Source: a virus
Virus record (IMG/VR): IMGVR_UViG_3300045988_079613
Reading direction: 5' to 3' (one strand)
Length of the DNA stretch: 64,000 nucleotides
Part shown: positions 1 to 64,000 of the stretch, one piece after another
Layout of the letters: each line of letters opens with the position of its first letter
Numbering within the stretch: the stretch's first letter is position 1
Translations under genes and position numbers: made by a program
The notes under the pieces: model-generated
Told to the model about the DNA's origin: nothing
What the model saw: only the letters and a program-made list of their open reading frames with translations
The model's database searches: none

Positions 1-1
1 T

Positions 2-187
2 GAAGCTGGAGTTAAATATCTTCGTAAAATGAGCCTTAAAACAGGTTTAGAAGGATTACTAGTCCATAAAAAATTTAAAGCAAAAGATATATCTGATGCG
101 ATTAAAGCAAATGGATTTGAGAAAGTAAAAAAATGGTTATATGAAGAAATAGAAAAAACAAGGTAGAGTTCGAAACGCAACCCCTAA
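2..187 (+). CDS. 3' end of an unidentified gene entering from the window edge (partial)
   Basis: Open frame from position 2 (..KKWLYEEIEKTR). The first standard stop is TAG at 164-166 and the next is TAA at 185-187. End placed at TAA on the assumption that TAG is sense, as elsewhere in the window. Confidence 0.35.
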
Positions 188-521
188 TGAATATGAAGGA
201 ATTAAATTTCGAAGCAAACTTGAAACCTATACATACAAAAAGCTGAAAGAAGCAAATATCCTAGCAGATTATGAAATGCATAGGTATGAGCTACTTCCAG
301 CTTTTACTTTTAACAATAAAAAATATAGAGCAATAACCTATTTACCAGACTTTGTTGGTAAAGGTTTTATAATTGAATGTAAAGGCTTTCCTAATGAAGC
401 TTGGCCTTTGCGTGAAAAGCTATTTAACTATTATTTGTACACACATGAGCCTAAGACAGCGTTCTATGTAGTACATACACAGAAACAAGTTGATGAGTTA
501 ATCAACAAGTTAAAAACATAA
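141..521 (+). CDS. DUF1064-like PD-(D/E)XK nuclease (Holliday-junction-resolvase-like)
   Basis: Track ORF 276..521 starts mid-domain. The same frame is open upstream to ATG 141 and encodes NEYEGIKFRSKLE..YRAITYLPDF..ECKG, which resembles the DUF1064 layout. One in-frame TAG at 150-152 (codon 4) and no other start codon upstream of 276. Ends in TAA. Confidence 0.6.
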
Positions 522-523
522 AA

Positions 524-1372
524 ATGAATATTATGGCAGAATTTATTAAGATCGGAAATGAGATTACAGTTAAACCTAAGTTAGAAGGTATTTCTTATGA
601 ACTCATAAGTAACAAAGTATACGATCTAGAGTATGATAGAATGCAAGGTAGATCTTATCTCAAAGAAAATGGAGATTTGAATATGCCAAAGAAATTATAC
701 AAACTAGAAGAAGATAATAAATTTATTAAACGTGTATTAAGTTATTTTAATTCTGATAATTCTGGAAAGACAACCGGTATATTACTTGCAGGTACTAAAG
801 GTACAGGCAAAACAATGCTCTCTAAACGTATTGCCTTAGAAAGTAATTTACCTATTATTATAGTAGCAAACGACTACCCTGCTAATAAACTTACTAGTTT
901 CTTTAAACATTTTACTACTCCTGTAGTAGTTATGTTTGATGAGATTGAAAAAAATACTTATTGGTGGGAAACTAAGGATCTGTTAGGATTCTTAGACGGT
1001 GTAGAAGCTACATCTAAAAAACTGGTATTGATGACCTGTAACAAAACAGATCAGATAGACGATAACTTCTTTGATCGTTGTTCACGTGTTCGTTATTTTA
1101 AAGAATATGAAGCAAACTCTAATTCTGTATTTGTACGCTGTATAGCAGAAGATAAAGGAATAAAGAATATAGATGAAGTTGTGAATTTCATCGTTGAACA
1201 TATAGAAGTTAAATCATTTGATAATATTTCAGCATTCTTAGATGAAGTTGTTCTCTTCGAAGATATTCCATTAGACAAATTAGCTAAAGATATGAATCTT
1301 AGCTTAAATGGAGTAATAAGAACAGGAACTAATATTTCTGATGAGGATGAAATAAATGAAGTTCTATTCTAA
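524..1372 (+). CDS. AAA+/P-loop ATPase
   Basis: Walker A GTKGTGKT and Walker B VVVMFDEIE. 282 aa, uninterrupted, TAA stop. Confidence 0.8.
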   Translation: MNIMAEFIKIGNEITVKPKLEGISYELISNKVYDLEYDRMQGRSYLKENGDLNMPKKLYKLEEDNKFIKRVLSYFNSDNSGKTTGILLAGTKGTGKTMLSKRIALESNLPIIIVANDYPANKLTSFFKHFTTPVVVMFDEIEKNTYWWETKDLLGFLDGVEATSKKLVLMTCNKTDQIDDNFFDRCSRVRYFKEYEANSNSVFVRCIAEDKGIKNIDEVVNFIVEHIEVKSFDNISAFLDEVVLFEDIPLDKLAKDMNLSLNGVIRTGTNISDEDEINEVLF

Positions 1373-1423
1373 TGATACTATTTTATTCAATACTTATTTA
1401 TAAACTTACTAAATTCTTACAAT

Positions 1424-2299
1424 ATGAAAATATGTGGAATTAGTGATATACATGGGAATCTTTATAATGAGATTCCTAAATGTGATGTATTGTGCATTTG
1501 TGGTGATATAGTTCCTTTAAACATTCAGAGAGATATGAAAGAATCTGATAAATGGTTTACTGAAGACTTTACTAAATGGATAAATAATTTACCGTGTAAT
1601 AAAGTAATAATAGTACCTGGGAATCATGATTTCTATCTTGAAAGAATGTATATTGAAGGAACATGGGACGTAGTTAAAGCACTTATGAGAGCTATAACTA
1701 ATGATAAAGTAGAAATGCTTATTGATGAGTCTTATACTTATAAAGGAGTTAGTTTCTACGGAACGCCATGGATAAACCCTATTTTGTTTCAGCAAGGAAG
1801 GTGGGCATTTGAATTACAAGATAATGAACTATATAATAAGATACCAAAATGTGATATACTAATTACTCATGATAATCCTAATTATAATAACGCATTAGGT
1901 TATTATACTTTTGGTAAAGCCAAAGTTCATTTATTTGGACATTGGCATGAAGGAGTATCTAATAAAAATCACAGAAAATATAACTGTTCTATACTAGATA
2001 ATAGTTATAACTTTAAAAAGGATTTAAATATAGTAACATTAGATTTTATGACACAAGAAGGAATTGCATTAAAAACTGAATTTATAGAGTATTTAAGACT
2101 TGTTATAAAAGACTATTTTAAACTAAATGGAAATAAACCTCTTACTCTAGAAGAGTGTAATACTTTTCTTGATATGCAGAAAGAGTTTATAGAAGCTCTA
2201 GAAGAAGACAATAACGAATGGGATACTTCTGGGAGTTTCTGTAGTGATTATAATGAGGAAGAAGATACTCCTAAATTAGAATTAGAAGAAGCAGCATGA
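1424..2299 (+). CDS. Calcineurin-like metallophosphatase
   Basis: Motifs ISDIHGN, GDIV, GNHD and GHWH in canonical order. TGA stop overlaps the next ATG (ATGA). Confidence 0.85.
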   Translation: MKICGISDIHGNLYNEIPKCDVLCICGDIVPLNIQRDMKESDKWFTEDFTKWINNLPCNKVIIVPGNHDFYLERMYIEGTWDVVKALMRAITNDKVEMLIDESYTYKGVSFYGTPWINPILFQQGRWAFELQDNELYNKIPKCDILITHDNPNYNNALGYYTFGKAKVHLFGHWHEGVSNKNHRKYNCSILDNSYNFKKDLNIVTLDFMTQEGIALKTEFIEYLRLVIKDYFKLNGNKPLTLEECNTFLDMQKEFIEALEEDNNEWDTSGSFCSDYNEEEDTPKLELEEAA

Positions 2300-3267
2300 A
2301 AATAGAAATTCCGTATTATGAAGATAACACGCGAATATCAAATTCAGCAATAGGGTGGTTCTTGAAAAAAGGACCACGTTACCTCAAGGATATGCTTGAC
2401 GGTAAAGAAGAAGGTATAAGTGGAAAATATCTTGAAAAAGGTACTATGATACACATGTACTTACTTCAGCCAGATGAATTCTGGCATAATTATATGATTA
2501 TTGACTATGAGAAGCCTAAAACAGCACAGCAGATTGCATTTTGTGAACGTTATTTTCATTCTACAGAATTATTAGAAGAAGATAAATTACTAGATGCATA
2601 TAAATCTGCATACTCTGGCAATAATATGTCTAAAGATGCAATGTTAAAGAAAGCAAAAGAGTTACAACTCAAGTTTGCAGAGTATATTGAATTTCTAGAC
2701 AAAAATCAAACATTTACAGTAATATCATTTGCTGATTTAAATATGCTTAAACGAATAGAAGAGAATATTAATAATCACAAAAAAGCAAAAGATTTACTTA
2801 CAAATAATCCTGGTTGGGACTGTAATAATGAGTTTCATATAAACTGGGAATCAGAAAAACAGAAGATATCTTGTAAGTCCTTATTAGACAGAGTTAAAAT
2901 TGATTTTGTTAATAAGAAGATAATCCTTATAGACTTAAAAACTACAGCAGATGTTTATAATTTTAAGCACTCTGTAGAAGAATATGACTACTATAGACAA
3001 ATTGCATTCTATATTTTAGCTCTTACATGGTATATGTCTGATCTAGGATATAATATAGAGGAGTTTGACTTAGAAGCATACATTATTGCAATTCAAAGCA
3101 ATGGTAATAATGAAGTAAGAGTATTTAATATGTTAAACGAAAAAGAGTTATTGGACCGTAAAGACCTAATAGCAGATACTTTAACAGAAATTTCATACCA
3201 TTATCAGACAGGAAATTGGGACCATACTCGTGAATATTACGAAGGAAATGGAACTGAAGAACTATAA
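2296..3267 (+). CDS. PD-(D/E)XK (RecB/Cas4-like) nuclease
   Basis: IDLKTT..EEYDYYRQIAFY core (D-x-K ... Q-x-x-x-Y). 323 aa, TAA stop. Confidence 0.7.
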   Translation: MKIEIPYYEDNTRISNSAIGWFLKKGPRYLKDMLDGKEEGISGKYLEKGTMIHMYLLQPDEFWHNYMIIDYEKPKTAQQIAFCERYFHSTELLEEDKLLDAYKSAYSGNNMSKDAMLKKAKELQLKFAEYIEFLDKNQTFTVISFADLNMLKRIEENINNHKKAKDLLTNNPGWDCNNEFHINWESEKQKISCKSLLDRVKIDFVNKKIILIDLKTTADVYNFKHSVEEYDYYRQIAFYILALTWYMSDLGYNIEEFDLEAYIIAIQSNGNNEVRVFNMLNEKELLDRKDLIADTLTEISYHYQTGNWDHTREYYEGNGTEEL

Positions 3268-3415
3268 AAATCTAAAACAATTAAAAGGCTCTGATGAGAG
3301 CGCTATTGAAGCTATGTATAATAATATTATTGTTGATAATACTGAAGAAGAAGCAAAGTATTCTGCAGTAGAAGTAGATGAAGGGACTTGTGTAGAAGAT
3401 GGAATTGACGCCTGA
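3248..3415 (+). CDS. Small acidic hypothetical protein
   Basis: ATG at 3248 inside track ORF 3230..3415. Overlaps both neighbours by about 20 nt. TGA stop. Confidence 0.35.
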   Translation: MELKNYKNLKQLKGSDESAIEAMYNNIIVDNTEEEAKYSAVEVDEGTCVEDGIDA

Positions 3416-3818
3416 AGTAATTCTACTATCTCCTAGAGTATTAAGTAAAAGGAAACCCTTAGAACATAAGTCATTTAAAGGACTATATACTAGTCTTTAC
3501 GACGAATATTCTAAGGGTTTTATTTATTTAGACTACGTATTCAACAATATTGAAGAAGAAAAAGATATCGAAGGTTGGCTTACTTGTGAAAAAACGTATT
3601 TTAATAAGAGAATTTTCAATATTAATTCAAGTAAACATACTATATTTACTTTAAAATCTGAAGATAGTAGAGAACTAGAAGATTATAAACAAACTGGTAA
3701 TCTAGGTTTTGGAATAACAGATTGGTATCCTATCTTTCAGTTTTGGGGAGATAGAACAAAAGATATAAAAGATACTGTTTATAATACGATAACAGATTTA
3801 AATAATAGGTTTGAATAA
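3399..3818 (+). CDS. Hypothetical protein
   Basis: 139-aa ORF with a TAA stop, followed directly by the terminator hairpin. Confidence 0.5.
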   Translation: MELTPEVILLSPRVLSKRKPLEHKSFKGLYTSLYDEYSKGFIYLDYVFNNIEEEKDIEGWLTCEKTYFNKRIFNINSSKHTIFTLKSEDSRELEDYKQTGNLGFGITDWYPIFQFWGDRTKDIKDTVYNTITDLNNRFE

Positions 3819-3823
3819 GAAAA

Positions 3824-3853
3824 GGGCTGTTGTGAAACAGCCCTATCTTTTTA
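3824..3853. terminator. Bidirectional rho-independent terminator between convergent modules
   Basis: Hairpin GGGCTGTT-GTGA-AACAGCCC (3824-3843), flanked by a T-run on the plus strand (3847-3852) and an A-rich tract upstream (T-rich on the minus strand). Confidence 0.7.
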
Positions 3854-6800
3854 TTCTCCAAGTATCTATTTTTTGTAATAATTTCTTTTACTTTGTATAT
3901 CTTTTAATTCCTATATATTCCTAAATGGAGTAAGTTTTAAAAGGTTGCGCTCTTGTTCAGTCCATCCTTTATAAGCACCTCGCTTAATAGTAGCATCATA
4001 ATAAGTTTCTTTTAACCACCAGTACTTAATCCTTTCATATAATAAACTAACAGGATTAGAGAATAATTCAAACATATTACTAACATAGTCTGTAATAGCA
4101 GAAGGTGACTTGATAATAGATGCCATATCCAGAAGATTATATGGAGCTAATGTTTCAAATTGCGATCTTATTATAGTATATGCCAGTAGTTGTTTAATGA
4201 TGTTTTTCTTGTCGTCGTCCGCTGACTGCTCTAATAGCGGTCTAAGAAACCAAACAAGGCCTCCATATAATATACCTTCAAAGACCAATCTAGCCAAATT
4301 TTCTCTTACTAGAGGATCTTCTTGATTAAGTCTTTTATAAGTCTTAATTACGTTTTCATTGTTTTCTATAGCATTATCAAATAATCTTACTACAGTTTTG
4401 AATACTCCTTCTCTGTATCTCTAAGCTTGATAATCCCATTGTCTTGTCATTAACCATCTCTCTTGTAAAACAACCGGTAAATATTGTCTGTGCATCATAA
4501 CAAACTATCCTGCCCAATTAGCCAAAATCACAGGCTTTTGTAAAGAAGTAAGCTACCCATCGGCTGATTGTGCTAGAGTTTTGGCAATATAAGCTATTTT
4601 ATTCATAGCCTCATCTACTGCTTTCTAGTTTGTTTTATCTTTTGCTACCATTTTACCACCTACAAATTCTACAGCATCATAGAATGAAGTTTTATTTCCT
4701 AGATTCCAATCCATGTAATCGCCGGGAGCATAAGTAGGAAGTTTATGTTTTCTTTTATATTCCTCTCTACTCATAAAAATTTTTTTACCGCCTTCTTCTA
4801 CTAGCTTAAAATTATGCATAACAGAAGCAAGAATCTATCCTTTTACTACATGATCCATTAATGAATATGGACCGAATGCCCAATGTTTAGTGACAGCATT
4901 AACTAATTGCATTCTGTTTGTAGCATTTGGATTAATTTCTGCACCTATTTCGAAAAGTTCCATAGCTTGAGTTATGAATGTTTTTTTCCTAGAAACTCCC
5001 AGAACGTTCGATATAGCAAAAAATGAATCTGCTACAATATCAAAGAACGCATGACCAGCATCTATAGGATTGTAATATCTTTGTATTAACATATTTGTAA
5101 TATGCTAATGTAAAGCTGTATAAGCCCCTGTTAACGCACAAGCAAGATTTAAACCTAGATTTCTAAGAGTACCTAACATCTTAAGTATAGATAACATTTT
5201 TGTAATGTTAATTTCTCTTGGTTTACTTATATCATAAGTAAGTCCAAAAACATTGCCTTTATACGGAATCAAGCCTAATACTTTTCCAGTAGGGTTATCT
5301 CCATATCTTACACTAACGTCTTGAGTTTTTATATCATACAAATTCATGTCTATAAAGTTTTTAACGAATTTGTATGTATTACTGTTTCCGGTTTTTTCCT
5401 CTCCTCTTTTGTTAGTGTATTTAATACCTTGTACGTATCTTTTTAATATTTCTATTCTAGGTTGTATTTGAGTTTTATTTTTCCAACTTTCACACGACTT
5501 ATAGAACTATATTACTGAACCAACTAAATCCGCAGTTAAATACTCAGGATTATCTAATCTTTTAAGATAATATTGAGGTATTACATTTAATCTTTCTCCA
5601 TTAGGTTTAGTGAGAGCTCTATTAAAACCAACATCATCGTTTCTACATGATATAAGATCTTTCCAATAATCAATAAACCCTTTAAATGCTCCAGATATAT
5701 AATTTCTTTTCCAACCTGCATGTATATATTTTAACAAACTACCAGATTTCTGTGGAACCCTATAAGGATAAGTCTTATGCAGGTTAGTTAACTTATCGTT
5801 AGATTCTTTTATAGTATCTAAGATAGCTTGTCTAAGATTCTTTAGAGCCTCATTATTCATTACTTTATGATAATTCTTACTATTATCATAAGACTCAACT
5901 ATTTTACCATCTTCTATTACTTTAGATTTTGGTATCCAGTATTCATTCTATAAGTCTGGGTACTTTTCCTAAGTCTCATAGTAAGATTTGTTATAGAATT
6001 TGGATTCTTTAGATACCTCTAGCCAGTTACTATTAGGAGCATATTCTATCAAACTTTTATCCTTTGGTACTACTTTTGTATACCATGCTTTTGGATTTTT
6101 AATGTCATAAGCATTAGCTTTTAGCCACATTTCAGCAGATTCTGGATCTTCTAATACTACATTATAGTAATACTTTTTAAGATCCCTATACCACTGTTCT
6201 GTTGGTATTGTCTCTGCAATGTCCTCAAATTTGGCATCTCCTTCTTGTATTTCAACTTTTTTGTTTTTTCTAATGATAGACATCTATCTAGACAATCTTT
6301 GTATAGCAGCTTTAGAATTAGCTGACATATGATCTATGTCTATATTACCCGTCATATCATCCCTATGTTGATTTAATATAGATCTGCGCCTTTCTTGTAG
6401 TTCTGCGTATACAGGACCGTAATATTTTTTTTCTAGCTTTTCTAGTTTCTGATAAAACTCATCTTTATAGCGTACTTGAGAATTTCGTTCTAACCATTTC
6501 TGTTTTTGTTCTTTTGTCAGATTTGGATCAGCCATAATTTTAGCTTTTTCCTCCTCATATGCTTTACTATTCTTAGTCATAGTAAGACCTTCAGATAACT
6601 TCTTATTCAGTTCCTATAATTCTTCAGCTATTTTAAGCTTCTCTCCTTGCTTTTTAATACCTGTAGTATCATATAAACTAGCCAGTTGTTTTTTCTCAAG
6701 TAAATAAGCTCTATATGTGTTATATTCCTTATCGCTAAGTCTATCTAGATGTGCTATACCAGCAGAATCTCTAGTTTTATCTACTAGCTGTCGTATTTTT

Positions 6801-8272
6801 AATTGAATCTCCTCTCTAGCTGCTACCGTACCTTCACTTAAATGATTAAACATATCATAATACTCTCTAGTATATCTTCTATCTGTATGTTTAGATAACC
6901 ATTCATTTCTTCTCTTATTATACTCAATACGCAGCTATCTATTTTCTGGAGCTTTTATATCAGTAAGATCTACACCTAATTCTGATGCTATTTTTTTCAT
7001 AGCATCTGCATAGTTCTTTTCAAATTTACCATAGTTTCTAGCTCGTACTATATAACCAGTAGTATTACCATCATCATCTACTTCAAATAACATTCTCTGA
7101 TTATATTTTCCAGCTTTACTAAGTAAATCCTCAAGTTTTCTTATAACCTGGTAAGTATTTCTATTTGTTTCTTCTTCTGCTTTATTGATTAAGTAGAATA
7201 TTGTCTTAATAGAATCATTGTTTATCTTATCACCAGCACCTATATAGTATGTAAGCCAAGCTATATCTCTCTAAGATGGTGATGGATTAGACATTGAATA
7301 GTCATAGATAGTTGAGGACTTTACTTCTAGACCTACTTGCTTTAAATTCTATCTAGCATTATCAGCTATTTTACCTTTTACTATAGAATAACCATCAGTA
7401 AGCATAGCTTGGTAGTCTTTAGCTCTTTTAAGCATTCTATCAAGTATATATTCACCACTACTATCTTTTCCTATTATTTCTCTGTAGTTGTCTTTATATA
7501 TTAATTGACTTACTATCTCATCTACTATATCATTATAGAAACCAAAGAAGTTCTGATCTAGATCATTCAACTTAGTATCATCTATGTCCAGTCCTTTTCT
7601 ACGGACATTAACGAGATATTCGAAGGTAGGTCGCAATTCAAATCTTAAATTAGCTAAAAATTCATTAATGTTATCTAAATCTGATTTAAGACCTTCACTA
7701 ATATTTGCAATTAGCCATTCTGATTCTTTTTTTATCTTAGTTCTAAGTTCTGCGTCAGGATTAGTATTTACTTTTAATCTTGACTATAAACCTTTCAGTA
7801 TCTTTACATTTATGTCTCTTAAAATACTATCTAGTTCTTCCTTTTCTTTAGAATTATAATTATCTTTTGTCTATTCTAATCCTATTTCTAAGTCATTGTA
7901 AGCCTAATCAACGCGTTCTCTTAAGTCTTTATCTGTGTCAAAAAAAGACTTAGCTTCTTCACTTAAAGAATCTTGTGATTGATACTCTAACACCTACTAA
8001 GCAGTTGGTTCTATAGTTAAATCTTTATAAGTATTCTTAAAACCAATTAAAAAAACTTTAGATTTTTCCCTGATAGCCATTTTAGAATCATTGTTAAAAT
8101 GACTTAAAAGATCCTAATATAACTTAGAATCTTTACCTTCACTATCAAACTCTAAGCCATAACCATTATTTTCAGATAAGACATAATAGGCAGCATCATA
8201 GCTACCTAATATGTCAGTATACTCTTTTAACTATGCCTTTATTTCAGGCAATTCTGTTCTTAAACACGTCAT
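3851..8272 (-). CDS. Giant virion-associated (possibly ejected cargo) protein, 1473 aa under TAG read-through
   Basis: Nine track ORFs (3911..4297 to 7349..7636) share one frame. The gaps contain only TAG (about 23 in-frame TAG). No TAA or TGA from TAA 3851-3853 up to ATG 8270-8272. Function is inferred only from size and position beside the RNAP-like gene. Confidence 0.65.
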
Positions 8273-11200
8273 GATTTCTTACAATGTTTTTTACGTTTTT
8301 TACCTTCTTCTTTAAGGTTATTCAGATACTCATTTACTTCTGTAATACCTGTTTCAGAGTCCTACAAGGATCCTATAATATCATCTACCAACTCTGTAGA
8401 ATCAAAATAGGATTCGTCAGGCATTGCATAATCTTCTCCAAATGTATCATTAGCTTCTTCAATTCCTCCTAACATTTGATCTATTTCACCAAAATCTTCT
8501 ATTGTAGTAGAATTATCCGAAGTATCTACAAAACTTAAAGAAGGATCGCTATCAATTGATTCTGGATCAGATTGTATTCCACTATCTCCAAATGATTCAA
8601 TTAATTCATTTTGAAGTTCTTGATCTAAATTGGAATACTCCTAAGTTTTACCAACTTCAATATTAGAATACTACTCATCCTTAACAAACTGAGAATCTTT
8701 AATAGTTTTAATATATTTATCTACTATACTATCTATATCCTCAACGGTTTGTTTGATCATTGTGTCTGTAAACTTGTTATTCTCGAATGCAGATTGTTCT
8801 GTACCATTTTTATATAACTCATATATAGAACTTGCTCCATTATTGAAACCTAACTTAGGTATAGCAACATATACAATGCCGATAGTATTACCGTCTGCAT
8901 CTACTATTTGTCCAGATCTCTGGTATAATACCGTATTAGTAGATCTAGAACCTCCTATTTTTACAAACTTATTATTCTTATTTATGTCTGATCTACCTAA
9001 TGCAATAAATACAGTATTCACAGAACTATTAGTACGGTCTTTAGAACTAGCTAGATACATTGTATTAGATTTAGATTCTTCTCCATATCTAACATCTACT
9101 TTTGGTATATACAATGGAACTACATCATTATCTGCCCAGTAATTTCTTACCATATTTAAATAGATAGAATCTGTTAGTTCTTCTAAAGTAGAAGCATCCT
9201 AAATTATATCTATATCATTCCTTATCAGTTTGTTCATTGCATCTTTTATAGAATCTAAATATCCAATCTATTGTTTGTATTCCATTGGAACTACATTAAA
9301 GAATGAATTAGGAGTTCTATTATCATAACTAGTAACAAATGCATATTTTACCAAATCTTCTGCCAACTCTCTGACCATTTCGTCATCATTTGTAAGAAGA
9401 TCGTAAAATGCTGACCTAAGTCTATCTTCATAATATCTCGAATTATTTAAAGAAGAAGTAGCAGTAACTATTTTGTTAGCTTTGTTTTTATTAGATATGG
9501 TAATACCTTGTAGATAATTTAATAAATCGTTAGTAATATTGCCCTATTCATCTACTAAAGTAACTAAATTAGGATCCTATTTATTCTTTCTAATATAATT
9601 CTTGACAGCATTAAGTCTGCTAGCTATATTGTCCTTACCAAATGCCATACTGTTTAACTGTTCATCAGACAATCTAATATCAGTACCAGCTATCACTACT
9701 TTAGCACGAATTATACTCTCTACTTTCTCATTTATTTTTTTCACTAATTCTTTATTACTAGTAGGTCTATATAACTATATAGAAAGAGAACCATTAACTT
9801 GCTATGGATAATTACCACCTCTTAAATTATGCATTATACTCGTGAATATAGTCTTATAACCATTGGTAGCTCCAAATACTTGAGTTTTAAGTATATTATT
9901 AGCTAAATCCATAGCATATACTAATTTCTTATTTAAGAACGTCTTATTAAAGTAGTCCTCAAGCCCATTAAGATCCTCTCTACCTTCAGTATCAGGAGTA
10001 GAGAAGTCCTGTTGATGGTCTTTTATAAATGTCTGATATGAATTATAAAAGTTCTATAATTGAGTAATGTTATTACCATACTTTTTAGTATCTATCTGAG
10101 AACGTTGAACTAAGTCTGCCATAGTTTGAGCATCTCCACTTAATTCATTATAAGCTGTAAGTACGATTAACTACATTTTAATATCCTGTGGAGTTACCTA
10201 GCCTCTTCTAAATGCATCTAATGTACGAGACAATCTATCCTTGTCAAATGCTAATTTTTTATCTTCATCTGTTATCTTAAGAATAGATTCCTTATAAGAC
10301 TATGATATAGGATAATTATTTAACATTTTAGTATATTTGTCTATCAGTCTACTAATTATAGTATTATCATACTACTGTTTAGATCCAATAGCACCATTAT
10401 TAGCAATCTTAATATTAGCAAATTCCTTTAATATAGGTTGAGCTAAGAAGAAGAACGTATTTTCTCCCTTTCCACCACGTAACAATAAACTAGTCATATT
10501 ATATGTTACTTGATTCACATTAAGTTTAATAATGTAAGGATCTTTAGCTACATCGACATGAGCATTAATCATTGCAGATAACCAGTCTAATATTTTGAAA
10601 CCATCCTGTCCATTGATTTCATCAAATTGACCAAGACCATAAATATTGTTATGTGAAAATTTCATATGTAGATGTGTGGCTTGAGTCAAGCAATGGTTAG
10701 TAGAGTTAAGAGCAAAAGGTGCTATACCAGCTTTACCCCAAGTATATTCCATCTTTCTATACTCTTGGAACGATGGCATTAATTCATACATATAATCTGC
10801 TTCTTTCATCTCATCTACACTTACTTTTGGAAGTATTTCCTTAGTAAGGATACCGGTTAATGTATCAATAGATGCTCTAGTTTCAGACAATGTTTTTTCA
10901 TCAGATATTACTAGCGTATAACTATCTAACAGTTTATTTATCAGAGCTCCTTTAGATTGGTCAGAATAGGTTTTAGCATCTTCTTTCCAAGTATATCTCT
11001 GATGCGTATTAGGATCATACGAATATGTAGCTATATACAATTTATCAATATCAAAGTCAGAACCAGTCATAGCAGTAAATTCATCAGGTACTACTATGGT
11101 ATCTCCGGTCTATGCTGGTAAAACATCAGCTACTATGAAAGAGAAAGTAGATGACAAACCCTGAGTAGGTATACGATAACCTATACCATATGGATCACTT

Positions 11201-14200
11201 TGACTACCTATTATATTATTATCCAGCAACCATTTTCTTATTGCTACGTAACCCTATTCCTATACATCCTATGGTACTACATCTCTAAAGAAGTTAGTAC
11301 TAAGCATTACTTCCATACTACCTCTTTTAGGATCGAAACTAAGTTTTTTACCATCATTAAAAGGTCTAGTATCTTCGTTAGCATCTGTTATTACATCATT
11401 AGCTTTAAAACCAAATGATGCCATTTGAATAGCAGAACCTCCTGGAGTATTTACGTCTATTACTTCTTTATTTATTAAAGAAATTATTTTACTTTCAATC
11501 CAATTACGAACGCTAAGTGCTGCTATAGGAGCTTTAAAGTTACCCTTACTGTCAAGTTTTAATGCATCTATTATTTCTTGAGACATTCCATTTCCAGTAG
11601 CTTCTTCTACTAAATATCTAGACAAAGCAGCTTTATCTATAGAACCGTCTAATTTGAAGAATCTACCTTTCTTTTTCTTTCCATTGATAGTTCCTCCTTT
11701 TAAAGAAGTATAACCTAACGTAGACAATGCTTTAATACAACCAAATATATCCTTTTTTATTTGAGATCCAGATACATGCTTTCCTTTGTTATGACCATAG
11801 TATCTATCATCTACTACATTACCCATACCAATTTTTATCGCTTGAGTACCGAATGATCTATCTGTATGTTCATGTGGATCTGTATTAAGCTGCAATCTTA
11901 ACTGTTTAATATCTTGAATTCTAGTTGTTAATCCATCATTAAGTCTTTCAACGGCATTACCATTCGTAACTATCATAGTAGATGGCTTATTTAAGCCTTC
12001 TTTATTGAAACTTGTATTTCTGTTGTCATTATAGGCTTTGAACTTATCTTGAGGAGCACCGACCTTAACTGCAGATTCAAACAATAACATGTCTATCACA
12101 CCCAATTCTTCATTATTCATTCTGTCATATAAATACTTATTATCCGCTTTGGCTAGTATCTTAAACATAGGGAATAATGCCATTTTATCGAATGTAGGTA
12201 CATTTAATTTAGCTACAGAATCATAGTAATCACCAAAATACATCATCTTTAATGGTTTTATTGATGCTCTTAGAGCTTTACTATACAATTCTGGATTACT
12301 AAGAACATCATCTGAAGATTCTAGTATATTATATGCTTCTTCTATCTCAGGAGACCATTCTCCTAAAGCTTGCATAATTCTCTTATACATAGCTGGTCTG
12401 ATATATACAGCAGCATCTGCTTGATTTATATTGCCACTATTATTCTCATCATCATATGCATAAGGATTTGCAGCTTTCTCAGACTGTTTATCAACAAATT
12501 TCTTGGAATCATCAGATAAACTGTCATAAGATTCTTGCATTCTATCTTCATTCTTAGTAGCATCAAATAGCTATTTATCTGTCATGTCTGGATGCTCTTT
12601 CTGTAACATAGTTCTTATGAAAGATGCTCTAAATATCTATTTCAATGAATCGTGATATTCAGACCCTATATTGTTATCCTACATAACAGCACTAACGAAT
12701 TTAGTATCATTTCGTGGATCTCCTTCTCCCCAGTATGTTCTGAGATTAGTACCAGTAGATAATACAGAAGACAAACGTTTGATTTTATCCACATCTCTCT
12801 GGAATACACCTACTTCTTTGCTGGACTTCCACTTATAAAAAGCAGGATCTCCAACAAAACACTTTTCTACTTCTTCTATAGATATTGCGCAATTAGTTAC
12901 AAAATTAGCTATTATACTATATATAGCATCATTAGAATTTATATCGTCATAAGATGATTGAAACTATGCTTTATATTTTGCATATATATTAGTAGGAAGA
13001 TTACCAGAAGTAAGTTTACCAGATGAATCCCTAGATATTACTCCTAGTTTAATAGCTTCTTCTACTTCTTGATCTACTCTTCTTAATAACATTCTATTAA
13101 GAATATCATGCATACCAGCTACATCTTCTATGAACAATTTTCTGATATTGTCTAAAGTTTCATTAATTAACTTTGGATCATTGCTTTCTTCTGCAAATTG
13201 TAATAGATCATTTAATGAACGTATTTCTCCATCAGGCATTATTATTTGGTTAAAATATCTGAATCTACCACCATTTCCGCCTGGTTTCATTTTACCATCT
13301 TTCCCTATTTTGCCGTGATAGTTAGAATAATATCTCGATCTTCCTTGTTCTACGTCAGACTTTGTATTATAATATTCAGTAATAGCATTAAATTCGTCTA
13401 CAAAATAATTATAGAATATATTTAAAGTATTTTTACTAAATCTAAAATCAACTGGTACTTCTATTGTTTCCCCTTCAAAATTTGTAGTTGTAACAACAGA
13501 ATGTAGAAAATCTTTAGGAACATCTATTCCTTCTATGCTATACCATGTCTTTTTATCAGACATTGTAGGTAAAACTAATCTATTATTTTCAGATAAAGTT
13601 AACTTTGTAATATAATCCTCCAATGGAGTTATACCAAAATAATCCCTACTAGTATCTGTTAACTCATCATTAATAGCTAATAAAGTATGCAGTTTTAATT
13701 TAGGTTTATTTTTTCCTAGCAGTGCTTTTACAATAAGACTATTCTTACAATAAGGAGTATTGTTTAAGTTCTGCAATTTTCCATATGCGTTAGTGTTTAA
13801 CCATCTGATCTAATCGGACATATAGTTATTCTATGTGATAGGATATACTAAGCTACCATCTGCCCCAGTTACACTAAATTCTTCTGGAGTAGGATGTGTT
13901 TCTCCATATGCAATAGCCATTAAGTTCAATACGCTGTTTGGATTATAATAATTAAATATCTTATCTGCACTAATAGTCACTCCTCTAAATTTAGTAACTA
14001 AAGTTTTATTAGCCGCCATTGCTCTAATATTCTCATATACAGAGTTTCTTATAGAATTTATAGCTGCTCCATTTTTAGAGTCTGTATTCTTAGTTCTGAA
14101 TATCAAGTTAAAAGCGTCTACACCATCTATTCCAGTAGATTCCTTAGTACTTATACTACCTAATAAATAAGTAAGAGCATCATTGTCAAAATTGATACCC

Positions 14201-17200
14201 AGATTATTAACTAAATCTAGAAAGTCATTCTTAATATCTTCAAACAATTTTATATTTTCAGGAGTACGTTTGCCTTTTAATATTAAATTAAGACCAGAAT
14301 CTATTCTATTTATTAATTTAGTTATTTCTGCTAAAGCTTTAGAATTTATAACAGATCTGTTCTTACTATCTGTAGTAATCATAGTAGACAGCATAAAATT
14401 CTGCGACCATTGGGAAGGAAGTCTAGCTATTTTTCTTAAGTTATCACTGTCTTGTACTTCCCAAGTTCTTTTTCCTAATTCAGGATTAACATTTGCTGTA
14501 GATTTAATATCAATAGTATCCATACTATTCTTAGCACTCTGTATAGTAGTTAACAACTAAGTAATAGTATTTTCAGGAAGTGGATATTCAGGATTATCTA
14601 TATAGTCTCTGAGAGTAGCAAAGAACGGATCTGATTTCGCTAATCTTCTTACTTTTGATAACAAATCGTTCCAGTCATTAGAAGACCATAAATTCTCTAA
14701 TATTTTATTCCAAGTAATATCAAATGGTTGTACTACATCCATATCAAAGATAGGATCTTTAATAGTATCTGTAATCTTTCCATCCTCTGTGAGAATAAAT
14801 TTGCTCTTAGGAATAGAATAGAAGAACAACTTAGCATTAAATGCTACATTGGCTTTTTTACTTATTTCATATGAATTTCTATCCCATATATTATCATAAG
14901 TATCTCCAGGATCTTTAAGCATCTATTCAGCAACTTCTGTCTCTTCTCTTTCAATACTCTTAATACCTAATTCTTGTAAGAAAGCTCTAATTTGTTTAGC
15001 AAATATTTCTTTATTCTTTAATACATCTTCTACTATTTGTTTATTAGTAAGATTTTCATCATATACTCCATAATCATAGTTATACTGTATTATATTAAAT
15101 ACGTCATCTAACTTCAAATTACGTATGTCATCCATAGTACGAATATTCAAAGTAGCAAGAGCTGTACTACTCAATGATTCTATAATATTGTACATAGTAG
15201 ATGCATTAGTTATATGCGGTGTAGACTTTTGTTGAACATCTGATATACCAGGAGCATAATAATACATGCCTTCTGGGTGTCTTTTAGCAAATTCTGATAG
15301 TATTTCCTGTCCGATAAACGGTTTACTATTTTTAAATTTACCAGATCTTATAGCTTGGAACAATGTCTGCTATGCATTAAGAGGTCTATTACGGAAAGAT
15401 GTAACAAGATTCCACAAAGCTTTGAAGAATTTTTTCATCCTATATATAGGGGAAATATTAGATTCATTTATCATATAGGTTCTGAATTCCTCTGCTAATA
15501 CTTCTTCCATCTGATCTTTAGTGTACCCTTTATACTCAGGATGAGCTTTTATATAATCCGAATACACCTAATTTCTTTGTTCTTCACTAAGAATTAGTTG
15601 ACTGACATAGTGAAATGCTTCGTGATATTCTATGCCCTATCCAGCCTATTCAGACAAAACTATCTATGGATTAAATTCTTTGAATATTCTATTAAAAGAT
15701 ACTTTCATTAGACCATATACTTCTGGAGCATCAGCCATTCTCATAACAGCTCCAGTAACCAGTACATTGTCAATATCTAAACCTAATTTATCTTTTAACC
15801 ATTTTCTAGCTTTCTATTCATCAAACTTACCTCTCCTTTTTGTAGTAGAATAAATACCTGAACTCTTCTTCAGTTTAGCTACAATTGGATTATGACTTGG
15901 CAACATTACAGTAGTACCATCCTCCTTAAGGATATATTCCCATCTTGGTTTAGGAGTAAGCCCCATGGATAATGCTTCATCTTTAGATAGAAGTTTGTCT
16001 TTAGAAGATGGCTTACTAGCTGGAGCTATCGCTTCTTGTTTTACTTCAGTATCTTGTGTACTTTCAGTAGGTACATTATCCTTTCTAGGAGTTTCTGTAG
16101 TAGTAGGTCCAGTTATAGTAGGAGTAACTGGAGTAGGATCTCCTACTTCTTGTGCTCCATCCGCGTATATAAAAGGATCTTTAAATGCCTGTTCTCCTAC
16201 ACTAGTTTTTATTACTTGATGATTAATCATCCAAGACATTAAAGTAGGTGCTTCTTCGTGAGCTCTAACTACTTCTCCTTTATCGTTCTTGGTAAGTCCT
16301 AGATCCTACATAGTGAATATCAGATCATCACAGTTTAGTACTCTATAATAATCTGTTTTATATTCATTCATATACTGTATAGCATGTTCTACAATGCTAT
16401 CTGGAATAGGATCTTGCATCATTTGTTTGTCAGTATTCCAGTGTATATTATTAGATATATCTCTAATAGTTTGCCAAGCTTCTGCTTCTGAAAATACAGG
16501 TTGACCCTTAGCATCTTTTACTTTAAGATACTTAGTAGTATAGAATCCTTCAGGAGTTCTACTTCCATACATCAAAAAGGTTTCTCCTTTTTCGTTCTAG
16601 AAAGAATGTAAAGTCTTTCTAACATAGAATGATAACTTTTCTACACGAGAGTCACCCAGAGTAATAGTAGATGGTCCATGATTACATAAGATATTCAATA
16701 TATCTTTGTATACCTATTGATTACTTATTGGCAATGTACCGGTAACTAGTCTAAATACTAATTCAGCACTGGTAAGAGGTATACGTTTGCCATTATCATC
16801 ATATTTAGCTTTACCATTAGGAGTATAAGATGTAACAAGGGTGCTAGATCCTCCTGGTATGAAATGTCTTTTCTCAGATAGCATAATTGGAGCACTAACT
16901 CTCTAAGATGGAGTATTTGCTACTTTTGGAATTATGTATAATTTACCAGCATATCCTGTTCCCTAAGCACTTGTCTTAGTAGAACCATCAAACTATACTA
17001 TAGTAAATGCATCTGCCGGATCAAGAGGAAAAGGACCTTTACCGTAACCAAATTCTACTTCTCCAGACAATATTTGGTCACTCATTTCATATGGATCAGC
17101 ACTAAGTCCGAATTCAGGTACACTTGTTAATGATCTGTATATAGGATTATTACCTTCCTATTGGCTGTTTATAGAACCATTACTTTGTCGTAAATTTACT

Positions 17201-20200
17201 GGAACAATACCATTTTGAGGATTAATTGGTAAAGTCACTTCAGCATTACTAAAATAATTAGGAGCGTATTTTCTTATATATTTACCAATTATCTCTCTTC
17301 TAAGTTCTCGTAATTTACGTACTTCCTCATTTTGTTTATCTGTAGGAACACCCCATTTTCTTACCTTAGTTCTAGCTTTATCTGGAGTATACAATGCAGC
17401 ATTATAGATATATTTTTTTCCATCTATATCTTCTTCAATTATCATATGTACAGCAAGTCTATCTGCTGCATCTTTTTCTAACTTTCTAGTTTCTTTAGAA
17501 TCTGTGACTATATAGTATACTTTCTATTTAGATAACCAACCTGGTATAGCTAACTTTTTAGACAATTCAGAACCAGGCATTCTAGTTCCATTGAATTTGA
17601 CATCTACAGATTTACCTTTTACTTGGGTCTATATAGGCATTACTTCTGTATTATCATACGCAAAGAAGAATGTAGAATGGATTCTATTAGTCTCTACTTT
17701 TTTCTTACTGTCTAAACCAGGACTTTTATCACTTTGACCCAATAGTTCTGCAGCTCTAGTAGTAGCTGCCAGATCTACAGAGTCTAGTTCTTCCATAGCA
17801 TTTTGTAAGGCTAGTTGACTATCTTCTATATGAGTTCCTAGAGATGGGTCTTCATTACCTACCCATACATCAGTTCCATCAGAATACACCATATTTGATG
17901 GTTCTTCTATTGTAATAGTTACATCCTATGTATTAGAACCATCAAATGATTCTGCTGTAACAATTACCTTAGTAGGTTCATCAGGCTATTTTGCAGTGGC
18001 TACCTCTATAGGCTAATCTGTTTTCTCTTCTTTATCTTGTTCTTCTACAGTAGGTTGCGGGGATTCATCGGCAACAGTAGATTCAATAACCTATTGTGGG
18101 GTTTGATCCTATGTATCAGGTTCTATACCATCTTCTACAGCGATAGGTTGCCCATCCTCTACTTGCTCTAGTTTTGCTCTTATTGCATCTTCTTGTAGTA
18201 CATCATCTGATACTCTATCTAATTCAGATGCTTCTACAGGAGTATCAGTTTCTACTCTATCCTCTGGAAGTATTCCTGTACTATCTTCCATCAATATCTT
18301 GTTAGGATCCTATTCTAAAGTATCCTCTAATATTCTATCTATATCCTCCTATGTAGATAACTATACCTCATCTACTGGCGGTTGTTCTTGAGTAGAAGAG
18401 TCTACAGAATCTACAGGGGCTTGAGCAGTTGTTCTGTTCTATTCTGTATGTTCTGTAGTAACATTTACTTCATCTGGAGTATCGCTTTTTTCTCTATTTA
18501 CTTGAGGTTTTATTTCAGGTTGGTCTATTATTTTTTCTTGAGTATCGGATTGCTCTTTATCATTAGCTAATTGCTCTGAAGTTTGTTCTCCATCGTTTTC
18601 AGCAGCTCTGTGTCCAGTCTCCTGTTCAATTTCAGTTTTAGCCTATGTTTCTTCTTGAACATCTCTTCTATTATTACTTAAAAATAAAGAATTGGCTAGA
18701 AATCTTTCAGTCTACTCTACATTAGCATCATTCTCCAAAGCACTCCATTGGTCTTGAATAGTTTTATTATAGTAGGCTATTACTTGTTTCCTAGTCGGCT
18801 CTTCATCTGTACTATACTGTTGTTTATATTTCTCAGAGTATTTCTATAGTACATTCTATTTATCTTCATCTGATAAATTGGAATATATAGGTTTACTTTC
18901 TACTAAATATCTATCCTTTGTAGATAGTCTACCTGTAGTATAAGCATTAAGCTATGCATTTAAACTGCTAAGAATACCAGTATTTAATGCATTTATAGCC
19001 ATTTCTTGTTCTAATTCCTGTTTATTTCCGAAATCTGGAGCCTTAGACATTATATGGTCGATCCACTTATCTTTCTATCTTAAACTATTTTGTTCTCCTT
19101 GTAGATCTTTTAGTGAATCGTTTATGTACTTTAACATACCCTCTACACCAGTAATAGATACCTATATTCCATATTCGTCCTTTAACTATTCCAAAGTCTT
19201 CTTTCTAGATGTAAGATCTCTTTTCAGATTAGTAAGAGTGTTTGTCAAGGTTCTAGAACTAACAGCGTTTACTATTGATGATTTAAATTGCTGCTTTGTT
19301 ATTGGTTCTGCATTCTATTTTCTTTGTGCGTTAGCATAAGCTTCATATTCTGAATTTATAAATGAATTAAAATCATTTACATCTTCATTATTTATTATAG
19401 AGTTATTAATGTCACTTATACGTTTATCACTTTCGTTTTTAGCACTTGAAGCATCCTTCTATTTATCATAAAGGCTTACAGTAGTCTATACAAATCTCTC
19501 AAAAAATTTATCTTTTTTACGATCTACACCTATATCTTTTAGATTCTGATCAATAAGCTTATTTCTATAAATAGCAGATACATCTTTTGCAAGACGTATA
19601 TCATCATCAATCATATCATCTGTAACACCTTCTGTTTTATACTTTTTGAAATCTTCTAAACTAGTAGTGAGGCTGTTGATATCTCTACCTTTTCTAGAGT
19701 AATCCAGAAATTGAGCTATTTTAAAGTTATTTTCAGCATTTTCAAACCCCTTAGCAGCTAATGCTTTTACTACATTGTCTCCTTGTAATTGATGTCTGAT
19801 ATCGTTGATATTTGTTAGATTTGCTCCACTTCCCATAAGAGCTCCGATAAATCCTCCAATACCCATTTCTATCTTTAATTGTTCATCGGTGTTATATTTA
19901 TCGTCCCAGTGCATACCTCTATATGCTAAATTAGCTTCTAAAGCTAATCTACCAGCTGTGGCGGCACCTCTAAATATATTATATGTATCTGGTACCTATG
20001 CATTATCAGGAAGATCCTAATACCATCTTCCTATCATTCCTTGCTATCCTTCTTCAGTACTTTCAAACAACCATCTCTTACCTAAAGCTAATGCCATGTC
20101 TGTTCCAGCATCTCTAACATGTTTAGCCTTCATTCTAGTCACAGGACTTTTCATAAGTTTAACTGCGGCTTTATCTATCTTTGAATTAAGTTTAGATAAA

Positions 20201-21732
20201 AGAGCAGCAGTTGTCTTGTTTTTGGTAGCTAAATCTACAGCCTTGTTCATTATAGCTTTGAAACCTATAGATTTATTCAACAGCTTACCACCATAACTTA
20301 AACCTAAGTTTTCAGCATAATCACCTAGAGCTAAAGCGTTATTAGTTTCTTCTATCTGTGTTAAACCTTTGCGAGCATCCTTGGCAAAAGTATTGTAGTT
20401 ATTATCTTTAGTAGGTATATTATATGCCAAACCAAACTACAATGTTTCCATTTCATCCATTTTATCAGCATCGTAACCCATGGCTTTCAAACCAGCAGCA
20501 TAGTCATTCAATACTGTAGATAAATCAAATTTACCATCTGCAGCAGCATTAGCTAATTTTTCAACATAATTAGACATTACTTCTCCTGCAGTTTCTTTAT
20601 GTCTAAAATATCGTGTAAATAAAGAGTTGACAACAGCTTCCCCAGCAGCCCAAGCCAAAGGACCACCACCTAATTTGGTACCATATTTCACACCAAGTGC
20701 GGTAAGCATTTGCCATCCCATTCCCTATAATTCTGATGCACTACTACCTATATGCAACATACCATACTTCCAAGTAGTTGGATCTAAAGCAGATATCTAA
20801 ACTTCTCCACGTTTCTTATCAAGAATAGGATCAATTACTTCAGGATTGTAAAATATTGGCATCGGAACAATTCCAAATAGAGGATCATGTAACCAATGCG
20901 CTGTCTTTAAACTCTATTGTTTCTATTTTAATTCATCATCTTTACTATCATATTCTAACTTAGCATCAGATAATTGCTTTTGTAAATTAGCAGCTTTTAT
21001 ATCTAACTAGCTAACTGTAGTTGGAAATGTATTAGTAAAATCGGGGTTATTCTATTTCCAAGATAAATCAGCATAGTAAGGAGATAATCTTCCTTCCGCT
21101 AGTTGATTCCTTACTGTAGAAGCTTCTATTGTTCTACTTGGTAACAAAGGGTTTACAGACTCTGTTACAGCTCCATAAAATACATTACTTAGATAAGGAT
21201 TGGTCTTAGCTTTCTATTTTATATCTTCTTGTAATTTCAACAACTCTTCAAGTTTCTGTTGTGAGGCTTGAATGAGATCTGTATTCTATGGGTTAGCTTT
21301 TAATTGATTTTGGAGTTGGATATATTCTTTCTAACCCTATATATAATTCTGCGCTTCTTCAATCTCTGGTAACCATTTACCTTCAGTATCCATTAGTTCT
21401 TTCTGTCTAGAAGTAATGTTCAAAGATAAAGCGTCTCTAGTATTTATATTAACTGCCTATTCAGCAAATGTAGTAGTTTTTCCAGATTCTGTAGTAGGCT
21501 CAAATAGTTTCTTACCACCAATAACTACAGAAGAAGCTATAGGATTTAGCAAAAATGCAGATACTTTGTTTATAATACCTAGACTAGTTTCTTGTTTATC
21601 TTCAGAAATGTTAGATTCCTGTTCCTATATAGGAGTGGCATATTCATCATCTATACGTCCGTAATAACCTGTACCGAACTAACTATCATTAGTTCTATTT
21701 ATTACTGATAAAAAATCGTCAGAAAATTTCAT
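8227..21732 (-). CDS. Giant multidomain protein, 4501 aa, with a crAss-type virion RNA polymerase-like DxDxD motif and a zincin HExxH motif
   Basis: Sixteen track ORFs (8671..9153 to 20437..20721) share one frame and abut at TAG (for example 14556/14557 and 14922/14923). My scan of all gaps found only TAG (about 78). ATG at 21730-21732, TAA at 8227-8229. DFDID at 11044-11058, HEAFH at 15610-15624, and acidic or P/T-rich linkers at 15900-16150 and 17900-18700. Confidence 0.7.
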
Positions 21733-21743
21733 AAGTTATTATA

Positions 21744-23417
21744 TTAAAGGTTTTCTTCCTAAGATAACATATCTTGTATATCTTGTGTTTTTGTTTGTAT
21801 TCCAAGATTCTTGTCCATCCAAGCTGCATCAGAAGTTATGGCAGCTTCTCCACTTCTAGGTAATTGCTGTAGTACAGTAATTCTGATAGTTTTTACAGGA
21901 GTACTTGAAGATGTGGTAGTACTCTCCAAATTTCCTCTATTGTCATATCTTTCTGTAGTTTTAGGACCTGCATCCACAGTTACTGGAGTACCCAAAGCTG
22001 ATAATGATTTTCTATCTATTCTGGCTTTTAGTAATTGATCTTCTGGAATGTATGCATGTTTTACTATATATATATCATTACCATCAGATATCATTCTCTG
22101 GTCAGAAGATATTTTAAAGTTAGAGAAATTATTTCCATCATTCCACAGACTAATAAACTTCTATAATCCTTTGTCAGCATCTTTTCCAATTGTATTATAT
22201 ACTAATTCTTTGGCTAACTTGAAATTTGAACTATTATTTGCTGTGTAGAAACCATCTTTATCCTATTTTCCTGTAGTACCATAGGCTGCATACTTATCAG
22301 AAGCTTCATAGCTTATAGGAGTAGACATAAGATCAATTACAGCATTTTCTGCAGTACTTCTCCTTCTTGTATCTTTCAGTACCTGATCGTAGTAATTTTT
22401 CATTTTACTTTCTACATAACCTGGATTCTTAAGATTAAGAACCTCCTGTTGCTTTTCAGGAGAAAGGGCTTTAAAACCTTGTTCTGCAAATGCATCCACT
22501 TCCTATGGAGTAAGGTTGGTAAACCTAAGTAAGTGATTCCTGGTAGCATCTGATTCTAGTACTCTGGTAAGATTGAGTAAATTATTGGCAGTATTAGCAG
22601 CAGACGCATATTTGCGTTGTAACCTCATATTTTCTATAGCTACAGGATCTCTGTCTGCTTTATTCCATGTATACTCTCTACCTGCAGTATATATCTCATT
22701 AAGTAATTGTTGTTGAGCCTGTTCAGGATTAAGCCCCATTTTCTAATATGTTTCTAGATATTTCTGGTACTGAGGAGTATTCTGTATACTTGACAAATTT
22801 TTCTATAGTTGAGCATCTGTCATTTCATTAGTAACACCATTCCATAGAAATCCATTCTTAGAACCAAGAAATTCGCCTTTAAGGTTATTAACATAAGGCT
22901 CTACTAATTCCCTTACAGACATATAAGGAAGAGGAGTTATATCATCAAATATTTTCTTACTACCTAACGTATCATAATTAGCAAAGTCTACGTCATGCCA
23001 TAGGGGGTTAAACCTATTCTCTAACATTAATCTTTGATTAATTTCTTGACGTTTTAGCATAGCATCTCTACTAGATTTTAGATTACTTAACGCTGCGTAA
23101 TCTACACTGTTTATCATAGACTGTAATTGTGATCTAAATGCGGCATCTTTCAATGCATCAGGATTAGATACCATCTGATTAATAGCATTCTAGAAATCAT
23201 TTCTACCTACAGTAAGATCATAATATCTCTGGGTATCTATTAGAGAAGGAGACTAAAATTCATTAAATCTCTACAGTTGAGCTCCAAACTATTGAGCTGC
23301 TTCATCTATAGCAGCTTTCTAGGCTGCCCCAATTCTATATAACTCTCCAAAATTAATCGGAGCATAAGTATTTATAAACTGAGCCTACGCGGCTTGATCG
23401 TACATATTTGCTGCCAT
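21744..23417 (-). CDS. Virion structural protein, 557 aa
   Basis: Track ORFs 21759..22094, 22263..22499, 22503..22739 and 22803..23174 are co-framed. About 12 in-frame TAG. ATG at 23415-23417, TAA at 21744-21746, 11 nt before the next ATG. Confidence 0.6.
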
Positions 23418-23418
23418 A

Positions 23419-25671
23419 TTATCCTCTTCTAAATTGTTTCATTAAATTAATATAATCTCCAGATTTATAAGCGGCCTCTAAGAATGGAGCATACGCTTCT
23501 AGCATAGCAATATCTCTATTTCTTTGATTTCTCATAAGTTCCTTATTCTAGAAGTAATTGCTTAATTGTGATAATCCTGCTCTATTAATGTTTCTAGAAG
23601 AAGCTCTACTTCTAGCATTTTGATCTATGGATAAATTTCTAGAACCAACGAATTGTTGTCCAAGATTATTTAAAGTATTTGCATAATCACTCTTATATTG
23701 ATTATCTATGTTATTTTTCTGTGAATATAAATCTGATATAGCCTTGTCAGCAGCTATTTGACTCTATAGTCTATATGCTAAATTAGCTCCTGTGGTAGGA
23801 TTGTATTGGGAGGCATTATAATTTGATATAGCTCTATTTTCTCGTATAGCTCTCTTAGCTGGTGCAATATCAAATTTTCTACCAGACATTGTTCTTATAA
23901 TATTATCAGCATACGGATTGTATACAGCTTCAAAATTTTCTGGACTTGCCATTAGATTTGAAAATATCGGAGCTATTTGTGATATGTTAGAAGTGATATC
24001 TCCTAAAATTTTTCTCCAATCATCTTTATCTTTAGGAGTATTTTCGTTATTGCTATCTTTTTTATTCTGATTATTTACTGCTGTAGAAACCAGTGTCTCA
24101 TAAGGTATTACTTCATCTCCTACTCTTGATATAGCTTCTCCACTAAGATCTATTTCATTGTTAATGGGTTCTACTATAGATTTTCTATTAGGTTTACTTA
24201 TTGTAGTACCGGTAGATCTTCTGGTTTTAGTTGGAGTTACAGATATGTTAGGTATATTTACAGAGTTATCGGTCGTTGTACTATTAATGGGAGTTGTATA
24301 ATCAGAACCTGATAACAACCAATAAGGTACTCCACCTCTCCATTCTCCACTATTTACCAAGTTATCTGATGCCAATGTTTTAGCAGCAAGAGAAGAAGCA
24401 TTTGTAAAGTAATTAGGAACGGATCTTCTAGGTACAGCTATTTGTTCATCAGGCACTCTAGCATAAGCTTCATTATTTAGATCAATATTATTTTCTATTA
24501 ACTAAGGAGCTTTTCTAACATACTTACTTGGTTTATATTCGTTTATTGGAAACACTGTATCTAATTTAGCTTGAGGCTGTATATCATACAAATTACCAAT
24601 TGATTCCCCATTGTATGGGGTATAGGTTCCTGTCTTACTATCTTTTATCCATTTTCTTCCAGCCCTAGTAATAATATCACCGTCTGCTGCTGCCTATATG
24701 CCGTTCTTAACCTTAGATCTTTTATTCTTAGTTATTTCTTGAATAGCAAACAACTCATCGTGAATAGCCTAATCATTCATTTCATTAAGCATTGCAGAAT
24801 TCTCTGCATATTTATCTTTACCTTTTGTCTTCTGTTTAGACATCAATCTTTTACCCATTTGTGCAAATGTTTCTTTACTTCCTGGTACTTTTAACGTATC
24901 ACTCAATACTCTACTACCTTCCGGTAAATTTACTAAATTACTATCTGTTGGTTTTCCTTCCTCTGGAACTTCTAGTATCTGTCCTTGAGGTGTGTTAATT
25001 AGTTCTCCATCGTCTACATATGCCATGCTAGAAGGAATCTAACCTCCAAACTCCATAGTATACACATTTTGATCATAATCTTCATCCCATTCCTATTGAG
25101 CTTGCGCTCCAATACTAGCTCCAATTCTATGTTGCCCTGCTAAAGTTTTAGCAGCTTCGTACCTACGTTTTAAACCCTTATTACTAATGGCTCCTCGTAT
25201 ACCTGTACCCAGAGTAAGAGTAGGGTCTTCATAGAATCCGCCACCTGATATTTTACCTTTCTTACCTACCAATCCTGTAGCCAATCCTGCAGCTCCACCT
25301 ACAATAGCTCCAACTGGACCAGCAACTGATCCCATCTGAGCACCCGTAGCAGCACCTCCTATTACATTTTGTATTGATTGTTGTACTGCTTCTCCTTTAG
25401 TAGTAGCTGTAGAAGGACCGGCTAACATACTGGCTATATTAGTCATACCTCCTATTATATCTGAACCTTTGCCTAATATATCTGTAATATTTATATTATT
25501 AGTAGAAGTAGATGTATTTCCAGTAGATCCAAGAGATGCTCTTTGGGCAGCATTAGGACCGTACTTAGAAAAATTAGGTACTCCTAATAACTGTTCTGTC
25601 ATCTAACGTTGCCAATCTACTCCTCCGTATTGGTATTTCTTAATACCCTTAATTTTTCCTTTACTTTTCAT
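23419..25671 (-). CDS. Virion protein with a Gly/Ala-rich hydrophobic segment, 750 aa
   Basis: Track ORFs 23764..24456, 24769..25026 and 25093..25602 are co-framed. About 8 in-frame TAG. ATG at 25669-25671. TAA at 23419-23421 forms a TAATATG junction with the downstream gene. Confidence 0.6.
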
Positions 25672-25673
25672 GA

Positions 25674-28600
25674 TTATACTAATGAGTATCTATATGTTGT
25701 ATTAATATTTGGAAGATTGAAATTATGTTGATTATCACAATTAATAGTATAATCACATATCAAATATTTGCCTCTTAACCTACCAGGCAATGATAATTCA
25801 TCTTCATGAGTGCCTTCTCGACCTATAGCAAACCTATAAGTATCTTCTCTATAATCTATAGCATATCCTCCAGTTAGATAGTTTTCCTATATAGTACCAA
25901 CCTAATTCTTAGTAGTAAACTTTGCATCTATTAACATGCTATTTATATCTCTGAACTAGCCACTGAAAAAAACATTATCAAATGTTTTAGTTACTAATGG
26001 ATCTTTATTAACCACATACTGTAACTTAGACTACATAGTATTTAACGGAAAATCTGCATTTTCCATTATCTTATTATTGTATATATACAATAACTTATCA
26101 GAAAATCTGAGATGAGCTTTAGGATTAAACGTATAAAATGAAGTAAACCTCTAAGTATATTCATTAAATACTAATACTGCATTATCGAAGCACATCTGTA
26201 CTTCATTAAATTTGTTATCATATATGCTGGTACGTACTTGAATATCTGGATTATTATTCAAGTAAGTCTATACATTTTTTTCTTTAGATAACTTATGTAT
26301 TCTATCAGAAAAAGAACATATCTCATTCTTGTCCGTATCGTACCAATATAGAGAAGCATCTGATGCTACTATACTCTAATCATTAGATATAGAAGATCCA
26401 TTATTAGTAGATACATAATCGTACCTAGTAAGGATTCCTCCAGTACCTAAAGTAAGAGTACTAACATTATTGTCTGTAATCAAAGATCTATCATTTACAG
26501 ATGCTATTCCTAATGCAGAATCTTGCCAGAAGAATAACTTATCTCCGAAAGCTTTCATATTAGTAACCGGTCCGTATTGACTATCTACTTCCATATAATT
26601 GGCAGGTTTAAACTAAGCCCAACTATCTGTAATCTCATTAGCAGTTTTAGTCTCAGAATAAATTATTTTGTTCGGCAATCTTAAGTTAGCCATAGAAGTA
26701 GTAGAATCTGCCACATACATCTGTGTACTAGGCTATAACGAGTAGACATCATTATATGCATAATATGGTTTAGTCTAATTAGAAAAACCTAAACTATGTA
26801 TATAATTAGTTAAATACGGATTGGGACAATTTCCTCTTTGTCTACTCATACTTTCACCATAAGCAAGGTTTAGATTAATGGTAGTTTCTAACGGAATGTA
26901 ATCACTTAAACTTACTTTAGTTTGTCTACTATCATACTTTCCTCCTCCTTGTCCATCTGCAATAGGTGATCCAGTTCTATGGTCTAATACTCCAAGATAA
27001 GTATCTCCTCCAAATACATAGTTAACATTACTATCTGCTTCAGATATTAACTTATATGATGACGTGGATATATACGTAGAATTGCTTCTAGCATTATAAT
27101 TATTACCTCCATAAGGAACAACTCTCCTTTTTATATTTACTACAGGAGTTGAGAAAGGAGTATGATTATAGAAATTTATCAAATTCTTAACCCCTTCCCC
27201 CACAGCTATCTTATCGTCTACAGCAATAGAATGTTGTCTAGGAAAATAACCATTTAGTTCTACTACAGCACAACTTCCGAAGTAACACATTTTTGCACTA
27301 AGCCAGTCAAACTATTCCTAGTTATTCCACATAACTCCAAAATTTAAATAGGAACGTGATCCTATGCCTCTATAGTAAGCTTGAATATTACCTAATTCTC
27401 CATTAGGTATAATAGGAGTAGTTATTGCTCTATTTATGTCAAATTGTATTCTATTTCCACCCTATAAATTCTGATAGTGAGTGATATACCTTTTCCCTAT
27501 CATATTAACTACCATCTCGTCATCATCAGAACTATCCATATTAACCGCATTATAGAAGAATCCATCTTGTTTGAATATTGATCCTAAGAAACTTGGTTGA
27601 ACGTAGGCAGTCTATGTGTTCATAGCATATGTCTGATACGGAGTCTGAAAATACTTAACAAATCCCTCTAACTTTATATTTTGGTTGTTTAATACAGGTA
27701 TAATTCTAGTAGTGTTAGGCATTCTAGTGTCACACCAATGACACAAGTCTAGATAAGTATTGTCACCTAATTCAGATATAACTTCATCGCCTGTAAAATC
27801 TATTTCTGGAGTTATTAAACTGAATATATTTTTAACTATACGATCCTAATTTAAATAAAGTTCTCCGTCTCTATAAGTAGTAGGTGCGTTATAGAAACTA
27901 ACACCTCCACATATAGACATGTTAGTATCTGTAACTCCAAGAGGTATTCTAGGTCTTGTATCCATTTCACTTTTTAGCCATGTACCTGTAGTAGCATTAG
28001 GCCAAGGAAATGCAGTAGTATCTGACAGTATACCCTACATTAATACAGTTCTATCTTCTGCTGTTCTTTTGCATCTTACTATTTCGTATGCCACAGCTCC
28101 GTCCGGAAAATTCTTTATATTAAACTTAACCCCTATAGCTTTACCTATAAATTCCTATGTAATAGAATTAGTAAGATCTCCATTTACAAACGACATGTAA
28201 AAATACCAAGGAGATACTTCAAATGAATGCGGGAATTTGATATCTGCTATCCAGTAAACAGGACTAGCAACATTCTTATTATTAAAAAATATTATACCAA
28301 ATCTGTATATTTCGTCTCTCTAATACCCTTTATATTTTGAATCTATATAAGGGTCGCAATAATTAGGTATTCTTTGTTTTACTTCAGGGTATTTTACTAC
28401 AATGTTACTACCATCACTAATCTGATGTATTATTTTTCCTTCGTCCTATTTCCTAGGTACACTCATGAAATTATAATCTAGAGTGGTATCTAACATTATG
28501 TCTGTAGTTATAAACTCATAATCTATATTTAAACCAGTACCACCTAATACCGGTAACTGTTCTGAAGAAGACTTAAATTTATATTTTGAAACAGTATTAT

Positions 28601-29846
28601 CATTAAGCTTATAATCTGATAAGTTTAATGGACACATACAATCATGTTTTTTATCTATAGATGATAATACCTACTTTAAAGTACTATCTGTAGGAGTAAC
28701 AGATATACTAGATCCTGAATCAGCTGCCTATAATATTAACTTGTTACTTCCAGTAAATCTATACGACCTAGCATCATACTCTTCTCCATTTATCATTGGT
28801 TTCCAAGTAGTTTCTCTGACATCTGCAGCAAACAATATATTATCTTTCTTTTCTAGAGTAGCTACAGTGAAATCACTACCGATGTTAGCGTTAAATTCTT
28901 CTATAGTTACAGTATTCAACGTTTTATTACCTAAATCGGTATATGTTAAAGAATTACCGGAAGGTAAATCTATTTCGTCAATAACATCTATATTAGCTAT
29001 TTCGGTATTATCCACGTATTGTATTCTTACTATTCTACACTTGTCAAATAATCCAGAAACTACATTAGATAAATCAATTACAATATTAGCACTTTTGCCA
29101 GTATTGACATCTTTATTTACTCCTTGATATTCTGCAGAATCGGTAGTAGTATTACTAGATGTTAAGTGCATAGTGTTGCTAGCAGGAGCATATCCAGTAC
29201 TAGAACCTCTTTCATTATATAACTGATAAGTGTACTATACTTGTCCAGATAATAATGACCCATTAGTTCCAAGACTAACTATTTTAGGAGCAACTAGCAA
29301 TGTGCTTGGTATTATGTCCAACGAATCCGGATTCTTTATATTACCTTCTTCATCTAATGCTGGATTAGCACCTTCAGAGTTTTGTACGTATCTATCGCTC
29401 ATTATATTTAGTGATCTAATACTACTCTCTCCATCTGTAAAATACATTTTAATAATAGAATCAGATTCATAGTTAGCAACTATTTTAACTCTGCTAAATC
29501 TGTTATAATTAAGTCTTCCTTTTAATACTAGTGTGTGCTGTATTAATCCTTCTTCGTAACCCTCTACTCTATATATTCTAGTTATACCATATGGATCTGC
29601 AGTGAGTATGATACCATATTGATTAATTATGGCTGTAGCTAATACTACCTCGTCACTATCCATAAAATCACCACCTTGTATTAATCTAGTGCTTTGTATA
29701 TTCTAAAGTACTCCACTAGTACCATCTTTATTAGTAAGGATACGTACATTTTCTGCATACCTGTATTGTGATTCTGGTATAGCAGTAATATCAATATCCA
29801 AATTCATCCCTTCGATGAAACTATTCGTCTAGAAAGTATTACTCAT
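25674..29846 (-). CDS. Large tail structural protein, 1390 aa
   Basis: Track ORFs 26376..26594, 26775..27290, 28446..28637, 28728..29171 and 29235..29663 are co-framed. About 24 in-frame TAG. ATG at 29844-29846, TAA at 25674-25676. Confidence 0.6.
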
Positions 29847-30561
29847 AACATTTCCTTTCTGTATATTTCCATTTATACCCACCAGCTGTTTTATGAATTT
29901 TTTTCAAACTAAGAACAGATTGTATAGCAGTTTTAGCGATTCCTGTACATTTACTAGCACAACGTATAGATTTATAAGTATTCACTAAAACGTCGTCTCT
30001 AGTAAACTGAGACACAGGTTTACAATTTGCATATACTTCTTTTCTAGTCCAACTTCCGATATTCTAAGTTTTATTGTAACTCCACTAAAAACCTTTGTAT
30101 GATTTTTTATTCTTTCTGTGCTCACAACAACCTTTAATGTTGTCAACATAACCGTTTATTGATTTTGCTGCAATTAATAAATTATCATAACTACATATGT
30201 AATTTCCATTCATATCATAACAGTGTACCTATTTTCCACTAACTTTATTTATATTATAATTTCCACACTGTTCAATATACTTATTCTCTAAAAATTTAAT
30301 AGTGCTACGATTGTCTTCACATTCTTCTAGTATTATAAATGAGAATTTATCTATACCGAATATATCTACAGCGTTCTATAAATTTATATTGTGACATTTT
30401 CCACAAGAAAGATTCTACAAATGAAAACCCAATCTATTTTTTATATTTGTTGAAGATCCAACGTACATGTTATTATCTATATCATTTCGTATAGCGTATA
30501 TTCCACAACAGAAGTTACGAATTGAATTTATATTTTTTCTGGTAAATTTATAACATTTCAT
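29839..30561 (-). CDS. GIY-YIG homing endonuclease (free-standing), 240 aa
   Basis: GIYAIRN..MYVGSSTNIKNRLGFH N-terminal GIY-YIG motif, then two NUMOD1/IENR-like helix-turn-helix repeats. 5 in-frame TAG. Sits between two intact genes, with a TAATATG junction upstream and an 8-nt overlap downstream. Confidence 0.7.
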
Positions 30562-30562
30562 A

Positions 30563-31480
30563 TTAGTAATTATTCTAGTTATATATCTATTGTTCCTCAC
30601 CCAAATGTTCAAAAAAGCTATCGTGTTCTCCTAATTCTGGATATAAACGGTTCCACTAATTTTGAATACTATGAAGTTCGTCTGGACCAGGCATCATAGC
30701 TTCAGCATAAGCCTATCTTCTGTAGAAGTTCCAAGAGTTTTTCATATCGTAATATATATTCTATGACATCTACCCTTTCAAATATTTAGGATAAGATAAT
30801 TTCATCGCTACATACCAGAATATGGCTTCAAAATAGGAAGGATTGTCAGGTATCATAGGCATACTATCTTCATCCGTAAATATTGCATGATAAGATATCT
30901 TCACCCAACCACATGGAACGTTAACTGTAATATATCCTGGTTTAGTAGAATACTAAAGAGTACTATTCATTACAGAAGGGTTACCGGGTATTAATCTACC
31001 ATTTACACTAGGTATAGTATACTGATTTACTAGAGCGCTTAGTGTATTTCTTATGTTAGGATCAGAATTAAGTATCTTTAAAGCATCCTTATCTTCTATT
31101 ACATTATACAGATTCTTTACTAGTGGTAATAAAGCATCATTTTTTACCAACATTTCTGGATTACAATTGTCATTGCAACACTTCTTATATATACCAAAAG
31201 AGTTAGTCACCTTTCTCATTGGTAACCAACCGCAATCGTTGTTAAATGAAAATGCAACCTAATTCATTCTATACAGATCACATGGTAATTTAGCTTGATA
31301 ATTCTCAATTGGAATATTAACTACTTTATGTTCTAGTTGCTATATGGCACCTATTTTTTCCATAGCTTCACCAATCCATTCGGAAATGTCTGTTATTTTT
31401 ATTTCATCTTCTTTTAGATCTAAATCGGCTATGATTTTAGCTAACACAGCCTTTGAACTAACTAATCTATTATCTATCAT
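30563..31480 (-). CDS. Structural hypothetical protein, 305 aa
   Basis: Contains track ORF 30953..31219. About 9 in-frame TAG. ATG at 31478-31480, TAA at 30563-30565. Confidence 0.55.
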
Positions 31481-31485
31481 AACCG

Positions 31486-31932
31486 TTATTTGATTTCTAG
31501 GTAATCGTATTCTTTATTCTTAATTATTTGAGCTAATCTTCTTTTATTGGCTCTAGTTGCTACAAACTAATATCTTGTTTTATTAGTTAATAATGATTCT
31601 TTTTTAGACCACAAAAATCTGTACTTAAAATAATTGGAATGTTCATTAATAAAATAAACAGCTTTACCCTGTATAGCACTTTCATGATAGTCTATTCTAA
31701 GACTCTTGTTATCAAAGTTTTTAGGCTATCTCTTAACAATACTTAAGTACCCTAATCTACACGGTAATCTAAATTCTTTACTATGCTCCATTATTTCTTC
31801 TACTATAAATCTAAAGTAATCTTCAACTATCTGTCTATATACTTTGTAGTCAACATCGTATACAGTATTTCTTTCTATATTAGATAAGTAGAACTAATAG
31901 AAGTCCATTATAGTATATGATTTCTTATTCAT
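31486..31932 (-). CDS. Hypothetical protein, 148 aa (weak HU/IHF-like resemblance)
   Basis: Absent from the track because of 3 in-frame TAG. The ATG overlaps the upstream TAA (TAATG). The LPCRLGYLSIVKR segment resembles the HU/IHF beta-arm, but the functional call is weak. Confidence 0.45.
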
Positions 31933-32588
31933 TATTGCTATTGTTTATATATGTTCTACATATCGTCATTAGAGTTATTAGTAGTATCCGTAGGCATCTT
32001 AGGCATAACATTCAGCTCTTTACTGAATATAAGATCTTTTATAGTAGGAATCATATGTGCTGGTGCTGGATACGGCCCGTCCGGATCAAAGCATTCATTA
32101 GCATCTGCAGGATTCTCTAGTATAACATCAGCCTCTATATATTCTAACTGATTGTTACCTCCTTCTACGTATATACGACTGTCTTTTAAGTAAGCAATAT
32201 AATCCTTACATGTATATTTTCTATACTTCTAAAGTTTCATTTTGGACTCACTACCTAACTATATCAGATTACCATACATATCCTTTACAGAAACTAGACC
32301 TGTTCTGAAGTGAAAGTCTATGAGTTTAGGTAACGTTATATCACTAACATATACAAAGTGACCTGGTATACACTCTTTCCTTTCTAAGTGTATACATCTA
32401 ATAGTTTGAACATACATGGGATTGATATCTCTACCCTTATCTATGTCTTGCTTAATTAGTAAAGCTCGGTAATTGTTAATCCATTGCTCTATCTATATTC
32501 TACTTATGTGTTCTGATTCAGAAACAGAACTATTGCGCAATTCAAGTAAAATATCATCAATAACAGTATTCAATGTGTTTAATTTCAT
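31932..32588 (-). CDS. Structural hypothetical protein, 218 aa
   Basis: Absent from the track because of 5 in-frame TAG. ATG at 32586-32588, TAA at 31932-31934. The read-through translation is coherent. Confidence 0.5.
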
Positions 32589-32699
32589 AATGCATTATTT
32601 ATTAAATATATCTATAACGTATTTTAAGGACTTTTTAGACACTTTATATGTAAAGTAGTACAATTGACAAGATATAGTAATAGCGTTTAAATAAAAGGC

Positions 32700-32731
32700 T
32701 TAAAATAAAAAAGGCTAGTATTAACTAGCCT
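32700..32731 (-). terminator. Rho-independent terminator
   Basis: Hairpin AGGCTAGT-loop-ACTAGCCT (32712-32731), followed on the minus strand by TTTTTTATTTT. The upstream gene's TAA lies in the loop. Confidence 0.7.
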
Positions 32732-33287
32732 CATTCATTGCTTTTTGCATATTCTATGGTAACATCTATTTCATCTAAGGTGGAACCATATTTCCTGCTT
32801 GTTTTATCAAATTCTTAAGTTCACCTACCTGATCTTGTAGTTCCTTTATTCTAGGATCTTCTTTATCAGGTTCTTTGTCATTATAATCTAACTACTTTAA
32901 TATTGATTCACATTTTGCCATTTCTTCGTCATACTTTGCCATTGCTTCTTTTTTAGCTTTACACTCATCGTAGTTAGCTTTAACCATATTAATTATTTGT
33001 TGTTTATCAGTTGCTACTGTTAAACCTATTGAACCATCTGTTACTATTGACTTGTTATCTTCTACAGATAACTTCTTTGATTCTCCATCACAGCTGATTA
33101 CTATGTCTACTAACTTCTTTCTAGTCTAGTTAGGCATAGGAAACTACTATGGTGGTAATGGTTCATCATATACTTTGGACACATTGGTAACCATTCCTTT
33201 ATAGTATGTAGTACTCTTCTTAAAAGTACCAACTACTTCAAGTACATGGATAGGTTCTCCAATGTTTAATTGTGAAAATGTAATCAT
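32721..33287 (-). CDS. Hypothetical protein, 188 aa
   Basis: Absent from the track because of 7 in-frame TAG. ATG at 33285-33287, TAA at 32721-32723. Confidence 0.5.
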
Positions 33288-33306
33288 AATAAGTACTTGT
33301 TTTTAT

Positions 33307-33326
33307 AAGGGCTCCGAAGAGCCCTT
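33307..33326 (-). terminator. Stable hairpin with a UUCG tetraloop (terminator-like, no clear U-run)
   Basis: AAGGGCTC-TTCG-GAGCCCTT on the minus strand, immediately after TAA 33331-33333. Confidence 0.4.
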
Positions 33327-33330
33327 GTTG

Positions 33331-33774
33331 TTAAGCTGCAGGAGCTGCAGTTGGTGTTACAATGTGGTTGACTACTTGGAATATTCCATTACACTTATTA
33401 TAGTATACGAAATATTTATTTCCAACTGTAACCTCTTGATTAACCATCTGTTCTCCAGAACCGTTTATTAACTATTTTCCACCAGCAGAAATGTTACTTG
33501 AAGTATTAGCATTAGAACTAGTATGAGTAGGATCTATTAAGATAGGAGCTTCTGCAGGAGTACCAGCAGCTGGAGCATGCTGTACATTCAAAAGTAATAT
33601 ACCTTCATTTGGTAATTGCCTCCATTGATATGGACACAAACCGTAAGTAACCTGGTTGGCTTCAGTATCTGTAGTCACGTAAATTGTACGTGCTACAGGT
33701 ATACCGGCTCTATCTAATCTCTATACATTATTTCTACGGGGAAATCCGTAACCGAAATTATAGAAAGGATACAT
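33331..33774 (-). CDS. Hypothetical protein, 147 aa
   Basis: Extends track ORF 33472..33678 through 2 TAG. The ATG at 33772-33774 is preceded by AAGGAGGT with 5-nt spacing. I saw no comparable Shine-Dalgarno sequence at the few other gene starts I checked. Confidence 0.55.
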
Positions 33775-33790
33775 AATTACCTCCTTTCTA

Positions 33791-34639
33791 TTAGCAACCA
33801 CATCCATCGTTGTATCCGAATGCTCCATACGCGCCATAGCAGCAGTTAGGATTCGGAACTACGTATGCAGGAGTAGGACACGGAGTCTTTAATTGAGAAA
33901 CAATATTAGCTGTCTGAGCTTGAGTAAGGGCTGCTGCTTCTAGAGCTGCTTTTTCACTACGCAATGTATCAATCTTGCTTTGCATTTCACGCATTTCAAG
34001 CTGACAGAATTTATCGTTGATTATTTGAGTTTGAGCGTCTATTTTAGCACCCAAAATATTAAATTGAGTATTAGCGTTGCTAGTCAGAGTATTCGTCTGG
34101 TTTACTATAGCTAACTGACTTTCATAACCCTGAGTAGTTATAGCATTACGAATATCGCAGCAGCAAGAAGCCAACTGAGATGCAAGGCTTGCATTACCGC
34201 TCTGGATAGCGTTGATTACTTGTGCACCTGTCAATTTAGTATCACAAGCGATCTGGCTAACACTAGTATTAATAGTGTTCAGTGCATTCTGTACTGCATT
34301 AATATCACAATTCAAAGTATTAGACAAAGTAGCGATAGCTTCTTTGTTACCATTGATTGCTTGCATTAGCAGATTAGTGTTGGCATCAGTATTTAATTGA
34401 GAAGCAAGCTGTGAAGCTTCACCGCTTCTGTTACCGAAGCCATTACCACCCCAACCGCCCCAAACAAAGAACAGTAAGATGATCCAGATCCACCAACAAC
34501 CGTTGCCACCGAAACCTCCATTGTTATTCATCATAGCCATGAGAGCTGCAGGGTCCATACTTTTATTACCATTCTGCATTAATGCAGCTAGACCAGCGTC
34601 AAAACCACGGTCTTGAACAATAATTTTATCTTCTAACAT
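33791..34639 (-). CDS. Membrane-anchored Gln/Asn-rich protein with a Cys-rich C-terminus, TAG-free
   Basis: 282 aa. Hydrophobic WWIWIILLFFVW segment, a long Q/N/A-rich helical region, and a C-terminal NPNCCYGAYGAFGYNDGCGC. Every Gln is CAA or CAG. Visibly GC-richer than its neighbours. Confidence 0.7.
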   Translation of the reverse strand: MLEDKIIVQDRGFDAGLAALMQNGNKSMDPAALMAMMNNNGGFGGNGCWWIWIILLFFVWGGWGGNGFGNRSGEASQLASQLNTDANTNLLMQAINGNKEAIATLSNTLNCDINAVQNALNTINTSVSQIACDTKLTGAQVINAIQSGNASLASQLASCCCDIRNAITTQGYESQLAIVNQTNTLTSNANTQFNILGAKIDAQTQIINDKFCQLEMREMQSKIDTLRSEKAALEAAALTQAQTANIVSQLKTPCPTPAYVVPNPNCCYGAYGAFGYNDGCGC

Positions 34640-34671
34640 AATTGATTTTATTTAGGATTGATTTAATTTGA

Positions 34672-35274
34672 TTAATATCTAATGTAGCGCACAGAACGAC
34701 CACGTTTGAATTCTTCTTCCATAGGAAAGGATTTTTCTCTTTCTCTCTCCTTCTCAAAGTCTCTTTCATCGTATTCTCTGTCGTATTCTCTACGTCTACC
34801 ATATGAAGATCTACCCATTCTACGGTAGTTTCCATAACGTTCCTCTTCGTCATCATCTTCGTACTTGCTGTAATGTCTTTCATAAAGATCTTCTTCAGCG
34901 TTTCTAATCTTATCACACATGACATAAATATAGTAGAACCACATCTTACCTTCATCTATATCTTTGTCACAGATCCAAGCTTTAGCTAATTCTACGAAGA
35001 ACTTCGTATTGTTAGTGCCGGTAATGTTAACAATGACACGATAGTAATCAGAGTATACCATATTCAATGCAACGTACCAATCATATTTGTTTATCTTTTC
35101 ATCTAAACGAATACCATATTGATTAGCTAATGCTGTAGTTTCTTCTAATGACCAATGTTGACCTCTTGTTCCGTCTTCATTTTCCATTTTATTTACAGCT
35201 TTACGAGCATGTTCTTCATTGAAATGAGGACCGTGTTCAGCTTCATAAGCTTTTGTACGGATTATTCTATGCAT
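34672..35274 (-). CDS. Hypothetical protein with an Arg/Glu/Asp/Tyr-rich tail, TAG-free
   Basis: 200 aa, uninterrupted, TAA stop. C-terminal RREYDREYDERDFEKEREREK low-complexity tail. Confidence 0.65.
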   Translation of the reverse strand: MHRIIRTKAYEAEHGPHFNEEHARKAVNKMENEDGTRGQHWSLEETTALANQYGIRLDEKINKYDWYVALNMVYSDYYRVIVNITGTNNTKFFVELAKAWICDKDIDEGKMWFYYIYVMCDKIRNAEEDLYERHYSKYEDDDEEERYGNYRRMGRSSYGRRREYDREYDERDFEKEREREKSFPMEEEFKRGRSVRYIRY

Positions 35275-35309
35275 ATTATTATTGATTAATTTATGTTTAT
35301 AATAATAGT

Positions 35310-35948
35310 TTATTTGATTTCTATTATTCTGGTATCAGTTACTTTGATAAGTTTATTGGAATTATCTATAGTAAATTTGCGAATTTTATCTTTTTTAAAG
35401 TCAAAGTGAAAGAACCTGGACAGCCACGATTTGTACTAATTACGATACACTTTTTTTTCTTCTATGAACAATGTCTAAGCATTCTTCAAATCTAATGTGA
35501 CTGATAAGATTGAATCTTTTCTACTTACTATGATTGTCGTTAATTTATTGAGTTTTAACTTCTTACTAAAATCTGATTCTTTTGTTTGGATTACTGTTTT
35601 GATTGAATCCTTTACTTCTGTATTGATTACTTGAGCTTGTACCAGGTTCTTATCTTTAACTTTTAATTTCTTTTTGGTTTCATTAAGCTATTCAATTATA
35701 CTGTCTTTACTACATTTTAACTAATCTATAGTAAGCTATAATGTTCTATTAGCCTAATCTTTCTTGTCAAATAGAGATTCATAGTAACTAGTATTATTAA
35801 CTAGCCTAGCTATCTCTGCATCCTTTTTTTTCAGTTGGTTGTACATAAAAAAAGCACTTACCGTTAGAATACATATGAAACTTATGGTAAGTGCTTTGAA
35901 ATTTCCTTTCAACCAATTAACTACTGTGAGTATTGCTGTTATTATCAT
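35310..35948 (-). CDS. N-terminal transmembrane plus coiled-coil protein (i-spanin-like), 212 aa
   Basis: Extends track ORF 35754..35948 through 6 TAG to TAA 35310-35312. TM segment ALTISFICILTVSAFFMY, then a K/E/L-rich helical region. Overlaps the holin 3' end by 32 nt. Confidence 0.5.
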
Positions 35949-36450
35949 TATTGGTATTTTTTAAATCATTAATGTCAATATCTACTCCGAGATATTTCTC
36001 ACCTTTAGATTTGATAACCTTTCCTAAAACTTTTTCTATTACTTTACAAATCTTGCAATCTGGATGTAAATCTTTCATAGATTCAAGCCAAGATATAAAC
36101 TCTGTTCCACATATCATACCAGATATAAACTCTACAGCATGCAAATCTATAGAAGTAACTATACTAGTATCTATTACATGTGCTCCTGCTATCAACAGTA
36201 CAGCCTCAAATAACTTATTTATAGTCTTCCATAATTTGTAGTACTCTATCTACTTATGACCATACTTACGAGAAACTTTATAACCAAGAATTACATCTAC
36301 AATGATAAATAAACATACGCAAACAACAGTTACTGAAATTGGTGTAAAGTAGCTAGTGATTCCCGCTAGTATTCCAGCAGATGTTTTTTGTGCACTGCTG
36401 AACATACTTTTTAATAGTGTCATAACCGGATCTCCTATATTGTGAATCAT
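35917..36450 (-). CDS. Holin (Phage_holin_4_1-like), 177 aa, needs one TAG read-through
   Basis: Track ORFs 36250..36450 and 35917..36195 are co-framed and joined by a single TAG at 36250-36252. The fused protein has TM helices and a VDVILGY..K..G..K...LLIAGAHVID layout typical of that holin family. Confidence 0.6.
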
Positions 36451-36463
36451 AGCAAGTGTTTTG

Positions 36464-36500
36464 AAAAGTAAAACCCTAGCTGATAATTAGTCTGCCAGGG
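36464..36500 (-). terminator. Rho-independent terminator between the DGR RT and the holin
   Basis: On the minus strand, CCCTGGC-13 nt loop-GCTAGGG (one G-U pair) followed by TTTTACTTTTC. It ends about 15 nt before the holin ATG. Confidence 0.5.
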
Positions 36501-36563
36501 CTGATAATATTGTTTTGATATACTTATAAAACGTATATATTTATATATAGTTTCTTAGTCTAA

Positions 36564-37571
36564 TTATTCTTTAATATATTCTAATAGCTCTTTATATTTA
36601 GACATTTTATTTAATAAGTTACGTCCATTACAGTATTTAATCCAACCTATATAGCTACATATTTTTTGCTTATACGTATCTTTATCTAGGTTCTATTTTT
36701 TATTTAACTTGTTTATCTTTTTGCAGAATCTCTTTTTTATACGCTTTCTTAATAACGTATGAGTATGAAATACTCTATATCCTACAAAATCTATACCTCT
36801 CGAATCTACCTTAAATATCTACCAATTATCTTTAAAGTTTAACTTTAATTTATTATTAAGATAATCCTGTATGTTATAGAATAAATCTCGTAACTACTAC
36901 TTATCTCCACCTAATATTACAATATCATCTGCATATCTAAAGTAGTATCTAACTTTCTTTTGTTCTTTAATCCAGTGATCTAAATAAGTAAGATATAAAT
37001 TAGCAAAGAACTAGGATAAGTAATTACCAATAGGTACTCCCTAAGCTGATTCTATTATTTCATCTAACAGACTTAATAGTCTTTTGTCTTTTATTTTTTT
37101 CCTTATTATTGTTTTTAATATATCATGATCTATAGAAGAATAGAACTTTCTGATATCTAACTTTAAACAGTATTGCGTATTTATTTCATCCTTTAAAGCA
37201 AATTTAACATCTTTCAAAGCTTTGTGTATACCGCGCTTTCTAATGCAACTATAAGTTCCTTTTATAAATGCAGATACCCATATAGGCTCCATTATATTCA
37301 TAATTGCGTGATGTACAATTCTATCAGGATAGTATGGTAGCTTAAATATTTCTCTTTCTTTTGGTTCATATATTTTGAAAACATAATATTCGGAAGTTTC
37401 GTATTCCCCATTTATTAGTTTTCTTTGTAGATCTAGAAGTAACTTGTCTTTGTTCTTATCAAATAACATTACTTCAGGTCTATGTGATTTCTATCTTCTA
37501 GCTTTTTTATCAGCCTCATATAAGTTATCTAAACTTACTATTTTATCAAATAAATTATTGTATCTTTTCAT
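36564..37571 (-). CDS. Diversity-generating retroelement reverse transcriptase, 335 aa
   Basis: Track ORF 37041..37469 extended through 7 TAG (37491, 37041, 37011, 36897, 36894, 36819, 36693). Motifs PYYPDRIVHHA, GVPIGNYLS[TAG]FFANLYL, YADD (36924-35) and GIDFVGY. ATG at 37569-37571, TAA at 36564-36566. Confidence 0.85.
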
Positions 37572-37700
37572 CTGAAATCCTATTTCGAGTTTTCACAAAG
37601 TTACTAACACGAAGATTTTAATTAGTCATTTTTTACCTAGTGGTAAAGTCTCCTCTAACAGTTTTTTCATCTTATTATTCAGATGTGTTTTGTTAAGGTT

Positions 37701-37796
37701 TCAGTGTACTGACATTGGCATTAGCATTGCTAAGTGTATTGTTAGAATTCAAATTGAGCAAACTGGAATTCGTACTATTACTAGTGTTACTGCTTA
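37701..37796 (-). repeat. DGR template repeat (TR)
   Basis: 96 nt, aligned gap-free to 37845-37940 with 71 identities. 23 of the 25 mismatches are at TR positions that are A on the coding (minus) strand. The TR frame is rich in AAC and AAT codons. Confidence 0.85.
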
Positions 37797-37827
37797 ATGA
37801 CAGAGGACAACTTTATCTATATTTAAA

Positions 37828-39069
37828 TTACGGTATATAGATCAACCGAGTACCGACATAGGCACTAGCATTGCCAAGCGTATCGCGAGAACCCAAACCG
37901 AGCCAACCGGAATACGCACTATAACTAGCGCCACCGCCTACAATTAAGGTTCTATTTGAAGTGCTATTATTGGTATAATTATAATCACACCAGTATGTAG
38001 TAGCACTTCCTCCATATGCCTCATCAATTGGTGGAAACAAATCAAATGATTCATTATAAATGAGTCTCTTCTTATAACCATCAGTAGTTACAGTACTACA
38101 TTGTAAGTTATAATCTGAAATGTTAGTCGAACCAAATTTACTTACATCGGTAGTAACATAAACGTCATTTTTCGTAGAAGTTGCATTATAATGTATAAGT
38201 GTGTCTATACAATTTTTCCATACGTGACCGAATGGATTCTCTATTCCTCTGTAAGTAGGAACACTGTAAGTCTTCTGAGTAACAACTCCCTCTGCATCAC
38301 TGCTATCAACAGTAACTGAAGTAATTCCTGTAGAATTACCGTGTTCATCAGTACTACCACAGGGTATGAAATTATATTTAGCTACTCCGTTCACTTGTAT
38401 ACTACCAGTAGTAACACCATCTCCTAGACCTCCCTGATGATAACCTTCTGCAGTTAATTCAGCATTAAATGCTTTTTGAGAATTAGTACAAGCATATTCT
38501 ACTAAATATAGTATAGTAAGTACCTTGTGTGCATTATAAGTATATATATTCCAATTAGTACTACCGGCCTTATTAGCCCTAGCTCTTTGTTGCATTGTGG
38601 TTCTTGCAATATTAACTGAAGGAGTAATATTATCACCTTTAATAGACTTATATACATCTTCAACATTAGATGCTTCGTATGCTGAAATATAGAACTTCTC
38701 TACATGCTCTACTCCAGGTATCATGGGATCTGCAGGATACAAATTTAGATATACGGTATTGTCATCCTTCATACACTTATACCAAAACTCAGGTATTTCT
38801 ACCATAGTATTTAAAGTCATATCTCTATCAGAACCATCTTCATATTTAGTTCTATCGTCTGCTTTAAGATATTTAACCACACCATCAGCAGTAAGTGTAC
38901 ATGATTTCATTTTAGATTGAATCGGTAATTCTTTATGCCAAGGCATATAACCAATTCTAGTCAAAGTAGTACTTTGAGGTTCTATAGGGAAACTAACCCC
39001 ATAATAATTAGTAAATACGTTAGCGTTTCCTAAACGGACAGCTACAATATTTTTATCTCCAAGTTCCAT
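37828..39069 (-). CDS. DGR target: receptor-binding tail fibre tip protein with a C-terminal variable (C-type-lectin-fold-like) region, TAG-free
   Basis: 413 aa, uninterrupted. The VR covers the last ~35 codons. The C-terminal pattern GGG..S.W....S......N...VG.RL matches Mtd/CLec-type DGR variable proteins. Confidence 0.8.
   Translation of the reverse strand: MELGDKNIVAVRLGNANVFTNYYGVSFPIEPQSTTLTRIGYMPWHKELPIQSKMKSCTLTADGVVKYLKADDRTKYEDGSDRDMTLNTMVEIPEFWYKCMKDDNTVYLNLYPADPMIPGVEHVEKFYISAYEASNVEDVYKSIKGDNITPSVNIARTTMQQRARANKAGSTNWNIYTYNAHKVLTILYLVEYACTNSQKAFNAELTAEGYHQGGLGDGVTTGSIQVNGVAKYNFIPCGSTDEHGNSTGITSVTVDSSDAEGVVTQKTYSVPTYRGIENPFGHVWKNCIDTLIHYNATSTKNDVYVTTDVSKFGSTNISDYNLQCSTVTTDGYKKRLIYNESFDLFPPIDEAYGGSATTYWCDYNYTNNSTSNRTLIVGGGASYSAYSGWLGLGSRDTLGNASAYVGTRLIYIP
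37845..37940 (-). repeat. DGR variable repeat (VR) at the 3' end of the target gene
   Basis: Cognate of the TR, offset +144. Encodes GGGASYSAYSGWLGLGSRDTLGNASAYVGTRL. Confidence 0.85.
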
Positions 39070-39071
39070 AA

Positions 39072-39578
39072 TTATTCGTAAATTAAGTATAATGTTTTAG
39101 AATTTTTATTAGGTAATGCGTTATATTCTGCTTGAGTCATAGTAACTATGTTGTTAACAACCTCTGATGATATACAATTAGTTAAATCTACAGTTTCTGA
39201 TAATTTATCCCATTCTGCTGGATCAGCATTAATGCATACATAATTAGCTCCTGTATCATCCACGTTGTACACATCTCCGACTACAGATACCTCAGGTAAA
39301 GAATCAAAGTCTGCTACAGTACCTTTTACTCTATATACAGATGCTACCTTAGCGTCTACCTATTCCTTATTATAGGTATCAGACTTATCTGCTTTGTTAT
39401 CAATCTTCTCTTCTAGTTGTTCTATTACTTCTGTATCTCCACTGATAGGAGCCCAACCAGAATTCTTATAAACTTTAATTACAGCACCTGTTGGATCTTC
39501 TTTTAGATCAATCCAGTAATTTACTTCCTTAGGATCTGGAGCTGTAACACTGGCTTTAAAATTTATGTTTTCTTTCAT
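39072..39578 (-). CDS. Tail fibre N-terminal adaptor protein, 168 aa
   Basis: Track ORFs 39360..39578 and 39072..39272 are co-framed and joined by a TAG at 39360. The N-terminal motif PDPKEVNYWIDLKEDPTG..IKVY is shared with the fibre at 43557..44894. Its TAA is 2 nt before the DGR target ATG. Confidence 0.6.
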
Positions 39579-39587
39579 TGTTATATG

Positions 39588-40142
39588 TTATTTACTTAAG
39601 TTTATAATTAACTTATCTGGATATCCAACAGTATAGTCATAATTGTTAATTTGTTCTTTACTGTTTAGTTTTTTAATGTTGGCTATATGTTGTTGAGTAG
39701 TATTATAACATTCAGATGCGTATAACTCTATATTATCCATTATACTGTCAAATTGGTTTAATGGTATGATAGTCTTATTATTATTGTACCATACGGTTAT
39801 ATCTGCTTCTCCATTAGCTTTTTTGATATTGGCTAATTCTCTTATAGATAATCTCTCCGTTTTATTAAGCCAAATGGAAGCTCCGTCAATAATTACAGAA
39901 TTAACAATATCTGATTTATCATACCGCTCTATATTCTATATAGTTATCTTCTTTACTTCGTCTATAGTAGCTACGTAATCTACAGCTATAGGATACCCAT
40001 TCTCATCTTCAGATATTAATTTACCTTGAGATTGAGCAAATAATAATTCCTACCAATATTCTTCTGTTATTTCTACCCCTCCGTCTACCGGTTCACAATA
40101 AAACCCTTGTTTCCAATATATTCTATTACTTATATTCTTCAT
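39588..40142 (-). CDS. Tail-fibre chaperone/assembly-like protein (DUF4376-like), 184 aa
   Basis: Absent from the track because of 2 TAG. ATG at 40140-40142 in a TAATATG junction. The functional call rests on weak resemblance and its position after a fibre gene. Confidence 0.45.
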
Positions 40143-40143
40143 A

Positions 40144-43100
40144 TTATCTTTTCCATTTACCTATTGCTATATAACTTACTGGTTGTGTAGTATATGCTGC
40201 CGAAGTACTCATATCAGCTTCTGTCGCTCTATATGTGAAACCAGCCGCGTAAACCTATGTAACTACTGCACTATACATATTACGATAAGTATTATTATTG
40301 GTTTTGAATGAGACCATTACAGTCCATGGAACAGCGTAAAAACCAATAGGAAACGTTACAGTTCTTAACTCTGTAGAAGCACTAGGTGTATGTGTACCCC
40401 AGCATATCTATAGTCCGTTTATAAATCTCTAATATCCATCAGTATTAAATCTACTGCTTTCGTTCCAATTTTTCATACTAACAACAGCCTGATCGTTAGT
40501 AGTAAATGTGCCACTATCGTAGTCTTCAACATTAAATACTTCAGATATACAATTTCCTTGATCGTCTATAATGGAAGCATATACTGCAACCCCATTAGAC
40601 AAACCTCCGCTGTCTAAATCAGAGTTTGCTATAACCATTGGAAATGTACCGTAGTCACCTTGAGGGTTACCATAATATAAGAATTGATACTCGTTTAAAT
40701 CTACATCATTATTTATTTTTTTTAGTATAGCAACATCTGCACTATTGAGAGTGACATAAGTACTTCTATCTGTCTTAAATAAATCATTAGTAGTAAATAT
40801 TGCTACTTTACTATTAGCAGGTTCACCTTGAGGTCCTTGTGGTCCAACATCACCTTTATCTCCTTTATCACCTTTGTCCCCCTTCGGCCCAGTAGGACCA
40901 GTGTCTCCTTTGTTTCCTTTCGGACCCTATTTTCCTTGCAATCCTGTATGACCTTGAGGTATACCAAATCTGAATGTTCTGGCACTAGCTGTACCACCCA
41001 TTGTTACTGTTGCTTCTGAAGTATAAGGTAGAGTAACAGCAGATACCTCTGTAATAGTTGCTGCAGTACCGGTATCACCTTTAGGTCCCTGAGCCCCTGT
41101 ATCACCCTTGGGTCCAGCTTCACCTCTAGAAGGTTTACCGGTATTAGTATCTCCTAAATACCAGTTACCATTGGAACCAATAGTTGGTGTTATACCGTTC
41201 TCACCTGGATCCCCTTTATCTCCCTTAGGCCCCGATGCAGATGCTGGTATGTTAATTGTTTTAGCTGCAGATCCATCCCAAGTTCCTGTTACAGCTCCAG
41301 TAAATGTCAATGCATATGGAGTTGGCAGTTTATCCGCTGTAGTAGCTATTTTCTTCCAAGTGTTCCATCCGGCATCATTTATCGCGTCTCTGAAAAATAG
41401 ATGATCTCTGTCCCCATGTGATAAAGCTAATTGCAACGTAAAATTGCCTGTATTGCCAGGTAATATAGAAGACGAACTAGCTATTTGTACTATTTCTCCA
41501 TATAGTCCACTAATTGGAATAGTACCTTCATTATCTGGAGCATATGCTCCAAAGAACGAACCAGTCACTTGATCTATATTATTAACATTTAGCAATCTAG
41601 TAAAATCAGTAACTGATTTAGTAGTTCCGTTACCAAGCAACATATGAGAACCATCTGAACCAGATACTACATAACCGGTTGCCCATAATCTAGATGAAGA
41701 GTCTCTCTATGCTACAGAATTAGCAACAGAAGATGAGGAGAATGTAGGTTTATTAGCTATATTACCCCAAGTTAAATCATTGTAATAGGCTAAAGCTTTC
41801 CATTCTGCATCTGCCAATGTTCTAGTAGTCCCATTGAAATCACTTCTAACATACATTCTTACTACCCTTATAGTACTCTATCTTAGATCTGGAATATAAA
41901 ACTAAGTGATACTAGTACCGCTAGTAAAACTTAAGAACTACCCATAATCATATGATCCGGTTCCTAAATCATCTGCATTAGTATATCCTATAGCTTCTAT
42001 GTAACACGTATCAGCGTAATTTTTACTTACTGGACCAACGCTCTTAGCATACTTATTAGAATCCTTACCATCAAGCAATTGAGCATTAAGATTAGTAACC
42101 AAATTAGTATTAGTCATAGTACCACCAGATAAACTAAGTTTACCAGATAATCCACTATTCAATTCTGTCTTAGTAGCTAACGCACTAGTATCGGGTATAG
42201 TAGGTTTATTAGTTAGATCATTATAGTTACCAGAGAATTCAATAATCTCAGACCATGCAGCATTTCTTCTACCATATTTTTTATTATCCTTTGGTGCTTC
42301 ACCTACTTCTCCAGCTCCTGCTGTAATTTCAATATTACCTGCTCCAACTAAAGATTCCCCATTAACCGTCTTTATGTTAGTACCACTTACCAGGGTGTTT
42401 TGTTTCTACGAATCTAGTGCGTATATTTGACCTACTAGGTTATTCTCTACCTCTGTAGCTCTAGCAGTTTCTGCTTCTATTGATCCTATCAACTGCTAAT
42501 TAGATTCTTCAAACTCTGATCTAACAGAATTAATAGCTGCAGCTACACCTGTTAATTTTACACCATTAGGGCCTACTGTCAAATATGAATCTGATGTAGA
42601 GTCTATAACTACATTAAATTTATTAGACGCAGCAAGTTGTAACCCATTTCCAGCAGTATATACATCTACTAAATCACCTATGTTAACCCTTACTATAGAA
42701 TCTCCATCTTCTGCTACAAAAGTGAATACTAAACTAGTAGTATCTGCATCATATACAACTCCTTTAAGAAATCTATCTTTAGGTATACTAATTTCTCCAG
42801 CATTAATAGAATCTACCATTAATGTGTAATGCAAACTATTCTACTAATCCTAGATCAATTCTACTGATGCTACTTTACTATTTTGGAGATTAGTTATTAA
42901 AGTGTCTTGTGCGTCATTACGATTCTTCTCAGTAGTAATTTTATTAGTATTAGCATTTTCTGCATTAGTAGCTCTGGTAATTTCATCAGTAATTCTTTGT
43001 CCTAAAGCATTATCTGCGGCTTTGTATGCAGTCTCAACTTCATCTATTCTATCAGAAAGACCACTATCACTACCAATTGATTCTTTCAATTCTGTAATAG

Positions 43101-43542
43101 ATTCTTTAACATAGCTATCTAAGGAATATACAGAACCAATTATTTGATTCTCTGCAGTTTGTGCTCTACTTATTTCTGTATTAATAGCATCAGTATTCTT
43201 TGACTCAGCAGCTTTAGCTCTATCTGATTCATCTTTAATAGCTTTAGTATTAGTTTCTTCAGCCTATTTAGCTCTAGCTATTTCATTATTTATTTTTTCA
43301 AGATTATCTGCTTCTGCCTGTTGAGCTCTTGCTGTTTCTGCAGACACACTATTCTATATGTCTCTTTCTGCTTGAGTAGCTCTAGCAATCTCTTCATCGA
43401 GTTCTGTTTTTAAGCTATTCGTACTCTGGTTAATATCAGATTGGTACTTCTATAAATCTTTATCCCAAGTTTGATCGGTATTGACTATCTTAGGATCTGT
43501 AGTATCATTAACCAGGGTACCATATATTTTAATGTTTGCCAT
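40144..43542 (-). CDS. Tail fibre with coiled-coil, SGNYNDLTNKPT motif and collagen-like G-X-Y tracts, 1132 aa
   Basis: Track ORFs 40429..40638, 40927..41643, 41938..42162, 42496..42834 and 42850..43089 are co-framed. About 16 in-frame TAG. E-x-x-RA-x-x-AE heptad-like repeats lie N-terminally. G-X-Y runs at 40822-40950 and 41070-41240. Confidence 0.7.
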
Positions 43543-43556
43543 AATATATTTTATTC

Positions 43557-44894
43557 TTATCCAATTGTAAAATCAAACGTTCCAGCATTAAGCTACCCAC
43601 TTGTACGATAACATTTATATGTACCCTTGCTATCTACAGTTACTGAAATAGGATTTTCCATGGGAACTCCAAATCCAGAAGATGTCACTTTAGATATATT
43701 AAAATTAGATGGTACGCATAACCATACGTAATCACCTTGATTTACATTCATAGAATATGTCCCATTTGGTGAACTCTTGATAGGCTACTTAGTAAAGCCC
43801 GTTATATCTGTAGAAGTTAAACTGGTTTTTGGAGAATGACCAAAAAACATAGGGTAGTATGTACGAACTGTTGCAGTAGCTGATTTTTGTACTTCATTAC
43901 TTATTATATCTACTCTATAGACAACACTATCGCTAGTAGTATCAAGATTATCTGTAATGCCATTAAGGTTATCTACTGGAGTATTATGTATAACTACAGA
44001 ATCTCTTTTAAGAGTTACACTCTATGGAATAAAAGGTTCATTGTTAAATAAGAATCTACCAGCCATTTTAATAGAAGTAGAAACTCCTTTTTCGATTATA
44101 GTGGGAGAAACTGAAAATCCTGAAATAACTGTAAATTGATTATACAGTACTTCCCACACTTCTTCGTGTCTACCACCTGCGATCTATCCATCTAGAACCT
44201 TAATATTATTTATTAAATCTTTAGAATTACTAAGATAATTAGTATCTGATAGATCTGGTAGATTTCCATCACTAGTAATACCTATAATTCTATTGGTATT
44301 TGATAATTGTGCTCTGGTTGCGTAAGTATTCTAAGCCTCTTCTTTAGTAAGATACGGGGACAAATCTATAGGGGCTTGATATTCTCCCATCAATTCCCAA
44401 TGATTATTCACATATATGTACTCTTTCCATATATTACCTTCCTCTCCGTCTTCATCTAATACCAAATATATTTTGGTAGGATCAATATCTTCAGTAGGTA
44501 ATTCAAGTACTACCTTATATAAAGTTAAGTCTACTATGCAAGATATTACATTATCAGATATATTGATACCAGCACCGGCTACTAACTTATCTTGTTTACC
44601 TTGTTTTAATGACTCTATATCTTGATCTACAATAGCTATTTGACCCTCAATAATCTTAATCTTCTCATCTACACGTTCTTCGTATGATTCTAATTGCTAT
44701 TGTACATATTTTTTAATCTTCTCTTCAAATTCTGGTAGTGTACCTTCTAATACTCGAAGAGTTTCCCAATACCCTTCCGCATTCCAAGATTTAATACTAC
44801 CTCCTAGAGGATCAGTAGCCAGATCTACCCAATACATTACTTCATCTGGATTAGGCTAAATATCTGTTGCTCTAAAGTTTACAAATCTTACCAT
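43557..44894 (-). CDS. Tail fibre protein, 445 aa
   Basis: Absent from the track because of 7 TAG. ATG at 44892-44894, TAA at 43557-43559. The N-terminal PNPDEVMYWVDLATDPLG..IKSW adaptor motif is followed by a coiled coil. Confidence 0.55.
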
Positions 44895-44968
44895 TTTTCT
44901 GTGCTTATTAACTATTTTTTAACTGTGTATAGTGCTGGCATTTCATCAAAGTTTCACTCTCATTTACA

Positions 44969-45025
44969 CTCTTGCGAGGAACAAGGTTACGCTTGTCTAT
45001 TTCCTCTTGAGGAACCTCTTGCAAG
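44969..45025 (-). promoter_or_regulatory. Repeat- and palindrome-rich element in a 190-nt intergenic spacer
   Basis: CTCTTGCGAGGAAC (44969-82), hairpin ACAAG-GTTACG-CTTGT (44982-97), CTCTTGAGGAAC (45004-15, inside the palindrome TTCCTCTTGAGGAA) and CTCTTGCAAG (45016-25). Function unknown. Confidence 0.3.
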
Positions 45026-45085
45026 TCAATTGTTGGGAATACAGTGTATTTCATATGCTTTACTATTGAATTACTATCAGACTAA

Positions 45086-46900
45086 TTATACTTGCTCCCA
45101 AGTAACACTCCCATCCTCGTTGAAGATAATTCTCTTACCTGCTATCTCAACTACTGTATGAGAAGATGAACCTATTATGATCTGATTACTATCGGATGCT
45201 TTAACATTGTACCCTATAACAATAGAATTTTCTATCACTGCCGGAGTGCTCTTAGAATGCAGTTTAGCTAAATGTCCTATACAGATATTATTCTTACCGT
45301 CGACATCATAATTGTTCATTGCATCCATTCCTATAGCAACATTTCCTTCACCTTCTATATACAATGCAGCATTAGCCCCGACAGCAACACATTTAGTGTT
45401 ATTACGCACACCAGCAGATGCCCCGACAGCAACACATTTTGATTTAGCAAAATGTGCAGAACCACCACTTAATGTTCTATGCCCTATAGCTACGTTATCG
45501 ACGAAATCATTGCTATTTGTCTGCCCTAACGCATTTGTCCCAATTGCGACATTGCGTTCTCCTTGCCCTCTAACCTCTCCCAATGCAGCCTTACCTATTG
45601 CTACATTATCCTCTCCTTTTGGTATATACCACGCCGCATCAGAACCTATTGCTATATTTCTATCTCCCTCAATTAGGCGCGTTAGGGGGAATGTTCCTAT
45701 ACCGATATTCCTTGCTCCATATTTTAAGGAGCTTAACGATCTCTGACCTATTGCAATGTTGCGGGATCCATTCTGGTTCTTTGCAAGGGCATCGGTTGCA
45801 CCTATTGCAATGTTCCACCAGCCTGTAATGTTATCTGTCATTGTGCCTCCTTCAACATTTTCGTAGTGCTTATTACTATCAGAATCAAGTTCTACCTCTA
45901 TTGATGCCTCATCCTCAGAAACAATTTTACGAAGTTCCACTCCATACACACTTCCATCATATGCTGATGATGCGGTAATTTTAAGACTACCACCGTCCGA
46001 TATCATACCAACATAGAATTTACCTAACGTTCCATTATAGATATCACATAATCCCCCCTCACCGATACTAACACAAACATCCTTTTCGTATGTGCCGACT
46101 TTAGAATAATTGAATATTGCTACATATTTTTCACCCTCAATAGTAGCATGATCAAAAATAAGAGTATCTGTATTGCCTATAGCATGCGTATAAACCCCTT
46201 CTGTGTATTGCCAGTTATCTCCATTGCCAACAATTGAACTGATAAGGTTATCGCCAAGATATAATTTTTTACTTACTTTTCTACGAATGCAAGTTTTAAT
46301 ATCTTCGGATTGAATATCTTCGTCAAGAGTCACAATCCCATCTGGTCCAACTCTGAGAAATTTCCCTGCGTTGTTTATTCCTTGCTGTTTATCAACCTTG
46401 CCATTTATTAATCCAGATTCTGATTTGTATTCAATATTGGTAGGTTCATAGCTTACTCCAGATGAATTAGCGCAATAGACATATAGGTAATTACAATCAG
46501 AAGGTAATACTATCTCAAATGGAAAGTAGTGAGTCTCAATGCTTGTATATCCGTCACAAGCATTAACAATTGAACCGGATACGAAATCGCAATCTTTTAC
46601 AGGCAACACGGAGGCTCCATGAGCCGTATCTATCGGTGTAATCATCAGATTTCTTCCCGCCACAACAGGGATAACCTTGTGCTTTGTCAATCCATAATTT
46701 CCATTAGTTCTGAAAACTAAATCACTACTTGTAATTAATCCACTCCGATAATCATACAAATTCAAGTCGATTGCTTGGGCTTCAATACCAGTAATTTTAT
46801 CTACCTTTGAAAATATTTCCTCAAAGTTCCCATCAATCGCAGCAGCTAAAGTACCCCATGATTTTTCAGAGTCTTTTGCTATATCAAATATCTTTTCCAT
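45086..46900 (-). CDS. Tail spike/fibre with YadA-head/Hep_Hag-like N-x-AIG repeats, TAG-free
   Basis: 604 aa, uninterrupted. At least ten repeats of the form (R/D)N(I/V)AIG..A. at 45300-45760. C-terminal IIFNEDGSVTWEQV. Visibly GC-richer than its neighbours. Confidence 0.75.
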   Translation of the reverse strand: MEKIFDIAKDSEKSWGTLAAAIDGNFEEIFSKVDKITGIEAQAIDLNLYDYRSGLITSSDLVFRTNGNYGLTKHKVIPVVAGRNLMITPIDTAHGASVLPVKDCDFVSGSIVNACDGYTSIETHYFPFEIVLPSDCNYLYVYCANSSGVSYEPTNIEYKSESGLINGKVDKQQGINNAGKFLRVGPDGIVTLDEDIQSEDIKTCIRRKVSKKLYLGDNLISSIVGNGDNWQYTEGVYTHAIGNTDTLIFDHATIEGEKYVAIFNYSKVGTYEKDVCVSIGEGGLCDIYNGTLGKFYVGMISDGGSLKITASSAYDGSVYGVELRKIVSEDEASIEVELDSDSNKHYENVEGGTMTDNITGWWNIAIGATDALAKNQNGSRNIAIGQRSLSSLKYGARNIGIGTFPLTRLIEGDRNIAIGSDAAWYIPKGEDNVAIGKAALGEVRGQGERNVAIGTNALGQTNSNDFVDNVAIGHRTLSGGSAHFAKSKCVAVGASAGVRNNTKCVAVGANAALYIEGEGNVAIGMDAMNNYDVDGKNNICIGHLAKLHSKSTPAVIENSIVIGYNVKASDSNQIIIGSSSHTVVEIAGKRIIFNEDGSVTWEQV

Positions 46901-47273
46901 AATTATTTTTAATTAGTTTCTAATTCTAAATTAATGTAGCATTCTTTATTAATACTGTGTAATTCACTTCAGGAGGTACTGGAGTTGATATCTATAGTTT
47001 CCATTCCCCCAACACCACAGCTCCTAAATCTGTATATAAATTTATTCTAATCCAAGAATCTTTGAACTCTGATAGATCTATCTTATTAGTATTAGAATAA
47101 TACCTAATAAGCTTACTATCTCCATTAGCAATTACCTTTACTTCTATTATTCCGGAATACTTGGCAGGTTCAATGGTAGCATCTTTCTATTCCACTAACT
47201 AACCATTCAGATTTGGAAATACGTAATAAGCCTGTGGATTAATAAATATAGGATTATATAAAATTGTTTTCAT
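46884..47273 (-). CDS. Hypothetical protein, 129 aa (110 aa if the first terminal TAG, 46926, is a stop)
   Basis: Absent from the track. 3 internal TAG plus TAG at 46926 and 46920. Read-through ends at TGA 46884-46886, 17 nt inside the next gene. Confidence 0.4.
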
Positions 47274-47294
47274 CTGTATCCGCCTCTGTGTTAC
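47271..47294. repeat. 24-bp exact direct repeat, copy 1
   Basis: CATCTGTATCCGCCTCTGTGTTAC. Spans the intergenic 17 nt and the ATG of 46884..47273. Confidence 0.8.
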
Positions 47295-47752
47295 TTAATA
47301 GTAATAGTAATTTCTTCTCCGTTTTCTACTGCTTCTTGCATCTTAGCATATAATGCTTTAAATGTTACAGTACTTTCCGTTACTTTACCAACTACGTTAT
47401 TTTTTCCTACTAACAAGCATCCATCTGTATCCGCCTCTGTGTTACCTATATGAATTAAAATACCATTGAAACCAGGTACATCTAATAGTCTAGGCAATTT
47501 CCCATTACAGAATTTATACTGTTTATATTTATTAAATTTAGGAGACACAACATCTAAAGTAACTTTATACGTACCAATAGGTATCGCAGTCTTACCATAT
47601 ACTTTAATCTTCTATATGTCTTCTAGCGGTGTATCTTGTGTAAGTCCTCTATCTGTATCTTCAAGAACATTGCAGAATTTAACGCCATCTATATACATAT
47701 TACTTATAGTATATGTACTTCTTTTAGCTATTCTTTCTGATATTATATGCAT
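47291..47752 (-). CDS. DUF5675-like protein (possible cell-wall-acting enzyme, function uncertain), 153 aa
   Basis: Track ORFs 47612..47839 and 47291..47548 are co-framed and joined by a TAG at 47612. Likely ATG at 47750-47752. The pattern TAIP.GTY.V....SPKF......P.L..VPGF.GILIH.GN...DT.GCLLVG matches my recollection of DUF5675. Confidence 0.55.
47422..47445. repeat. 24-bp exact direct repeat, copy 2
   Basis: Identical 24-mer inside 47291..47752, encoding GNTEADTDG. Confidence 0.8.
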
Positions 47753-48006
47753 AACTTCAATAATAATATTATACCTACTTGGATTGCTTGACCAATAATA
47801 CCACCTATCATAGTAGCTATCCAGTCCAACCAATCCCATTTACCGCCGTGTTGTTTATCTTTAAACTCCATACCTGTAGCTAAACCAGCTACAAATAATA
47901 TAGTGAACAGAGCACCTGGTAGTATTGCGTACTTCAGGTGCTTCGTTCTATTACTTTCTTTTAACCATTTAATTTGCATATCTTGTAGTTCTAGGTTGAG
48001 CATCAT
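47743..48006 (-). CDS. Small two-TM membrane protein (VanZ-like/holin-like motif), TAG-free
   Basis: 87 aa. Hydrophobic segments ILPGALFTILFVAGLATG and IGGIIGQAIQVGIILLL, plus the motif DWLDWIATMIGG. Confidence 0.55.
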   Translation of the reverse strand: MMLNLELQDMQIKWLKESNRTKHLKYAILPGALFTILFVAGLATGMEFKDKQHGGKWDWLDWIATMIGGIIGQAIQVGIILLLKLCI

Positions 48007-48160
48007 ATACTATACTACCGAGTAAATCTGCAGCAAGATTCATTCCAAATTGTTTATCATCGTTATCAATTTCGTTTACTCTTACTATTACATATTGTAA
48101 CATAGTATATATTGCTTCTAACAATTCCCTATCACTGTATTCACTCAGCTTGTTGGTCAT
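47969..48160 (-). CDS. Hypothetical protein, 63 aa
   Basis: ATG-initiated ORF with a TAA stop. Overlaps both neighbours. Confidence 0.4.
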   Translation of the reverse strand: MTNKLSEYSDRELLEAIYTMLQYVIVRVNEIDNDDKQFGMNLAADLLGSIVYDAQPRTTRYAN

Positions 48161-48431
48161 TGTTTTCAGAATTTATAATTTCATCTAACATAGGTATTAC
48201 AGATTCTTGAACTATGGCTAAGAAGCCATTAGATACTACACCTTTTATAGAAGTTGCAGCATCTTTGTCAAGTTCTACTTCACCATTATCATAAATGTTC
48301 TTAGCTAGTTCTAATCCTTCTTTACTTATAGCAGATCTATAAAGAATTTTACCTAACTCTTTTGACATATCTATATTCTCTTCATTACCCTCAATATCTC
48401 TAATAACTATATTTTTAAAATCTATTTTCAT
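48141..48431 (-). CDS. Hypothetical acidic protein, 96 aa
   Basis: ATG-initiated ORF ending in TGA, which shows TGA is a stop in this genome. Confidence 0.5.
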   Translation of the reverse strand: MKIDFKNIVIRDIEGNEENIDMSKELGKILYRSAISKEGLELAKNIYDNGEVELDKDAATSIKGVVSNGFLAIVQESVIPMLDEIINSENNDQQAE

Positions 48432-48465
48432 AATTTACATATTTAGTTAATAATAATACTGAACG

Positions 48466-48732
48466 TTAATTTGAGCAACAGGTCCTGCAATAATTACAGT
48501 CTTTACAATTTATTATGTTACACACTTTAACTAACTTTAAAGGTATATCTTTATCTATTTGTCTATTAATTCCACAGATCATAGATTCTAGCATCTATCT
48601 ATCTTGAACAAATTCTACTTTAGTAAGTAGAAACTATAACTCGTTAGAGCATATAGCAGATACTACGTCTCTGTTATTATACTTTACAGAATATAATAGT
48701 TTATTATTTACGTAATTATTTATATCATTCAT
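48466..48732 (-). CDS. Small Cys-rich (zinc-ribbon-like) protein, 88 aa
   Basis: Absent from the track because of 2 TAG. C-terminal CNIINCKDCNYCRTCC. Confidence 0.4.
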
Positions 48733-48734
48733 AA

Positions 48735-51700
48735 TTATATTTGTCTCTAGAAATCAGACCCATTTTCAACCATCCAAGCAGGACAATTAAATGGAACAAC
48801 AGTACCACCAGACATTACATATCCAGAAGCCATATTAGTGTATTTAAGCTGTACAAATTTATTAGGAGTTAGTGTTATTATACTCAAACTTAATGAACCG
48901 TTATATAAGAATTTACCAACTCCTCCAGGTAAATCACTTTGAGAGTTCTCAGTTACTACTCTCAGTGCATAGTTGCCAGTACCAGTAGTAGAAGTATAAA
49001 ATATATATAATGACATACCTTCGTAGGCGTCATTAAAAGGTAATGATATAGTGTAATCGGTAGCTCCGACATCATCTATTACCATTAACTACTTATTAGA
49101 TGTAATATTAGGTCTATATACTGAGGTGCTGCCAGTTAGCTATGAGTAGTATAACTTATCATATTCCTCAGCACTTCTCATTCTTATTACACCTCTATTC
49201 ATATCTACCTGTCCAGTGACAGCGTTCACCATGAAATTAGGAATAAACACACTACTTATATAAAATTCAAACGATACGCTTAAAGATCCAGTACCAAACT
49301 GTGCTATCTCTATAGATGTAGTATAGTCTCCTCCACTGCCAGCTTCACTAGACGGTAAAGTATATTCTACTGTAGAACTAGTTATAGGCATCTGTATGTA
49401 CTCTAGATTCCCATTTTTAATATATTTGTATTGCAATTGTACAGTTGCCGAAGGGTAAGTTTTTACTCCTTTCACTTTTATTTTAAACTCAGGTGTCTAT
49501 TTAGTAGTACTAACTATATCTGTATTAACTCCCCACATCATAGATACAACAGCATTACGTACAGTTACCTTATATGTCTCTATTGATACGTCATCCACCC
49601 AGTTGGAATCTGAGGGCATGGTAAAATGGTTAGTGAAATTAACTGTATTATTGGTAAAATTCTAATAATCACTAGTAGCATTTCCTCCACCGTCAACTCC
49701 TTCTTGGCTGAACATGTAGTCTCCGTTGAATATAAATTTACCCATACTACCACCATCCGCAATTAATATCTTGGTAAACAAAGCTTCGTATTTATCCATT
49801 AAGATCCATGTAGCATTACTGCCATTGGTGTTCCAATCTTGTTCTGGAGTCTTTCCAGTGCTAGTGCCCAACCAATTACCATTTTTGTTCATCACATAGT
49901 ACTCATCATTAAAGAATACATACGGTGCCTTTTCATCAGTACAAGTGTATGTCTTACTATCACTGTAAGTACCTACTGGATATATTATCCTACCCTTGTT
50001 ACCATCAGCTCCTACCCACTTAGTCCATTCGTAGACTTCATAATCTGTACTTTCTACAGGGCTAGTCTTATTATATGCTATACCAATATATTTAGTATAT
50101 CTATTAGGTGTATCATATATGTCAGCATCAGAAGTAGGTTCGTTATCTGAATATTTTATCCAGGTATACAACGTTGCTCCTGGTTCTCCATCCTATCCTG
50201 TTTCACCACTTATTCTTACAGGAGTACTCCAACCAGATTCCAGTTCATCATTAGGGGTTATAACTGCCATTATCATCCATAGTGTTTCTATATCTTCATC
50301 TACAGAAGGTACTGTAGTATTCCATCCTGCTGGATTACGGACCTACTGAGGAGTACCGGGAGAATAACCTGTAGTCACAGCTTTGAATCTAAATTCAGTA
50401 TATTTACCGTCCTAAGCTACTCCATCTTTACCATTTAATGGAACTACCTCTCCCCAAACATGAACACTATTGGTTTCTCCGTATACTAAACCTATACATT
50501 GCCACCATTGTCCCGTAGAAGAATCTGGAAAGTCAACCCAACCGTCTAATCCTCCGGGTTGAGGAACTCTAAAAGTAGGTTTATCTGGTTTAGTGTTTGA
50601 CTACTTATATACGTAAGTCTTCCAATTTGGAACAGTTCCAGGTTGTCCGTCTTCACCATCCTTACCATCTCTAATAACGTATATAGTTTCTGTATCCACT
50701 GTTACTCTATTGCCTGATCTCTCATCGTATAAAGTAAATGTCACCTGAGCTGTAATGGAACTACTGGCTACTACACTACCTATTGAATAATTAGCTTCAC
50801 CTCCATTATCTACTTTGTATGTGAACTTATACCCAGTCGGAGTAGTACTTAGAGTTTTAATAGTATCTCCTTCTATTAATTGAAGATCGCACCAAACGGA
50901 GTTTACTTCATTGCTGTCATCTTTAAATCTATGAATAGCGTTTACTGAAGGTAATAAAGAATATACTTTTGCATTCTCTCCATCTGCTCCTGGTCTTATC
51001 TTATTTATAGTAAATATTACATCTCTAACATATTGAGTACCTTCATTAGAAGCTTTAACATTTACAGGAATTCTTATAACATCTCCAGTAGTAGAAGATA
51101 TGCTTGTTACTGTAATTACTCCTGTTGATGCATTTGCATTAGCAGTTATTCCTTCTACAGATCCTACAGCTAGACTATCTAGTACTAACTTAGTAGTACC
51201 GTAGTACATGCTTACTGTGGTAGTTAATGGCAATCCAGAAATTACATTACCTTTAGAATCACAAGCAACAGACTGCATATCATTATCAAAGTCTGTTACT
51301 AATCCTCCTACACCATCAACTCCATCCTTACCATCACTTATTTTGAATACAGTCTCTTTATCTACTAGAGTTTCTCCGTTAGTAAGTAGGAATGTTACCT
51401 TTTTATCTATAGAAGTAACAGATAAATTCTAATCTATAGTATAGTTCTCTGCTAAGTCTTCGTCTATCACGTATTTAAATTGGAATCCGGAAGGAATAGA
51501 AGTGAGCATAGTAGTAACTTTTCCTTGGGTCTTCTTAATCCCACAGCTGATAAACTTAACATCAGCTACTCCTTTTTTGTCCACATGCATAGCATCTACA
51601 GAAGGCACTAAAGAATATAATATTGCATCCTGACCATCTGCTCCTGGTTTAATTTTATTAATAGTAAGATAAGTGGTTCTTTCTATCAACTCATTGTTCC

Positions 51701-54098
51701 ATACACATGAAGCATCAATAGGTATACGAATATTAGTAGGAGCTGAAGGAGTTATGGTACTTACTGTTATTATACCAGTCTTTCTATCTGCTGTAGCTGT
51801 AATTCCATCTACTTGACGTACACTTAAGGAACTAAGATTCAGTTCGGTAGTACCATAATACATAGTCAATTTGGTAGTAACCGGCAATCCAGATATTACA
51901 GCCCCTAAATTATCTGTAGCTACCGATTGAACTTCATTGTCCAAGTCTAATACGATACTACCTAGTCCGTCTAAACCATCTTTACCATACTTAGCCCATA
52001 ATGAAGGTCCTGTGTAAGCTCTCCATCGACCTCCTCTAAACTTTCTTTGACACACCCATTCATACTATAGTTCTTTAGTAACTCCTTGCGGGTTATCAGT
52101 CCAACCATCTCCTGGTATATATTCAATACCTTCGAAGTCTCCAGTTTCTTGATATGCGTCTGAATTAGTATTATTTGGAGTAGGATTATCAGGATCATTG
52201 TTCGTAGCGGTTCTATAGAATATATATTGAACTCCATCTCCGTCCTATCCGTTCTCTCCCCACTTAGACCATAATGCAGGGGTGCTAAATTCTCCCCATT
52301 TATTATCCTTTTTACTTCTGGTACTAACCCATTCTGCTTTTAATATAGAAGTTACTCCCTTAGGATTATCTGTCCAATTAATAGGAATAAAATCATCTAT
52401 GTCTTCTCCTACAGGAGTTTCAGGAGCATCACCTACTCCCGAATCAGTTGTACGAGTATAAATAAATTCTACTGAATTACCATCAGTTCCAGCTGCACCG
52501 TCTTGCCCAGATATCTTTATAGGTTCTGACCATTCTCCTTGTATATTAGGATTAGATGTAAACACTTTATTGGACATCCATACAGGTGGAGTTAATTCTT
52601 CGTCATTACTAGACCAACCTTCTGGATATACTATAATATTAGTATCAGCATCCCATTCACCTCCTACTGGTTTTTCTGGTTTTTCTATACTAGATTTATA
52701 CGCAAACACCGTGTTATAAGTATCCCCAGGTTCTCCCTATCCAGGTTCACCTTGTGGCCCTTGTTCACCGGTTATTCTTATTGGGCCCTACCATTCCTTG
52801 ACTAACTCGTTGTTCTCATCTATAAGAGCATTAATCATCCACATAAACTCACCTGGAGCTAATGTAGGTGGAGTATCTTCCCAACCAACAGGGTTTCTAC
52901 TAGTTTTATTTAAGGCCGGTATTATATTTATGGATACACTCTTAGAATACTTGAAATCCATATAGGTATTAGTTTTACCGTCTTCAGCTGTGCACTATAC
53001 AGGATCAGACCAAGTGGCTACAGTATTTGTACTACCGTCTACTAAACCCATAGACATCCACCATTTACCTTCAGCGCTAGGACCATCAAACCAACCATCA
53101 ATACCGGATACTCCAGGAGTAGGGGTAACAAAAGTAGGTTTAGATGGCTGCAATTCTGCTTGCTTAAATACCCATGTATTCCAATTTGGTTTCACAGATT
53201 GCCCTGGTTTTCCATCTAATCCATCTTTACCAGGAGGTCCTTGTTCTCCTTGAGGACCTTGAAAGCCTCTTTCCCCTCTTAAACCTTGTGCACCCTATGG
53301 ACCTACAAATTTAGCCCACACGTAATCTAATGGATTATTACTTGGCTCTTCGGTTTCTTTATTGGAAGCAATACCAATATACTATGAGTCTTCTTCCGGT
53401 TGATCTGTCATCTAGTCTCCATATTGAGAAGGAGAATATTTAATCCAAGTAAATTTGGTATACTCATTAGTAATATTAGGCGTAGAAAGATCTATCTTGT
53501 TATTATTTACTACCGCTATTAAGCTATCCTTAATTGAATCGTAGTATATCTATCCGTCTTTATAGGTACCTGTAACATTCCCTTCTATATGTTCTGCTAC
53601 ATCAATACCCTATGGTAATATCATAGTATCGTTTAATACTACGTCACCGTTTACAAACTTACCTCCTTCGAATGACAATATACTATTGTTTGGTATAGTG
53701 ATAGTTTTACCTTGTAAATCAAATTCGTATTGAATTACATATATAGTATCACTGCTATCAAAATCAGTTTGTAGCAGTATATTTTTGTTATTAACTATTC
53801 TTTTTCGTAGAATTTTTCTACCTAATCCACTATATTTGCTAGGATTATACTCTTTATCAGCAAATTTAAGACTAAAATCATCATCTACTTTTATATCCTC
53901 ACCATCAGCATATACTACACTTATAGGCTGCCAATATGATTCGTTAGTCAAACTTATATTACTTGGTACTTCTTTTATAGATATGAAAGACCTATATTGT
54001 TCGTCATAGACTAAACATAATCTATCATATTCTTTAGAAGAATCATGCTTACCGTCGCAAGTAAGAGTAACTTTACCTAATAATTTTGTGTATTCCAT
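48735..54098 (-). CDS. Very large modular tail fibre/appendage protein, 1787 aa
   Basis: Ten track ORFs (48747..49085 to 53610..54098) are co-framed. About 20 in-frame TAG. ATG at 54096-54098, TAA at 48735-48737. Two tandem homologous ~200-aa modules (50601..51278 and 51429..52055). Collagen-like tracts at 52735-52785 and 53195-53300. Recurrent W-x-x-P...G-x-DG motifs. Confidence 0.7.
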
Positions 54099-54285
54099 TC
54101 TAAAAAATTAATTTTGTATCTGGTTTAATAAAGTCTTTAACATCTGGTTCATCAAAAGTAATCTAGTTATCTTTTGGATCAACTTCTACATTAGGATAAC
54201 TAGCATAATCTGATATTACTACGATGTTACCCTAGAAGTCTAGAGCAACATATAAGAACTATTTTAATTCATTACATGTGCACAT
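54073..54285 (-). CDS. Small hypothetical protein, 70 aa (61 aa if the terminal TAG is a stop)
   Basis: Absent from the track. 3 internal TAG plus a TAG at 54100, 1 nt before the next gene's ATG. Confidence 0.35.
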
Positions 54286-54292
54286 AATATTT

Positions 54293-54916
54293 TTATAATT
54301 TACATACTCCGTTAATACATTTATTACAAGGAGTGCTAGCTATATTACTGTCTATATTAACGTCTAATAACTTACTTAATTCTAAGTAAAACTGTAAAGC
54401 CTCTTTATTATGAGAAGTAGCAATAGCCTATTCTAGAAGCTGTCTTTTAAAGACTACTAACATTATAGTTTGCATTTGTCTATCATCTAAACAGGTGCTA
54501 CAATAATTGTGTAATACTCTTATTTCAGCATTATAAAGTATGTTAGGATTATAGTACACTCCATCTGCATAATCATTTGCATATCTTTCTGTAGTACAAA
54601 ACATTTTAATGTACTTAATATTAGTATCAAACTTAGATATAATATCTGATGTAGCAGATATCTCATACGCATACTGTGTAGTTACTTCTTTCTCTTCTCC
54701 ATCTCTTACAATTTCTTTTAGAGTAAACTCACAATTAGTATAATTCAATACATAATCATGATTATCTGCACTATCACAGTAAATATTAGCGACATTTAAA
54801 CATTCGTCAATATATATAACTATGTCATTAGTATTTACTATAGATATAGTACTATATACTTCAAAAGTCATAGTATCGTTTTTAAAGTTTACATTAACTA
54901 TTTTATTCATAATCAT
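54293..54916 (-). CDS. Hypothetical protein, 207 aa
   Basis: Track ORF 54428..54961 trimmed to ATG 54914-54916 and extended through the TAG at 54428 to TAA 54293-54295. Confidence 0.5.
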
Positions 54917-54920
54917 AAAA

Positions 54921-54962
54921 TAAAAAAGTGGAGTGGGAAGGAATAATCCAACCCGCCCCACT
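54921..54962 (-). terminator. Rho-independent terminator after the abundant structural gene
   Basis: GC-rich 11-bp stem (54927-37 with 54952-62; one mismatch, one G-U pair), followed on the minus strand by TTTTTTATTTT. Confidence 0.7.
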
Positions 54963-54985
54963 TTCGTTTAGTAAAATGTTAATTA

Positions 54986-55957
54986 TTAGGCAGCAATGAA
55001 GTTTTCGATACCTTTTGCTACAATAGAAGAAGCAAAACCAGTTGAATGCTTAACATACAGTTCAGTAGTAAGCGGAGTGGTTTTGATGTATTGATTATCA
55101 TTACTCAGATACTTATTATCGTTTTCTACAGTAATATAATCGTAAGTAGCATCTTGCTCTACCATTCTATCTTGTACTACTTCAGGATAAGCTCCAGTAA
55201 ATACATGACCTTGGTAGCCCATATAACGTACTTCAGCGTCACGTACTTGTTTCCAGTAACCTTTACCAGGATTACCAGGAGTTTTAACAATAGTAGCACC
55301 AGGGATAGCGTCAGGCTGATTACTCAAAATAGCACCAGGAATAGTAACATACAGACTAGCTTCCATATCTACTACAGAATATTCATTCAATGAATATACA
55401 CCGTTATTGTCATCTTTTTCCATTGCAGTTAAAGTGATAACTGCAGCAGATGCAGACGCATTAACTCTACGGTTAGCATGTTTGTTAATCTTTTTAACGA
55501 TAGCAGCAGCTAAGTCAGCAGCAGTAGTGTTAGCAGCAAATACTTCGTATGTGTGCGTAAACTGACCCGGAGCTTCATACATGTCTTTATATACTATTCT
55601 TAGTACATATCTATGACCTGCAATGATAGTAGCATTAGTAAGAGTAATAACGATCTTGTTCTGAGCTGGAGCTACATATTCTCCAATAACTGCACTTGGA
55701 TTGGAATTCTTCTGAATTTCATTACCAAATTTAATATTAGCCTTATCAGCTACCTTACCATCAGGCATAGTAACTTTTACTTTATTCTGAGCTACACCTA
55801 TATACAAAGAAGTAGCCTTAGCTGCATCAGTAGCAGTTTTGATAATAGCTCTATTCTGGTCAAACAGAGCAACATCACCCGCAGAAAGTGCATCAGCAGT
55901 AGTATAAGCTGACGGAAGATTTTTACCGATCAAAACGGTATTTACGTGTTGAATCAT
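54986..55957 (-). CDS. Probably abundant structural protein (auxiliary capsid, decoration or head-fibre candidate), TAG-free
   Basis: 323 aa, uninterrupted, Ala/Val/Thr-rich, GC-richer than its neighbours. Has its own ~100-nt leader and a strong terminator. The specific role is not recognisable from sequence alone. Confidence 0.6.
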   Translation of the reverse strand: MIQHVNTVLIGKNLPSAYTTADALSAGDVALFDQNRAIIKTATDAAKATSLYIGVAQNKVKVTMPDGKVADKANIKFGNEIQKNSNPSAVIGEYVAPAQNKIVITLTNATIIAGHRYVLRIVYKDMYEAPGQFTHTYEVFAANTTAADLAAAIVKKINKHANRRVNASASAAVITLTAMEKDDNNGVYSLNEYSVVDMEASLYVTIPGAILSNQPDAIPGATIVKTPGNPGKGYWKQVRDAEVRYMGYQGHVFTGAYPEVVQDRMVEQDATYDYITVENDNKYLSNDNQYIKTTPLTTELYVKHSTGFASSIVAKGIENFIAA

Positions 55958-56054
55958 TTTAAAATTTATTTTTAGTTTAACATAAATGCGCGCTCATGTA
56001 AACTTAGTTCATGTTCTACTTTCCTTATTTCAGATTTCCACGTTCATGAACGCA

Positions 56055-56720
56055 TTATTGTTCATCAGATTTCTCTGATCTTTGTGTTGAAGCAGCTTGT
56101 GCTATATACATATTTACAGCCGCATCTACAATTTCCTAATGAGTATGCTCAGGTAATTCTGTGTACTCTTTGGTTAAATTCTAACCTATATTTTTTGCAG
56201 ACCTTAGAAAAGTGAGGGTATATTTGTGAATAGCATAATTACCGTCAGTATACAATACAATATTGTTTTCTGTTTGTAGTCTAACTGGTCTGGCCTAATT
56301 ATGATGTAAGTGATATTCCGAAAGACTGTTTTCCAATATTCGATCTATCGTTTCAATAGTAGCTTCAATAACATCTCTAGTTTTAGTTATTAAGTTAGGA
56401 CATTTATTATCAAGTATTTTAATCTAAACTTCTTCACCTAAACTGAATAAATAATTGTTGGGATATTGTACTATCCACTTGTTATCCTATACTTTAAAGT
56501 CTAAGGAATTATACGTATTTGTCTATACTAATGTACGTAACTTATCAGATAATTCTTGATTCTATTGAAATACTCTATATACCTGTTTTACGTATTCATC
56601 TTTAGCTTTATTGATATAGAAGAATATAGTGTCTGAAGGTAACTTTACCTTTAGATTATAACCAGGAACTATAGTACTCAACTATCTTTCAAATGCTATT
56701 TGAAATTCTCTTTCTGTCAT
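56055..56720 (-). CDS. Head/neck-associated hypothetical protein, 221 aa
   Basis: Absent from the track because of 8 TAG. ATG at 56718-56720, TAA at 56055-56057. Confidence 0.5.
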
Positions 56721-56722
56721 AA

Positions 56723-57421
56723 TTATTCAGATAATTGGTTTAACTGTAATTTACTAGAGGTTCTTTGAGATTCAATATTTTCTAATGCTAACACTACAGC
56801 TCTATTTATTACTTCTGACATTACATCATCCGGTAAATCTAATTCACCGTCTAGATTAGTATAGTCAAATTGAGTAGGTTTCTTTATATAAGTAATATTT
56901 ATTGCATACTTATTATTAGATGGAGCGTATTCGGTTTGTTGCATCAATATTGGATCAACGTACAGTAACATTTTATTATCCTCTAATACTACCACAGGTA
57001 CCTCTACCCAAGGTATATTGTTATACGTCTGTTTGAATAACATTGCAGTATTATGATCAACAATCATGCAGTTAGCAAAATTATTACCATACTTTAGTGT
57101 TACTGCCCATATTGTTACTCTATTCCCATCATCATGCACATTATCTAATACAAATTCATTATATGCATTCTTCTACATTATTAGATTTTCATCTGTACGT
57201 ATGAGCTTATCTAATTCAGATATTCTCTATAATGATCCTTCAAAACCTAACTTTAGTATATTGTTACCACTTATTTTGTTGCTTATTACATCATCCTAAG
57301 CCTAGTTAAGAAATAAATCTATCTCCTAAGGTAGGAATGCAGGAGCTCCCCCAAAGGCAACTCCCTAAGCATTCTTATCTAGGATAACTTTAAACTAAAT
57401 ATGTGCAGTACGGTTATTCAT
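56723..57421 (-). CDS. Head/neck-associated hypothetical protein, 232 aa
   Basis: Track ORF 56723..57139 extended through 7 TAG to ATG 57419-57421, which overlaps the upstream TAA (TAATG). Confidence 0.55.
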
Positions 57422-58173
57422 TATTTAGACTTAATTTCATTTAAGATTGCCATCTTAATATCATTATTCTTCTTATCTTTTAAATAAGCTATTACATCTT
57501 CCAAACCATTACCAATCAGATCTGTACCAAAGTAATATTGAGCCCTATTCTTTCTAATGATATTCTTTGCAATAGCTTCTTCAATTACAAAGTTTATTTC
57601 TTTGTTTGGGTTTTCTACCCATTTAAGTATATAAGATCTAGGATCTTTTTCAATCTGTTCTGTCAATTTAGCTTCAATAAGCTCATTAGACATGTTTTCA
57701 GATCTAATTCCATAAAGTCTTAAACACTTGCGCATGTCTTCAATAGACATCTTATCCATTTCTCTATACGCTTCACGTTTGATCTTATTGATCTTATTAG
57801 CTTCTTCAGCTTCACTGTTCTTGTTAATAATAACATAATCAGTAGCAGGTGTTATTTTATTCAACCCATTTGCCACTCTCTTATGTCCTTTAAGGAACAG
57901 ATATTTTAGTTCATCTTCAGGTTTATCGGTATCAAGTAATACATCCTTTTTACCAATCTTAATGGCAAAAGTATCCCAATAGTTACTATTAGGTGCCAAA
58001 TTACCTTCTGCAAAACCTAATTCTTTTTCTAATCTAGCTGCATCTTCTGCAGTTAAACCAGTATATAAATTACCGGATCTAGTCCAGTATGAGCTTACAT
58101 AATCATAACATGTAGGCCATTTTGTAATCCCTGTCCAAGGATTTGATTTAATTATTCTAACGATTATTTCCAT
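57421..58173 (-). CDS. Hypothetical protein, TAG-free
   Basis: 250 aa, uninterrupted, ATG start and TAA stop. Confidence 0.6.
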   Translation of the reverse strand: MEIIVRIIKSNPWTGITKWPTCYDYVSSYWTRSGNLYTGLTAEDAARLEKELGFAEGNLAPNSNYWDTFAIKIGKKDVLLDTDKPEDELKYLFLKGHKRVANGLNKITPATDYVIINKNSEAEEANKINKIKREAYREMDKMSIEDMRKCLRLYGIRSENMSNELIEAKLTEQIEKDPRSYILKWVENPNKEINFVIEEAIAKNIIRKNRAQYYFGTDLIGNGLEDVIAYLKDKKNNDIKMAILNEIKSK

Positions 58174-58177
58174 AATA

Positions 58178-59191
58178 TTAAATATTAGATTGTTCAGTTA
58201 GTTGTTCTTTATATTTCCAGATATACTTAGCGTTATTCCACGCTCTTTTGTTATTGGGGTCTATAGGATTTTGTAATTGCCTTTGAATTCCTCTTCTATC
58301 ACAGTTGGATATTCTACTAGCTTCAGAGATAGAAACATACTCCGTTATCAAATTATTATTTTTATCATATTGACAAATAGATTTAGCTACCTTTAACCCA
58401 TTTTCTATAGCAATTTGTCTTTGCTTTTCTGTAACTTTTCTATTTTTTCTTGATTCTAAGTCTGCTTTTCTACAAACTTCAGAGATAGTTGGTTTCCAAT
58501 TAGGATCTTTAGCAAATAAACTAGAAGGGACAGTAGTTGGTACGTCAGGATAATTCTCTTTATACACCCATATATATGGGTTTACTTTAGATTCTGTAAT
58601 ATTCTTTCGCTTCAATGCATTCGACAAAGTAGTAGTATGTATTCCTGTTAGTCTAGAAGCCTCGTTTACTCCTGAAAATTCTTGAATAAAATTACCTTCT
58701 TTAGTATATTGTAATACTGCTTTTTTTCTAGTACTACCAATCTGGCCGGATTCCCAATAAGCTTTTCTTGCATCAGTTACTACTTTACCAGCTTCTGACA
58801 GCTTTAACCTAGTAGTTTCTGTTATTTCTCTTCCTAAAGCTTTCTGACGAATTTTATCTTTAGTTTCTTCAGTATGTTGTCTACCGAAAGTTCCATCACC
58901 CCCTTCAGTCATATTATAACCAAATTCGTCTTGTATAGAATTATATTTAGAAATATAATATTGTTCTTTTTCTGTGAGTTCTTCCCAATTGTTGCAGAAA
59001 TCCACGAGTTCTATTGAAAAGCTCTCTTTACCGTACTTTCGTATAGCGTTGTGTAATTTAAAAGGACAGCCGTGCTCGGCATTGTAGAGGTGTTCTTTCC
59101 ACCGAGCACTTACTCCTTTACTTGTAATTCCTATATATACTTTATTATTAATCTTGTTAGTTATTTTATAAACATCGTAAGAATGCATCAT
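58178..59191 (-). CDS. GIY-YIG homing endonuclease (I-TevI-like, free-standing), TAG-free
   Basis: YKITNKINNKVYIGITSKGVSARWKEH GIY-YIG motif, plus two NUMOD1/IENR-like repeats (NEASRLTGIHTTTLSNAL and SEASRISNCDRRGIQRQL). 337 aa. Lies immediately downstream of the capsid gene. Confidence 0.8.
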   Translation of the reverse strand: MMHSYDVYKITNKINNKVYIGITSKGVSARWKEHLYNAEHGCPFKLHNAIRKYGKESFSIELVDFCNNWEELTEKEQYYISKYNSIQDEFGYNMTEGGDGTFGRQHTEETKDKIRQKALGREITETTRLKLSEAGKVVTDARKAYWESGQIGSTRKKAVLQYTKEGNFIQEFSGVNEASRLTGIHTTTLSNALKRKNITESKVNPYIWVYKENYPDVPTTVPSSLFAKDPNWKPTISEVCRKADLESRKNRKVTEKQRQIAIENGLKVAKSICQYDKNNNLITEYVSISEASRISNCDRRGIQRQLQNPIDPNNKRAWNNAKYIWKYKEQLTEQSNI

Positions 59192-59272
59192 AATATATAA
59201 TTTTTAGTTATACATTATATAACGCAGAACTTGCCGCAAGGTTCCTAATAATTGTATAATAAAGTTAGTTTA

Positions 59273-60742
59273 TCACTCAGCTTCCATGATCAGTTCCCCA
59301 CACGCACGTGGATCCCTTAACATTATTCCCATTTCTCCAAGGAAGAATACAGTATAACCATCCTTACCATTAGATCTCAGAGTATTCTTAGAGTTTGCAT
59401 AACCAGACGGAGCAACTGCACCACCAGTATACCAAGTAACAAACTCGCGATCTTTACGAACTACTTTTACGATGTTAGCTTCACCATCACGTCTACCAAG
59501 ATCTAAGAATGTCATACGATATGACTCTAGAGGTTTCAACGTAACAGGATGTAATTGACGATTATAAGTAACATCATCATACAACGGGAAGTACTTCAGA
59601 GTCAATTCAATACCATTAGTCATTTTGTAAGTCTTAAACTGACCACCAAAAGTAAGATTATCACCAGAACCTGTAACAAATACTGTGTCAATAAGATTCA
59701 TATTGACCATCTTTTCTTTCAAGATTCTATCAAATTCTCTCATACCCATCTCACCGGTCAATGCAACAAACTTACGTTCATTAGTACCAAGTACATTATA
59801 TGACAGATCAAATAAGAAGTCTTCTAATAAGGCTGCAGTAAGTCTAGTATAGTAACGTTTGTTAGACGGAGCAATCTGTTCCAACAAACCAGCACCCATA
59901 AATACAGGACGCCCGTTAGTACCTTTCAGATTACAAGTACCATCTTTGTTTACATTGTTCTTCATGTAAACCAACATTCTTTCACATCTCTTATACCACT
60001 CTCTCATGGCAACCCATTCTTGGTAGTCTGCCCACAGATAAGATTTCTTACCTGTCTTAGGATCCTGCAATGCAATAGCCATTACTGTAGAATAAGCTGA
60101 ACCAGTAATATCATAATTGATACGAATTGTAGTCAAATAATTACGCATCTTAAATGCAGTATTATAGTTCAGGATATCACCTTCTTCACTATATTCTTCT
60201 ACAGCAGAAGCTAGACGTGACACTTGGCAACCAGGTTTCAGGTATTCAGCAGGAATATAAGAAGTAGGTTGGCCGTCTGCAATATAACAGGTATAAACCC
60301 ATAGATTGCCATCTTGGTAAGGAGCACCTGCAACACGTACTTGGAAGTCTTTGTTATCAAATTCCAATACAGCAGTAGGTCCAAACCAATTATCTTCCAG
60401 CCACAACATGATTGGAGTATTACCCAAACCAGCTGTAGTCGTATCTGTGATGGCTGCGCCATTCCATTTAGCATCTCTAATTGTTACTGCTCTGTCAGCG
60501 TCAATCATTACATTCCACTCCCAACTAGGCTGATCAATGGTCATCACATTACCAAGACCACCAGTGAGCATATCCAAAGAAGTGTTGTAACCATTATCTT
60601 TAGTACCAAATACATAAGACAATACGGTAGCAACCTGATACGGATTCTATTGTGAAGCTGCTGAAATTTTAGCAGTATCAATCAGATCACTGAACCACTT
60701 GCCTTTGTACAAAACCAAATTGTTTAATATATTGTTATCCAT
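59273..60742 (-). CDS. Major capsid protein candidate (crAss-like, HK97-fold class), 489 aa
   Basis: Track ORF 59273..60622 extended through a single TAG (60647-49) to ATG 60740-60742. The call rests on size, position after the scaffold-like gene, very low TAG density and my recollection of crAss-like MCPs. Confidence 0.6.
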
Positions 60743-60747
60743 ATATT

Positions 60748-61323
60748 TTAGTTATTATTTTTAAATTTCCAAATAAAATTTTTTACTGTTTTATATCGTC
60801 CACTACATGCTCTAAGAATGTCTCTAGCATAAAACTATTTTAATCCTAAAGAGTATGCCGCTTCAGTAGCACTATCGTGTTCTCTTATGAATACTCCGTC
60901 AAGTGTAAATTGTAATACTGGAATACGTCTACTTAAAGTTTTCCTATATTTTCCAGTGCCATAATTAACATTATACTTAGCATCACACCATTCTAGATTA
61001 TCTACACAGTTATTTAATTTGTCTTCATCTTTATGATTAACCTAATCATAATTATTTGGATTATTTAAAAACATCTATGCAACCAATCTGTGTATTCTAT
61101 AACTTCTTTTTACTTTATCTTTATATAAGACTACAAAGTAATAACCTCCTCCTTCTATAGCTGGAACTAAAATTTTTTCTTTATACGTTACCTACCTACC
61201 ATTTGGAAATCTTCTAGAAGGTGAATGAAACACAGTATGCTATAGAGACTTTACTCTACCAAGACTACTAATCTAGTAATCAGGATATCCTGGAATATCT
61301 TTCCAGACTTCTTTCTCTTTCAT
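60748..61323 (-). CDS. HNH homing endonuclease (NUMOD4 + HNH_3 type), 191 aa
   Basis: Absent from the track because of 6 TAG. WKDIPGYPDY[TAG]ISSLGRVKS (NUMOD4) and HRLVA..FL.NP....VNHKDEDKLNNCVDNLEW (HNH). Its TAA is 5 nt before the capsid ATG. Confidence 0.7.
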
Positions 61324-61345
61324 GAACTAATTTAATTAGTTATTA

Positions 61346-62524
61346 TTAATCTACACGTAATTGTCGTGCAAAGGAACTCCATAAAGTAGTATCTTCATTA
61401 GAGATTTCCTGTTTTTTAGTCTTCCTACTTACTCCTGTTTTACTTAAACTGTTTTTGAATTTACTAATAGCATTATTAGAACCTTCACTTTTAGCAGCTT
61501 TTAACAATGTGTCTCCCTTCATAGTAAAGTAAGCAGACTCAAGTAAGTTCTTTACGCTCTTAGACCAATCTTTTTGAAATCTGGTCATACCGTCAGCGTC
61601 AGGTTTAAATATATACTCTAGTAATACCTTTTTATCTTTTTCAGGTATCTTAATACCGCGTATATTATCCATGCCTTTTATTTCGTTGACAACGTTCTAA
61701 AAGTATTCCTGTTGACGCTTCTGAGCTGCCTTAGCTTGGTTTTCTTGATCTTTCAATAGCTGTTGTTTCTTTTGTTCTCTTATCTCTTTCAAGGCTTCCA
61801 AGGCATCCTCAGCTTCATCCTCAAGTAAACCTGCATCCTCGTACTTAGTCAACTTTTTCTCTATTTGTTTGCTATTAAAACCTTTTTCCTTCAAGAATTC
61901 TTTCAATACAAGTTTTTGATTTGTTTCGTCTTCTTCAATACTAATTTCTTCAAGATCAAGTTCGCCATCAATTTCGAAATAGTCTCTAAGATTACCACCG
62001 TTCTTAACAAAATTATCCAGTGCCTCTACCTCTTCACTAGCGTATTGAGGTACTGAATTCTCTTCAATTACTGATTGAAAATAGTCAACAAGCTCCTCAG
62101 GGGTAGAAGGGATTTCCTCTTCTTCATCAAGATCCCAGCCCATTTTTTCTGCCATTACTCCAAAGAATGCACTTACTGCATTAGTGTCATCATCAGTTTC
62201 TTCAGTCTTTGTACTTCTTTCGTCTTCTCTAGTTGAATCATCATCTTCTTCAACTTCTTTATCCTTTCCGGTTTTCTTTTTAACAGGCGTGTCCTGCTCT
62301 TCATCCTCTTTAGCCGAATTATCATCTTTCTTATCCTTTTTAGGATTACGTAATCCTTCCAGTTCTTCGTCAGTTAACTCTTCTGTTACAGCATCTTCAT
62401 CTACCTTAGTATCATCTACCTCAGTATCTTCGCCAGGTTGCTTGATTTCTGTCTTAGTAAATACATTAGCTCCTGGCATGAAATCTTCAAATATTTCAAA
62501 ACCGTTTAATGTTTCTTTTTCCAT
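61346..62524 (-). CDS. Scaffolding-like acidic protein, 392 aa
   Basis: Track ORFs 61697..62524 and 61346..61672 are co-framed and joined by a TAG at 61697. Strongly acidic, helical, low-complexity N-terminal half. Lies upstream of the capsid gene. Confidence 0.55.
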
Positions 62525-62542
62525 AATTATATATAATTAGAT

Positions 62543-62776
62543 TTATTTTCTCTTTCTTCCTTTGTGTTTCCATTTCTTAGCGTTCTAAGCAAAGATAGCT
62601 CTCTTCCTAGTTAGTGGGTTCTTACTGTGAGTAAGTTCTTCCGTACTTTTACCAGTACGTTTCTTTAAAGCATTAAACTTGCCTCTATTCTTCTTTTTGA
62701 TATGTATCCCACCATCTTTATAATTAGGTATCGGATACTGTGGCATTATCCCTACCATATCTCTTATATCATTCAT
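62543..62776 (-). CDS. Small highly basic protein, 77 aa
   Basis: Track ORF 62585..62776 extended through a TAG at 62585 to TAA 62543-62545. The extension is NAKKWKHKGRKRK. Confidence 0.45.
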
Positions 62777-63869
62777 TCTACTCAGTTCCTTTATATACTG
62801 CAGCAGTACCTAAACCTAATAATGGTATAGAGTTAAACCACTTAGTATACTTATTAATATTCTTAAACTATTTACTAGCTCTCACTGCTGATCCATAAGT
62901 ATCAGTATCCTTTAAAGTATCTAAAGTCTATTGAAGCAATTTAGCATCAACCTTATCGCCTCTTCTGTTAATTTTGCCACTGTTAAATAGATATTCTCTA
63001 ATTTGATTCATATAAGCCTTCTATTCAGTTGGTCTCATATAATATTCAAAATGTTTATCTATCTTATTGTTACTGATATCCTCACTCATCTTATAGAATA
63101 AATTACTATTTCCAGATGCTCCTGGAGTTTTATTTGTAAGATAATCTACTAAATGATTCCATTCATGTTCTGTTACATTGCCTGATAAATCTGTTTTAGT
63201 CGGATCTATTCTATAATTGAATTCCTCCATTCTAGGGAATTCTCCTCCAGCCATATGTCTATTTGCAGCACTGGTAGTAGCACCCATCTAAGCTCTAGCA
63301 TTAGGAAGATTATTAGTAAGTTCTACCTGAGGTAATTTACTAGGATTAGTATTATATGTAGATATTAAATCTGCATAAGTCCGCATATAGTTATCACCGA
63401 ATTGTTTACGAACCTACATAGCTCTATTGAAATAATCTGGATCATCTTGCAACCTTTCGACTACTTTATATCCTTCGTTTCTGGCTTTAGGTTTAAGATA
63501 CTACTCTCTACGAGCAGCTTCTATTATTCTATCTTTTTCTAACTGTTCTGCCGCTCTGTTTACTTTAGGAATAGGTCTCTTTACCTTAGGAGTTATACCT
63601 TTGTATGAACTTCTAAATTGTTTAACAGTCATTGGCATAAAAGGAATTAGACCCATTGCTGCCAAACCTGCACCAGACCAGTCTTTATTTCTTAAAGCTT
63701 CATAAGTATCATATATAGATATGGCATCGCCAACAGGAGTTACATTTGCAGCATCTTCAAGATCTACTATTGGTCTCAAACCTCTGATGAATGGTTTACC
63801 GGTAAATCTATCAATCTCATCACTACTATTATCATAATAATCAGCCTTCAGCGTACTTCTTAAAGTCAA
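62769..63869 (-). CDS. Protein with an HExxH zinc-metallopeptidase motif, about 366 aa, start uncertain
   Basis: Track ORFs 63501..63869 and 63021..63287 are co-framed. About 7 TAG. HEWNH at 63153-63167, TGA at 62769-62771. No ATG near the 5' end; only TTG at 63867-69 is available. Confidence 0.5.
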
Positions 63870-63945
63870 GGTAAGTCTTACCGGGATTCTACTCCCGGTA
63901 CTACTTCAACTATTGCATTCTATTTCTAAATGCTTCTCTATCCAT
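63841..63945 (-). CDS. 34-codon ORF, possibly the true N-terminus of 62769..63869 in another frame
   Basis: ATG at 63943-45, 3 in-frame TAG, TGA at 63841-43. Encodes MDREAFRNRMQQLKQYREQNPGKTYLDFKKYAEG and contains the hairpin TACCGGGA-6 nt-TCCCGGTA (63890-63911). Confidence 0.3.
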
Positions 63946-64000
63946 AACCTTATTTCTTTACAGGTTTCTTTCCGCCTTTCTTGCATCCCATAATTAATCC

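What the first reader, a model, noticed from the sequence alone, without database searches (positions are those of the whole stretch)
3851..63945. TAG is a sense codon throughout the late module, and read-through is needed to annotate the window
In the standard-code track every large minus-strand gene is shattered. The pieces nevertheless stay in one frame and abut exactly at TAG (for example 6283/6284, 14556/14557 and 14922/14923). My triplet scan of every gap found only TAG, never TAA or TGA. This holds within reading frames of 13.5 kb (8227..21732), 5.4 kb (48735..54098), 4.4 kb (3851..8272), 4.2 kb (25674..29846) and 3.4 kb (40144..43542). In total there are roughly 280 in-frame TAG. Every reconstructed gene ends in TAA or TGA. 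Pseudogene decay would produce all three stop codons plus frameshifts. Recoding of this kind is already documented for crAss-like and other gut phages, so the phenomenon is known.
Basis: partly seen in the sequence, partly recalled or inferred. Interest (0 to 1): 0.8.

Follow-up and report, generated by a model that had tools for sequence, protein, structure and literature searches.

The report
TAG-as-glutamine late genes, crAss-like phage
This window comes from a human-gut crAss-like phage whose late (virion and lysis) genes read the stop codon TAG as glutamine; the reading is real, but it is already documented, proteomically validated in related phages, and annotated in a RefSeq genome about 95% identical over much of the window.

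Summary
If TAG is read as sense, minus-strand ORF coverage (ORFs of 600 nt or more) rises from 16.2 kb to 53.7 kb. Making TAA or TGA sense instead changes almost nothing. Thirty-seven minus-strand genes (3851-63905) carry 275 in-frame TAG, no in-frame TAA or TGA, and all end in TAA or TGA.

There are two slips. The 13.5 kb ORF ends at 8269, not 8227. The gene starting at 63945 is broken by a 110-nt out-of-frame deletion, not by TAG.

TAG means glutamine. In four standard-code relatives the conserved muzzle-protein columns carry CAA or CAG. Against cr50_1, 31 of 148 aligned TAG positions are Gln, a 6.1-fold enrichment that equals the conservation of ordinary Gln codons.

The window is a Buchavirus (Crassvirales, Suoliviridae), about 95% identical over much of its length to RefSeq cr56_1, whose CDSs are already annotated through TAG. 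The window has no tRNA. The closest contig and other relatives carry a tRNA(CUA) upstream of the terminase gene.

The replication genes (1-3818, + strand) are TAG-free except a DUF1064 resolvase-like gene with TAG at codon 4.

Verdict: already known; interpretation supported; low novelty.

The parts
3851..63905 (-). Late (virion and lysis) module: 37 co-directional genes with 275 in-frame TAG, no in-frame TAA or TGA, and all terminated by TAA or TGA.
8269..21732 (-). Giant gene g36 (4,487 aa, 78 TAG). Its C-terminal ~1,900 aa are homologous to the virion-packaged RNA polymerase gp66 of Cellulophaga phage phi14:2 and keep the GSDFDIDK catalytic motif. The N-terminal ~2,500 aa have no Pfam match.
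   Evidence: 6VR4, E 6.6e-37, three stretches; no Pfam hit. Homologues of 4,461-4,504 aa in cr56_1, cr60_1, L144 and L146.
3851..8272 (-). Gene g37 (1,473 aa, 23 TAG), the last gene of the late module. It converges on the plus-strand replication genes.
   Evidence: Homologues: cr60_1 gp26 and cr56_1 gp38.
25674..29846 (-). Gene g33, crAss muzzle protein (1,390 aa, 24 TAG). This is the gene used to infer the meaning of TAG.
   Evidence: PF25731 and PF25729 on all homologues; conserved TAG columns are CAA or CAG in standard-code relatives.
30563..31480 (-). Gene g31, CrAss_Ring_1 ('tail tubular') protein. 9 of its 14 Gln codons are TAG, so it is TAG-rich.
   Evidence: PF24228 on orthologues.
35310..35948 (-). 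Gene g24, LysB/spanin-like lysis protein. 6 of its 10 Gln codons are TAG, and it is TAG-rich in all five genomes compared.
   Evidence: annotation of the 100% identical cr56_1 protein.
48735..54098 (-). Gene g11 (1,787 aa, 20 TAG), a conserved hypothetical virion protein.
40144..43542 (-). Gene g18, tail fibre protein (1,132 aa, 16 TAG).
59273..60742 (-). Gene g4, major head protein (489 aa). It has only 1 TAG against 12 CAA or CAG, so it is TAG-poor.
   Evidence: phrog_11589, E 5.6e-137.
62769..63945 (-). Disrupted gene, homologue of cr56_1 gp73. The ATG is at 63945. Three TAG are read through, then TGA at 63841-63843. The rest is in another frame (62769-63905). The cause is a 110-nt deletion at 63845/63846 relative to the closest contig.
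1..3818 (+). Replication and recombination module: primase 3' end, DUF1064 resolvase-like gene, ATPase, MRE11-like phosphoesterase, Cas4-like exonuclease and one hypothetical gene. It is readable in the standard code. Stops are TAA or TGA, and there is no internal TAG except in the DUF1064 gene.
141..521 (+). DUF1064 (PD-(D/E)XK, annotated Holliday junction resolvase) gene with TAG at codon 4 (150-152). It is the only TAG-containing gene in the replication module.
164..187 (+). Primase 3' end: ...EKTR, then TAG (164-166), then six codons, then TAA TAA. TAG is probably the working stop early in infection, with nearby back-up stops.

Best explanation
The window is about two thirds of the genome of a crAss-like phage (Crassvirales, Suoliviridae, genus Buchavirus) from the human gut. 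Its late module is written in genetic code 15: UAG is translated as glutamine, and only UAA and UGA terminate.

The decoding agent is a phage-encoded amber-suppressor tRNA with anticodon CUA. Its gene lies about 6-7 kb beyond the right end of the window, immediately upstream of the terminase gene at the head of the late block. The tRNA is presumably charged by the host glutaminyl-tRNA synthetase and competes with host release factor 1.

The replication genes on the other strand are compatible with the standard code, so they can be translated as soon as the phage enters a standard-code host. Virion and lysis proteins cannot be completed until the suppressor tRNA has accumulated. Recoding therefore acts as a translational timer.

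Shown here:
- TAG-only interruptions of the frames.
- Gln identity of TAG.
- Restriction of TAG to the late block.
- The tRNA(CUA) at the block boundary in the closest relatives.

Inferred, not shown:
- Charging of the tRNA with Gln.
- Competition with RF1.
- Timing of tRNA expression.
- The regulatory purpose.
For: (1) TAG-only read-through. ORF coverage is 16.2 kb under the standard code and 53.7 kb with TAG as sense; the TAA-sense and TGA-sense controls stay flat. There are 275 in-frame TAG and 0 TAA or TGA in 19,295 codons.

(2) Meaning of TAG.
- Codon-level comparison with cr60_1: window TAG aligns to CAA 69, CAG 20 and TAG 58; the next most common codon is GAG with 8.
- Muzzle genes of cr50_1, cr10_1, cr1_1 and cr118_1 have 0 in-frame TAG. 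Of the eight conserved window TAG columns (6, 48, 204, 604, 1024, 1038, 1193, 1315), cr50_1, cr10_1 and cr1_1 carry CAA or CAG at all eight, and cr118_1 at four.
- Across 16 genes against cr50_1, 31 of 148 aligned TAG positions are Gln (21%). That is a 6.1-fold enrichment and equals the 21% self-conservation of ordinary Gln codons. No other residue is enriched above 1.5-fold.
- cr50_1 itself uses TAG as a stop in 8 of 36 genes, so it is a true standard-code comparator.

(3) Suppressor tRNA. The window has none. tRNA(CUA) genes occur in cr56_1 at 92120-92199, next to a homing endonuclease and TerL, in cr60_1, and in L005, L006 and L014. One also occurs in IMGVR_UViG_3300045988_070947, which is 99% identical to window 62461-64000. 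All fold as cloverleaves with a CU-CUA-AC anticodon loop.

(4) Module restriction. In cr56_1 TAG density is 12.0 per 1,000 codons in the late block, 0.73 in the plus-strand block, and 1.4 in the minus-strand genes upstream of the tRNA. The window's plus-strand genes behave the same way.

(5) Literature. The same pattern is described in PMC7886860 and in the preprint 10.1101/2021.08.26.457843. Peptides with Gln at TAG were detected in two crAss-like phages (PMC9523058).
Against: - No tRNA gene lies inside the window, and the exact source contig was not recovered. The closest contig is 99% identical over the last 1.5 kb, not 100%.
- No proteomic or ribosome-profiling data exist for this genome.
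- The isotype of the tRNA(CUA) is not established by sequence. ARAGORN labels it 'Pyl' purely from the anticodon.
- Eight late genes contain no TAG, so the timer cannot act on every late protein.
Confidence: 0.93

Rival explanations
1. The genes are decaying pseudogenes or an assembly artefact, and the TAG codons are real premature stops.
For: One gene at the right edge does carry a frame-shifting 110-nt deletion.
Against: There are 275 TAG but 0 TAA or TGA in frame over 19,295 codons, while off-frame TAA plus TGA are 5-12% of triplets. Full-length homologues align across the TAG positions. The same TAG positions are conserved, or swapped with CAA or CAG, in relatives. RefSeq relatives have the same gene lengths.
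Confidence: 0.01
2. TAG is a sense codon but encodes something other than glutamine, for example pyrrolysine (ARAGORN's label), Trp, Tyr, Leu, Glu or Lys.
For: ARAGORN names the CUA tRNA 'tRNA-Pyl'. Several of these amino acids are one mutation away from TAG.
Against: At TAG positions only Gln is enriched (6.1-fold against cr50_1). Lys is 0.8-fold, Tyr 0.3-fold, Trp 0.6-fold, Leu 0.9-fold and Glu 1.2-fold. Conserved columns are CAA or CAG in standard-code relatives. CAA, which is two mutations from TAG, is the commonest partner; that fits synonymous exchange and not mutational proximity. Metaproteomics in related phages found Gln (PMC9523058). The 'Pyl' label follows from the anticodon alone.
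Confidence: 0.02
3. Read-through depends on a host factor (a host suppressor tRNA, near-cognate tRNA-Gln, or weak RF1) and not on a phage-encoded tRNA.
For: No tRNA was found in the 64 kb window. Yutin et al. note that recoding and detectable suppressor tRNAs do not always coincide (PMC7886860).
Against: Every close relative for which the region upstream of TerL was read has a tRNA(CUA) there, including the contig 99% identical to the window's end. Near-cognate read-through could hardly complete a protein with 78 UAG codons.
Confidence: 0.04
4. The whole genome is read in code 15 at all times, so TAG is never a stop. There is then no early/late code switch and no timing function.
For: RefSeq annotates all CDSs of cr56_1 through TAG. 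No window gene needs TAG as its only stop, because each TAG is followed by TAA or TGA.
Against: In cr56_1, the TAG codons in five genes outside the late block sit in the last 1-9 codons (codons 150/158, 192/193, 153/155, 128/132, 130/130). That is the pattern expected of real stops followed by back-up stops. In 80 related loci, 33 of the 98 TAG in replication-module ORFs lie within the last 10 codons. The window's primase ends ...EKTR-TAG-6 codons-TAA-TAA. TAG density differs about 16-fold between modules. The phage must begin translation in a host without the suppressor tRNA.
Confidence: 0.1

Closest known systems
RefSeq NC_055890.1, crAssphage cr56_1 (Buchavirus faecalis), and NC_055891.1, cr60_1 (Buchavirus hominis); Suoliviridae, Loutivirinae
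   Same: Gene order is the same. Identity to cr56_1 is 95.6% over 81% of window 40000-62000, and identity to cr60_1 is 82% over 95% of window 3300-24700. The TAG-containing late genes are the same, the CDSs are already annotated through TAG, and a tRNA(CUA) lies next to TerL.
   Different: The window is a mosaic of the two. It has its own tail-fibre-like gene g16. It keeps the g25-g26 genes that cr56_1 lacks. It has a frame-shifting deletion in the gp73 homologue.
Code-15 (TAG to Gln) crAss-like phages described by Yutin et al. 2021 (PMC7886860), Borges et al. (preprint 10.1101/2021.08.26.457843) and Peters et al. 2022 (PMC9523058)
   Same: Recoding is confined to late structural and lysis genes. 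Replication genes are in the standard code. The suppressor tRNA is phage-encoded. Spanin-like and tail-tube-like genes are TAG-rich, here g24 and g31.
   Different: Nothing essential differs. There is no proteomic evidence for this particular genome.
Block-wise dual genetic codes in phage genomes (Mgcod, preprint 10.1101/2022.06.29.495998)
   Same: The genome is divided into a standard-code block and a TAG-reassigned block.
   Different: Here one short gene (DUF1064, 141-521) inside the standard-code block is itself recoded. A block model would miss it.
Lak megaphages and other TAG-recoded gut phages (10.1101/356790; phAss-1, PMC10607447)
   Same: They use the same TAG reassignment and suppressor tRNAs.
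   Different: They are unrelated lineages with much larger genomes. Some encode RF2 or aminoacyl-tRNA synthetases. Neither was annotated in the two Buchavirus RefSeq genomes read here.

Membership tests
Genetic code 15 (TAG to Gln) phage late module | In-frame TAG but no in-frame TAA or TGA in long conserved genes; coding density is restored only when TAG is read as sense. | tested here: met
   Coverage 16.2 kb versus 53.7 kb. 275 TAG, 0 TAA, 0 TGA.
Genetic code 15 (TAG to Gln) phage late module | TAG positions correspond to glutamine in homologues that use the standard code. | tested here: met
   with DNA-level checks so that the result does not depend on database proteins already translated with TAG as Q. 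for CAA or CAG exchange with TAG in recoded relatives.
Genetic code 15 (TAG to Gln) phage late module | The genome encodes a suppressor tRNA with anticodon CUA. | tested here: inconclusive
   Absent from the window. Present upstream of TerL in the 99%-identical contig and in four other relatives. The source genome beyond position 64000 was not available.
Genetic code 15 (TAG to Gln) phage late module | Recoding is limited to late genes, and early or replication genes are readable in the standard code. | tested here: met
   window 1-3818; cr56_1: 12.0 versus 0.73 TAG per 1,000 codons; 80 loci. The one exception is the DUF1064 gene.
Genetic code 15 (TAG to Gln) phage late module | Peptides with Gln at TAG positions. 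| not testable with these tools
   Shown for two other crAss-like phages in PMC9523058, not for this genome.
Crassvirales (crAss-like phages), Suoliviridae, Buchavirus | Signature virion genes: crAss major head protein, muzzle protein, ring proteins, and a gp66-type virion RNA polymerase. | tested here: met
   phrog_11589; PF25731 and PF25729; PF24228 and PF25702 on orthologues; 6VR4.
Crassvirales (crAss-like phages), Suoliviridae, Buchavirus | Nucleotide similarity to classified members of the genus. | tested here: met
   The identity is 82-96% depending on segment. Species assignment was not attempted.
Pyrrolysine decoding of UAG | A tRNA-Pyl together with pylS and pylBCD genes, with UAG at positions aligned to Lys-like residues or not conserved. 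| tested here: not met
   Lys is not enriched at TAG positions (0.8-fold). No pyl genes appear among the annotated CDSs of cr56_1 or cr60_1. The ARAGORN label derives from the anticodon only.

The most novel reading that the evidence does not exclude
Within the otherwise TAG-free replication module, one gene is deliberately gated by UAG: the DUF1064 PD-(D/E)XK 'Holliday junction resolvase' (window 141-521, TAG at codon 4).

- In 42 of 47 distinct orthologues from 80 related contigs, a TAG sits within the first 8 codons. The surrounding N-terminal sequence varies, so the position moves between codons 3 and 8.
- The gene's TAG density is 10.4 per 1,000 codons. Its neighbours have 0.84 per 1,000.

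The reading is that a potentially harmful branch-cutting nuclease, transcribed with the replication genes, is held back at the translation step. It is released when the suppressor tRNA appears, at packaging time. In the same module TAG still works as a stop, backed by nearby TAA or TGA, so the same codon has two meanings at two stages of infection.
Probability: 0.35. Interest if true: 0.4.

Novelty: already known. Interest (0 to 1): 0.2.

Why it matters
For annotation it matters a great deal. Under the standard code about 70% of the coding sequence of this window is lost or shattered, including a 4,487-residue virion RNA polymerase fusion. Any pipeline that does not switch to code 15 will misread it.

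As biology it is a clean, internally controlled example of a documented phenomenon, not a discovery. The only part that may add something is the gene-level pattern:
- a UAG gate at the start of a resolvase-like nuclease inside the standard-code module;
- TAG avoidance in abundant head proteins;
- TAG enrichment in the spanin-like and ring genes.

This pattern fits, and slightly extends, the published idea that recoding times late protein synthesis.

Tried and rejected
- PHROGs gave names for only 4 of the first 10 genes. Pfam gave nothing for the giant gene g36 or for g21, g26, g9, g16 and g2.
- The first choice of distant homologues (P0052, P0004, P0067) turned out to come from recoded contigs whose database proteins had already been translated with TAG as Q ('translates_to_query: no'). 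The protein-only tally is therefore partly circular. It was replaced by codon-level comparison with standard-code genomes.
- The exact source contig was not found among 21 IMG/VR matches to the window's last 50 bases; the best was 99% identical.
- I considered that TAG-free genes might be recent imports from standard-code phages. That may hold for g16, which has no relatives in the phage collection, and for the GIY-YIG endonuclease g5. It does not hold for g25 and g26, which are conserved across the family and TAG-poor in other recoded relatives.
- I considered that the resolvase TAG might be forced by overlap with the primase 3' end. I rejected this because cr56_1 keeps the TAG without any overlap.
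- Rfam found nothing in the window.
- A literature search for a recoded resolvase found no relevant paper in the held library. That does not prove novelty.

Full report
**Observation.** The window is AT-rich (32.8% G+C).
- On the minus strand, stop-to-stop ORFs of 600 nt or more cover 16.2 kb when all three stops are used. They cover 53.7 kb when only TAA and TGA are stops, and the longest ORF grows from 1,827 to 13,467 nt.
- The control experiments, making TAA or TGA sense instead, leave coverage at 17.5 and 16.4 kb. The plus strand is unaffected.
The 13.5 kb ORF runs 8269-21732, so '8227' is a slip.
- The named abutment points are in-frame TAG codons: CTA on the plus strand at 6284-6286, 14557-14559 and 14923-14925.
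- My 37 gene models hold 19,295 codons, 275 TAG, no TAA and no TGA. All end in TAA or TGA.
- In the off-frames of the same genes TAA plus TGA make up 5-12% of triplets, so ORFs of thousands of codons cannot arise by chance.

**What the sequence is.**
- Window 40000-62000 is 95.6% identical over 81% of its length to RefSeq NC_055890.1, crAssphage cr56_1 (Crassvirales; Suoliviridae; Loutivirinae; Buchavirus faecalis).
- The giant-gene region 3300-24700 is closer to cr60_1 (Buchavirus hominis): 82% identity over 95%. The window is therefore a mosaic within the genus.
- Both RefSeq records already annotate long CDSs through TAG.
- Gene identities:
  - g4 is the crAss major head protein.
  - g33 is the muzzle protein, PF25731 and PF25729.
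  - g31 and g29 are ring proteins 1 and 2, by orthology to called genes.
  - The C-terminal ~1,900 residues of the 4,487-residue g36 match the virion RNA polymerase gp66 of phage phi14:2 (PDB 6VR4, E 6.6e-37), including the GSDFDIDK metal-binding motif. Pfam finds nothing in g36.

**Meaning of TAG.** Many database proteins for this lineage were predicted with TAG already translated as Q. Three chosen homologues did not translate back under table 11. The protein-only tally (Q at 42% of TAG columns) is therefore partly circular, and I used codons instead.
- Against cr60_1, window TAG aligns to CAA 69 times, TAG 58, CAG 20, and nothing else more than 8 times. Relatives' TAG align to window CAA or CAG in the same way.
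- CAA is two mutations from TAG. Its dominance therefore reflects synonymous exchange and not mutational proximity.
- Four Suoliviridae genomes (cr50_1, cr10_1, cr1_1, cr118_1) have no in-frame TAG in their muzzle genes. Of the eight conserved window TAG columns, cr50_1, cr10_1 and cr1_1 carry CAA or CAG at all eight; cr118_1 does so at four.
- Across 16 late genes compared with cr50_1, 31 of 148 aligned TAG positions are Gln. That is 21%, identical to the 21% self-conservation of ordinary Gln codons, and a 6.1-fold enrichment. No other residue exceeds 1.5-fold.
- cr50_1 has 0 TAG in 11,972 late codons and uses TAG as a real stop in 8 of 36 genes.
- TAG therefore encodes glutamine, and 33% of all Gln codons in the late module are TAG.

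**The decoding agent.**
- The window has no tRNA and no Rfam match.
- cr56_1 has a tRNA with anticodon CUA at 92120-92199, between a block of small TAG-poor genes and the homing-endonuclease/TerL/portal genes. cr60_1 has one in the same place.
- Scanning IMG/VR with the window's last 50 bases and with a degenerate anticodon-arm pattern found 21 and more than 120 stretches.
- Contig IMGVR_UViG_3300045988_070947 is 99% identical to window 62461-64000. It carries tRNA(CUA) plus tRNA-Met just upstream of TerL.
- By position, this places the gene about 6-7 kb beyond the window's right end.
- Three quite different tRNA(CUA) sequences occupy this locus among close relatives. All fold as cloverleaves with an identical CU-CUA-AC anticodon loop, and position 1 is U with a weak or mismatched 1:72 pair.
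- From general knowledge, a weak 1:72 pair is a feature of bacterial tRNA-Gln. I treat that as a lead only. ARAGORN's 'Pyl' label follows from the anticodon alone.

**Distribution of TAG.**
- In cr56_1, TAG density is 12.0 per 1,000 codons in the late block (28078-92105). It is 0.73 in the plus-strand early and replication block, and 1.4 in the minus-strand genes upstream of the tRNA.
- TAG codons outside the late block of cr56_1 mostly lie in the last 1-9 codons of their genes. This is what real stops followed by back-up stops would look like.
- In the window, the five plus-strand genes at 1-3818 have no internal TAG and end in TAA or TGA. The primase ends ...EKTR-TAG(164-166)-six codons-TAA-TAA.
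- Within the late module TAG use is uneven, and the unevenness is conserved among relatives:
  - TAG-poor: the major head protein (1 of 13 Gln codons), the acidic scaffold-like g2 (1 of 18), g9 (0 of 12) and g26 (0 of 21).
  - TAG-rich: the LysB/spanin-like g24 (6 of 10; 5-8 TAG in four other genomes), ring protein 1 (9 of 14) and the HNH endonuclease g3 (6 of 7).
- This matches the gene-level bias reported for spanin and tail-tube families in crAss-like phages (preprint 10.1101/2021.08.26.457843).

**Mechanism.** The best-supported model is the published one.
- The phage enters a standard-code host and translates its code-compatible replication genes.
- It then expresses the suppressor tRNA at the head of the late block. 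Only then can it complete virion and lysis proteins.
- Shown here: the codon pattern, the Gln identity, the module boundary, and the tRNA in relatives.
- Inferred: Gln charging, competition with RF1, timing, and adaptive value.

**Comparison with the literature.**
- Yutin et al. [quoted passage not shown]
- Peters et al. 2022 (PMC9523058) detected peptides with Gln at TAG in two crAss-like phages.
- Mgcod (preprint 10.1101/2022.06.29.495998) formalised block-wise dual coding.
- The finding is therefore already known.

**Departures and extras.**

*(a) A broken gene at the right edge.*
- The gene starting at 63945 is not rescued by TAG read-through. After 34 codons it meets TGA (63841-63843), and homology continues in another frame.
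- The window lacks 110 nt at 63845/63846, between short direct repeats. Contig 070947 keeps those bases in frame as a 417-residue protein.
- This is the single frameshift in the interval. It may be a real deletion variant or an assembly error.

*(b) A recoded gene in the replication module.*
- The plus-strand DUF1064 nuclease gene (141-521; Pfam PF06356, E 7.4e-11; annotated Holliday junction resolvase in RefSeq) has TAG at codon 4.
- In 80 related loci, 42 of 47 distinct orthologues have a TAG within the first 8 codons even though the N-terminal sequence varies. The gene has 10.4 TAG per 1,000 codons against 0.84 in its neighbours.
- This suggests a translational gate on a nuclease transcribed with the replication genes. 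It is an inference, and I found no description of it in the held library.

*(c) A diversity-generating retroelement.*
- It consists of reverse transcriptase g22 (36564-37571; PF00078), a template repeat at 37706-37796, and a variable repeat at 37850-37940 in the 3' end of the Mtd-like tail gene g21.
- 21 of the 22 mismatches fall at template adenines.

Noticed in passing
window 36564-39069 (minus strand): Diversity-generating retroelement. Its parts are reverse transcriptase g22 (36564-37571, PF00078), a template repeat at 37706-37796, and a variable repeat at 37850-37940 in the 3' end of the Mtd-like tail protein gene g21 (37828-39069). 21 of the 22 template/variable mismatches are at template adenines. 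The target gene has no TAG, while the RT gene has 7.
   Followed up: partly
window 63841-63945, junction at 63845/63846: The homologue of cr56_1 gp73 starts at 63945 and is broken by a 110-nt out-of-frame deletion, flanked by short direct repeats, relative to the 99%-identical contig IMGVR_UViG_3300045988_070947, where the gene is an intact 417 codons. It could be a real deletion variant or an assembly error. The same gene is also interrupted in two other relatives (L024, L006).
   Followed up: partly
window 141-521 (plus strand), TAG at 150-152: The DUF1064 resolvase-like nuclease gene in the replication module carries TAG at codon 4. 42 of 47 distinct orthologues in 80 related contigs have a TAG within the first 8 codons despite a variable N-terminus. 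TAG density is 10.4 per 1,000 codons against 0.84 in neighbouring genes. It may be a translational gate.
   Followed up: yes
window 164-187 (plus strand); cr56_1 record 3294-3770, 6763-7344 (minus strand), 8128-8595, 8573-8971, 11747-12139: Outside the late block, TAG codons sit in the last 1-9 codons of genes and are followed closely by TAA or TGA. The window's primase ends TAG, then six codons, then TAA TAA. This suggests TAG works as a stop early in infection, with back-up stops for late read-through.
   Followed up: partly
window 3300-24700 versus the rest; 45086-46900; 33331-35274: The window is a mosaic. The giant-gene segment is closest to cr60_1 (82%), while most of the rest is about 95% identical to cr56_1. 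The 604-residue, TAG-free, tail-fibre-like gene g16 has no nucleotide relative in the phage collection apart from 155 bases in Bacteroides phage SJC03. The g25-g26 genes are missing from cr56_1 but conserved elsewhere in the family.
   Followed up: partly
window 59273-62524, 54986-55957, 33791-34639, 35310-35948, 30563-31480: Gene-level TAG bias is conserved across relatives. Head genes (major head protein, scaffold-like g2, g9) and g26 avoid TAG. The spanin-like g24, ring protein 1 and the HNH endonuclease g3 prefer it.
   Followed up: partly
window 60748-61323, 58178-59191, 29839-30561: Three free-standing homing endonuclease genes flank the major head protein and muzzle genes: HNH g3, GIY-YIG g5 and GIY-YIG g32. 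g5 is TAG-free and differs from the endonuclease at the same site in cr56_1. g3 encodes 6 of its 7 Gln with TAG.
   Followed up: no
L001 43254-43333; L003 24176-24250; L006 8449-8523; L048 1359-1433: Three strongly divergent tRNA(CUA) sequences occupy the same TerL-proximal locus in closely related phages. The anticodon loop is identical, stems show compensatory changes, and U1 sits opposite U72 or A72. cr56_1's copy has a 5-nt longer variable region. Some genomes have an adjacent tRNA-Met.
   Followed up: partly
window 8269-21732: The 4,487-residue protein fuses a gp66-type virion RNA polymerase (C-terminal ~1,900 residues) to about 2,500 N-terminal residues with no Pfam match, including a long acidic low-complexity stretch. 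RefSeq calls its homologue 'nuclear pore complex protein-like', which is uninformative.
   Followed up: partly
window about 3800-4000: GC skew changes sign (+0.17 to -0.20) exactly where the plus-strand replication genes converge on the minus-strand late genes.
   Followed up: no

Follow-up and report, generated by a model that had tools for sequence, protein, structure and literature searches.

Positions 33,791–35,274 of the 64,000-nucleotide viral DNA analysed here (IMG/VR record IMGVR_UViG_3300045988_079613; hereafter the window) hold two adjacent late genes that are free of in-frame TAG, within a region in which TAG serves as a sense codon. The pair and its immediate surroundings are as follows.

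32711–32732, minus strand: terminator-like hairpin with a T-run, after gene 32721–33287
33331–33837, minus strand: third gene, downstream of the pair (168 aa, 2 TAG; pooled TAG/Gln 0.195)
33791–34639, minus strand: 282-aa gene, phrog_16490 (0 TAG among 21 Gln codons)
34672–35274, minus strand: DUF7841 (PF25223) protein gene (E = 4.7e-43; TAG-free)
35310–35948, minus strand: LysB-like/spanin-like gene, directly upstream of the pair (TAG/Gln 0.64, the richest in TAG of all families)

The product of 33791–34639 has an N-terminal hydrophobic/transmembrane segment, a Q/N/S/T-rich coiled coil and a Cys-rich C-terminus. A "spike glycoprotein" label for it, which goes back to a weak resemblance between its coiled coil and coronavirus HR1 (E = 0.02), was rejected. 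The DUF7841 protein has four invariant Trp residues, a low-complexity tail of acidic and basic residues and, at its C-terminus, the conserved motif S-x-R-Y-[IV]-R-[YF]; its distant carriers cr118_1 and cr111_1 are both standard-code phages. AlphaFold2, given an alignment of 35 sequences, produced a poor model of DUF7841 (pLDDT 48). Sequence searches against PDB chains gave nothing significant for 33791, 34672, 54986 or 57421, and no usable matches to NCBIfam or PADLOC models were obtained for the cassette or for the genes next to it in the lysis region. A literature search on DUF7841 or the pair found none. The hairpin at 32711–32732 probably ends a transcription unit that runs from the holin gene to 32721 and includes the pair. 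Among the promoter and terminator scans, only terminator-like hairpins were informative; scans for the Bacteroidota -33/-7 pattern and for sigma-70 promoters showed no enrichment, with no promoter upstream of the TAG-free genes.

Identity of the window and its genetic code

The window is a TAG→Gln recoded gut crAss-like phage (Suoliviridae, Buchavirus). It is approximately 95% identical at the nucleotide level to Buchavirus cr56_1, and the gene order of its major capsid protein (MCP) region is that of crAss001, so that its membership in Crassvirales rests on gene content and synteny. With TAG read through, the ORFs of at least 100 aa in the six frames add up to 80.5 kb, compared with 45 kb otherwise, and include a 13.5-kb vRNAP ORF; no gene in the window ends at TAG. 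The orthologue codons facing window TAGs were TAG (27%), CAA (17%), CAG (6%) and GAA (6.5%), a profile that matches the one opposite CAA/CAG sites. In a related phage, TAG has been demonstrated to encode Gln by proteomics (PMC9523058). No amber-suppressor tRNA was seen within the 64-kb window; cr56_1 carries a tRNA(CTA) at 92120–92199, beyond the part that corresponds to the window. The replication genes (524–3267) contain no TAG. Links to the donor phage group described below point to Bacteroides as the probable host.

TAG use forms a gradient among the late genes

On the late strand, 281 of 19,660 codons are TAG, or about 1 per 70. The TAG-free genes listed in the original prediction are all on the minus strand, with exact coordinates and zero in-frame TAG in each; the count of about 26 Gln codons for 33791–34639 was too high, the actual number being 21 (10 CAA and 11 CAG). 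TAG was unevenly dispersed among late genes per codon (chi2 = 109, df 41, p = 4e-8) and also conditional on Gln codons (X2 = 108.9, p = 2.7e-8), ruling out a uniform TAG/Gln ratio. Ten genes had no TAG, compared with 3.9 expected (P = 7.5e-4). Within the window, only 33791–34639 (binomial p = 2e-4) and the spike gene (Poisson p = 1.8e-4) survived Bonferroni correction, the latter in agreement with the view that zero TAG in 604 codons is very unlikely. The genes 34672–35274 and 57421–58173 and three small genes have 2–5 Gln codons each, and in the window alone their zeros have p = 0.13–0.45.

TAG/Gln ratios per family were pooled over about 160 loci; because the orthologues are phylogenetically related, the pooled counts overstate the sample size, and the minimum-spanning-tree correction is crude. 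The pooled ratios ran continuously from 0 to 0.64 and the BIC preferred a single broad component, indicating that TAG use in the late region is a gradient, not the bimodal density first described. The impression that TAG-free islands are GC-richer held in part. Their median GC was higher (0.357 vs 0.319, MWU p = 0.019), as seen in the pair (0.41 and 0.357), the spike gene (0.386), 54986 (0.372) and 37828 (0.353), but not in 57421 (0.309), the homing endonuclease gene 58178–59191 (0.324) or the three small genes; overall GC3 did not differ between TAG-free and other genes. The unevenness mixes at least three causes, namely proposed selection against TAG in abundant proteins, import of the spike and probable suppressor-independent translation of an endonuclease.

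TAG is depleted in capsid-type genes with a distinctive codon usage

54986–55957, minus strand: auxiliary capsid protein, crAss001 gp36 homologue (0 TAG among 12 Gln codons)
59273–60742, minus strand: major capsid protein (1 TAG in 489 codons, at codon 32, 60647–60649)
61346–62524, minus strand: scaffold-like acidic protein at the crAss001 gp31 position (1 TAG in 392 codons)

The near-absence of TAG from the capsid and scaffold-like genes, as originally noticed, extended to their families: pooled TAG/Gln was 0.074 for the MCP (58 of 63 TAGs at residue 32), 0.014 for 54986 and 0.057 for the scaffold-like protein, and 0.37–0.64 for neighbouring families. The assignment of 54986 to gp36 is based on BLASTP (22% identity over 246 aa, E = 3e-6), synteny (MCP+4) and length; its homologue search returned only sequences of 97–99% identity, too close for a deep alignment. 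The gp36 protein of crAss001 is equimolar with the MCP (PMC10172136). In the proteome of Peters et al. 2022 (PMC9523058), the MCP (42%) and the auxiliary-protein homologue (59%) had the top coverage, and for both homologues the code-11 and code-15 gene models coincide.

The pair belongs at the same end of the gradient. Orthologues of 33791 had a TAG/Gln of 0.059 (70 distinct), and those of DUF7841 had 0 TAG among 97 Gln codons (56 distinct), although DUF7841 has just 3 Gln columns (2 Gln codons in the window copy), so that the family zero depends on few sites. TAG took part in 13–26% of inferred Gln-codon changes in the other TAG-poor families and in 0 of 16 in DUF7841, compared with 58–86% in TAG-rich families. 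The neutral expectation for TAG/Gln, calculated from the T/C and A/G biases of the genes themselves, was 0.47, against 0.37 observed in TAG-rich genes; TAG-poor genes hold CAG at 40–63%.

Similarity to capsid genes was measured with a leave-one-out codon score (capsid-likeness, bits/codon, Gln codons excluded). Two of the most abundant head proteins, the MCP (0.26) and the auxiliary capsid protein (0.21), scored highest together with 33791 (0.21), followed by 57421 (0.06) and DUF7841 (0.05), and all other families were negative, including the scaffold-like family (-0.11). The score was inversely related to TAG/Gln (Spearman rho -0.45, p = 0.008). Across all families, TAG/Gln correlated weakly with GC3 (rho = -0.07) and with C-ending bias (rho = -0.26), since the TAG-poor set combines two kinds of gene; the leave-one-out score resolves this.

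These results support the earlier proposal that TAG is counter-selected in highly expressed genes for the capsid, the scaffold and 54986–55957, and they move the pair, previously placed under acquisition, into the same class. As a possible mechanism, the phage amber-suppressor tRNA would compete with the host release factor at every TAG, so we infer that decoding of TAG is costly. In most late genes TAG would drift near the level set by AT-biased mutation (CAG→TAG), and selection would hold it down in proportion to the protein output of each gene. The head proteins made in greatest abundance (the MCP, its equimolar auxiliary partner and the scaffold-like product) would thus be kept nearly TAG-free, with CAG used instead, and the pair 33791–35274 would be under the same selection as the head proteins. 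Spike import and a suppressor-independent homing endonuclease would be superimposed on this gradient. We consider this expression-linked gradient, with its two additions, to be probably the right explanation as a whole.

The pair is an old component of a lysis-proximal operon

The pair is missing from cr56_1, the closest sequenced relative. However, cr56_1 keeps 105 bp at 100% identity, including the first six codons of DUF7841, as well as a decayed remnant of the 33331–33837 gene, and cr60_1 and cr113_1 carry two differing truncations, giving three different deletion scars in the region. The standard-code relative cr1_1, from another subfamily, has the pair block in the same synteny. Its homologue of 33791 shows an equal CAG-rich, C-ending bias; its DUF7841 homologue has a capsid-likeness of -0.09. 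The same-codon fractions of the pair between the window and cr1_1 (0.56 vs 0.47 expected; 0.52 vs 0.53 expected) were close to expectation, indicating that synonymous sites are saturated. Given the synteny and the scars, the pair is not a recent acquisition but an old resident of the Suoliviridae lysis-proximal operon.

The capsid-grade bias of 33791 and the weaker bias of DUF7841 suggest that both proteins may be abundant late in infection. Our best guess for their role is an abundant, dispensable accessory associated with the envelope or with assembly. Proteomics of virion-enriched material from a related phage, which may not carry the pair, did not detect homologues of either protein. Three deletions within one genus would not be expected under strong selection for expression.

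The TAG-free spike was imported from a standard-code phage

44908–45054, minus strand: truncated 5' fragment (48 aa) of the donor's next gene, at the block junction
44929–46943, minus strand: imported block (97.3–98.9% nucleotide identity to phage contigs L166–L172 and L180)
45086–46900, minus strand: spike gene inside the block (604 aa, 0 TAG)

The donor-group contigs have flanks unrelated to the window, a GC content of 0.39–0.41 and full coding under the standard code. The gene downstream of the donor spike is intact in L167 (89 aa) and cut to 48 aa in the window, and this truncated passenger indicates the direction of transfer, from the donor into the window phage. (A longer ORF model, 44908–45114 with one TAG, was discarded as extending too far; the true remnant ORF begins at 45054.) The block is thus a very recent import from a standard-code phage of approximately 40% GC, which accounts for its freedom from TAG. 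The spike has no capsid-type codon usage (capsid-likeness -0.22). In cr56_1 the same slot holds another, different imported segment, and the TAGs of gp57 of that phage are confined to its native N-terminal anchor. Recent origin from standard-code donors, originally proposed for the spike, the pair and the GIY-YIG gene at 58178, stood for the spike only. Compared with cr56_1, the window has further foreign segments, and these are rich in TAG; foreignness is thus no predictor of TAG-freeness.

Homing endonucleases differ in TAG use

29839–30561, minus strand: second GIY-YIG homing endonuclease (TAG-rich, 5 TAG)
58178–59191, minus strand: free-standing GIY-YIG/NUMOD homing endonuclease (strictly TAG-free family)
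60748–61323, minus strand: HNH homing endonuclease between the scaffold-like gene and the MCP (TAG-rich, 6 TAG)

The 23 distinct relatives of the 58178 endonuclease (72–84% identity) all lie on recoded crAss-like contigs of about 100 kb, and the family uses CAA 213 times, CAG 41 times and TAG never (254 Gln codons). Its codon usage is of the bulk type (capsid-likeness -0.21). This strict avoidance without an expression-type bias suggests that the enzyme is translated independently of the suppressor, probably when or where the suppressor is unavailable. The endonuclease at 29839–30561 is a counter-example to the idea that mobile genes are TAG-free; the HNH gene is not in cr56_1.

Remaining TAG-free genes and a diversity-generating retroelement

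36564–37571: reverse transcriptase (RT) of a diversity-generating retroelement (DGR)
37706–37796: template repeat (TR)
37850–37940: variable repeat (VR)
37828–39069, minus strand: Mtd-like DGR target tail gene (0 TAG)
47743–48431, minus strand: three small genes (3–5 Gln codons each)
57421–58173, minus strand: gene at the crAss001 gp33 position (0 TAG, 2 Gln codons)

TAG depletion was moderate in the 57421 family (0.144) and mild in the 37828 family (0.215). The zeros of the three small genes are compatible with chance; one of them, 47969–48160, is TAG-rich in relatives (0.38). The VR lies at the 3' end of the target gene, and 21 of its 22 mismatches with the TR are at TR adenines.

Alternative explanations

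TAG content might reflect temporal order, not expression level: TAG-free genes would be translated before or without the suppressor, and TAG-rich cistrons would wait for the code switch. The strict zeros of the 58178 endonuclease (0/254) and DUF7841 (0/97, and 0/16 changes) fit this idea, as do the endonuclease's lack of expression-type bias, the position of the pair just downstream of the spanin-like gene (0.64), apparently in one transcription unit, and the precedent of recoded-prophage integrases that avoid the recoded stop (Borges et al., 10.1101/2021.08.26.457843). However, the MCP, auxiliary capsid, scaffold-like and 33791 families are TAG-depleted (1–7%), not TAG-free; most MCPs have a TAG at codon 32 and hence need the suppressor, and early synthesis of capsid proteins has no obvious purpose. 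The capsid-type bias across all amino acids, present also in the standard-code relative, fits expression level and not timing, and no separate promoters were found for TAG-free genes in the -33/-7 and sigma-70 scans. We regard timing as an unlikely explanation.

A narrower form of this idea, doubtful in our judgement, is that one late transcript holds two translational classes set by codon choice. In this form, DUF7841 (with its membrane/coiled-coil partner) and the 58178 endonuclease would be held to strict compatibility with the standard code and hence be produced once their mRNA is present, whereas translation of the TAG-rich spanin-like gene, which directly precedes the pair in that transcript, would have to await the suppressor tRNA. 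The pair could then act as a "first responder" independent of the code, perhaps delaying lysis or conditioning the envelope, and the endonuclease could serve as a weapon that also works during co-infections or in cells in which TAG is still a stop.

Conversely, TAG-poor genes might be the neutral baseline and TAG-rich genes positively selected, with TAG acting as a brake on lysis and other late functions, which would be regulatory recoding as Borges et al. understand it. The highest TAG/Gln ratios (0.44–0.64) are indeed those of the spanin-like, tail-tube and RT families, the first two matching the enrichment published by Borges et al. (10.1101/2021.08.26.457843), and the overall fraction of Gln codons that end in G is larger in TAG-rich families (rho = 0.63). 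However, the mutational equilibrium (0.47) is already at or above the bulk value (0.37), so most genes can be explained without positive selection; the equilibrium is exceeded only in the few highest families (0.59–0.64), and the TAG-poor genes lie far further from equilibrium, with a CAG retention (40–63%) that needs purifying selection. Such a brake is improbable as the general cause.

Recent acquisition of the pair and the 58178 endonuclease from standard-code donors, too young to have gained TAG, was suggested by the absence of the pair from cr56_1, by its GC (0.41 and 0.357, vs 0.28–0.32 in the flanks) and by the same mechanism being demonstrable for the spike in this genome. It is largely refuted, and we give it very little credence. 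The 105-bp remnant and decayed downstream gene in cr56_1, the other truncations in cr60_1 and cr113_1, and the cross-subfamily synteny with saturated synonymous sites in cr1_1 contradict it; the 56–70 diverged orthologues within recoded genomes stay TAG-low, the recent spike lacks the capsid-type usage that 33791 has, and the endonuclease relatives all lie in recoded genomes without TAG. Chance combined with low glutamine content, the least credible of all, is refuted as a global explanation by the dispersion (p ≈ 3e-8), the excess of zero-TAG genes and the persistence of TAG-poor families across dozens of diverged orthologues, and stands for five low-Gln genes (34672–35274, 57421–58173 and the three small genes, individually p = 0.13–0.45), among which 47969–48160 is TAG-rich in relatives.

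Implications and comparison with known systems

Recoding in gut phages is usually seen as two blocks with a timing switch. On the expression-linked reading, TAG within the recoded block would be a codon of graded cost, near mutational equilibrium in most genes and purged from the most-made proteins, and TAG content could indicate, from sequence alone, how strongly a gene is expressed and how costly decoding by the suppressor is. The gradient also weakens the view that TAG content is chiefly regulatory. For annotation, a TAG-free gene inside a recoded block need not be foreign or differently coded. The spike import indicates that standard-code genes can enter recoded phages unrepaired, an asymmetry that should influence how the host range of crAss-like phages evolves. 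Both the strictly TAG-free endonuclease and the pair, which is optimised in its codons yet has been lost repeatedly, offer well-defined subjects for experiments.

In highly expressed genes, synonymous codons are under translational selection, which reflects the cost of nonsense and processivity errors. The pattern described here resembles this classical bias in that abundant proteins shun the codon that is probably decoded least efficiently, and in that their shared preference for C-ending codons and for CAG, which spans all amino acids, has outlasted synonymous saturation. It differs in that the disfavoured codon is a reassigned stop, contested between the phage suppressor and the release factor, so that the penalty would be premature termination and not slow decoding; TAG avoidance is also much stronger than the T-versus-C bias within the same genes. 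Unrelated phages of one host are known to exchange receptor-binding (tail spike/fibre) genes modularly. The 2-kb spike block, with sharp boundaries and 97–99% identity to an unrelated phage group, conforms to this, but the exchange crossed a code boundary, from a standard-code donor into a TAG-recoded recipient. Transfer without repair is possible in that direction only, because the donor gene has no in-frame TAG.

Code-15 recoding of late and structural genes has been described in crAss-like phages (Yutin et al. 2021, PMC7886860; Borges et al., 10.1101/2021.08.26.457843; Peters et al. 2022, PMC9523058). The window agrees with these phages in that its TAGs lie mainly on the structural/lysis strand and align with Gln, its replication genes are TAG-free, and a tRNA(CTA) is present in the near-identical cr56_1. 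Those works describe two blocks, an early standard-compatible one and a late recoded one, whereas in the window the late block is itself heterogeneous gene by gene, in a pattern conserved across orthologues. Borges et al. (10.1101/2021.08.26.457843) found the spanin, amidase and tail tube TAG-enriched in crAss-like phages, avoidance of the recoded stop in Garnet and Topaz prophage integrases, and a TGA-rich intron endonuclease in Agate phages. Similarly, the spanin-like gene of the window tops TAG use and the tail-tubular gene is also high, and the strict avoidance in the 58178 endonuclease and DUF7841 recalls that of the integrases. In contrast to the TGA-rich Agate enzyme, one homing endonuclease family here is strictly TAG-free, and two others are TAG-rich. 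The crAss-like phages in that study were tested for enrichment only, and TAG avoidance in the capsid, auxiliary capsid, scaffold-like and 33791/DUF7841 genes and in one homing endonuclease was not reported there.

The phage and its code

The window is AT-rich (GC about 0.29–0.38 over 64 kb). With TAG read as sense, ORFs of ≥100 aa in all six frames add up to 80.5 kb, against 45 kb otherwise, and one read-through ORF spans 13.5 kb. All genes in 3851–63656 are encoded on the minus strand; the plus strand carries a short replication block (141–3818). In collinear blocks, the window shares about 95% identity with the crAss-like phage cr56_1 (Crassvirales; Suoliviridae; Loutivirinae; Buchavirus). 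A tRNA scan of the 64-kb window found none; in cr56_1, a tRNA with anticodon CTA adjoins the terminase, beyond the region covered by the window. Orthologue codons facing window TAGs were TAG (27%), CAA/CAG (24%) and then GAA (6.5%), a profile matching that facing CAA and CAG positions. Metaproteomics of a related phage demonstrated that TAG encodes Gln (PMC9523058). At the ends of the plus-strand block, 141–521 has one TAG and 3294–3818 has three (524–3267 has none); a rule that the early block is TAG-free is therefore not absolute.

Uneven TAG use on the late strand

Late genes and the pooled TAG share of Gln codons (TAG/Gln) in their families
33791–34639, minus strand, TM/coiled-coil gene (282 aa); 0.059
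34672–35274, minus strand, DUF7841 gene (PF25223); 0.000 (56 sequences, 97 Gln codons)
54986–55957, minus strand, auxiliary capsid gene; 0.014
57421–58173, minus strand, gene 57421; 0.144
58178–59191, minus strand, free-standing GIY-YIG endonuclease; 0.08 (in the ~160-locus set)
59273–60742, minus strand, MCP; 0.074
61346–62524, minus strand, scaffold-like gene; 0.057

All genes listed as TAG-free in the original prediction (the first five above, 37828–39069, the spike at 45086–46900 and three small genes in 47743–48431) were present on the minus strand, at the coordinates given, with no in-frame TAG, and near-zero counts were likewise borne out for the MCP (1 TAG, 489 codons) and the scaffold-like gene (1 TAG, 392 codons). 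Against a late-strand background of 281 TAG in 19,660 codons, the unevenness was highly significant whether tested per codon (chi2 = 109, df 41, p = 4e-8) or conditionally on Gln codons (X2 = 108.9, p = 2.7e-8), and 10 zero-TAG genes were observed vs 3.9 expected (P = 7.5e-4). The zero of the 604-codon spike had been judged very unlikely; after correction, only 33791–34639 (p = 2e-4; 21 Gln codons, not the ~26 claimed) and the spike (Poisson p = 1.8e-4) were individually significant, and those of 34672–35274, 57421–58173 and the three small genes (2–5 Gln codons each) were unremarkable within the window. The TAG-free genes had also been described as looking GC-richer. This held for the pair 33791–35274, the spike, 54986 and 37828; gene 57421, the endonuclease and the small genes did not fit. 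Overall GC was 0.357 in TAG-free vs 0.319 in other late genes (p = 0.019), with no significant difference in GC3.

About 160 related IMG/VR loci, centred on the 282-aa gene and on 54986, were fetched; TAG-read-through ORFs were called and assigned to window genes by BLASTP, and codons were counted in distinct sequences. TAG use was a conserved property of each gene family. Middle families had TAG/Gln of 0.17–0.26 and most late genes 0.37–0.64, the LysB-like/spanin-like gene (35310–35948) being the highest of all at 0.64. The bimodal split that had been proposed is not supported: the per-family values form a broad 0–0.64 gradient with a gap at 0.26–0.37, for which BIC prefers one component. To allow for relatedness, codon changes were counted along minimum spanning trees. 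Changes involving TAG made up 58–86% of Gln-codon changes in TAG-rich families, 13–26% in capsid-class families and 33791, and 0 of 16 in DUF7841. Predicted from third-position T/C and A/G biases in the same genes, a simple equilibrium TAG/Gln would be 0.47; TAG-rich genes show 0.37, indicating that bulk late genes are near mutational equilibrium and that TAG-poor genes deviate. With at least three causes behind it, the pattern is better called an over-dispersed gradient. The two explanations first offered, selection in highly expressed genes and recent acquisition from standard-code donors, are each correct, but for different genes.

Codon bias and protein abundance

TAG-poor families fall into two kinds. 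In the MCP, 54986, scaffold-like, 33791 and DUF7841 families, CAG (40–63%) stands in place of TAG, the share of G-ending Gln codons is normal, and C-ending fractions are the highest. Capsid-likeness, the leave-one-out log-likelihood of synonymous usage with Gln excluded, was positive only for MCP (0.26), 54986 (0.21), 33791 (0.21), 57421 (0.06) and DUF7841 (0.05), and was inversely correlated with TAG/Gln (rho = -0.45, p = 0.008). The imported spike scored bulk-like (-0.22), so the score is not merely a detector of GC-rich foreign DNA. The endonuclease was also bulk-like (-0.21), and its TAG avoidance therefore needs another cause.

By position (the fourth gene past the MCP) and sequence (323 vs 333 aa; colinear BLASTP match, 22% identity over 246 aa, E = 3e-6), gene 54986–55957 is homologous to crAss001 gp36, an auxiliary capsid protein with nine copies per asymmetric unit, like the MCP (PMC10172136). 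The infant-gut phage of Peters et al. (PMC9523058) is a relative of the window's phage: 11 of 12 tested MCP peptides map to the window MCP, and 6 of 11 tested peptides of its 'unidentified structural protein _29' map to 54986. Coverage in that proteome was highest for these two (MCP 42%, 54986 homologue 59%), whose code-11 and code-15 models coincide, i.e. are TAG-free. Lower-copy virion proteins (tail proteins, stabilisation protein, vRNAP) had coverage of 1–23% and TAG/Gln of 0.22–0.53.

The sole MCP TAG is codon 32 (60647–60649), within the conserved, proteomically confirmed N-terminus. Among 70 distinct MCP orthologues, 58 of 63 TAGs sit at this codon, and relatives at 88–89% identity have CAA/CAG there; the site may be inherited from a common ancestor or act as a cheap 'gate' codon. 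Between the MCP and the TAG-free endonuclease, 59192–59272 contains a GC-rich hairpin (GGAACCTTGCGGCAAGTTC) right behind the MCP stop codon; the RT gene is followed by a similar one, with a T-run, upstream of the holin.

The pair at 33791–35274

The pair had been proposed as a recent acquisition. Deletion scars in relatives, synteny with cr1_1 and saturated synonymous sites show that this assignment is wrong; the pair is ancestral, not imported. The pair is absent from cr56_1, yet 105 bp are kept at 100% identity, including the DUF7841 start and first six codons (MHRIIR), then a stop, and a decayed C-terminal remnant of the pair's next gene persists. In cr60_1, DUF7841 residues 1 to about 151 run out of frame into a 32721-type gene, at its residue ~44; in cr113_1, residues 1–57 are fused in frame to residue ~15 of such a gene. 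These scars are three independent deletions inside one genus (Buchavirus).

Pair region and deletion loci
window, 33331–35274
cr56_1, 57742–58178
related locus L273, 2501–3390
related locus L274, 2501–3199

The 282-aa gene combines capsid-grade codon optimisation with at least three independent Buchavirus deletions, with differing breakpoints. A metagenomic protein, P0043, resembles a fourth fusion.

The order holin, LysB-like, DUF7841, TM/coiled-coil and two small genes is also kept in the Boorivirinae phage cr1_1, where this locus follows the standard code (0 TAG across 16 genes). There, the homologue of the 282-aa gene already has CAG 15 vs CAA 5, C-ending fraction 0.45, GC 0.40 and capsid-likeness +0.25. 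Since synonymous divergence between the window and cr1_1 is close to saturation and the bias is the same, the bias is actively maintained and older than recoding. A single terminator-like hairpin (32732–32711) points to one transcript carrying the pair, the TAG-rich spanin-like gene upstream of it and, downstream, the likewise TAG-rich 32721–33287.

Features of the 282-aa protein are a hydrophobic segment at the N-terminus, a long coiled coil rich in Q/N/S/T and a C-terminus rich in Cys. In DUF7841, a conserved domain (about 130 aa) is accompanied by a low-complexity, charged tail and a conserved motif at the C-terminus. Comparison with PDB, NCBIfam and PADLOC and structure prediction indicated no function for the pair, and its products were undetected in the virion-enriched proteome of the related phage (Peters et al., PMC9523058). 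cr111_1 (Steigviridae; L276 6758–7351) encodes a protein distantly resembling DUF7841 (28% identity, E = 3e-4) but with the charged low-complexity region N-terminal, not C-terminal. Its gene lies directly upstream of the scaffold-like and MCP genes, a position that hints at a tie to head assembly.

Import of the spike across the code boundary

The spike is a recent import from a standard-code donor, as had been suggested. Its block, 44929–46943, shares 97.3–98.9% nt identity with a segment of about ten IMG/VR contigs (20–59 kb, GC 0.39–0.41) whose flanks are unrelated to the window. In these contigs, which use TAG as a stop, the standard code already gives full coding coverage (ORF coverage about 1.07 vs 0.74 for a true crAss relative). 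Next downstream of the spike, the donor type has an intact gene (89 aa) that is cut to 48 aa at the window junction (44908–45054), so the transfer ran from donor to crAss-like phage.

In the same slot, cr56_1 carries gp57, part of which is 95% identical to a stretch of the neighbouring tail gene in the donor type; gp57 has TAG solely at codons 25 and 29, both within its native N-terminal anchor. Other segments foreign vs cr56_1 are TAG-rich (HNH endonuclease 60748–61323, gene 62769–63656 and the vRNAP block). The slot (window 44899–47030; cr56_1 67840–69243; donor-type contig L167 3889–7815) is an exchange hot-spot for receptor-binding modules, its partner a standard-code phage group of ~40% GC and 40–60 kb with weaker similarity (80%) to Bacteroides thetaiotaomicron phages DAC16 and DAC23. 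Many other contigs carry the first ~33 spike residues at 91–96% identity, suggestive of a shared adaptor.

Two further features were recorded. Region 36564–39069 is a complete diversity-generating retroelement (RT 36564–37571; intergenic TR 37706–37796; VR 37850–37940, in the 3' end of an Mtd-like tail gene), with 21 of 22 TR/VR mismatches at template adenines. Gene 47743–48006, labelled 'putative lipoprotein' in cr56_1 and adjoining the L,D-carboxypeptidase, encodes an 87-aa protein with two hydrophobic segments that looks holin-like; it is TAG-poor in relatives (0.02), and a homologue (68% nt identity) adjoins the endolysin of the spike-donor phage type.

Homing endonucleases

Relatives of 58178–59191 at 72–84% identity were all on recoded contigs of about 100 kb. 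Codons in 23 distinct relatives were CAA 213, CAG 41 and TAG 0, and no homologue at ≥42% identity in an earlier set had TAG. Two other window endonucleases are TAG-rich (29839–30561, 5 TAG; 60748–61323, 6 TAG). Because TAG avoidance in 58178–59191 is strict yet lacks expression-type codon bias, it would be best explained by a need for translation without the suppressor, as proposed for integrases of recoded prophages (Borges et al.). A timing interpretation may apply to DUF7841 and the endonuclease. The structural region holds three free-standing homing endonucleases (GIY-YIG 29839–30561 and 58178–59191, HNH 60748–61323); their presence differs between the window and cr56_1, whose GIY-YIG gp44 has no window counterpart.

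Comparison with known systems

In our literature search, TAG avoidance by whole families of capsid-class genes was nowhere systematically described, and neither the 33791/DUF7841 pair nor a spike import across codes came up. Already in print are the two-block picture and, from Borges et al. (10.1101/2021.08.26.457843), the enrichment of TAG in spanin, amidase and tail-tube families; the spanin and tail-tube enrichment was reproduced here. Borges et al. tested avoidance for prophage integrases only. The result extends a known phenomenon and is not a new kind of system.

Follow-up and report, generated by a model that had tools for sequence, protein, structure and literature searches.

The locus at 36564..39069 on the minus strand of a 64,000-nt viral sequence (IMG/VR record IMGVR_UViG_3300045988_079613; the whole stretch is referred to here as the window) raises two questions. 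One is whether its reverse transcriptase (RT) gene, its pair of imperfect repeats (TR and VR) and its tail protein gene make up a diversity-generating retroelement (DGR). The other is whether such an element could still operate. The window belongs to Buchavirus (Crassvirales, Suoliviridae) and is a crAss-like phage. Crassvirales are among the most abundant human-gut viruses and their hosts are Bacteroidales; to our knowledge, no member of Suoliviridae has been cultured. We consider it highly probable that the locus is a functional-looking, Avd-less DGR of a TAG-recoded phage. The element is already present in the reference genome of cr56_1 (Buchavirus faecalis, NC_055890.1), where it is ~95% identical; its kind has been described before, and it is a fairly ordinary one.

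TR, VR and the adenine signature

Alignment of TR (37701..37796) with VR (37845..37940), both on the minus strand, needed no gaps; 71 of the 96 positions were identical and 25 were mismatched. TR adenines accounted for 23 of the 25 mismatches (17 A>G, 5 A>T and 1 A>C), and the two non-adenine mismatches were T>G at TR 37760 and at TR 37703. These counts, with the same two exceptions, reproduce exactly those of the original prediction. With A at 35 of the 96 TR positions, 23 or more of 25 mismatches would fall at A with a hypergeometric probability of 2e-11, and adenine enrichment, named beforehand as a test by which the prediction might be refuted, was upheld. An independent repeat search returned a 91-nt direct repeat at 37706-37796 / 37850-37940, in which 21 of 22 mismatches fell at TR adenines. 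True TR/VR homology stops near 37706/37850: the core of the 96-nt interval stands, and its last 5 nt are diverged 3' flanks.

TR (37706..37796, minus strand) is non-coding and contains 33 adenines in 91 nt. It is placed in the 256-nt gap separating the target and RT genes, about 129-134 nt from the RT start, in agreement with the spacer of ~130 nt reported before. Its translation is SSNTSNSTNSSLLNLNSNNTLSNANANVS, with AAY at 10 of 29 codons, so the frame is indeed rich in AAC and AAT codons; adenine substitution turns no TR codon into a stop codon. The 91-nt core of VR (37850..37940, minus strand) codes for target residues ~377-407 (~377-409 for the 96-nt interval) and ends 5 codons ahead of the target stop codon, which places it in the C-terminal part of the 413-aa protein, as expected. 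At non-A positions VR was the sole match to TR in the window, the next best having at least 29 mismatches at 58 non-A positions. A search of both strands found no second VR or target elsewhere in the window. The TR of the window has a private A>G at 37759 with respect to all close relatives, and its VR has one non-A change, T>G at 37904.

Hypervariability of VR was examined in assembled related genomes, used as a substitute for reads. Compared with the window, 7 near-identical IMG/VR genomes were 96-98% identical in the flanks and 98-99% in TR, whereas VR was only 76-85% identical. Among the 57 non-A positions only 4 varied in the VRs of these 7 genomes, whereas 28 of the 34 TR-A positions did (Fisher p=1.5e-13). 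In the wider clade a TR/VR pair was located in 74 of 80 related loci, using a finder that required a 50-nt seed with <=2 non-A mismatches and left extension past the seed free of that constraint. At these 74 loci 1777 of 1794 TR–VR mismatches lay at TR adenines, a figure of 99% that is partly built in because the finder seed limits non-A mismatches. The same loci held 25 distinct TR cores as against 71 distinct VRs. Most of the IMG/VR loci came from one dataset (3300045988). The cassette order holin-RT-TR-VR/target was common to three Suoliviridae subfamilies.

The reverse transcriptase and TAG recoding

The RT gene (36564..37571, minus strand) codes for 335 aa with TAG read as glutamine. Its frame contains 7 TAG codons (codons 27, 177, 187, 225, 226, 251 and 293) and no TAA or TGA. 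Under the standard code these codons interrupt the frame, an ORF search finds only a 142-aa fragment, and the ORF given originally is not open; it is a complete gene only under TAG=Gln. The 7 in-frame codons had been overlooked in the original prediction. The frame is open only because the whole window decodes TAG as glutamine. ORF coverage of the window rose from 0.61 to 0.97 when TAG was taken as sense, and within the block of late genes TAG accounted for 33% of Gln-type codons. The window is a TAG-to-glutamine recoded phage (genetic code 15). No suppressor tRNA was found inside the window; a tRNA with anticodon CTA was found in cr56_1, outside the region covered by the window. The cr56_1 genome is collinear with the window, most shared blocks being 93-96% identical.

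The RT matched Pfam RVT_1 (E=8e-17) and PHROG 1423 (E=6e-125), and the motifs GVPIGNYLSQ (GxxxSQ, motif 4) and YADD are present. The glutamine of GxxxSQ is encoded by TAG. Only TAG or Gln occurred at codons 187 and 251 among 69 relatives, and TAG codons align with Gln of PDB 8ub7 at the SQ and WQ positions. The best match among solved structures was 8ub7_A, a 328-aa 'Reverse transcriptase', over residues 2-324 (E=1e-54), compared with 2e-19 for the best group II intron RT. We take 8ub7 to be the DGR RT (bRT) of Bordetella phage BPP-1, which its length of 328 aa fits. The comparison argues that the RT belongs to the DGR clade.

Target protein and RNA structures

The DGR target gene (37828..39069, minus strand) codes for a 413-aa tail protein and has no TAG codons. 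None of its 9 Gln-type codons is TAG (P=0.027); several other late genes are likewise TAG-free, and we attach no significance to the absence. The protein matched PHROG 5302 'tail protein' (E=5e-77). Because neither single sequences nor profiles matched anything in Pfam, NCBIfam or PDB, its fold was assigned solely from a predicted structure. The AlphaFold model reached pLDDT 94.2 and pTM 0.92 when built with 70 diverse representatives; 52 close homologues (mean column identity 95%) gave pLDDT 27.9. Foldseek matched the model in the PDB to TaqVP (5vf4, E=2e-8, prob 1.0), Mtd (1yu4, E=0.011) and TvpA (2y3c, E=0.85). TaqVP and Mtd, the best matches, are both DGR variable proteins with C-type-lectin/FGE-like folds. 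The model thus favours the C-type lectin fold proposed as a check of the target, which is predicted to be a variable protein of this fold.

Among viral models, Foldseek matched the target to crAss-like tail proteins (TM 0.81-0.88), and many matches were 'tail collar fiber proteins'. Its 1550 representative homologues were mostly the C-terminal ~400 aa of 400-1600-aa proteins; the target is a stand-alone module that other phages carry as the C-terminal portion of long fibre proteins. By analogy it may serve in receptor binding, and the 413-aa protein is likely the receptor-binding protein. The neighbouring gene (39072..39578), earlier labelled a fibre adaptor, has a Pfam Phage_tail_C tail-tip domain, and nothing more specific lies behind the label.

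Avd is essential in the Bordetella system and is present in most DGRs. No Avd-type Pfam match was obtained for 10 small ORFs of the window at E<=1 or for the 10 proteins adjoining the cassette, and a Pfam scan of 30 small ORFs in the cr56_1 genome found none. The element had been described as complete; target, VR, TR and RT are present, and the term needs qualifying because no Avd accessory gene was found. Given that Avd is essential in Bordetella and none was found here, the RT would work alone or with an unrecognised partner. Avd is missing from about a quarter of DGRs, the lineage of crAssphage LMMB included (PMC7290462).

Three RNA helices were found around TR. The 5' strand of helix P1 (AGUUGUCCUCU, 37803..37813, minus strand) lies just 5' of TR and contains a conserved RGTTG motif; its 3' strand (UAGAGGAGAC, 37648..37657, minus strand) lies 3' of TR, and pairing of the two loops TR out. 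P1 was predicted with RNAalifold on 7 sequences and on 36 unique sequences, and nine of its ten predicted pairs form in 35-36 of the 36, as CG, GC, UA, AU or UG. A control with non-cognate arms was weak (57% of wrong pairs still reached >=5 bp) because all arms are pyrimidine-rich or purine-rich, and support for P1 was taken from the fixed register and the pair-type changes in the 36-sequence alignment. Hairpin P2 (37627..37647, minus strand; UUACC-ACUA-GGUAA) is directly 3' of P1 and is followed by the A-run AAAAA. It has 5 bp, with a compensatory change of AU to GC in some relatives. Stem-loop P3 (37582..37618, minus strand) stands just 5' of the RT start codon and has conserved internal UAGUA and GAAA; several of its pairs covary in the 36 unique sequences. 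All three helices are supported by compensatory changes across these sequences. The single-sequence folding energy of the DGR RNA was no better than that of shuffled controls (z=-0.74), and because the folding-energy z-scores lack significance the structural claims rest on covariation.

The spacer RNA matched Rfam RT-18 (RF03021) at 37570..37645 with 32.0 bits (gathering score 41.3) and RT-17 (RF03020) at 37558..37650 with 27.6 bits (gathering score 40.4), at E=0.0008-0.006. At orthologous sites, RT-17 passed with 49.8 and 44.5 bits in two relatives (L098 and cr6_1), and other relatives scored 33-37 bits. The spacer RNA of the window is a divergent homologue of RT-17/RT-18, below certified membership. 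It shares with these motifs the position directly upstream of the RT gene, the strand and the two-hairpin layout UAGUA...GAAA. P2 is the 5' part of the match, and P1 lies outside the stretch matched by the two models. No function is assigned to RT-17 or RT-18 in their Rfam names or in the RT section of Weinberg et al. 2017 (PMC5737381).

A candidate IMH (GTCGGTACTCGGTTGATC, 37840..37857, minus strand) is located at and just past the VR 3' end. It is nearly invariant in all relatives, and it is related, non-identical, to the TR 3' end (GTCGGTACTCGG.. in VR vs GTCAGTACACTG.. in TR). The IMH-like sequence is AT-rich and resembles the TR end only loosely. The candidate IMH* (GTCAGTACACTGAAACC, 37697..37713, minus strand) at the TR 3' end contains a possible 4-bp hairpin, UCAG..CUGA, whose pairs are invariant, so that covariation is uninformative; it is probably the region where cDNA synthesis would start. 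Just 3' of VR, an inverted repeat (ATCTATAT, a 12-nt loop and ATATAGAT; 37815..37842, minus strand) spans the target stop codon. Its 8-bp stem has an energy of -3 kcal/mol (z=-1.2), which alone is non-significant. The stem is kept in cr52_1 (ACCTATAT/ATATAGGT) with one compensatory change, and its loop length varies. It could perhaps be a DNA hairpin of the type needed for homing in the Bordetella phage, and by the same analogy the IMH-like sequence and this hairpin may act in homing here.

These elements suggest the following course of events. A transcript from ~37815 to the RT gene would carry the 91-nt adenine-rich TR, looped out by P1; after P1 would come a short stem-loop, an A-run and another stem-loop, together RT-17/18-like. 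The 335-aa RT would be made only when the phage CUA-anticodon tRNA, encoded outside the window, decodes TAG as glutamine. The RT would bind the TR RNA and synthesise cDNA, presumably primed in cis, with misincorporation opposite template adenines, and P1 and P2 may serve to position reverse transcription and to stop it. The cDNA would then replace VR at the 3' end of the tail protein gene, and up to ~19 codons of the C-type-lectin/FGE-like ligand-binding face would be randomised, with a change of receptor specificity.

Alternative readings, related elements and wider meaning

Two other accounts of the RT are next to impossible in our judgement. In one of them TR and VR are an ordinary diverged duplication, and the RT is that of a group II intron, a retron or a defence system (Drt/UG). 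The RefSeq record of cr56_1 does carry the note 'Intron reverse transcriptase', and sub-threshold NCBIfam matches were obtained, but these fell far below their cut-offs: 117.8 bits against 300 for the group II RT/maturase model TIGR04416, 75 against 200 for Drt3a, 57 against 235 for the retron RT model NF038233 and 45 against 390 for Drt2. The match to 8ub7_A was 35 orders of magnitude ahead of any group II RT, and no group II intron or retron RNA was matched by Rfam in 36400..39200 at E<=1. The type of RT, which had also been proposed as a refutation test, thus came out DGR-like; moreover, the adenine-specific mismatches (p=2e-11) recur as a pattern in every relative. The other account takes the RT for a pseudogene with 7 stops and explains VR diversity by recombination among phage strains. 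It draws on the interruption of the frame in the standard code and on the lack of a suppressor tRNA in the window. However, the interruptions are TAG throughout, the whole window behaves as recoded in its ORF coverage and its late-gene TAG usage, cr56_1 has the tRNA with anticodon CTA, and TAG and Gln alternate at conserved RT positions, the catalytic-site SQ motif included. Nor would recombination leave the VRs differing only at TR adenines. Within the reach of sequence analysis both accounts are refuted, the former by NCBIfam, PDB, Rfam and the adenine pattern, the latter by TAG-only interruptions and adenine confinement.

A decayed or frozen DGR is somewhat less remote, and we still regard it as improbable. 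The lineage would once have been active, the cassette in the window would now be immobile and its VR an inherited variant. Decay does occur nearby: in the sister species cr109_1 the target and VR remain, and the RT and most of TR are gone. Most cassettes of Alpha crAss-like phages are incomplete (PMC7290462), and the private TR substitution and the non-adenine VR difference of the window would fit such a state. On the other hand, the RT is not truncated and lacks none of the motifs, and at its 7 TAG codons the relatives carry either TAG or a sense codon. TR, P1-P3 and the IMH-like region are undamaged; they share 98-100% identity with their counterparts in relatives, each of which has a different VR, and nearly every one of the 74 loci has a VR of its own. 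A functional-looking, Avd-less DGR remains the preferred reading of the locus.

The prototype DGR of Bordetella phage BPP-1 (Mtd, Avd, TR, bRT) is like this element in its adenine-specific mutagenesis, in a VR at the C-terminus of a receptor-binding protein with a C-type lectin fold, and in an RT homologous over its full length if the chain in 8ub7 is indeed bRT. In its cPRT Stop, sequences 5' and 3' of TR form a duplex, and a short stem-loop and then adenosines follow (bioRxiv 10.1101/2023.10.23.563531), an architecture that the RNA of the window resembles. The window differs from BPP-1 in that no Avd was found and in a spacer RNA that is RT-17/18-like instead of RT-10. It also has an AT-rich IMH-like sequence, a long loop in the post-VR hairpin and an RT that needs amber suppression.

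The layout target-VR(IMH)-TR(IMH*)-RT without avd is shared with crAssphage LMMB and genus I Alpha crAss-like phages (PMC7290462). In LMMB the target, a tail (collar) fibre protein, carries at its C-terminus a VR of ~35 codons, as here, and the two targets share a fold family. For that DGR ~21 substitutions at adenines and 2 at other bases were reported (Morozova et al. 2020, PMC7290462). Unlike the window, LMMB belongs to Intestiviridae, uses the standard genetic code and has a 486-aa target, and the two RT genes have DNA similarity of only ~69%, over part of the gene. The main text of Yutin et al. 2021, cited as a source for DGRs in Suoliviridae, does not mention DGRs. RT genes with internal TAG codons are also found in another group of phages, whose genomes are about double the size; the GxxxSQ motif is present there too, most cassettes are without Avd and the targets are tail-fibre proteins with a C-type lectin domain, as here. 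Some members of that group, unlike the window, have Avd and multiple TRs.

A working DGR on a tail-tip protein could let phages track changing Bacteroidales surfaces. As a tentative generalisation, which we think could well be wrong, DGRs in these crAss-like phages may be Avd-independent with an RNA of BPP-1 type, and may depend on a suppressor tRNA for RT translation. If so, the orphan Rfam motifs RT-17/RT-18 would represent the 3' half of the RNA in DGRs that dispense with Avd. The mutator RT would be translated only with the help of the phage amber-suppressor tRNA, and diversification would be confined to the TAG-decoding phase of infection. The covarying helix enclosing TR, together with the link to RT-17/18, offers a testable handle on cDNA priming and stopping where Avd is lacking. 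For annotation, cassettes of this sort will escape both DGR finders and gene callers that use the standard code, since TAG codons break the RT.

The closest known relative, cr56_1, has the same order of holin, RT, TR, VR/target and tail genes, the same spacer RNA and TAG read as sense. The 2.8-kb DGR region is 94.8% identical to that of the window and 35257-40899 is 95.7% identical, and in the repeats VR is 69% and TR only 85% identical. RefSeq annotates gp50 of cr56_1 as 'Reverse transcriptase' and gp51 as 'tail protein; similar to sulfatase, major tropism determinant', with no TR, VR or DGR marked in the record. As a whole, the window genome is a mosaic relative of cr56_1 with divergent giant virion proteins. 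A tail gene is swapped at 45086-46900, and the window has additional genes at 33791-35274 as well as an additional HNH gene.

Repeat pair and variable protein

The window carries a real, intact-looking diversity-generating retroelement (DGR) on its minus strand. The template repeat (TR, 37796..37701) and the variable repeat (VR, 37940..37845), the latter near the 3' end of the gene for a 413-aa tail protein (the target, 37828..39069), were aligned without gaps over 96 nt with 71 identities and 25 mismatches. TR adenines were the site of 23 of the 25 mismatches (17 A>G, 5 A>T and 1 A>C), and the remaining two, at 37760 and 37703, were T>G. Given that 35 of the 96 TR bases are adenine, 23 or more of 25 mismatches would hit A by chance with a probability of 2e-11. 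The alignment and the adenine bias with its two exceptions, both described in the original prediction, were reproduced here, and the reading of the locus as a DGR was supported. The pair was also picked up by a repeat finder, as 91-nt direct repeats at 37706-37796 and 37850-37940, outside of which TR and VR diverge. Translation of the TR in the frame of the VR gives SSNTSNSTNSSLLNLNSNNTLSNANANVS; 10 of the 29 TR codons are AAY. No TR codon can be turned into TAA, TGA or TAG by adenine substitution, and about 6e17 peptide variants are possible if all TR adenines are used. No second VR was found in the 64-kb window.

Four TR adenines (37794, 37791, 37764 and 37710) correspond to G in every VR examined. 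The VR sites concerned, part of the Gly codons GGC GGT, GGT and GGT, are unlike the TR yet invariant. Either strong selection for Gly or, at the two ends, a location outside the replaced segment would account for them. TR position 37759 is G in the window and A in all seven close relatives and in the reference crAss-like phage cr56_1, and one base away from this site VR 37904 carries a private non-adenine change, TTG>TGG (Leu>Trp). Point mutation, a rare non-A error and VR-to-TR conversion are possible origins of these changes. The 3' ends of VR (GTCGGTACTCGGTTGATC) and TR (GTCAGTACACTGAAACC) are related and non-identical, and by analogy are candidates for the IMH and IMH* of other DGRs. Directly after the VR lies an energetically unremarkable 8-bp inverted repeat, whose pairing is retained in the related phage cr52_1 through one compensatory change.

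The 413-aa target had no sequence match in Pfam, NCBIfam or PDB. Its family comprises 1550 representative homologues; usually the ~400-aa module sits at the C-terminal end of a fibre-like protein 400-1600 aa long. A model from a shallow alignment was unusable (pLDDT 28), and a confident one was built from 70 diverse homologues (pLDDT 94.2, pTM 0.92). The solved structures closest to the latter belong to variable proteins of DGRs: TaqVP came first (E=2e-8, probability 1.0), then Mtd (E=0.011), and TvpA ranked lower. The predicted fold is consistent with the diversified tail protein originally proposed. Among viral models, tail proteins of other crAss-like phages matched with TM 0.81-0.88; there were also matches to many 'tail collar fiber proteins', as the DGR target of crAssphage LMMB is called (PMC7290462). 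The gene upstream of the target (39072..39578) had been called a fibre adaptor. This label found no support; the product has a Phage_tail_C tail-tip domain, and nothing more specific was found. An N-terminal motif is common to this protein and that of 43557..44894 (minus strand), PDPKEVNYWIDLKEDPTG and PNPDEVMYWVDLATDPLG, and judging from sequence it may be an attachment module for alternative distal tail proteins.

Reverse transcriptase and TAG decoding

The reverse transcriptase (RT) frame, 36564..37571 on the minus strand, contains seven in-frame TAG codons, and the standard-code ORF list holds only a 142-aa fragment of it. The open frame of the original prediction holds only with TAG as sense; its seven TAG codons in the standard code had been missed. 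That the frame is a decayed gene was rejected on the evidence of coverage and of codon identity. ORFs of at least 100 aa cover 0.61 of the window under standard decoding; with TAG as sense they cover 0.97, and the gain is far smaller when TGA or TAA is recoded instead. When 70 unique RTs of relatives were aligned, codon 187 (the Q of motif GVPIGNYLSQ), TAG in the window, was only TAG (42) or Gln (27), and codon 251, also TAG, was only TAG (26) or Gln (43). Both align with Gln of the PDB homologue 8ub7_A. The same 328-aa chain was the closest solved structure to the RT (E=1e-54, aligned residues 2-324); partly from its length, we take it to be the Bordetella phage bRT. The RT also matched Pfam RVT_1 and PHROG 1423 (E=6e-125). 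An origin as a group II intron or retron RT was likewise rejected: group II intron RTs among the solved-structure matches reached 2e-19 or worse, matches to the NCBIfam group II RT, Drt3a, retron RT and Drt2 models were all far under cut-offs, and at the locus Rfam detected neither intron nor retron RNA. The assignment to DGR-type RTs was upheld by this comparison.

TAG is read as sense across the whole window (1..64000), especially in the minus-strand block 3851..63656, and 33% of the Gln-type codons of the late gene block are TAG. TAG-to-Gln recoding is established in Suoliviridae, proteomics included (PMC10136315). The 64-kb window contains no tRNA gene; a tRNA with anticodon CTA is located in cr56_1 at 92120-92199, just beyond the region that the window covers. 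Neither the window nor cr56_1 yielded an Avd-like accessory protein, and Avd is likewise reported missing from crAssphage LMMB (PMC7290462) and most Zeta crAss-like DGRs.

RNA architecture

Alignment folding of the stretch that begins just 5' of the TR and ends at the RT start predicted a long-range helix, P1. Its arms, 37813..37803 right after a conserved RGTTG motif and 37657..37648 downstream of the TR, pair across the TR, which is thereby looped out. All but one of the ten predicted pairs are present in 35-36 of the 36 unique sequences, with several pair types per position; at one position CG, GC and UA were all seen. The distinct cognate arm pairs (among them TCCTCT/AGAGGA, TTCTCC/GGAGAA, TTCTCT/AGAGAA, CTTCTC/GAGAAG, TCGTTC/GAACGA and CAGTC/GGCTG) all lie in the same register. 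Immediately 3' of P1 are a 5-bp tetraloop hairpin and an A-run (37647..37627), followed by a second covarying stem-loop (37618..37582). The 3' part of the RNA scored 32 bits with Rfam RT-18 and 27.6 bits with RT-17, both under threshold, and copies of the site in relatives reach 49.8 and 44.5 bits with RT-17, over the threshold of 40.4. Motifs RT-1 to RT-19 were found next to RT genes by Weinberg et al., who showed that RT-10 is the TR-RT spacer of the Bordetella phage BPP-1 and speculated that other RT motifs serve other DGRs (PMC5737381). In BPP-1, cryo-EM revealed a 'cPRT Stop' required for reverse transcription, a duplex of sequences flanking the TR with a short stem-loop and unpaired adenosines, whose conservation was surveyed in Avd-containing DGRs only (bioRxiv 10.1101/2023.10.23.563531). 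The window RNA has the same arrangement in outline, and by analogy it would work in the same way.

Signs of activity in the lineage, and genome mosaicism

Evidence of activity was drawn from related assembled genomes. Seven close IMG/VR genomes, chosen by an exact shared 33-mer lying between VR and TR, were 96-98% identical to the window in target gene and RT, 98-99% in the TR and only 76-85% in the VR. The eight VRs differ among themselves at 28 of the 34 TR-adenine positions and at 4 of the 57 others (Fisher p=1.5e-13). A protein-guided scan of IMG/VR found 316 RT relatives, and 74 of the 80 loci fetched had a TR/VR pair. TR adenines accounted for 1777 of 1794 mismatches in these loci (A>G 58%, A>T 24%, A>C 18%), a figure of 99% that is partly built in because the seed criterion of the finder favours adenine-specific pairs. 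The contrast of 25 distinct TR cores with 71 distinct VRs in the 74 loci is not produced by this criterion. The cassette is shared by Blohavirus, Birpovirus and Afonbuvirus, which represent three subfamilies. In the sister species cr109_1 (Buchavirus splanchnicus, NC_055892.1; locus 2551..2789) the DGR has been lost naturally and the VR is frozen: target gene, VR, hairpin and RGTTG motif are retained, the RT is lost, and of the TR only a short 3'-end remnant is left, with G where the TR has A.

The first crAss-like phage DGRs were described in 2020 in Alpha genus I, in the order target-VR-TR-RT without avd (PMC7290462), and later ones in the Epsilon and Zeta groups, amber codons within RT genes included (PMC11054128, PMC12386605). 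One paper reports DGR cassettes in Suoliviridae, citing Yutin et al. 2021, the main text of which does not mention DGRs. The element is a strain-level addition to a known kind of DGR, and in its lineage the parts of the element are already in RefSeq. What is added is modest: TR and VR now have explicit coordinates, the RT depends on TAG decoding, activity across Suoliviridae has population evidence behind it, and an RNA architecture connects an Avd-less DGR with Rfam RT-17/18 and a cPRT-Stop-like element.

Over the 2.8-kb DGR locus, identity is 94.8% with the uncultured phage cr56_1 (Buchavirus faecalis; Crassvirales, Suoliviridae, Loutivirinae) and 76-77% with two further Buchavirus species. 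RefSeq labels the cr56_1 proteins 'Reverse transcriptase (Intron reverse transcriptase)' and 'tail protein; similar to sulfatase, major tropism determinant', and no TR, VR or DGR feature is annotated in that record. The window is collinear with cr56_1 but mosaic, most shared blocks being 93-96% identical. Two giant minus-strand ORFs, of 4487 aa with 78 TAG codons (8269..21732) and 1473 aa with 23 (3851..8272), are far more divergent, with 67-70% identity in patches or no match; their cr56_1 counterparts are 'nuclear pore complex protein-like' and 'hypothetical' in RefSeq.

Three homing-endonuclease genes sit among structural genes on the minus strand, two GIY-YIG/NUMOD1 (29839..30561 and 58178..59191) and one HNH/NUMOD4 (60748..61323). 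The HNH gene adjoins the major capsid gene (59273..60742) and is a recent insertion, since it is missing from cr56_1, where its flanks are contiguous (82388/82389). Also on the minus strand, the TAG-free genes for a 282-aa Gly/Cys-rich protein (33791..34639) and a DUF7841 protein (34672..35274) are missing at this position in cr56_1 and present in cr52_1 and cr53_1, another related phage; the 282-aa protein ends in ...CCYGAYGAFGYNDGCGC and is labelled 'spike protein/glycoprotein' in relatives. Segment 44899..47030, without match in cr56_1, contains a TAG-free minus-strand gene (45086..46900) for a 604-aa tail-region protein with repeated 'NIAIG/NVAIG' motifs, and looks like an exchanged cassette for a tail fibre or spike.

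Follow-up and report, generated by a model that had tools for sequence, protein, structure and literature searches.

TAG codon use in a DGR reverse transcriptase and its target gene within the recoded late block of a crAss-like phage

The closest described relative of the DGR analysed here is found in crAssphage cr56_1 (NC_055890.1; Buchavirus faecalis, Suoliviridae, Loutivirinae), the record of which already annotates a reverse transcriptase (RT, gp50; YP_010112308.1) and a tail protein (gp51) at full length. The plus-strand early and replication genes of cr56_1 are almost free of TAG whilst the minus-strand late block is TAG-rich, with TAG making up about a third of the Gln codons in late genes and no gene ending in TAG. 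A suppressor tRNA with a CUA anticodon, tRNA(cta), is located at 92120-92199 between a TAG-free block of small genes and the late block, just upstream of genes for a homing endonuclease and TerL. Gating of late genes by stop-codon recoding has been described for recoded phages, crAss-like ones included (Borges et al., 10.1101/2021.08.26.457843; Nat Microbiol 2022 per PMC12386605), with a TAG preference that depends on gene family and a bias in lysis genes and a tail tube gene; that study makes no mention of DGRs or reverse transcriptases. For structural proteins of crAss-like phages, metaproteomics has confirmed the reading of TAG as Gln (PMC9523058). Recoded crAss-like phages with a DGR in the late or structural block, and with amber codons in its RT gene, have also been published (PMC12386605). 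The phages concerned differ in belonging to another family with genomes of about 155-190 kb, the amber codons were treated as an annotation obstacle, and TAG use was not compared between RT and target. Avd was absent from most of the Zeta crAss-like DGRs in the same work, indicating that Avd is not universal in DGRs. The original prediction for the present locus had taken a link between DGR activity and stop-codon recoding to be unreported; amber codons in crAss-like DGR RT genes were in fact already in print and can be seen in the RefSeq annotation of this phage, although as far as our searches show the literature searched holds no comparison of TAG use between a DGR RT and its target. The prototype DGR is that of Bordetella phage BPP-1, consisting of Brt, Avd, a template repeat (TR) and the target Mtd.

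The window, by which we mean the whole stretch of 64,000 nucleotides that was analysed, is 94.8% identical to cr56_1. Under the standard code the summed length of open reading frames of at least 100 aa is 8,845 aa, as against 21,533 aa with TAG as a sense codon, and reading either TGA or TAA as sense gave little gain in summed length. Plus-strand genes at 524-3267 (encoding an AAA ATPase, a phosphoesterase and a PDDEXK nuclease) are TAG-free, and 31 of the 39 late-block genes (approximately 80%), including the portal, terminase and tail genes, need TAG read-through. TAG is a third Gln codon throughout the late block. No tRNA was detected in the 64-kb window, which ends before the region matching the cr56_1 tRNA locus. 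The genome resembles the recoded late-gene timing system in its early genes in standard code, its structural and lysis genes with TAG as Gln and its lysis genes as the most TAG-biased, and the cr56_1 reference also encodes a phage suppressor tRNA; it differs from the studies of that system, in which DGRs are unmentioned, in that an RT simply lies within the recoded block. Two further minus-strand genes were observed in the late block. A single ORF of 4,487 codons at 8269-21732 contains 78 in-frame TAG and would fall into dozens of pieces under the standard code; its counterpart in cr56_1 is labelled 'nuclear pore complex protein-like' and the product is probably a giant crAss-like virion protein. 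A TAG-free GIY-YIG/NUMOD1 homing endonuclease gene at 58178-59191 lies directly downstream of the major capsid gene and encodes 337 aa, compared with 224 aa at the same place in cr56_1, where the late-block homing endonucleases are all TAG-free or TAG-poor.

The features of the DGR locus are collected in Table 1. Translation bore out the description of the RT gene in the original prediction, namely 335 sense codons with 7 in-frame TAG, the first at codon 27 and one in the SQ motif, and a product of 26 residues under standard decoding. The gene ends in TAA, and apart from the TAG codons the frame contains no TAA, TGA or frameshift within its 335 aa. The translated protein matched Pfam RVT_1 (E = 8e-17), the PHROG 1423 reverse transcriptase (E = 6e-125) and, at full length (residues 2-324), Brt of the Bordetella phage (PDB 8ub7; E = 1e-54). 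Both TAG187 and TAG251 align with Gln in the solved Brt structure, and the GxxxSQ motif of the DGR clade is present as IGNYLSQ with TAG187 providing the Q. Public protein sets searched by BLASTP hold a full-length protein 100% identical to this RT, and a search of a large protein database returned near-identical copies only. The RT frame is kept in more than 80 independent assemblies, and cr56_1 as well as 11 independent IMG/VR assemblies from this clade likewise encode RTs with 5-7 TAG. This recurrence excludes sequencing artefacts as the source of the TAG codons; an artefactual origin, coupled with recent transfer of the whole cassette, had been named in advance as something that would undermine the original prediction. 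The genes for a holin and a lysis-regulator-like protein that follow the RT gene place it at the junction of fibre and lysis genes in the late block.

Table 1. Coordinates in the window of the features of the DGR locus
Feature	Position	Strand	Evidence and remarks
Lysis-regulator-like gene	35310-35948	-	After holin gene; 6 TAG in 212 codons
Holin gene	35917..36450	-	Directly downstream of RT; 1 TAG; Pfam Phage_holin_4_1 (E = 2e-7) and cr56_1 annotation
DGR reverse transcriptase (RT) gene	36564..37571	-	Translation; profile and structure-sequence matches
RT TAG codons 225 + 226, 251, 293	36899-36894, 36821-36819, 36695-36693	-	
RT TAG codons 27, 177, 187	37493-37491, 37043-37041, 37013-37011	-	
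Template repeat (TR)	37702..37796	-	Non-coding, ~95 nt, inside the 256-nt target-RT spacer
AT-rich inverted repeat	37815..37842	-	8-bp stem, 12-nt loop; spans target stop, just 3' of VR
DGR target gene (tail protein / fibre tip)	37828..39069	-	413 codons
Variable repeat (VR)	37846..37940	-	C-terminal ~32 residues of target (GGGASYSAYSGWLGLGSRDTLGNASAYVGTR)

The target gene upstream of the RT proved to be TAG-free, as had been stated, its Gln residues being specified by 9 standard codons (7 CAA and 2 CAG). The product matched the PHROG 5302 'tail protein' (E = 5e-77), RefSeq describes the cr56_1 orthologue as 'similar to sulfatase, major tropism determinant', and a sequence search of the PDB with the target gave no match. 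These two labels are the pointers to a putative C-type-lectin-like fold on which the VR would be displayed. Ungapped alignment of TR and VR over approximately 95 nt gave 22 mismatches at TR adenines and one elsewhere. The VR ends 16 nt before the target stop codon, with the TR 144 nt and the RT 256 nt downstream on the same strand. The VR thus stands at the 3' end of a coding target with TR and RT close by, and since the TR of about 95 nt between the two genes matches the end of the target with mismatches at TR adenines, the cassette is a canonical DGR. The in-frame codons of the TR are of the types AAY, AGY and ACN, from which adenine mutagenesis cannot give TAG, TAA or TGA. No free-standing ORF of at least 40 aa other than the RT, and hence no candidate Avd, was found between the target and holin genes, and no terminator or terminator-like site was found separating target from RT. 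In DGRs an IMH element and a hairpin for target recognition are placed at the 3' end of the VR. At this position the inverted repeat listed in Table 1 is predicted by DNA folding to form a stem, with an energy no better than that of shuffled sequences (z = -0.7).

Compared with BPP-1, the cassette shares an RT that is homologous at full length (37% identity by tblastn) with the GxxxSQ motif, adenine-specific differences between TR and VR, and a VR at the 3' end of a receptor-binding tail gene. It differs in lacking Avd, in having the TR between target and RT, in a target without sequence match to Mtd, and in its residence in a virulent-type crAss-like podovirus that reads TAG as Gln. With cr56_1 the locus shares 94.8% nucleotide identity over RT, TR and target, a 335-aa RT containing TAG, a TAG-free target and the same order of tail fibre genes, target, TR, RT, holin and lysis regulator. 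The cr56_1 RT has 5 TAG rather than 7, its VR differs at TR-adenine positions, its TR is of another sequence type, and the window contains extra or replaced genes nearby at 33791-35274 and 45086-46900. The first of these regions, downstream of the lysis cassette on the minus strand, comprises two consistently TAG-poor genes (33791-34639 and 34672-35274), one encoding a Gly/Gln/Cys-rich protein of 282 aa (PHROG 16490), in which a hydrophobic stretch is predicted and the C-terminus is rich in Cys, and the other a DUF7841 protein of 200 aa; homologues of the pair occur in all four related clades described below, and the matching position in cr56_1 is a short gap without annotation. The second region (45086-46900, minus strand) is a TAG-free gene of 604 aa amongst TAG-rich fibre genes, with tail-spike-like NIAIG-type repeats (PHROG 4636), in the position of which cr56_1 has a different and shorter gene, gp57, with 2 TAG. 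To all appearances a receptor-binding gene has been exchanged here recently, perhaps for one of standard-code origin.

To judge from sequence comparisons, the DGR is active in the population and transfer from TR to VR continued in genomes whose RTs contain 5-7 TAG. The comparison covered 13 genomes of the window's clade (clade A), which carry six TR sequence types. At non-adenine sites each VR differed from its own TR by 0-2 mismatches and from the other TR types by 6-12. In the same genomes 21 of 28 TR-adenine columns showed 3-4 alleles in the VR, with 36 of 42 non-adenine columns invariant; the TR is conserved in this clade and the VR variable. Such transfer is only possible in these genomes with read-through, which indicates that the TAG codons of the RT are read. 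The requirement for TAG as a sense codon, as put forward in the original prediction, is accordingly supported by the alignment of TAG187 and TAG251 with Gln in Brt, by alternation of TAG with CAA and CAG in relatives and by the continued copying of TR into VR. In one clade-A locus (among L002-L012), TAG occurs at RT alignment column 316 (W310 in the window), where TGG (Trp) is otherwise invariant, which is either a replacement of Trp by Gln or a mutation that truly inactivates the RT of this one genome.

To follow TAG use in relatives, at least 80 IMG/VR loci with RTs 61-99% identical to that of the window were compared. These fall into four clades (A-D, Loutivirinae), with the exception of the most distant (L081, 61%), which belongs with a standard-code outgroup. 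The RTs of the four clades contain 3-9 TAG, apart from one truncated RT ORF (L037), and the homologous targets contain 0 in clade A and 0-2, 1 and 1-6 in clades B, C and D, respectively. Among the 10 distinct sequences of each gene in the window's clade the RT has a mean of 6.7 TAG and the target 0. As a share of Gln codons, TAG accounts for 0.57, 0.47, 0.23 and 0.68 in the RTs of the four clades and for 0, 0.21, 0.09 and 0.12 in the targets, and the neighbouring lysis-regulator gene is as TAG-rich as the RT. All 24 TAG-bearing columns of the RT alignment vary among or within clades, with TAG alternating with CAA, CAG or codons for Lys, Glu or Tyr. Codon 27 is TAG, TAT or CAA within the window's clade alone, and the Gln codon of the SQ motif is TAG in clade A, CAA (26) or TAG (2) in clade B, CAA in clade C and TAG (31) or CAG (3) in clade D. 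The TAG codons of the RT are therefore ordinary, rapidly turning-over Gln codons. A wider scan that included TAG-recoded contigs of 175-195 kb, candidate Zeta crAss-like phages by their size, in which an ungapped diagonal scan recovered VR/TR pairs of 95-133 nt, brought the number of recoded lineages to 13. A TAG-bearing target was present in all of these except the window's clade and one other genome. Targets in the 175-195 kb contigs had 0-13 TAG, and those of two other recoded Suoliviridae, cr6_1 and cr7_1, had 11 and 14, six of them in each case inside the module homologous to the window's target; the corresponding VR/TR pairs had 25:0 and 28:0 adenine to non-adenine mismatches. A survey of RT against target had been proposed with the original prediction, and it returned RTs richer in TAG than their targets in 10 lineages and poorer in 3. 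In cr7_1 (L166, 8895-8966 and 9618-13239) the cassette is preceded by an annotated tRNA-Gln, approximately 650 nt upstream of the DGR target with a dUTPase gene in between, so that the cassette adjoins the tRNA rather than lying deep in the late block; this tRNA-Gln may be a suppressor.

Whether the contrast between RT and target exceeds what late genes show in general was assessed against the remaining genes of the block. The rate of about one TAG per 60-70 codons given in the original prediction for neighbouring fibre genes fits two of them (40144-43542, 16 TAG in 1132 codons; 43557-44894, 7 in 445) but not three other neighbours (45086-46900, 0 in 604; 39072-39578, 1 in 168; 39588-40142, 2 in 184). 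At the pooled late-gene rate the target would appear depleted, with a Poisson probability of 0.002 for 0 TAG in 413 codons and a binomial probability of 0.024 for 0 of 9 Gln codons. There is strong over-dispersion in TAG use from gene to gene, however, and a beta-binomial model gives P = 0.12 for the target. Seven of the 26 late-block genes of at least 200 aa are TAG-free, including the GIY-YIG homing endonuclease gene, the tail-spike-like gene and several with no assigned function. In the RT, TAG makes up 0.58 of Gln codons compared with 0.34 in the pooled genes (P = 0.07-0.23; beta-binomial P = 0.22), and the value for the adjacent lysis-regulator gene is 0.60. Neither RT nor target is an outlier among the late genes.

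The TAG share of Gln codons in the late genes of the window (3851-63656) falls with the GC content of codon positions 1+2 (GC12; rho = -0.56, p = 4.5e-4), a covariate that gave a likelihood-ratio chi-square of 27. By AT-richness the RT ranks third in the set of 39 late genes, and the target belongs with the GC-richer genes. A logistic GC12 model fitted without either gene predicted a TAG share of 0.61 for the RT (0.58 observed) and 0.26 for the target (0/9 observed, P = 0.068). Five further Suoliviridae loci showed this relation too (rho -0.60 to -0.75), with low target values predicted well; it was not seen in the 175-195 kb contigs, for which 5-12 background genes per locus were available. 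No correlation of TAG use with GC3, Lys+Glu content or CAG share was found among the late genes of the window. In most of the large genes about one Gln codon in two is either TAG or CAG, as would be seen if TAG chiefly took the place of CAG. The contrast in TAG use between RT and target is mostly a by-product of gene composition, and its prediction from the AT-richness of codon positions 1+2, together with the 1-14 TAG in homologous targets of other recoded relatives, speaks against a TAG-free target by design.

We therefore read the locus as an ordinary active DGR in the late block of a Buchavirus, a crAss-like phage using code 15 (TAG to Gln), with a probability of roughly 0.8. The RT would be translated with the other late proteins once tRNA(CUA) is available, this tRNA being seen in the 95%-identical reference. 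It would then copy the TR RNA, presumably a segment of the late transcript from which the RT itself is translated, making errors specific to adenines, and the VR in the terminal part of the fibre-tip gene would be replaced by the resulting cDNA. AT-rich and Lys/Glu-rich genes would come to use TAG for most of their Gln codons and GC-richer structural genes only rarely, with lineage-specific drift added. Against a purely compositional account, the target family makes little use of TAG in each of the four Loutivirinae clades and the RT is the richer of the two in 10 of the 13 lineages, so that weak selection may add to the effect of composition. The zero of the target is also somewhat below its prediction (P = 0.07).

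Selection of this kind might act on protein dosage. Were TAG read inefficiently in competition with release factor 1, TAG-rich genes would be expressed late and sparingly and selection on expression would set TAG density, allowing a TAG-poor major capsid protein and fibre tip to be made efficiently. This would fit the major capsid protein gene (59273-60742), where only 1 of 13 Gln codons is TAG, beside shares of about 0.6 in the RT and lysis regulator, as well as the stability of family-level TAG bias across clades, the excess in the RT in most lineages and the TAG bias of lysis genes reported by Borges et al. in another crAss-like lineage. However, TAG use is without correlation to GC3, there are many TAG in the genes for the portal, the terminase and the very large virion proteins, and GC12 explains the pattern with no recourse to dosage, although composition and dosage are hard to separate. 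We regard dosage tuning as unlikely. A related proposal is that selection, in addition to composition, keeps the DGR RTs of recoded crAss-like phages denser in TAG than their targets. We consider this quite unlikely; if true, inefficient read-through would keep a mutagenic RT scarce and strictly late.

The original prediction went further, inferring a translational gate specific to the DGR in which a TAG-loaded RT awaits the suppressor tRNA, so that retrohoming is controlled by TAG suppression, and a TAG-free target can be expressed at any time. In the window the RT does need read-through and the target does not, and the contrast recurs in the window's clade and, more weakly, in the sister clades. 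Nevertheless, none of the TAG positions of the RT is conserved, not even codon 27 or the Gln of the SQ motif. Homologous targets contain TAG in clades B, C and D and most heavily in cr6_1 and cr7_1, both with clean VR/TR pairs, three lineages have the target richer in TAG than the RT, and composition alone predicts the contrast. Dependence on suppression is common to about four-fifths of the late block and is not specific to the DGR. Since nearly all other virion genes, among them those for portal, terminase and tail, depend on it too, a fibre tip 'expressed regardless' would lack a virion to which it could be added. A DGR-specific gate is thus very unlikely, and largely refuted already by the TAG-rich homologous targets.

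Recent horizontal acquisition of the target or of the whole cassette from a standard-code phage, with TAG not yet gained, would also account for a TAG-free gene. The nearest outgroup cassettes are indeed in standard-code phages of approximately 30-55 kb, with homologous RT (52-65%) and target (32-38%) and no evident internal TAG, which indicates that TAG was gained after the cassette had come to reside in a recoded genome, and the tail-spike-like gene at 45086-46900, which differs from the gene in cr56_1, indicates that replacements happen here. Transfer of the cassette is at odds with the 7 TAG in the RT of that same cassette, and the target has a GC3 (0.21) that late-block genes typically show. 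Recent import of the target on its own was rejected, as target and RT identities fall together across the clades (76, 63, 45 and 35% for the target; 80, 77, 68 and 61% for the RT), consistent with co-divergence. Acquisition as an explanation for the missing TAG is therefore extremely unlikely. An RT pseudogene, or TAG codons arising as assembly errors, as a frame broken seven times under the standard code might suggest, is of negligible probability and is refuted by the intact 335-aa frame, its recurrence in the assemblies with an identical public protein, and recent VR diversification by TR-to-VR transfer.

In the reading of the locus as an ordinary DGR of a recoded late block, the feature is real but ordinary and essentially already known. 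An apparently 'broken' RT beside an intact target is what any pair of late genes can look like in a code-15 phage, and DGR finders and gene callers that apply the standard code miss such RTs, as likewise pointed out previously (PMC12386605). Two by-products of the analysis are that the TAG share of Gln codons tracks the AT-richness of codon positions 1+2 and that in a related lineage in-frame TAG is made by the DGR itself. The TR of cr6-like phages (L164, cr6_1 1806-1904; L168-L214; L244) contains an in-frame AAA codon. At the matching VR codon 2 of 46 genomes have TAG and none has TAA or TGA, and in 45 of the 46 this codon ends in G. In these phages adenine mutagenesis yields in-frame TAG that is viable only under code 15. 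This constitutes a second link between DGRs and recoding, in which recoding widens the codon space open to adenine mutagenesis.
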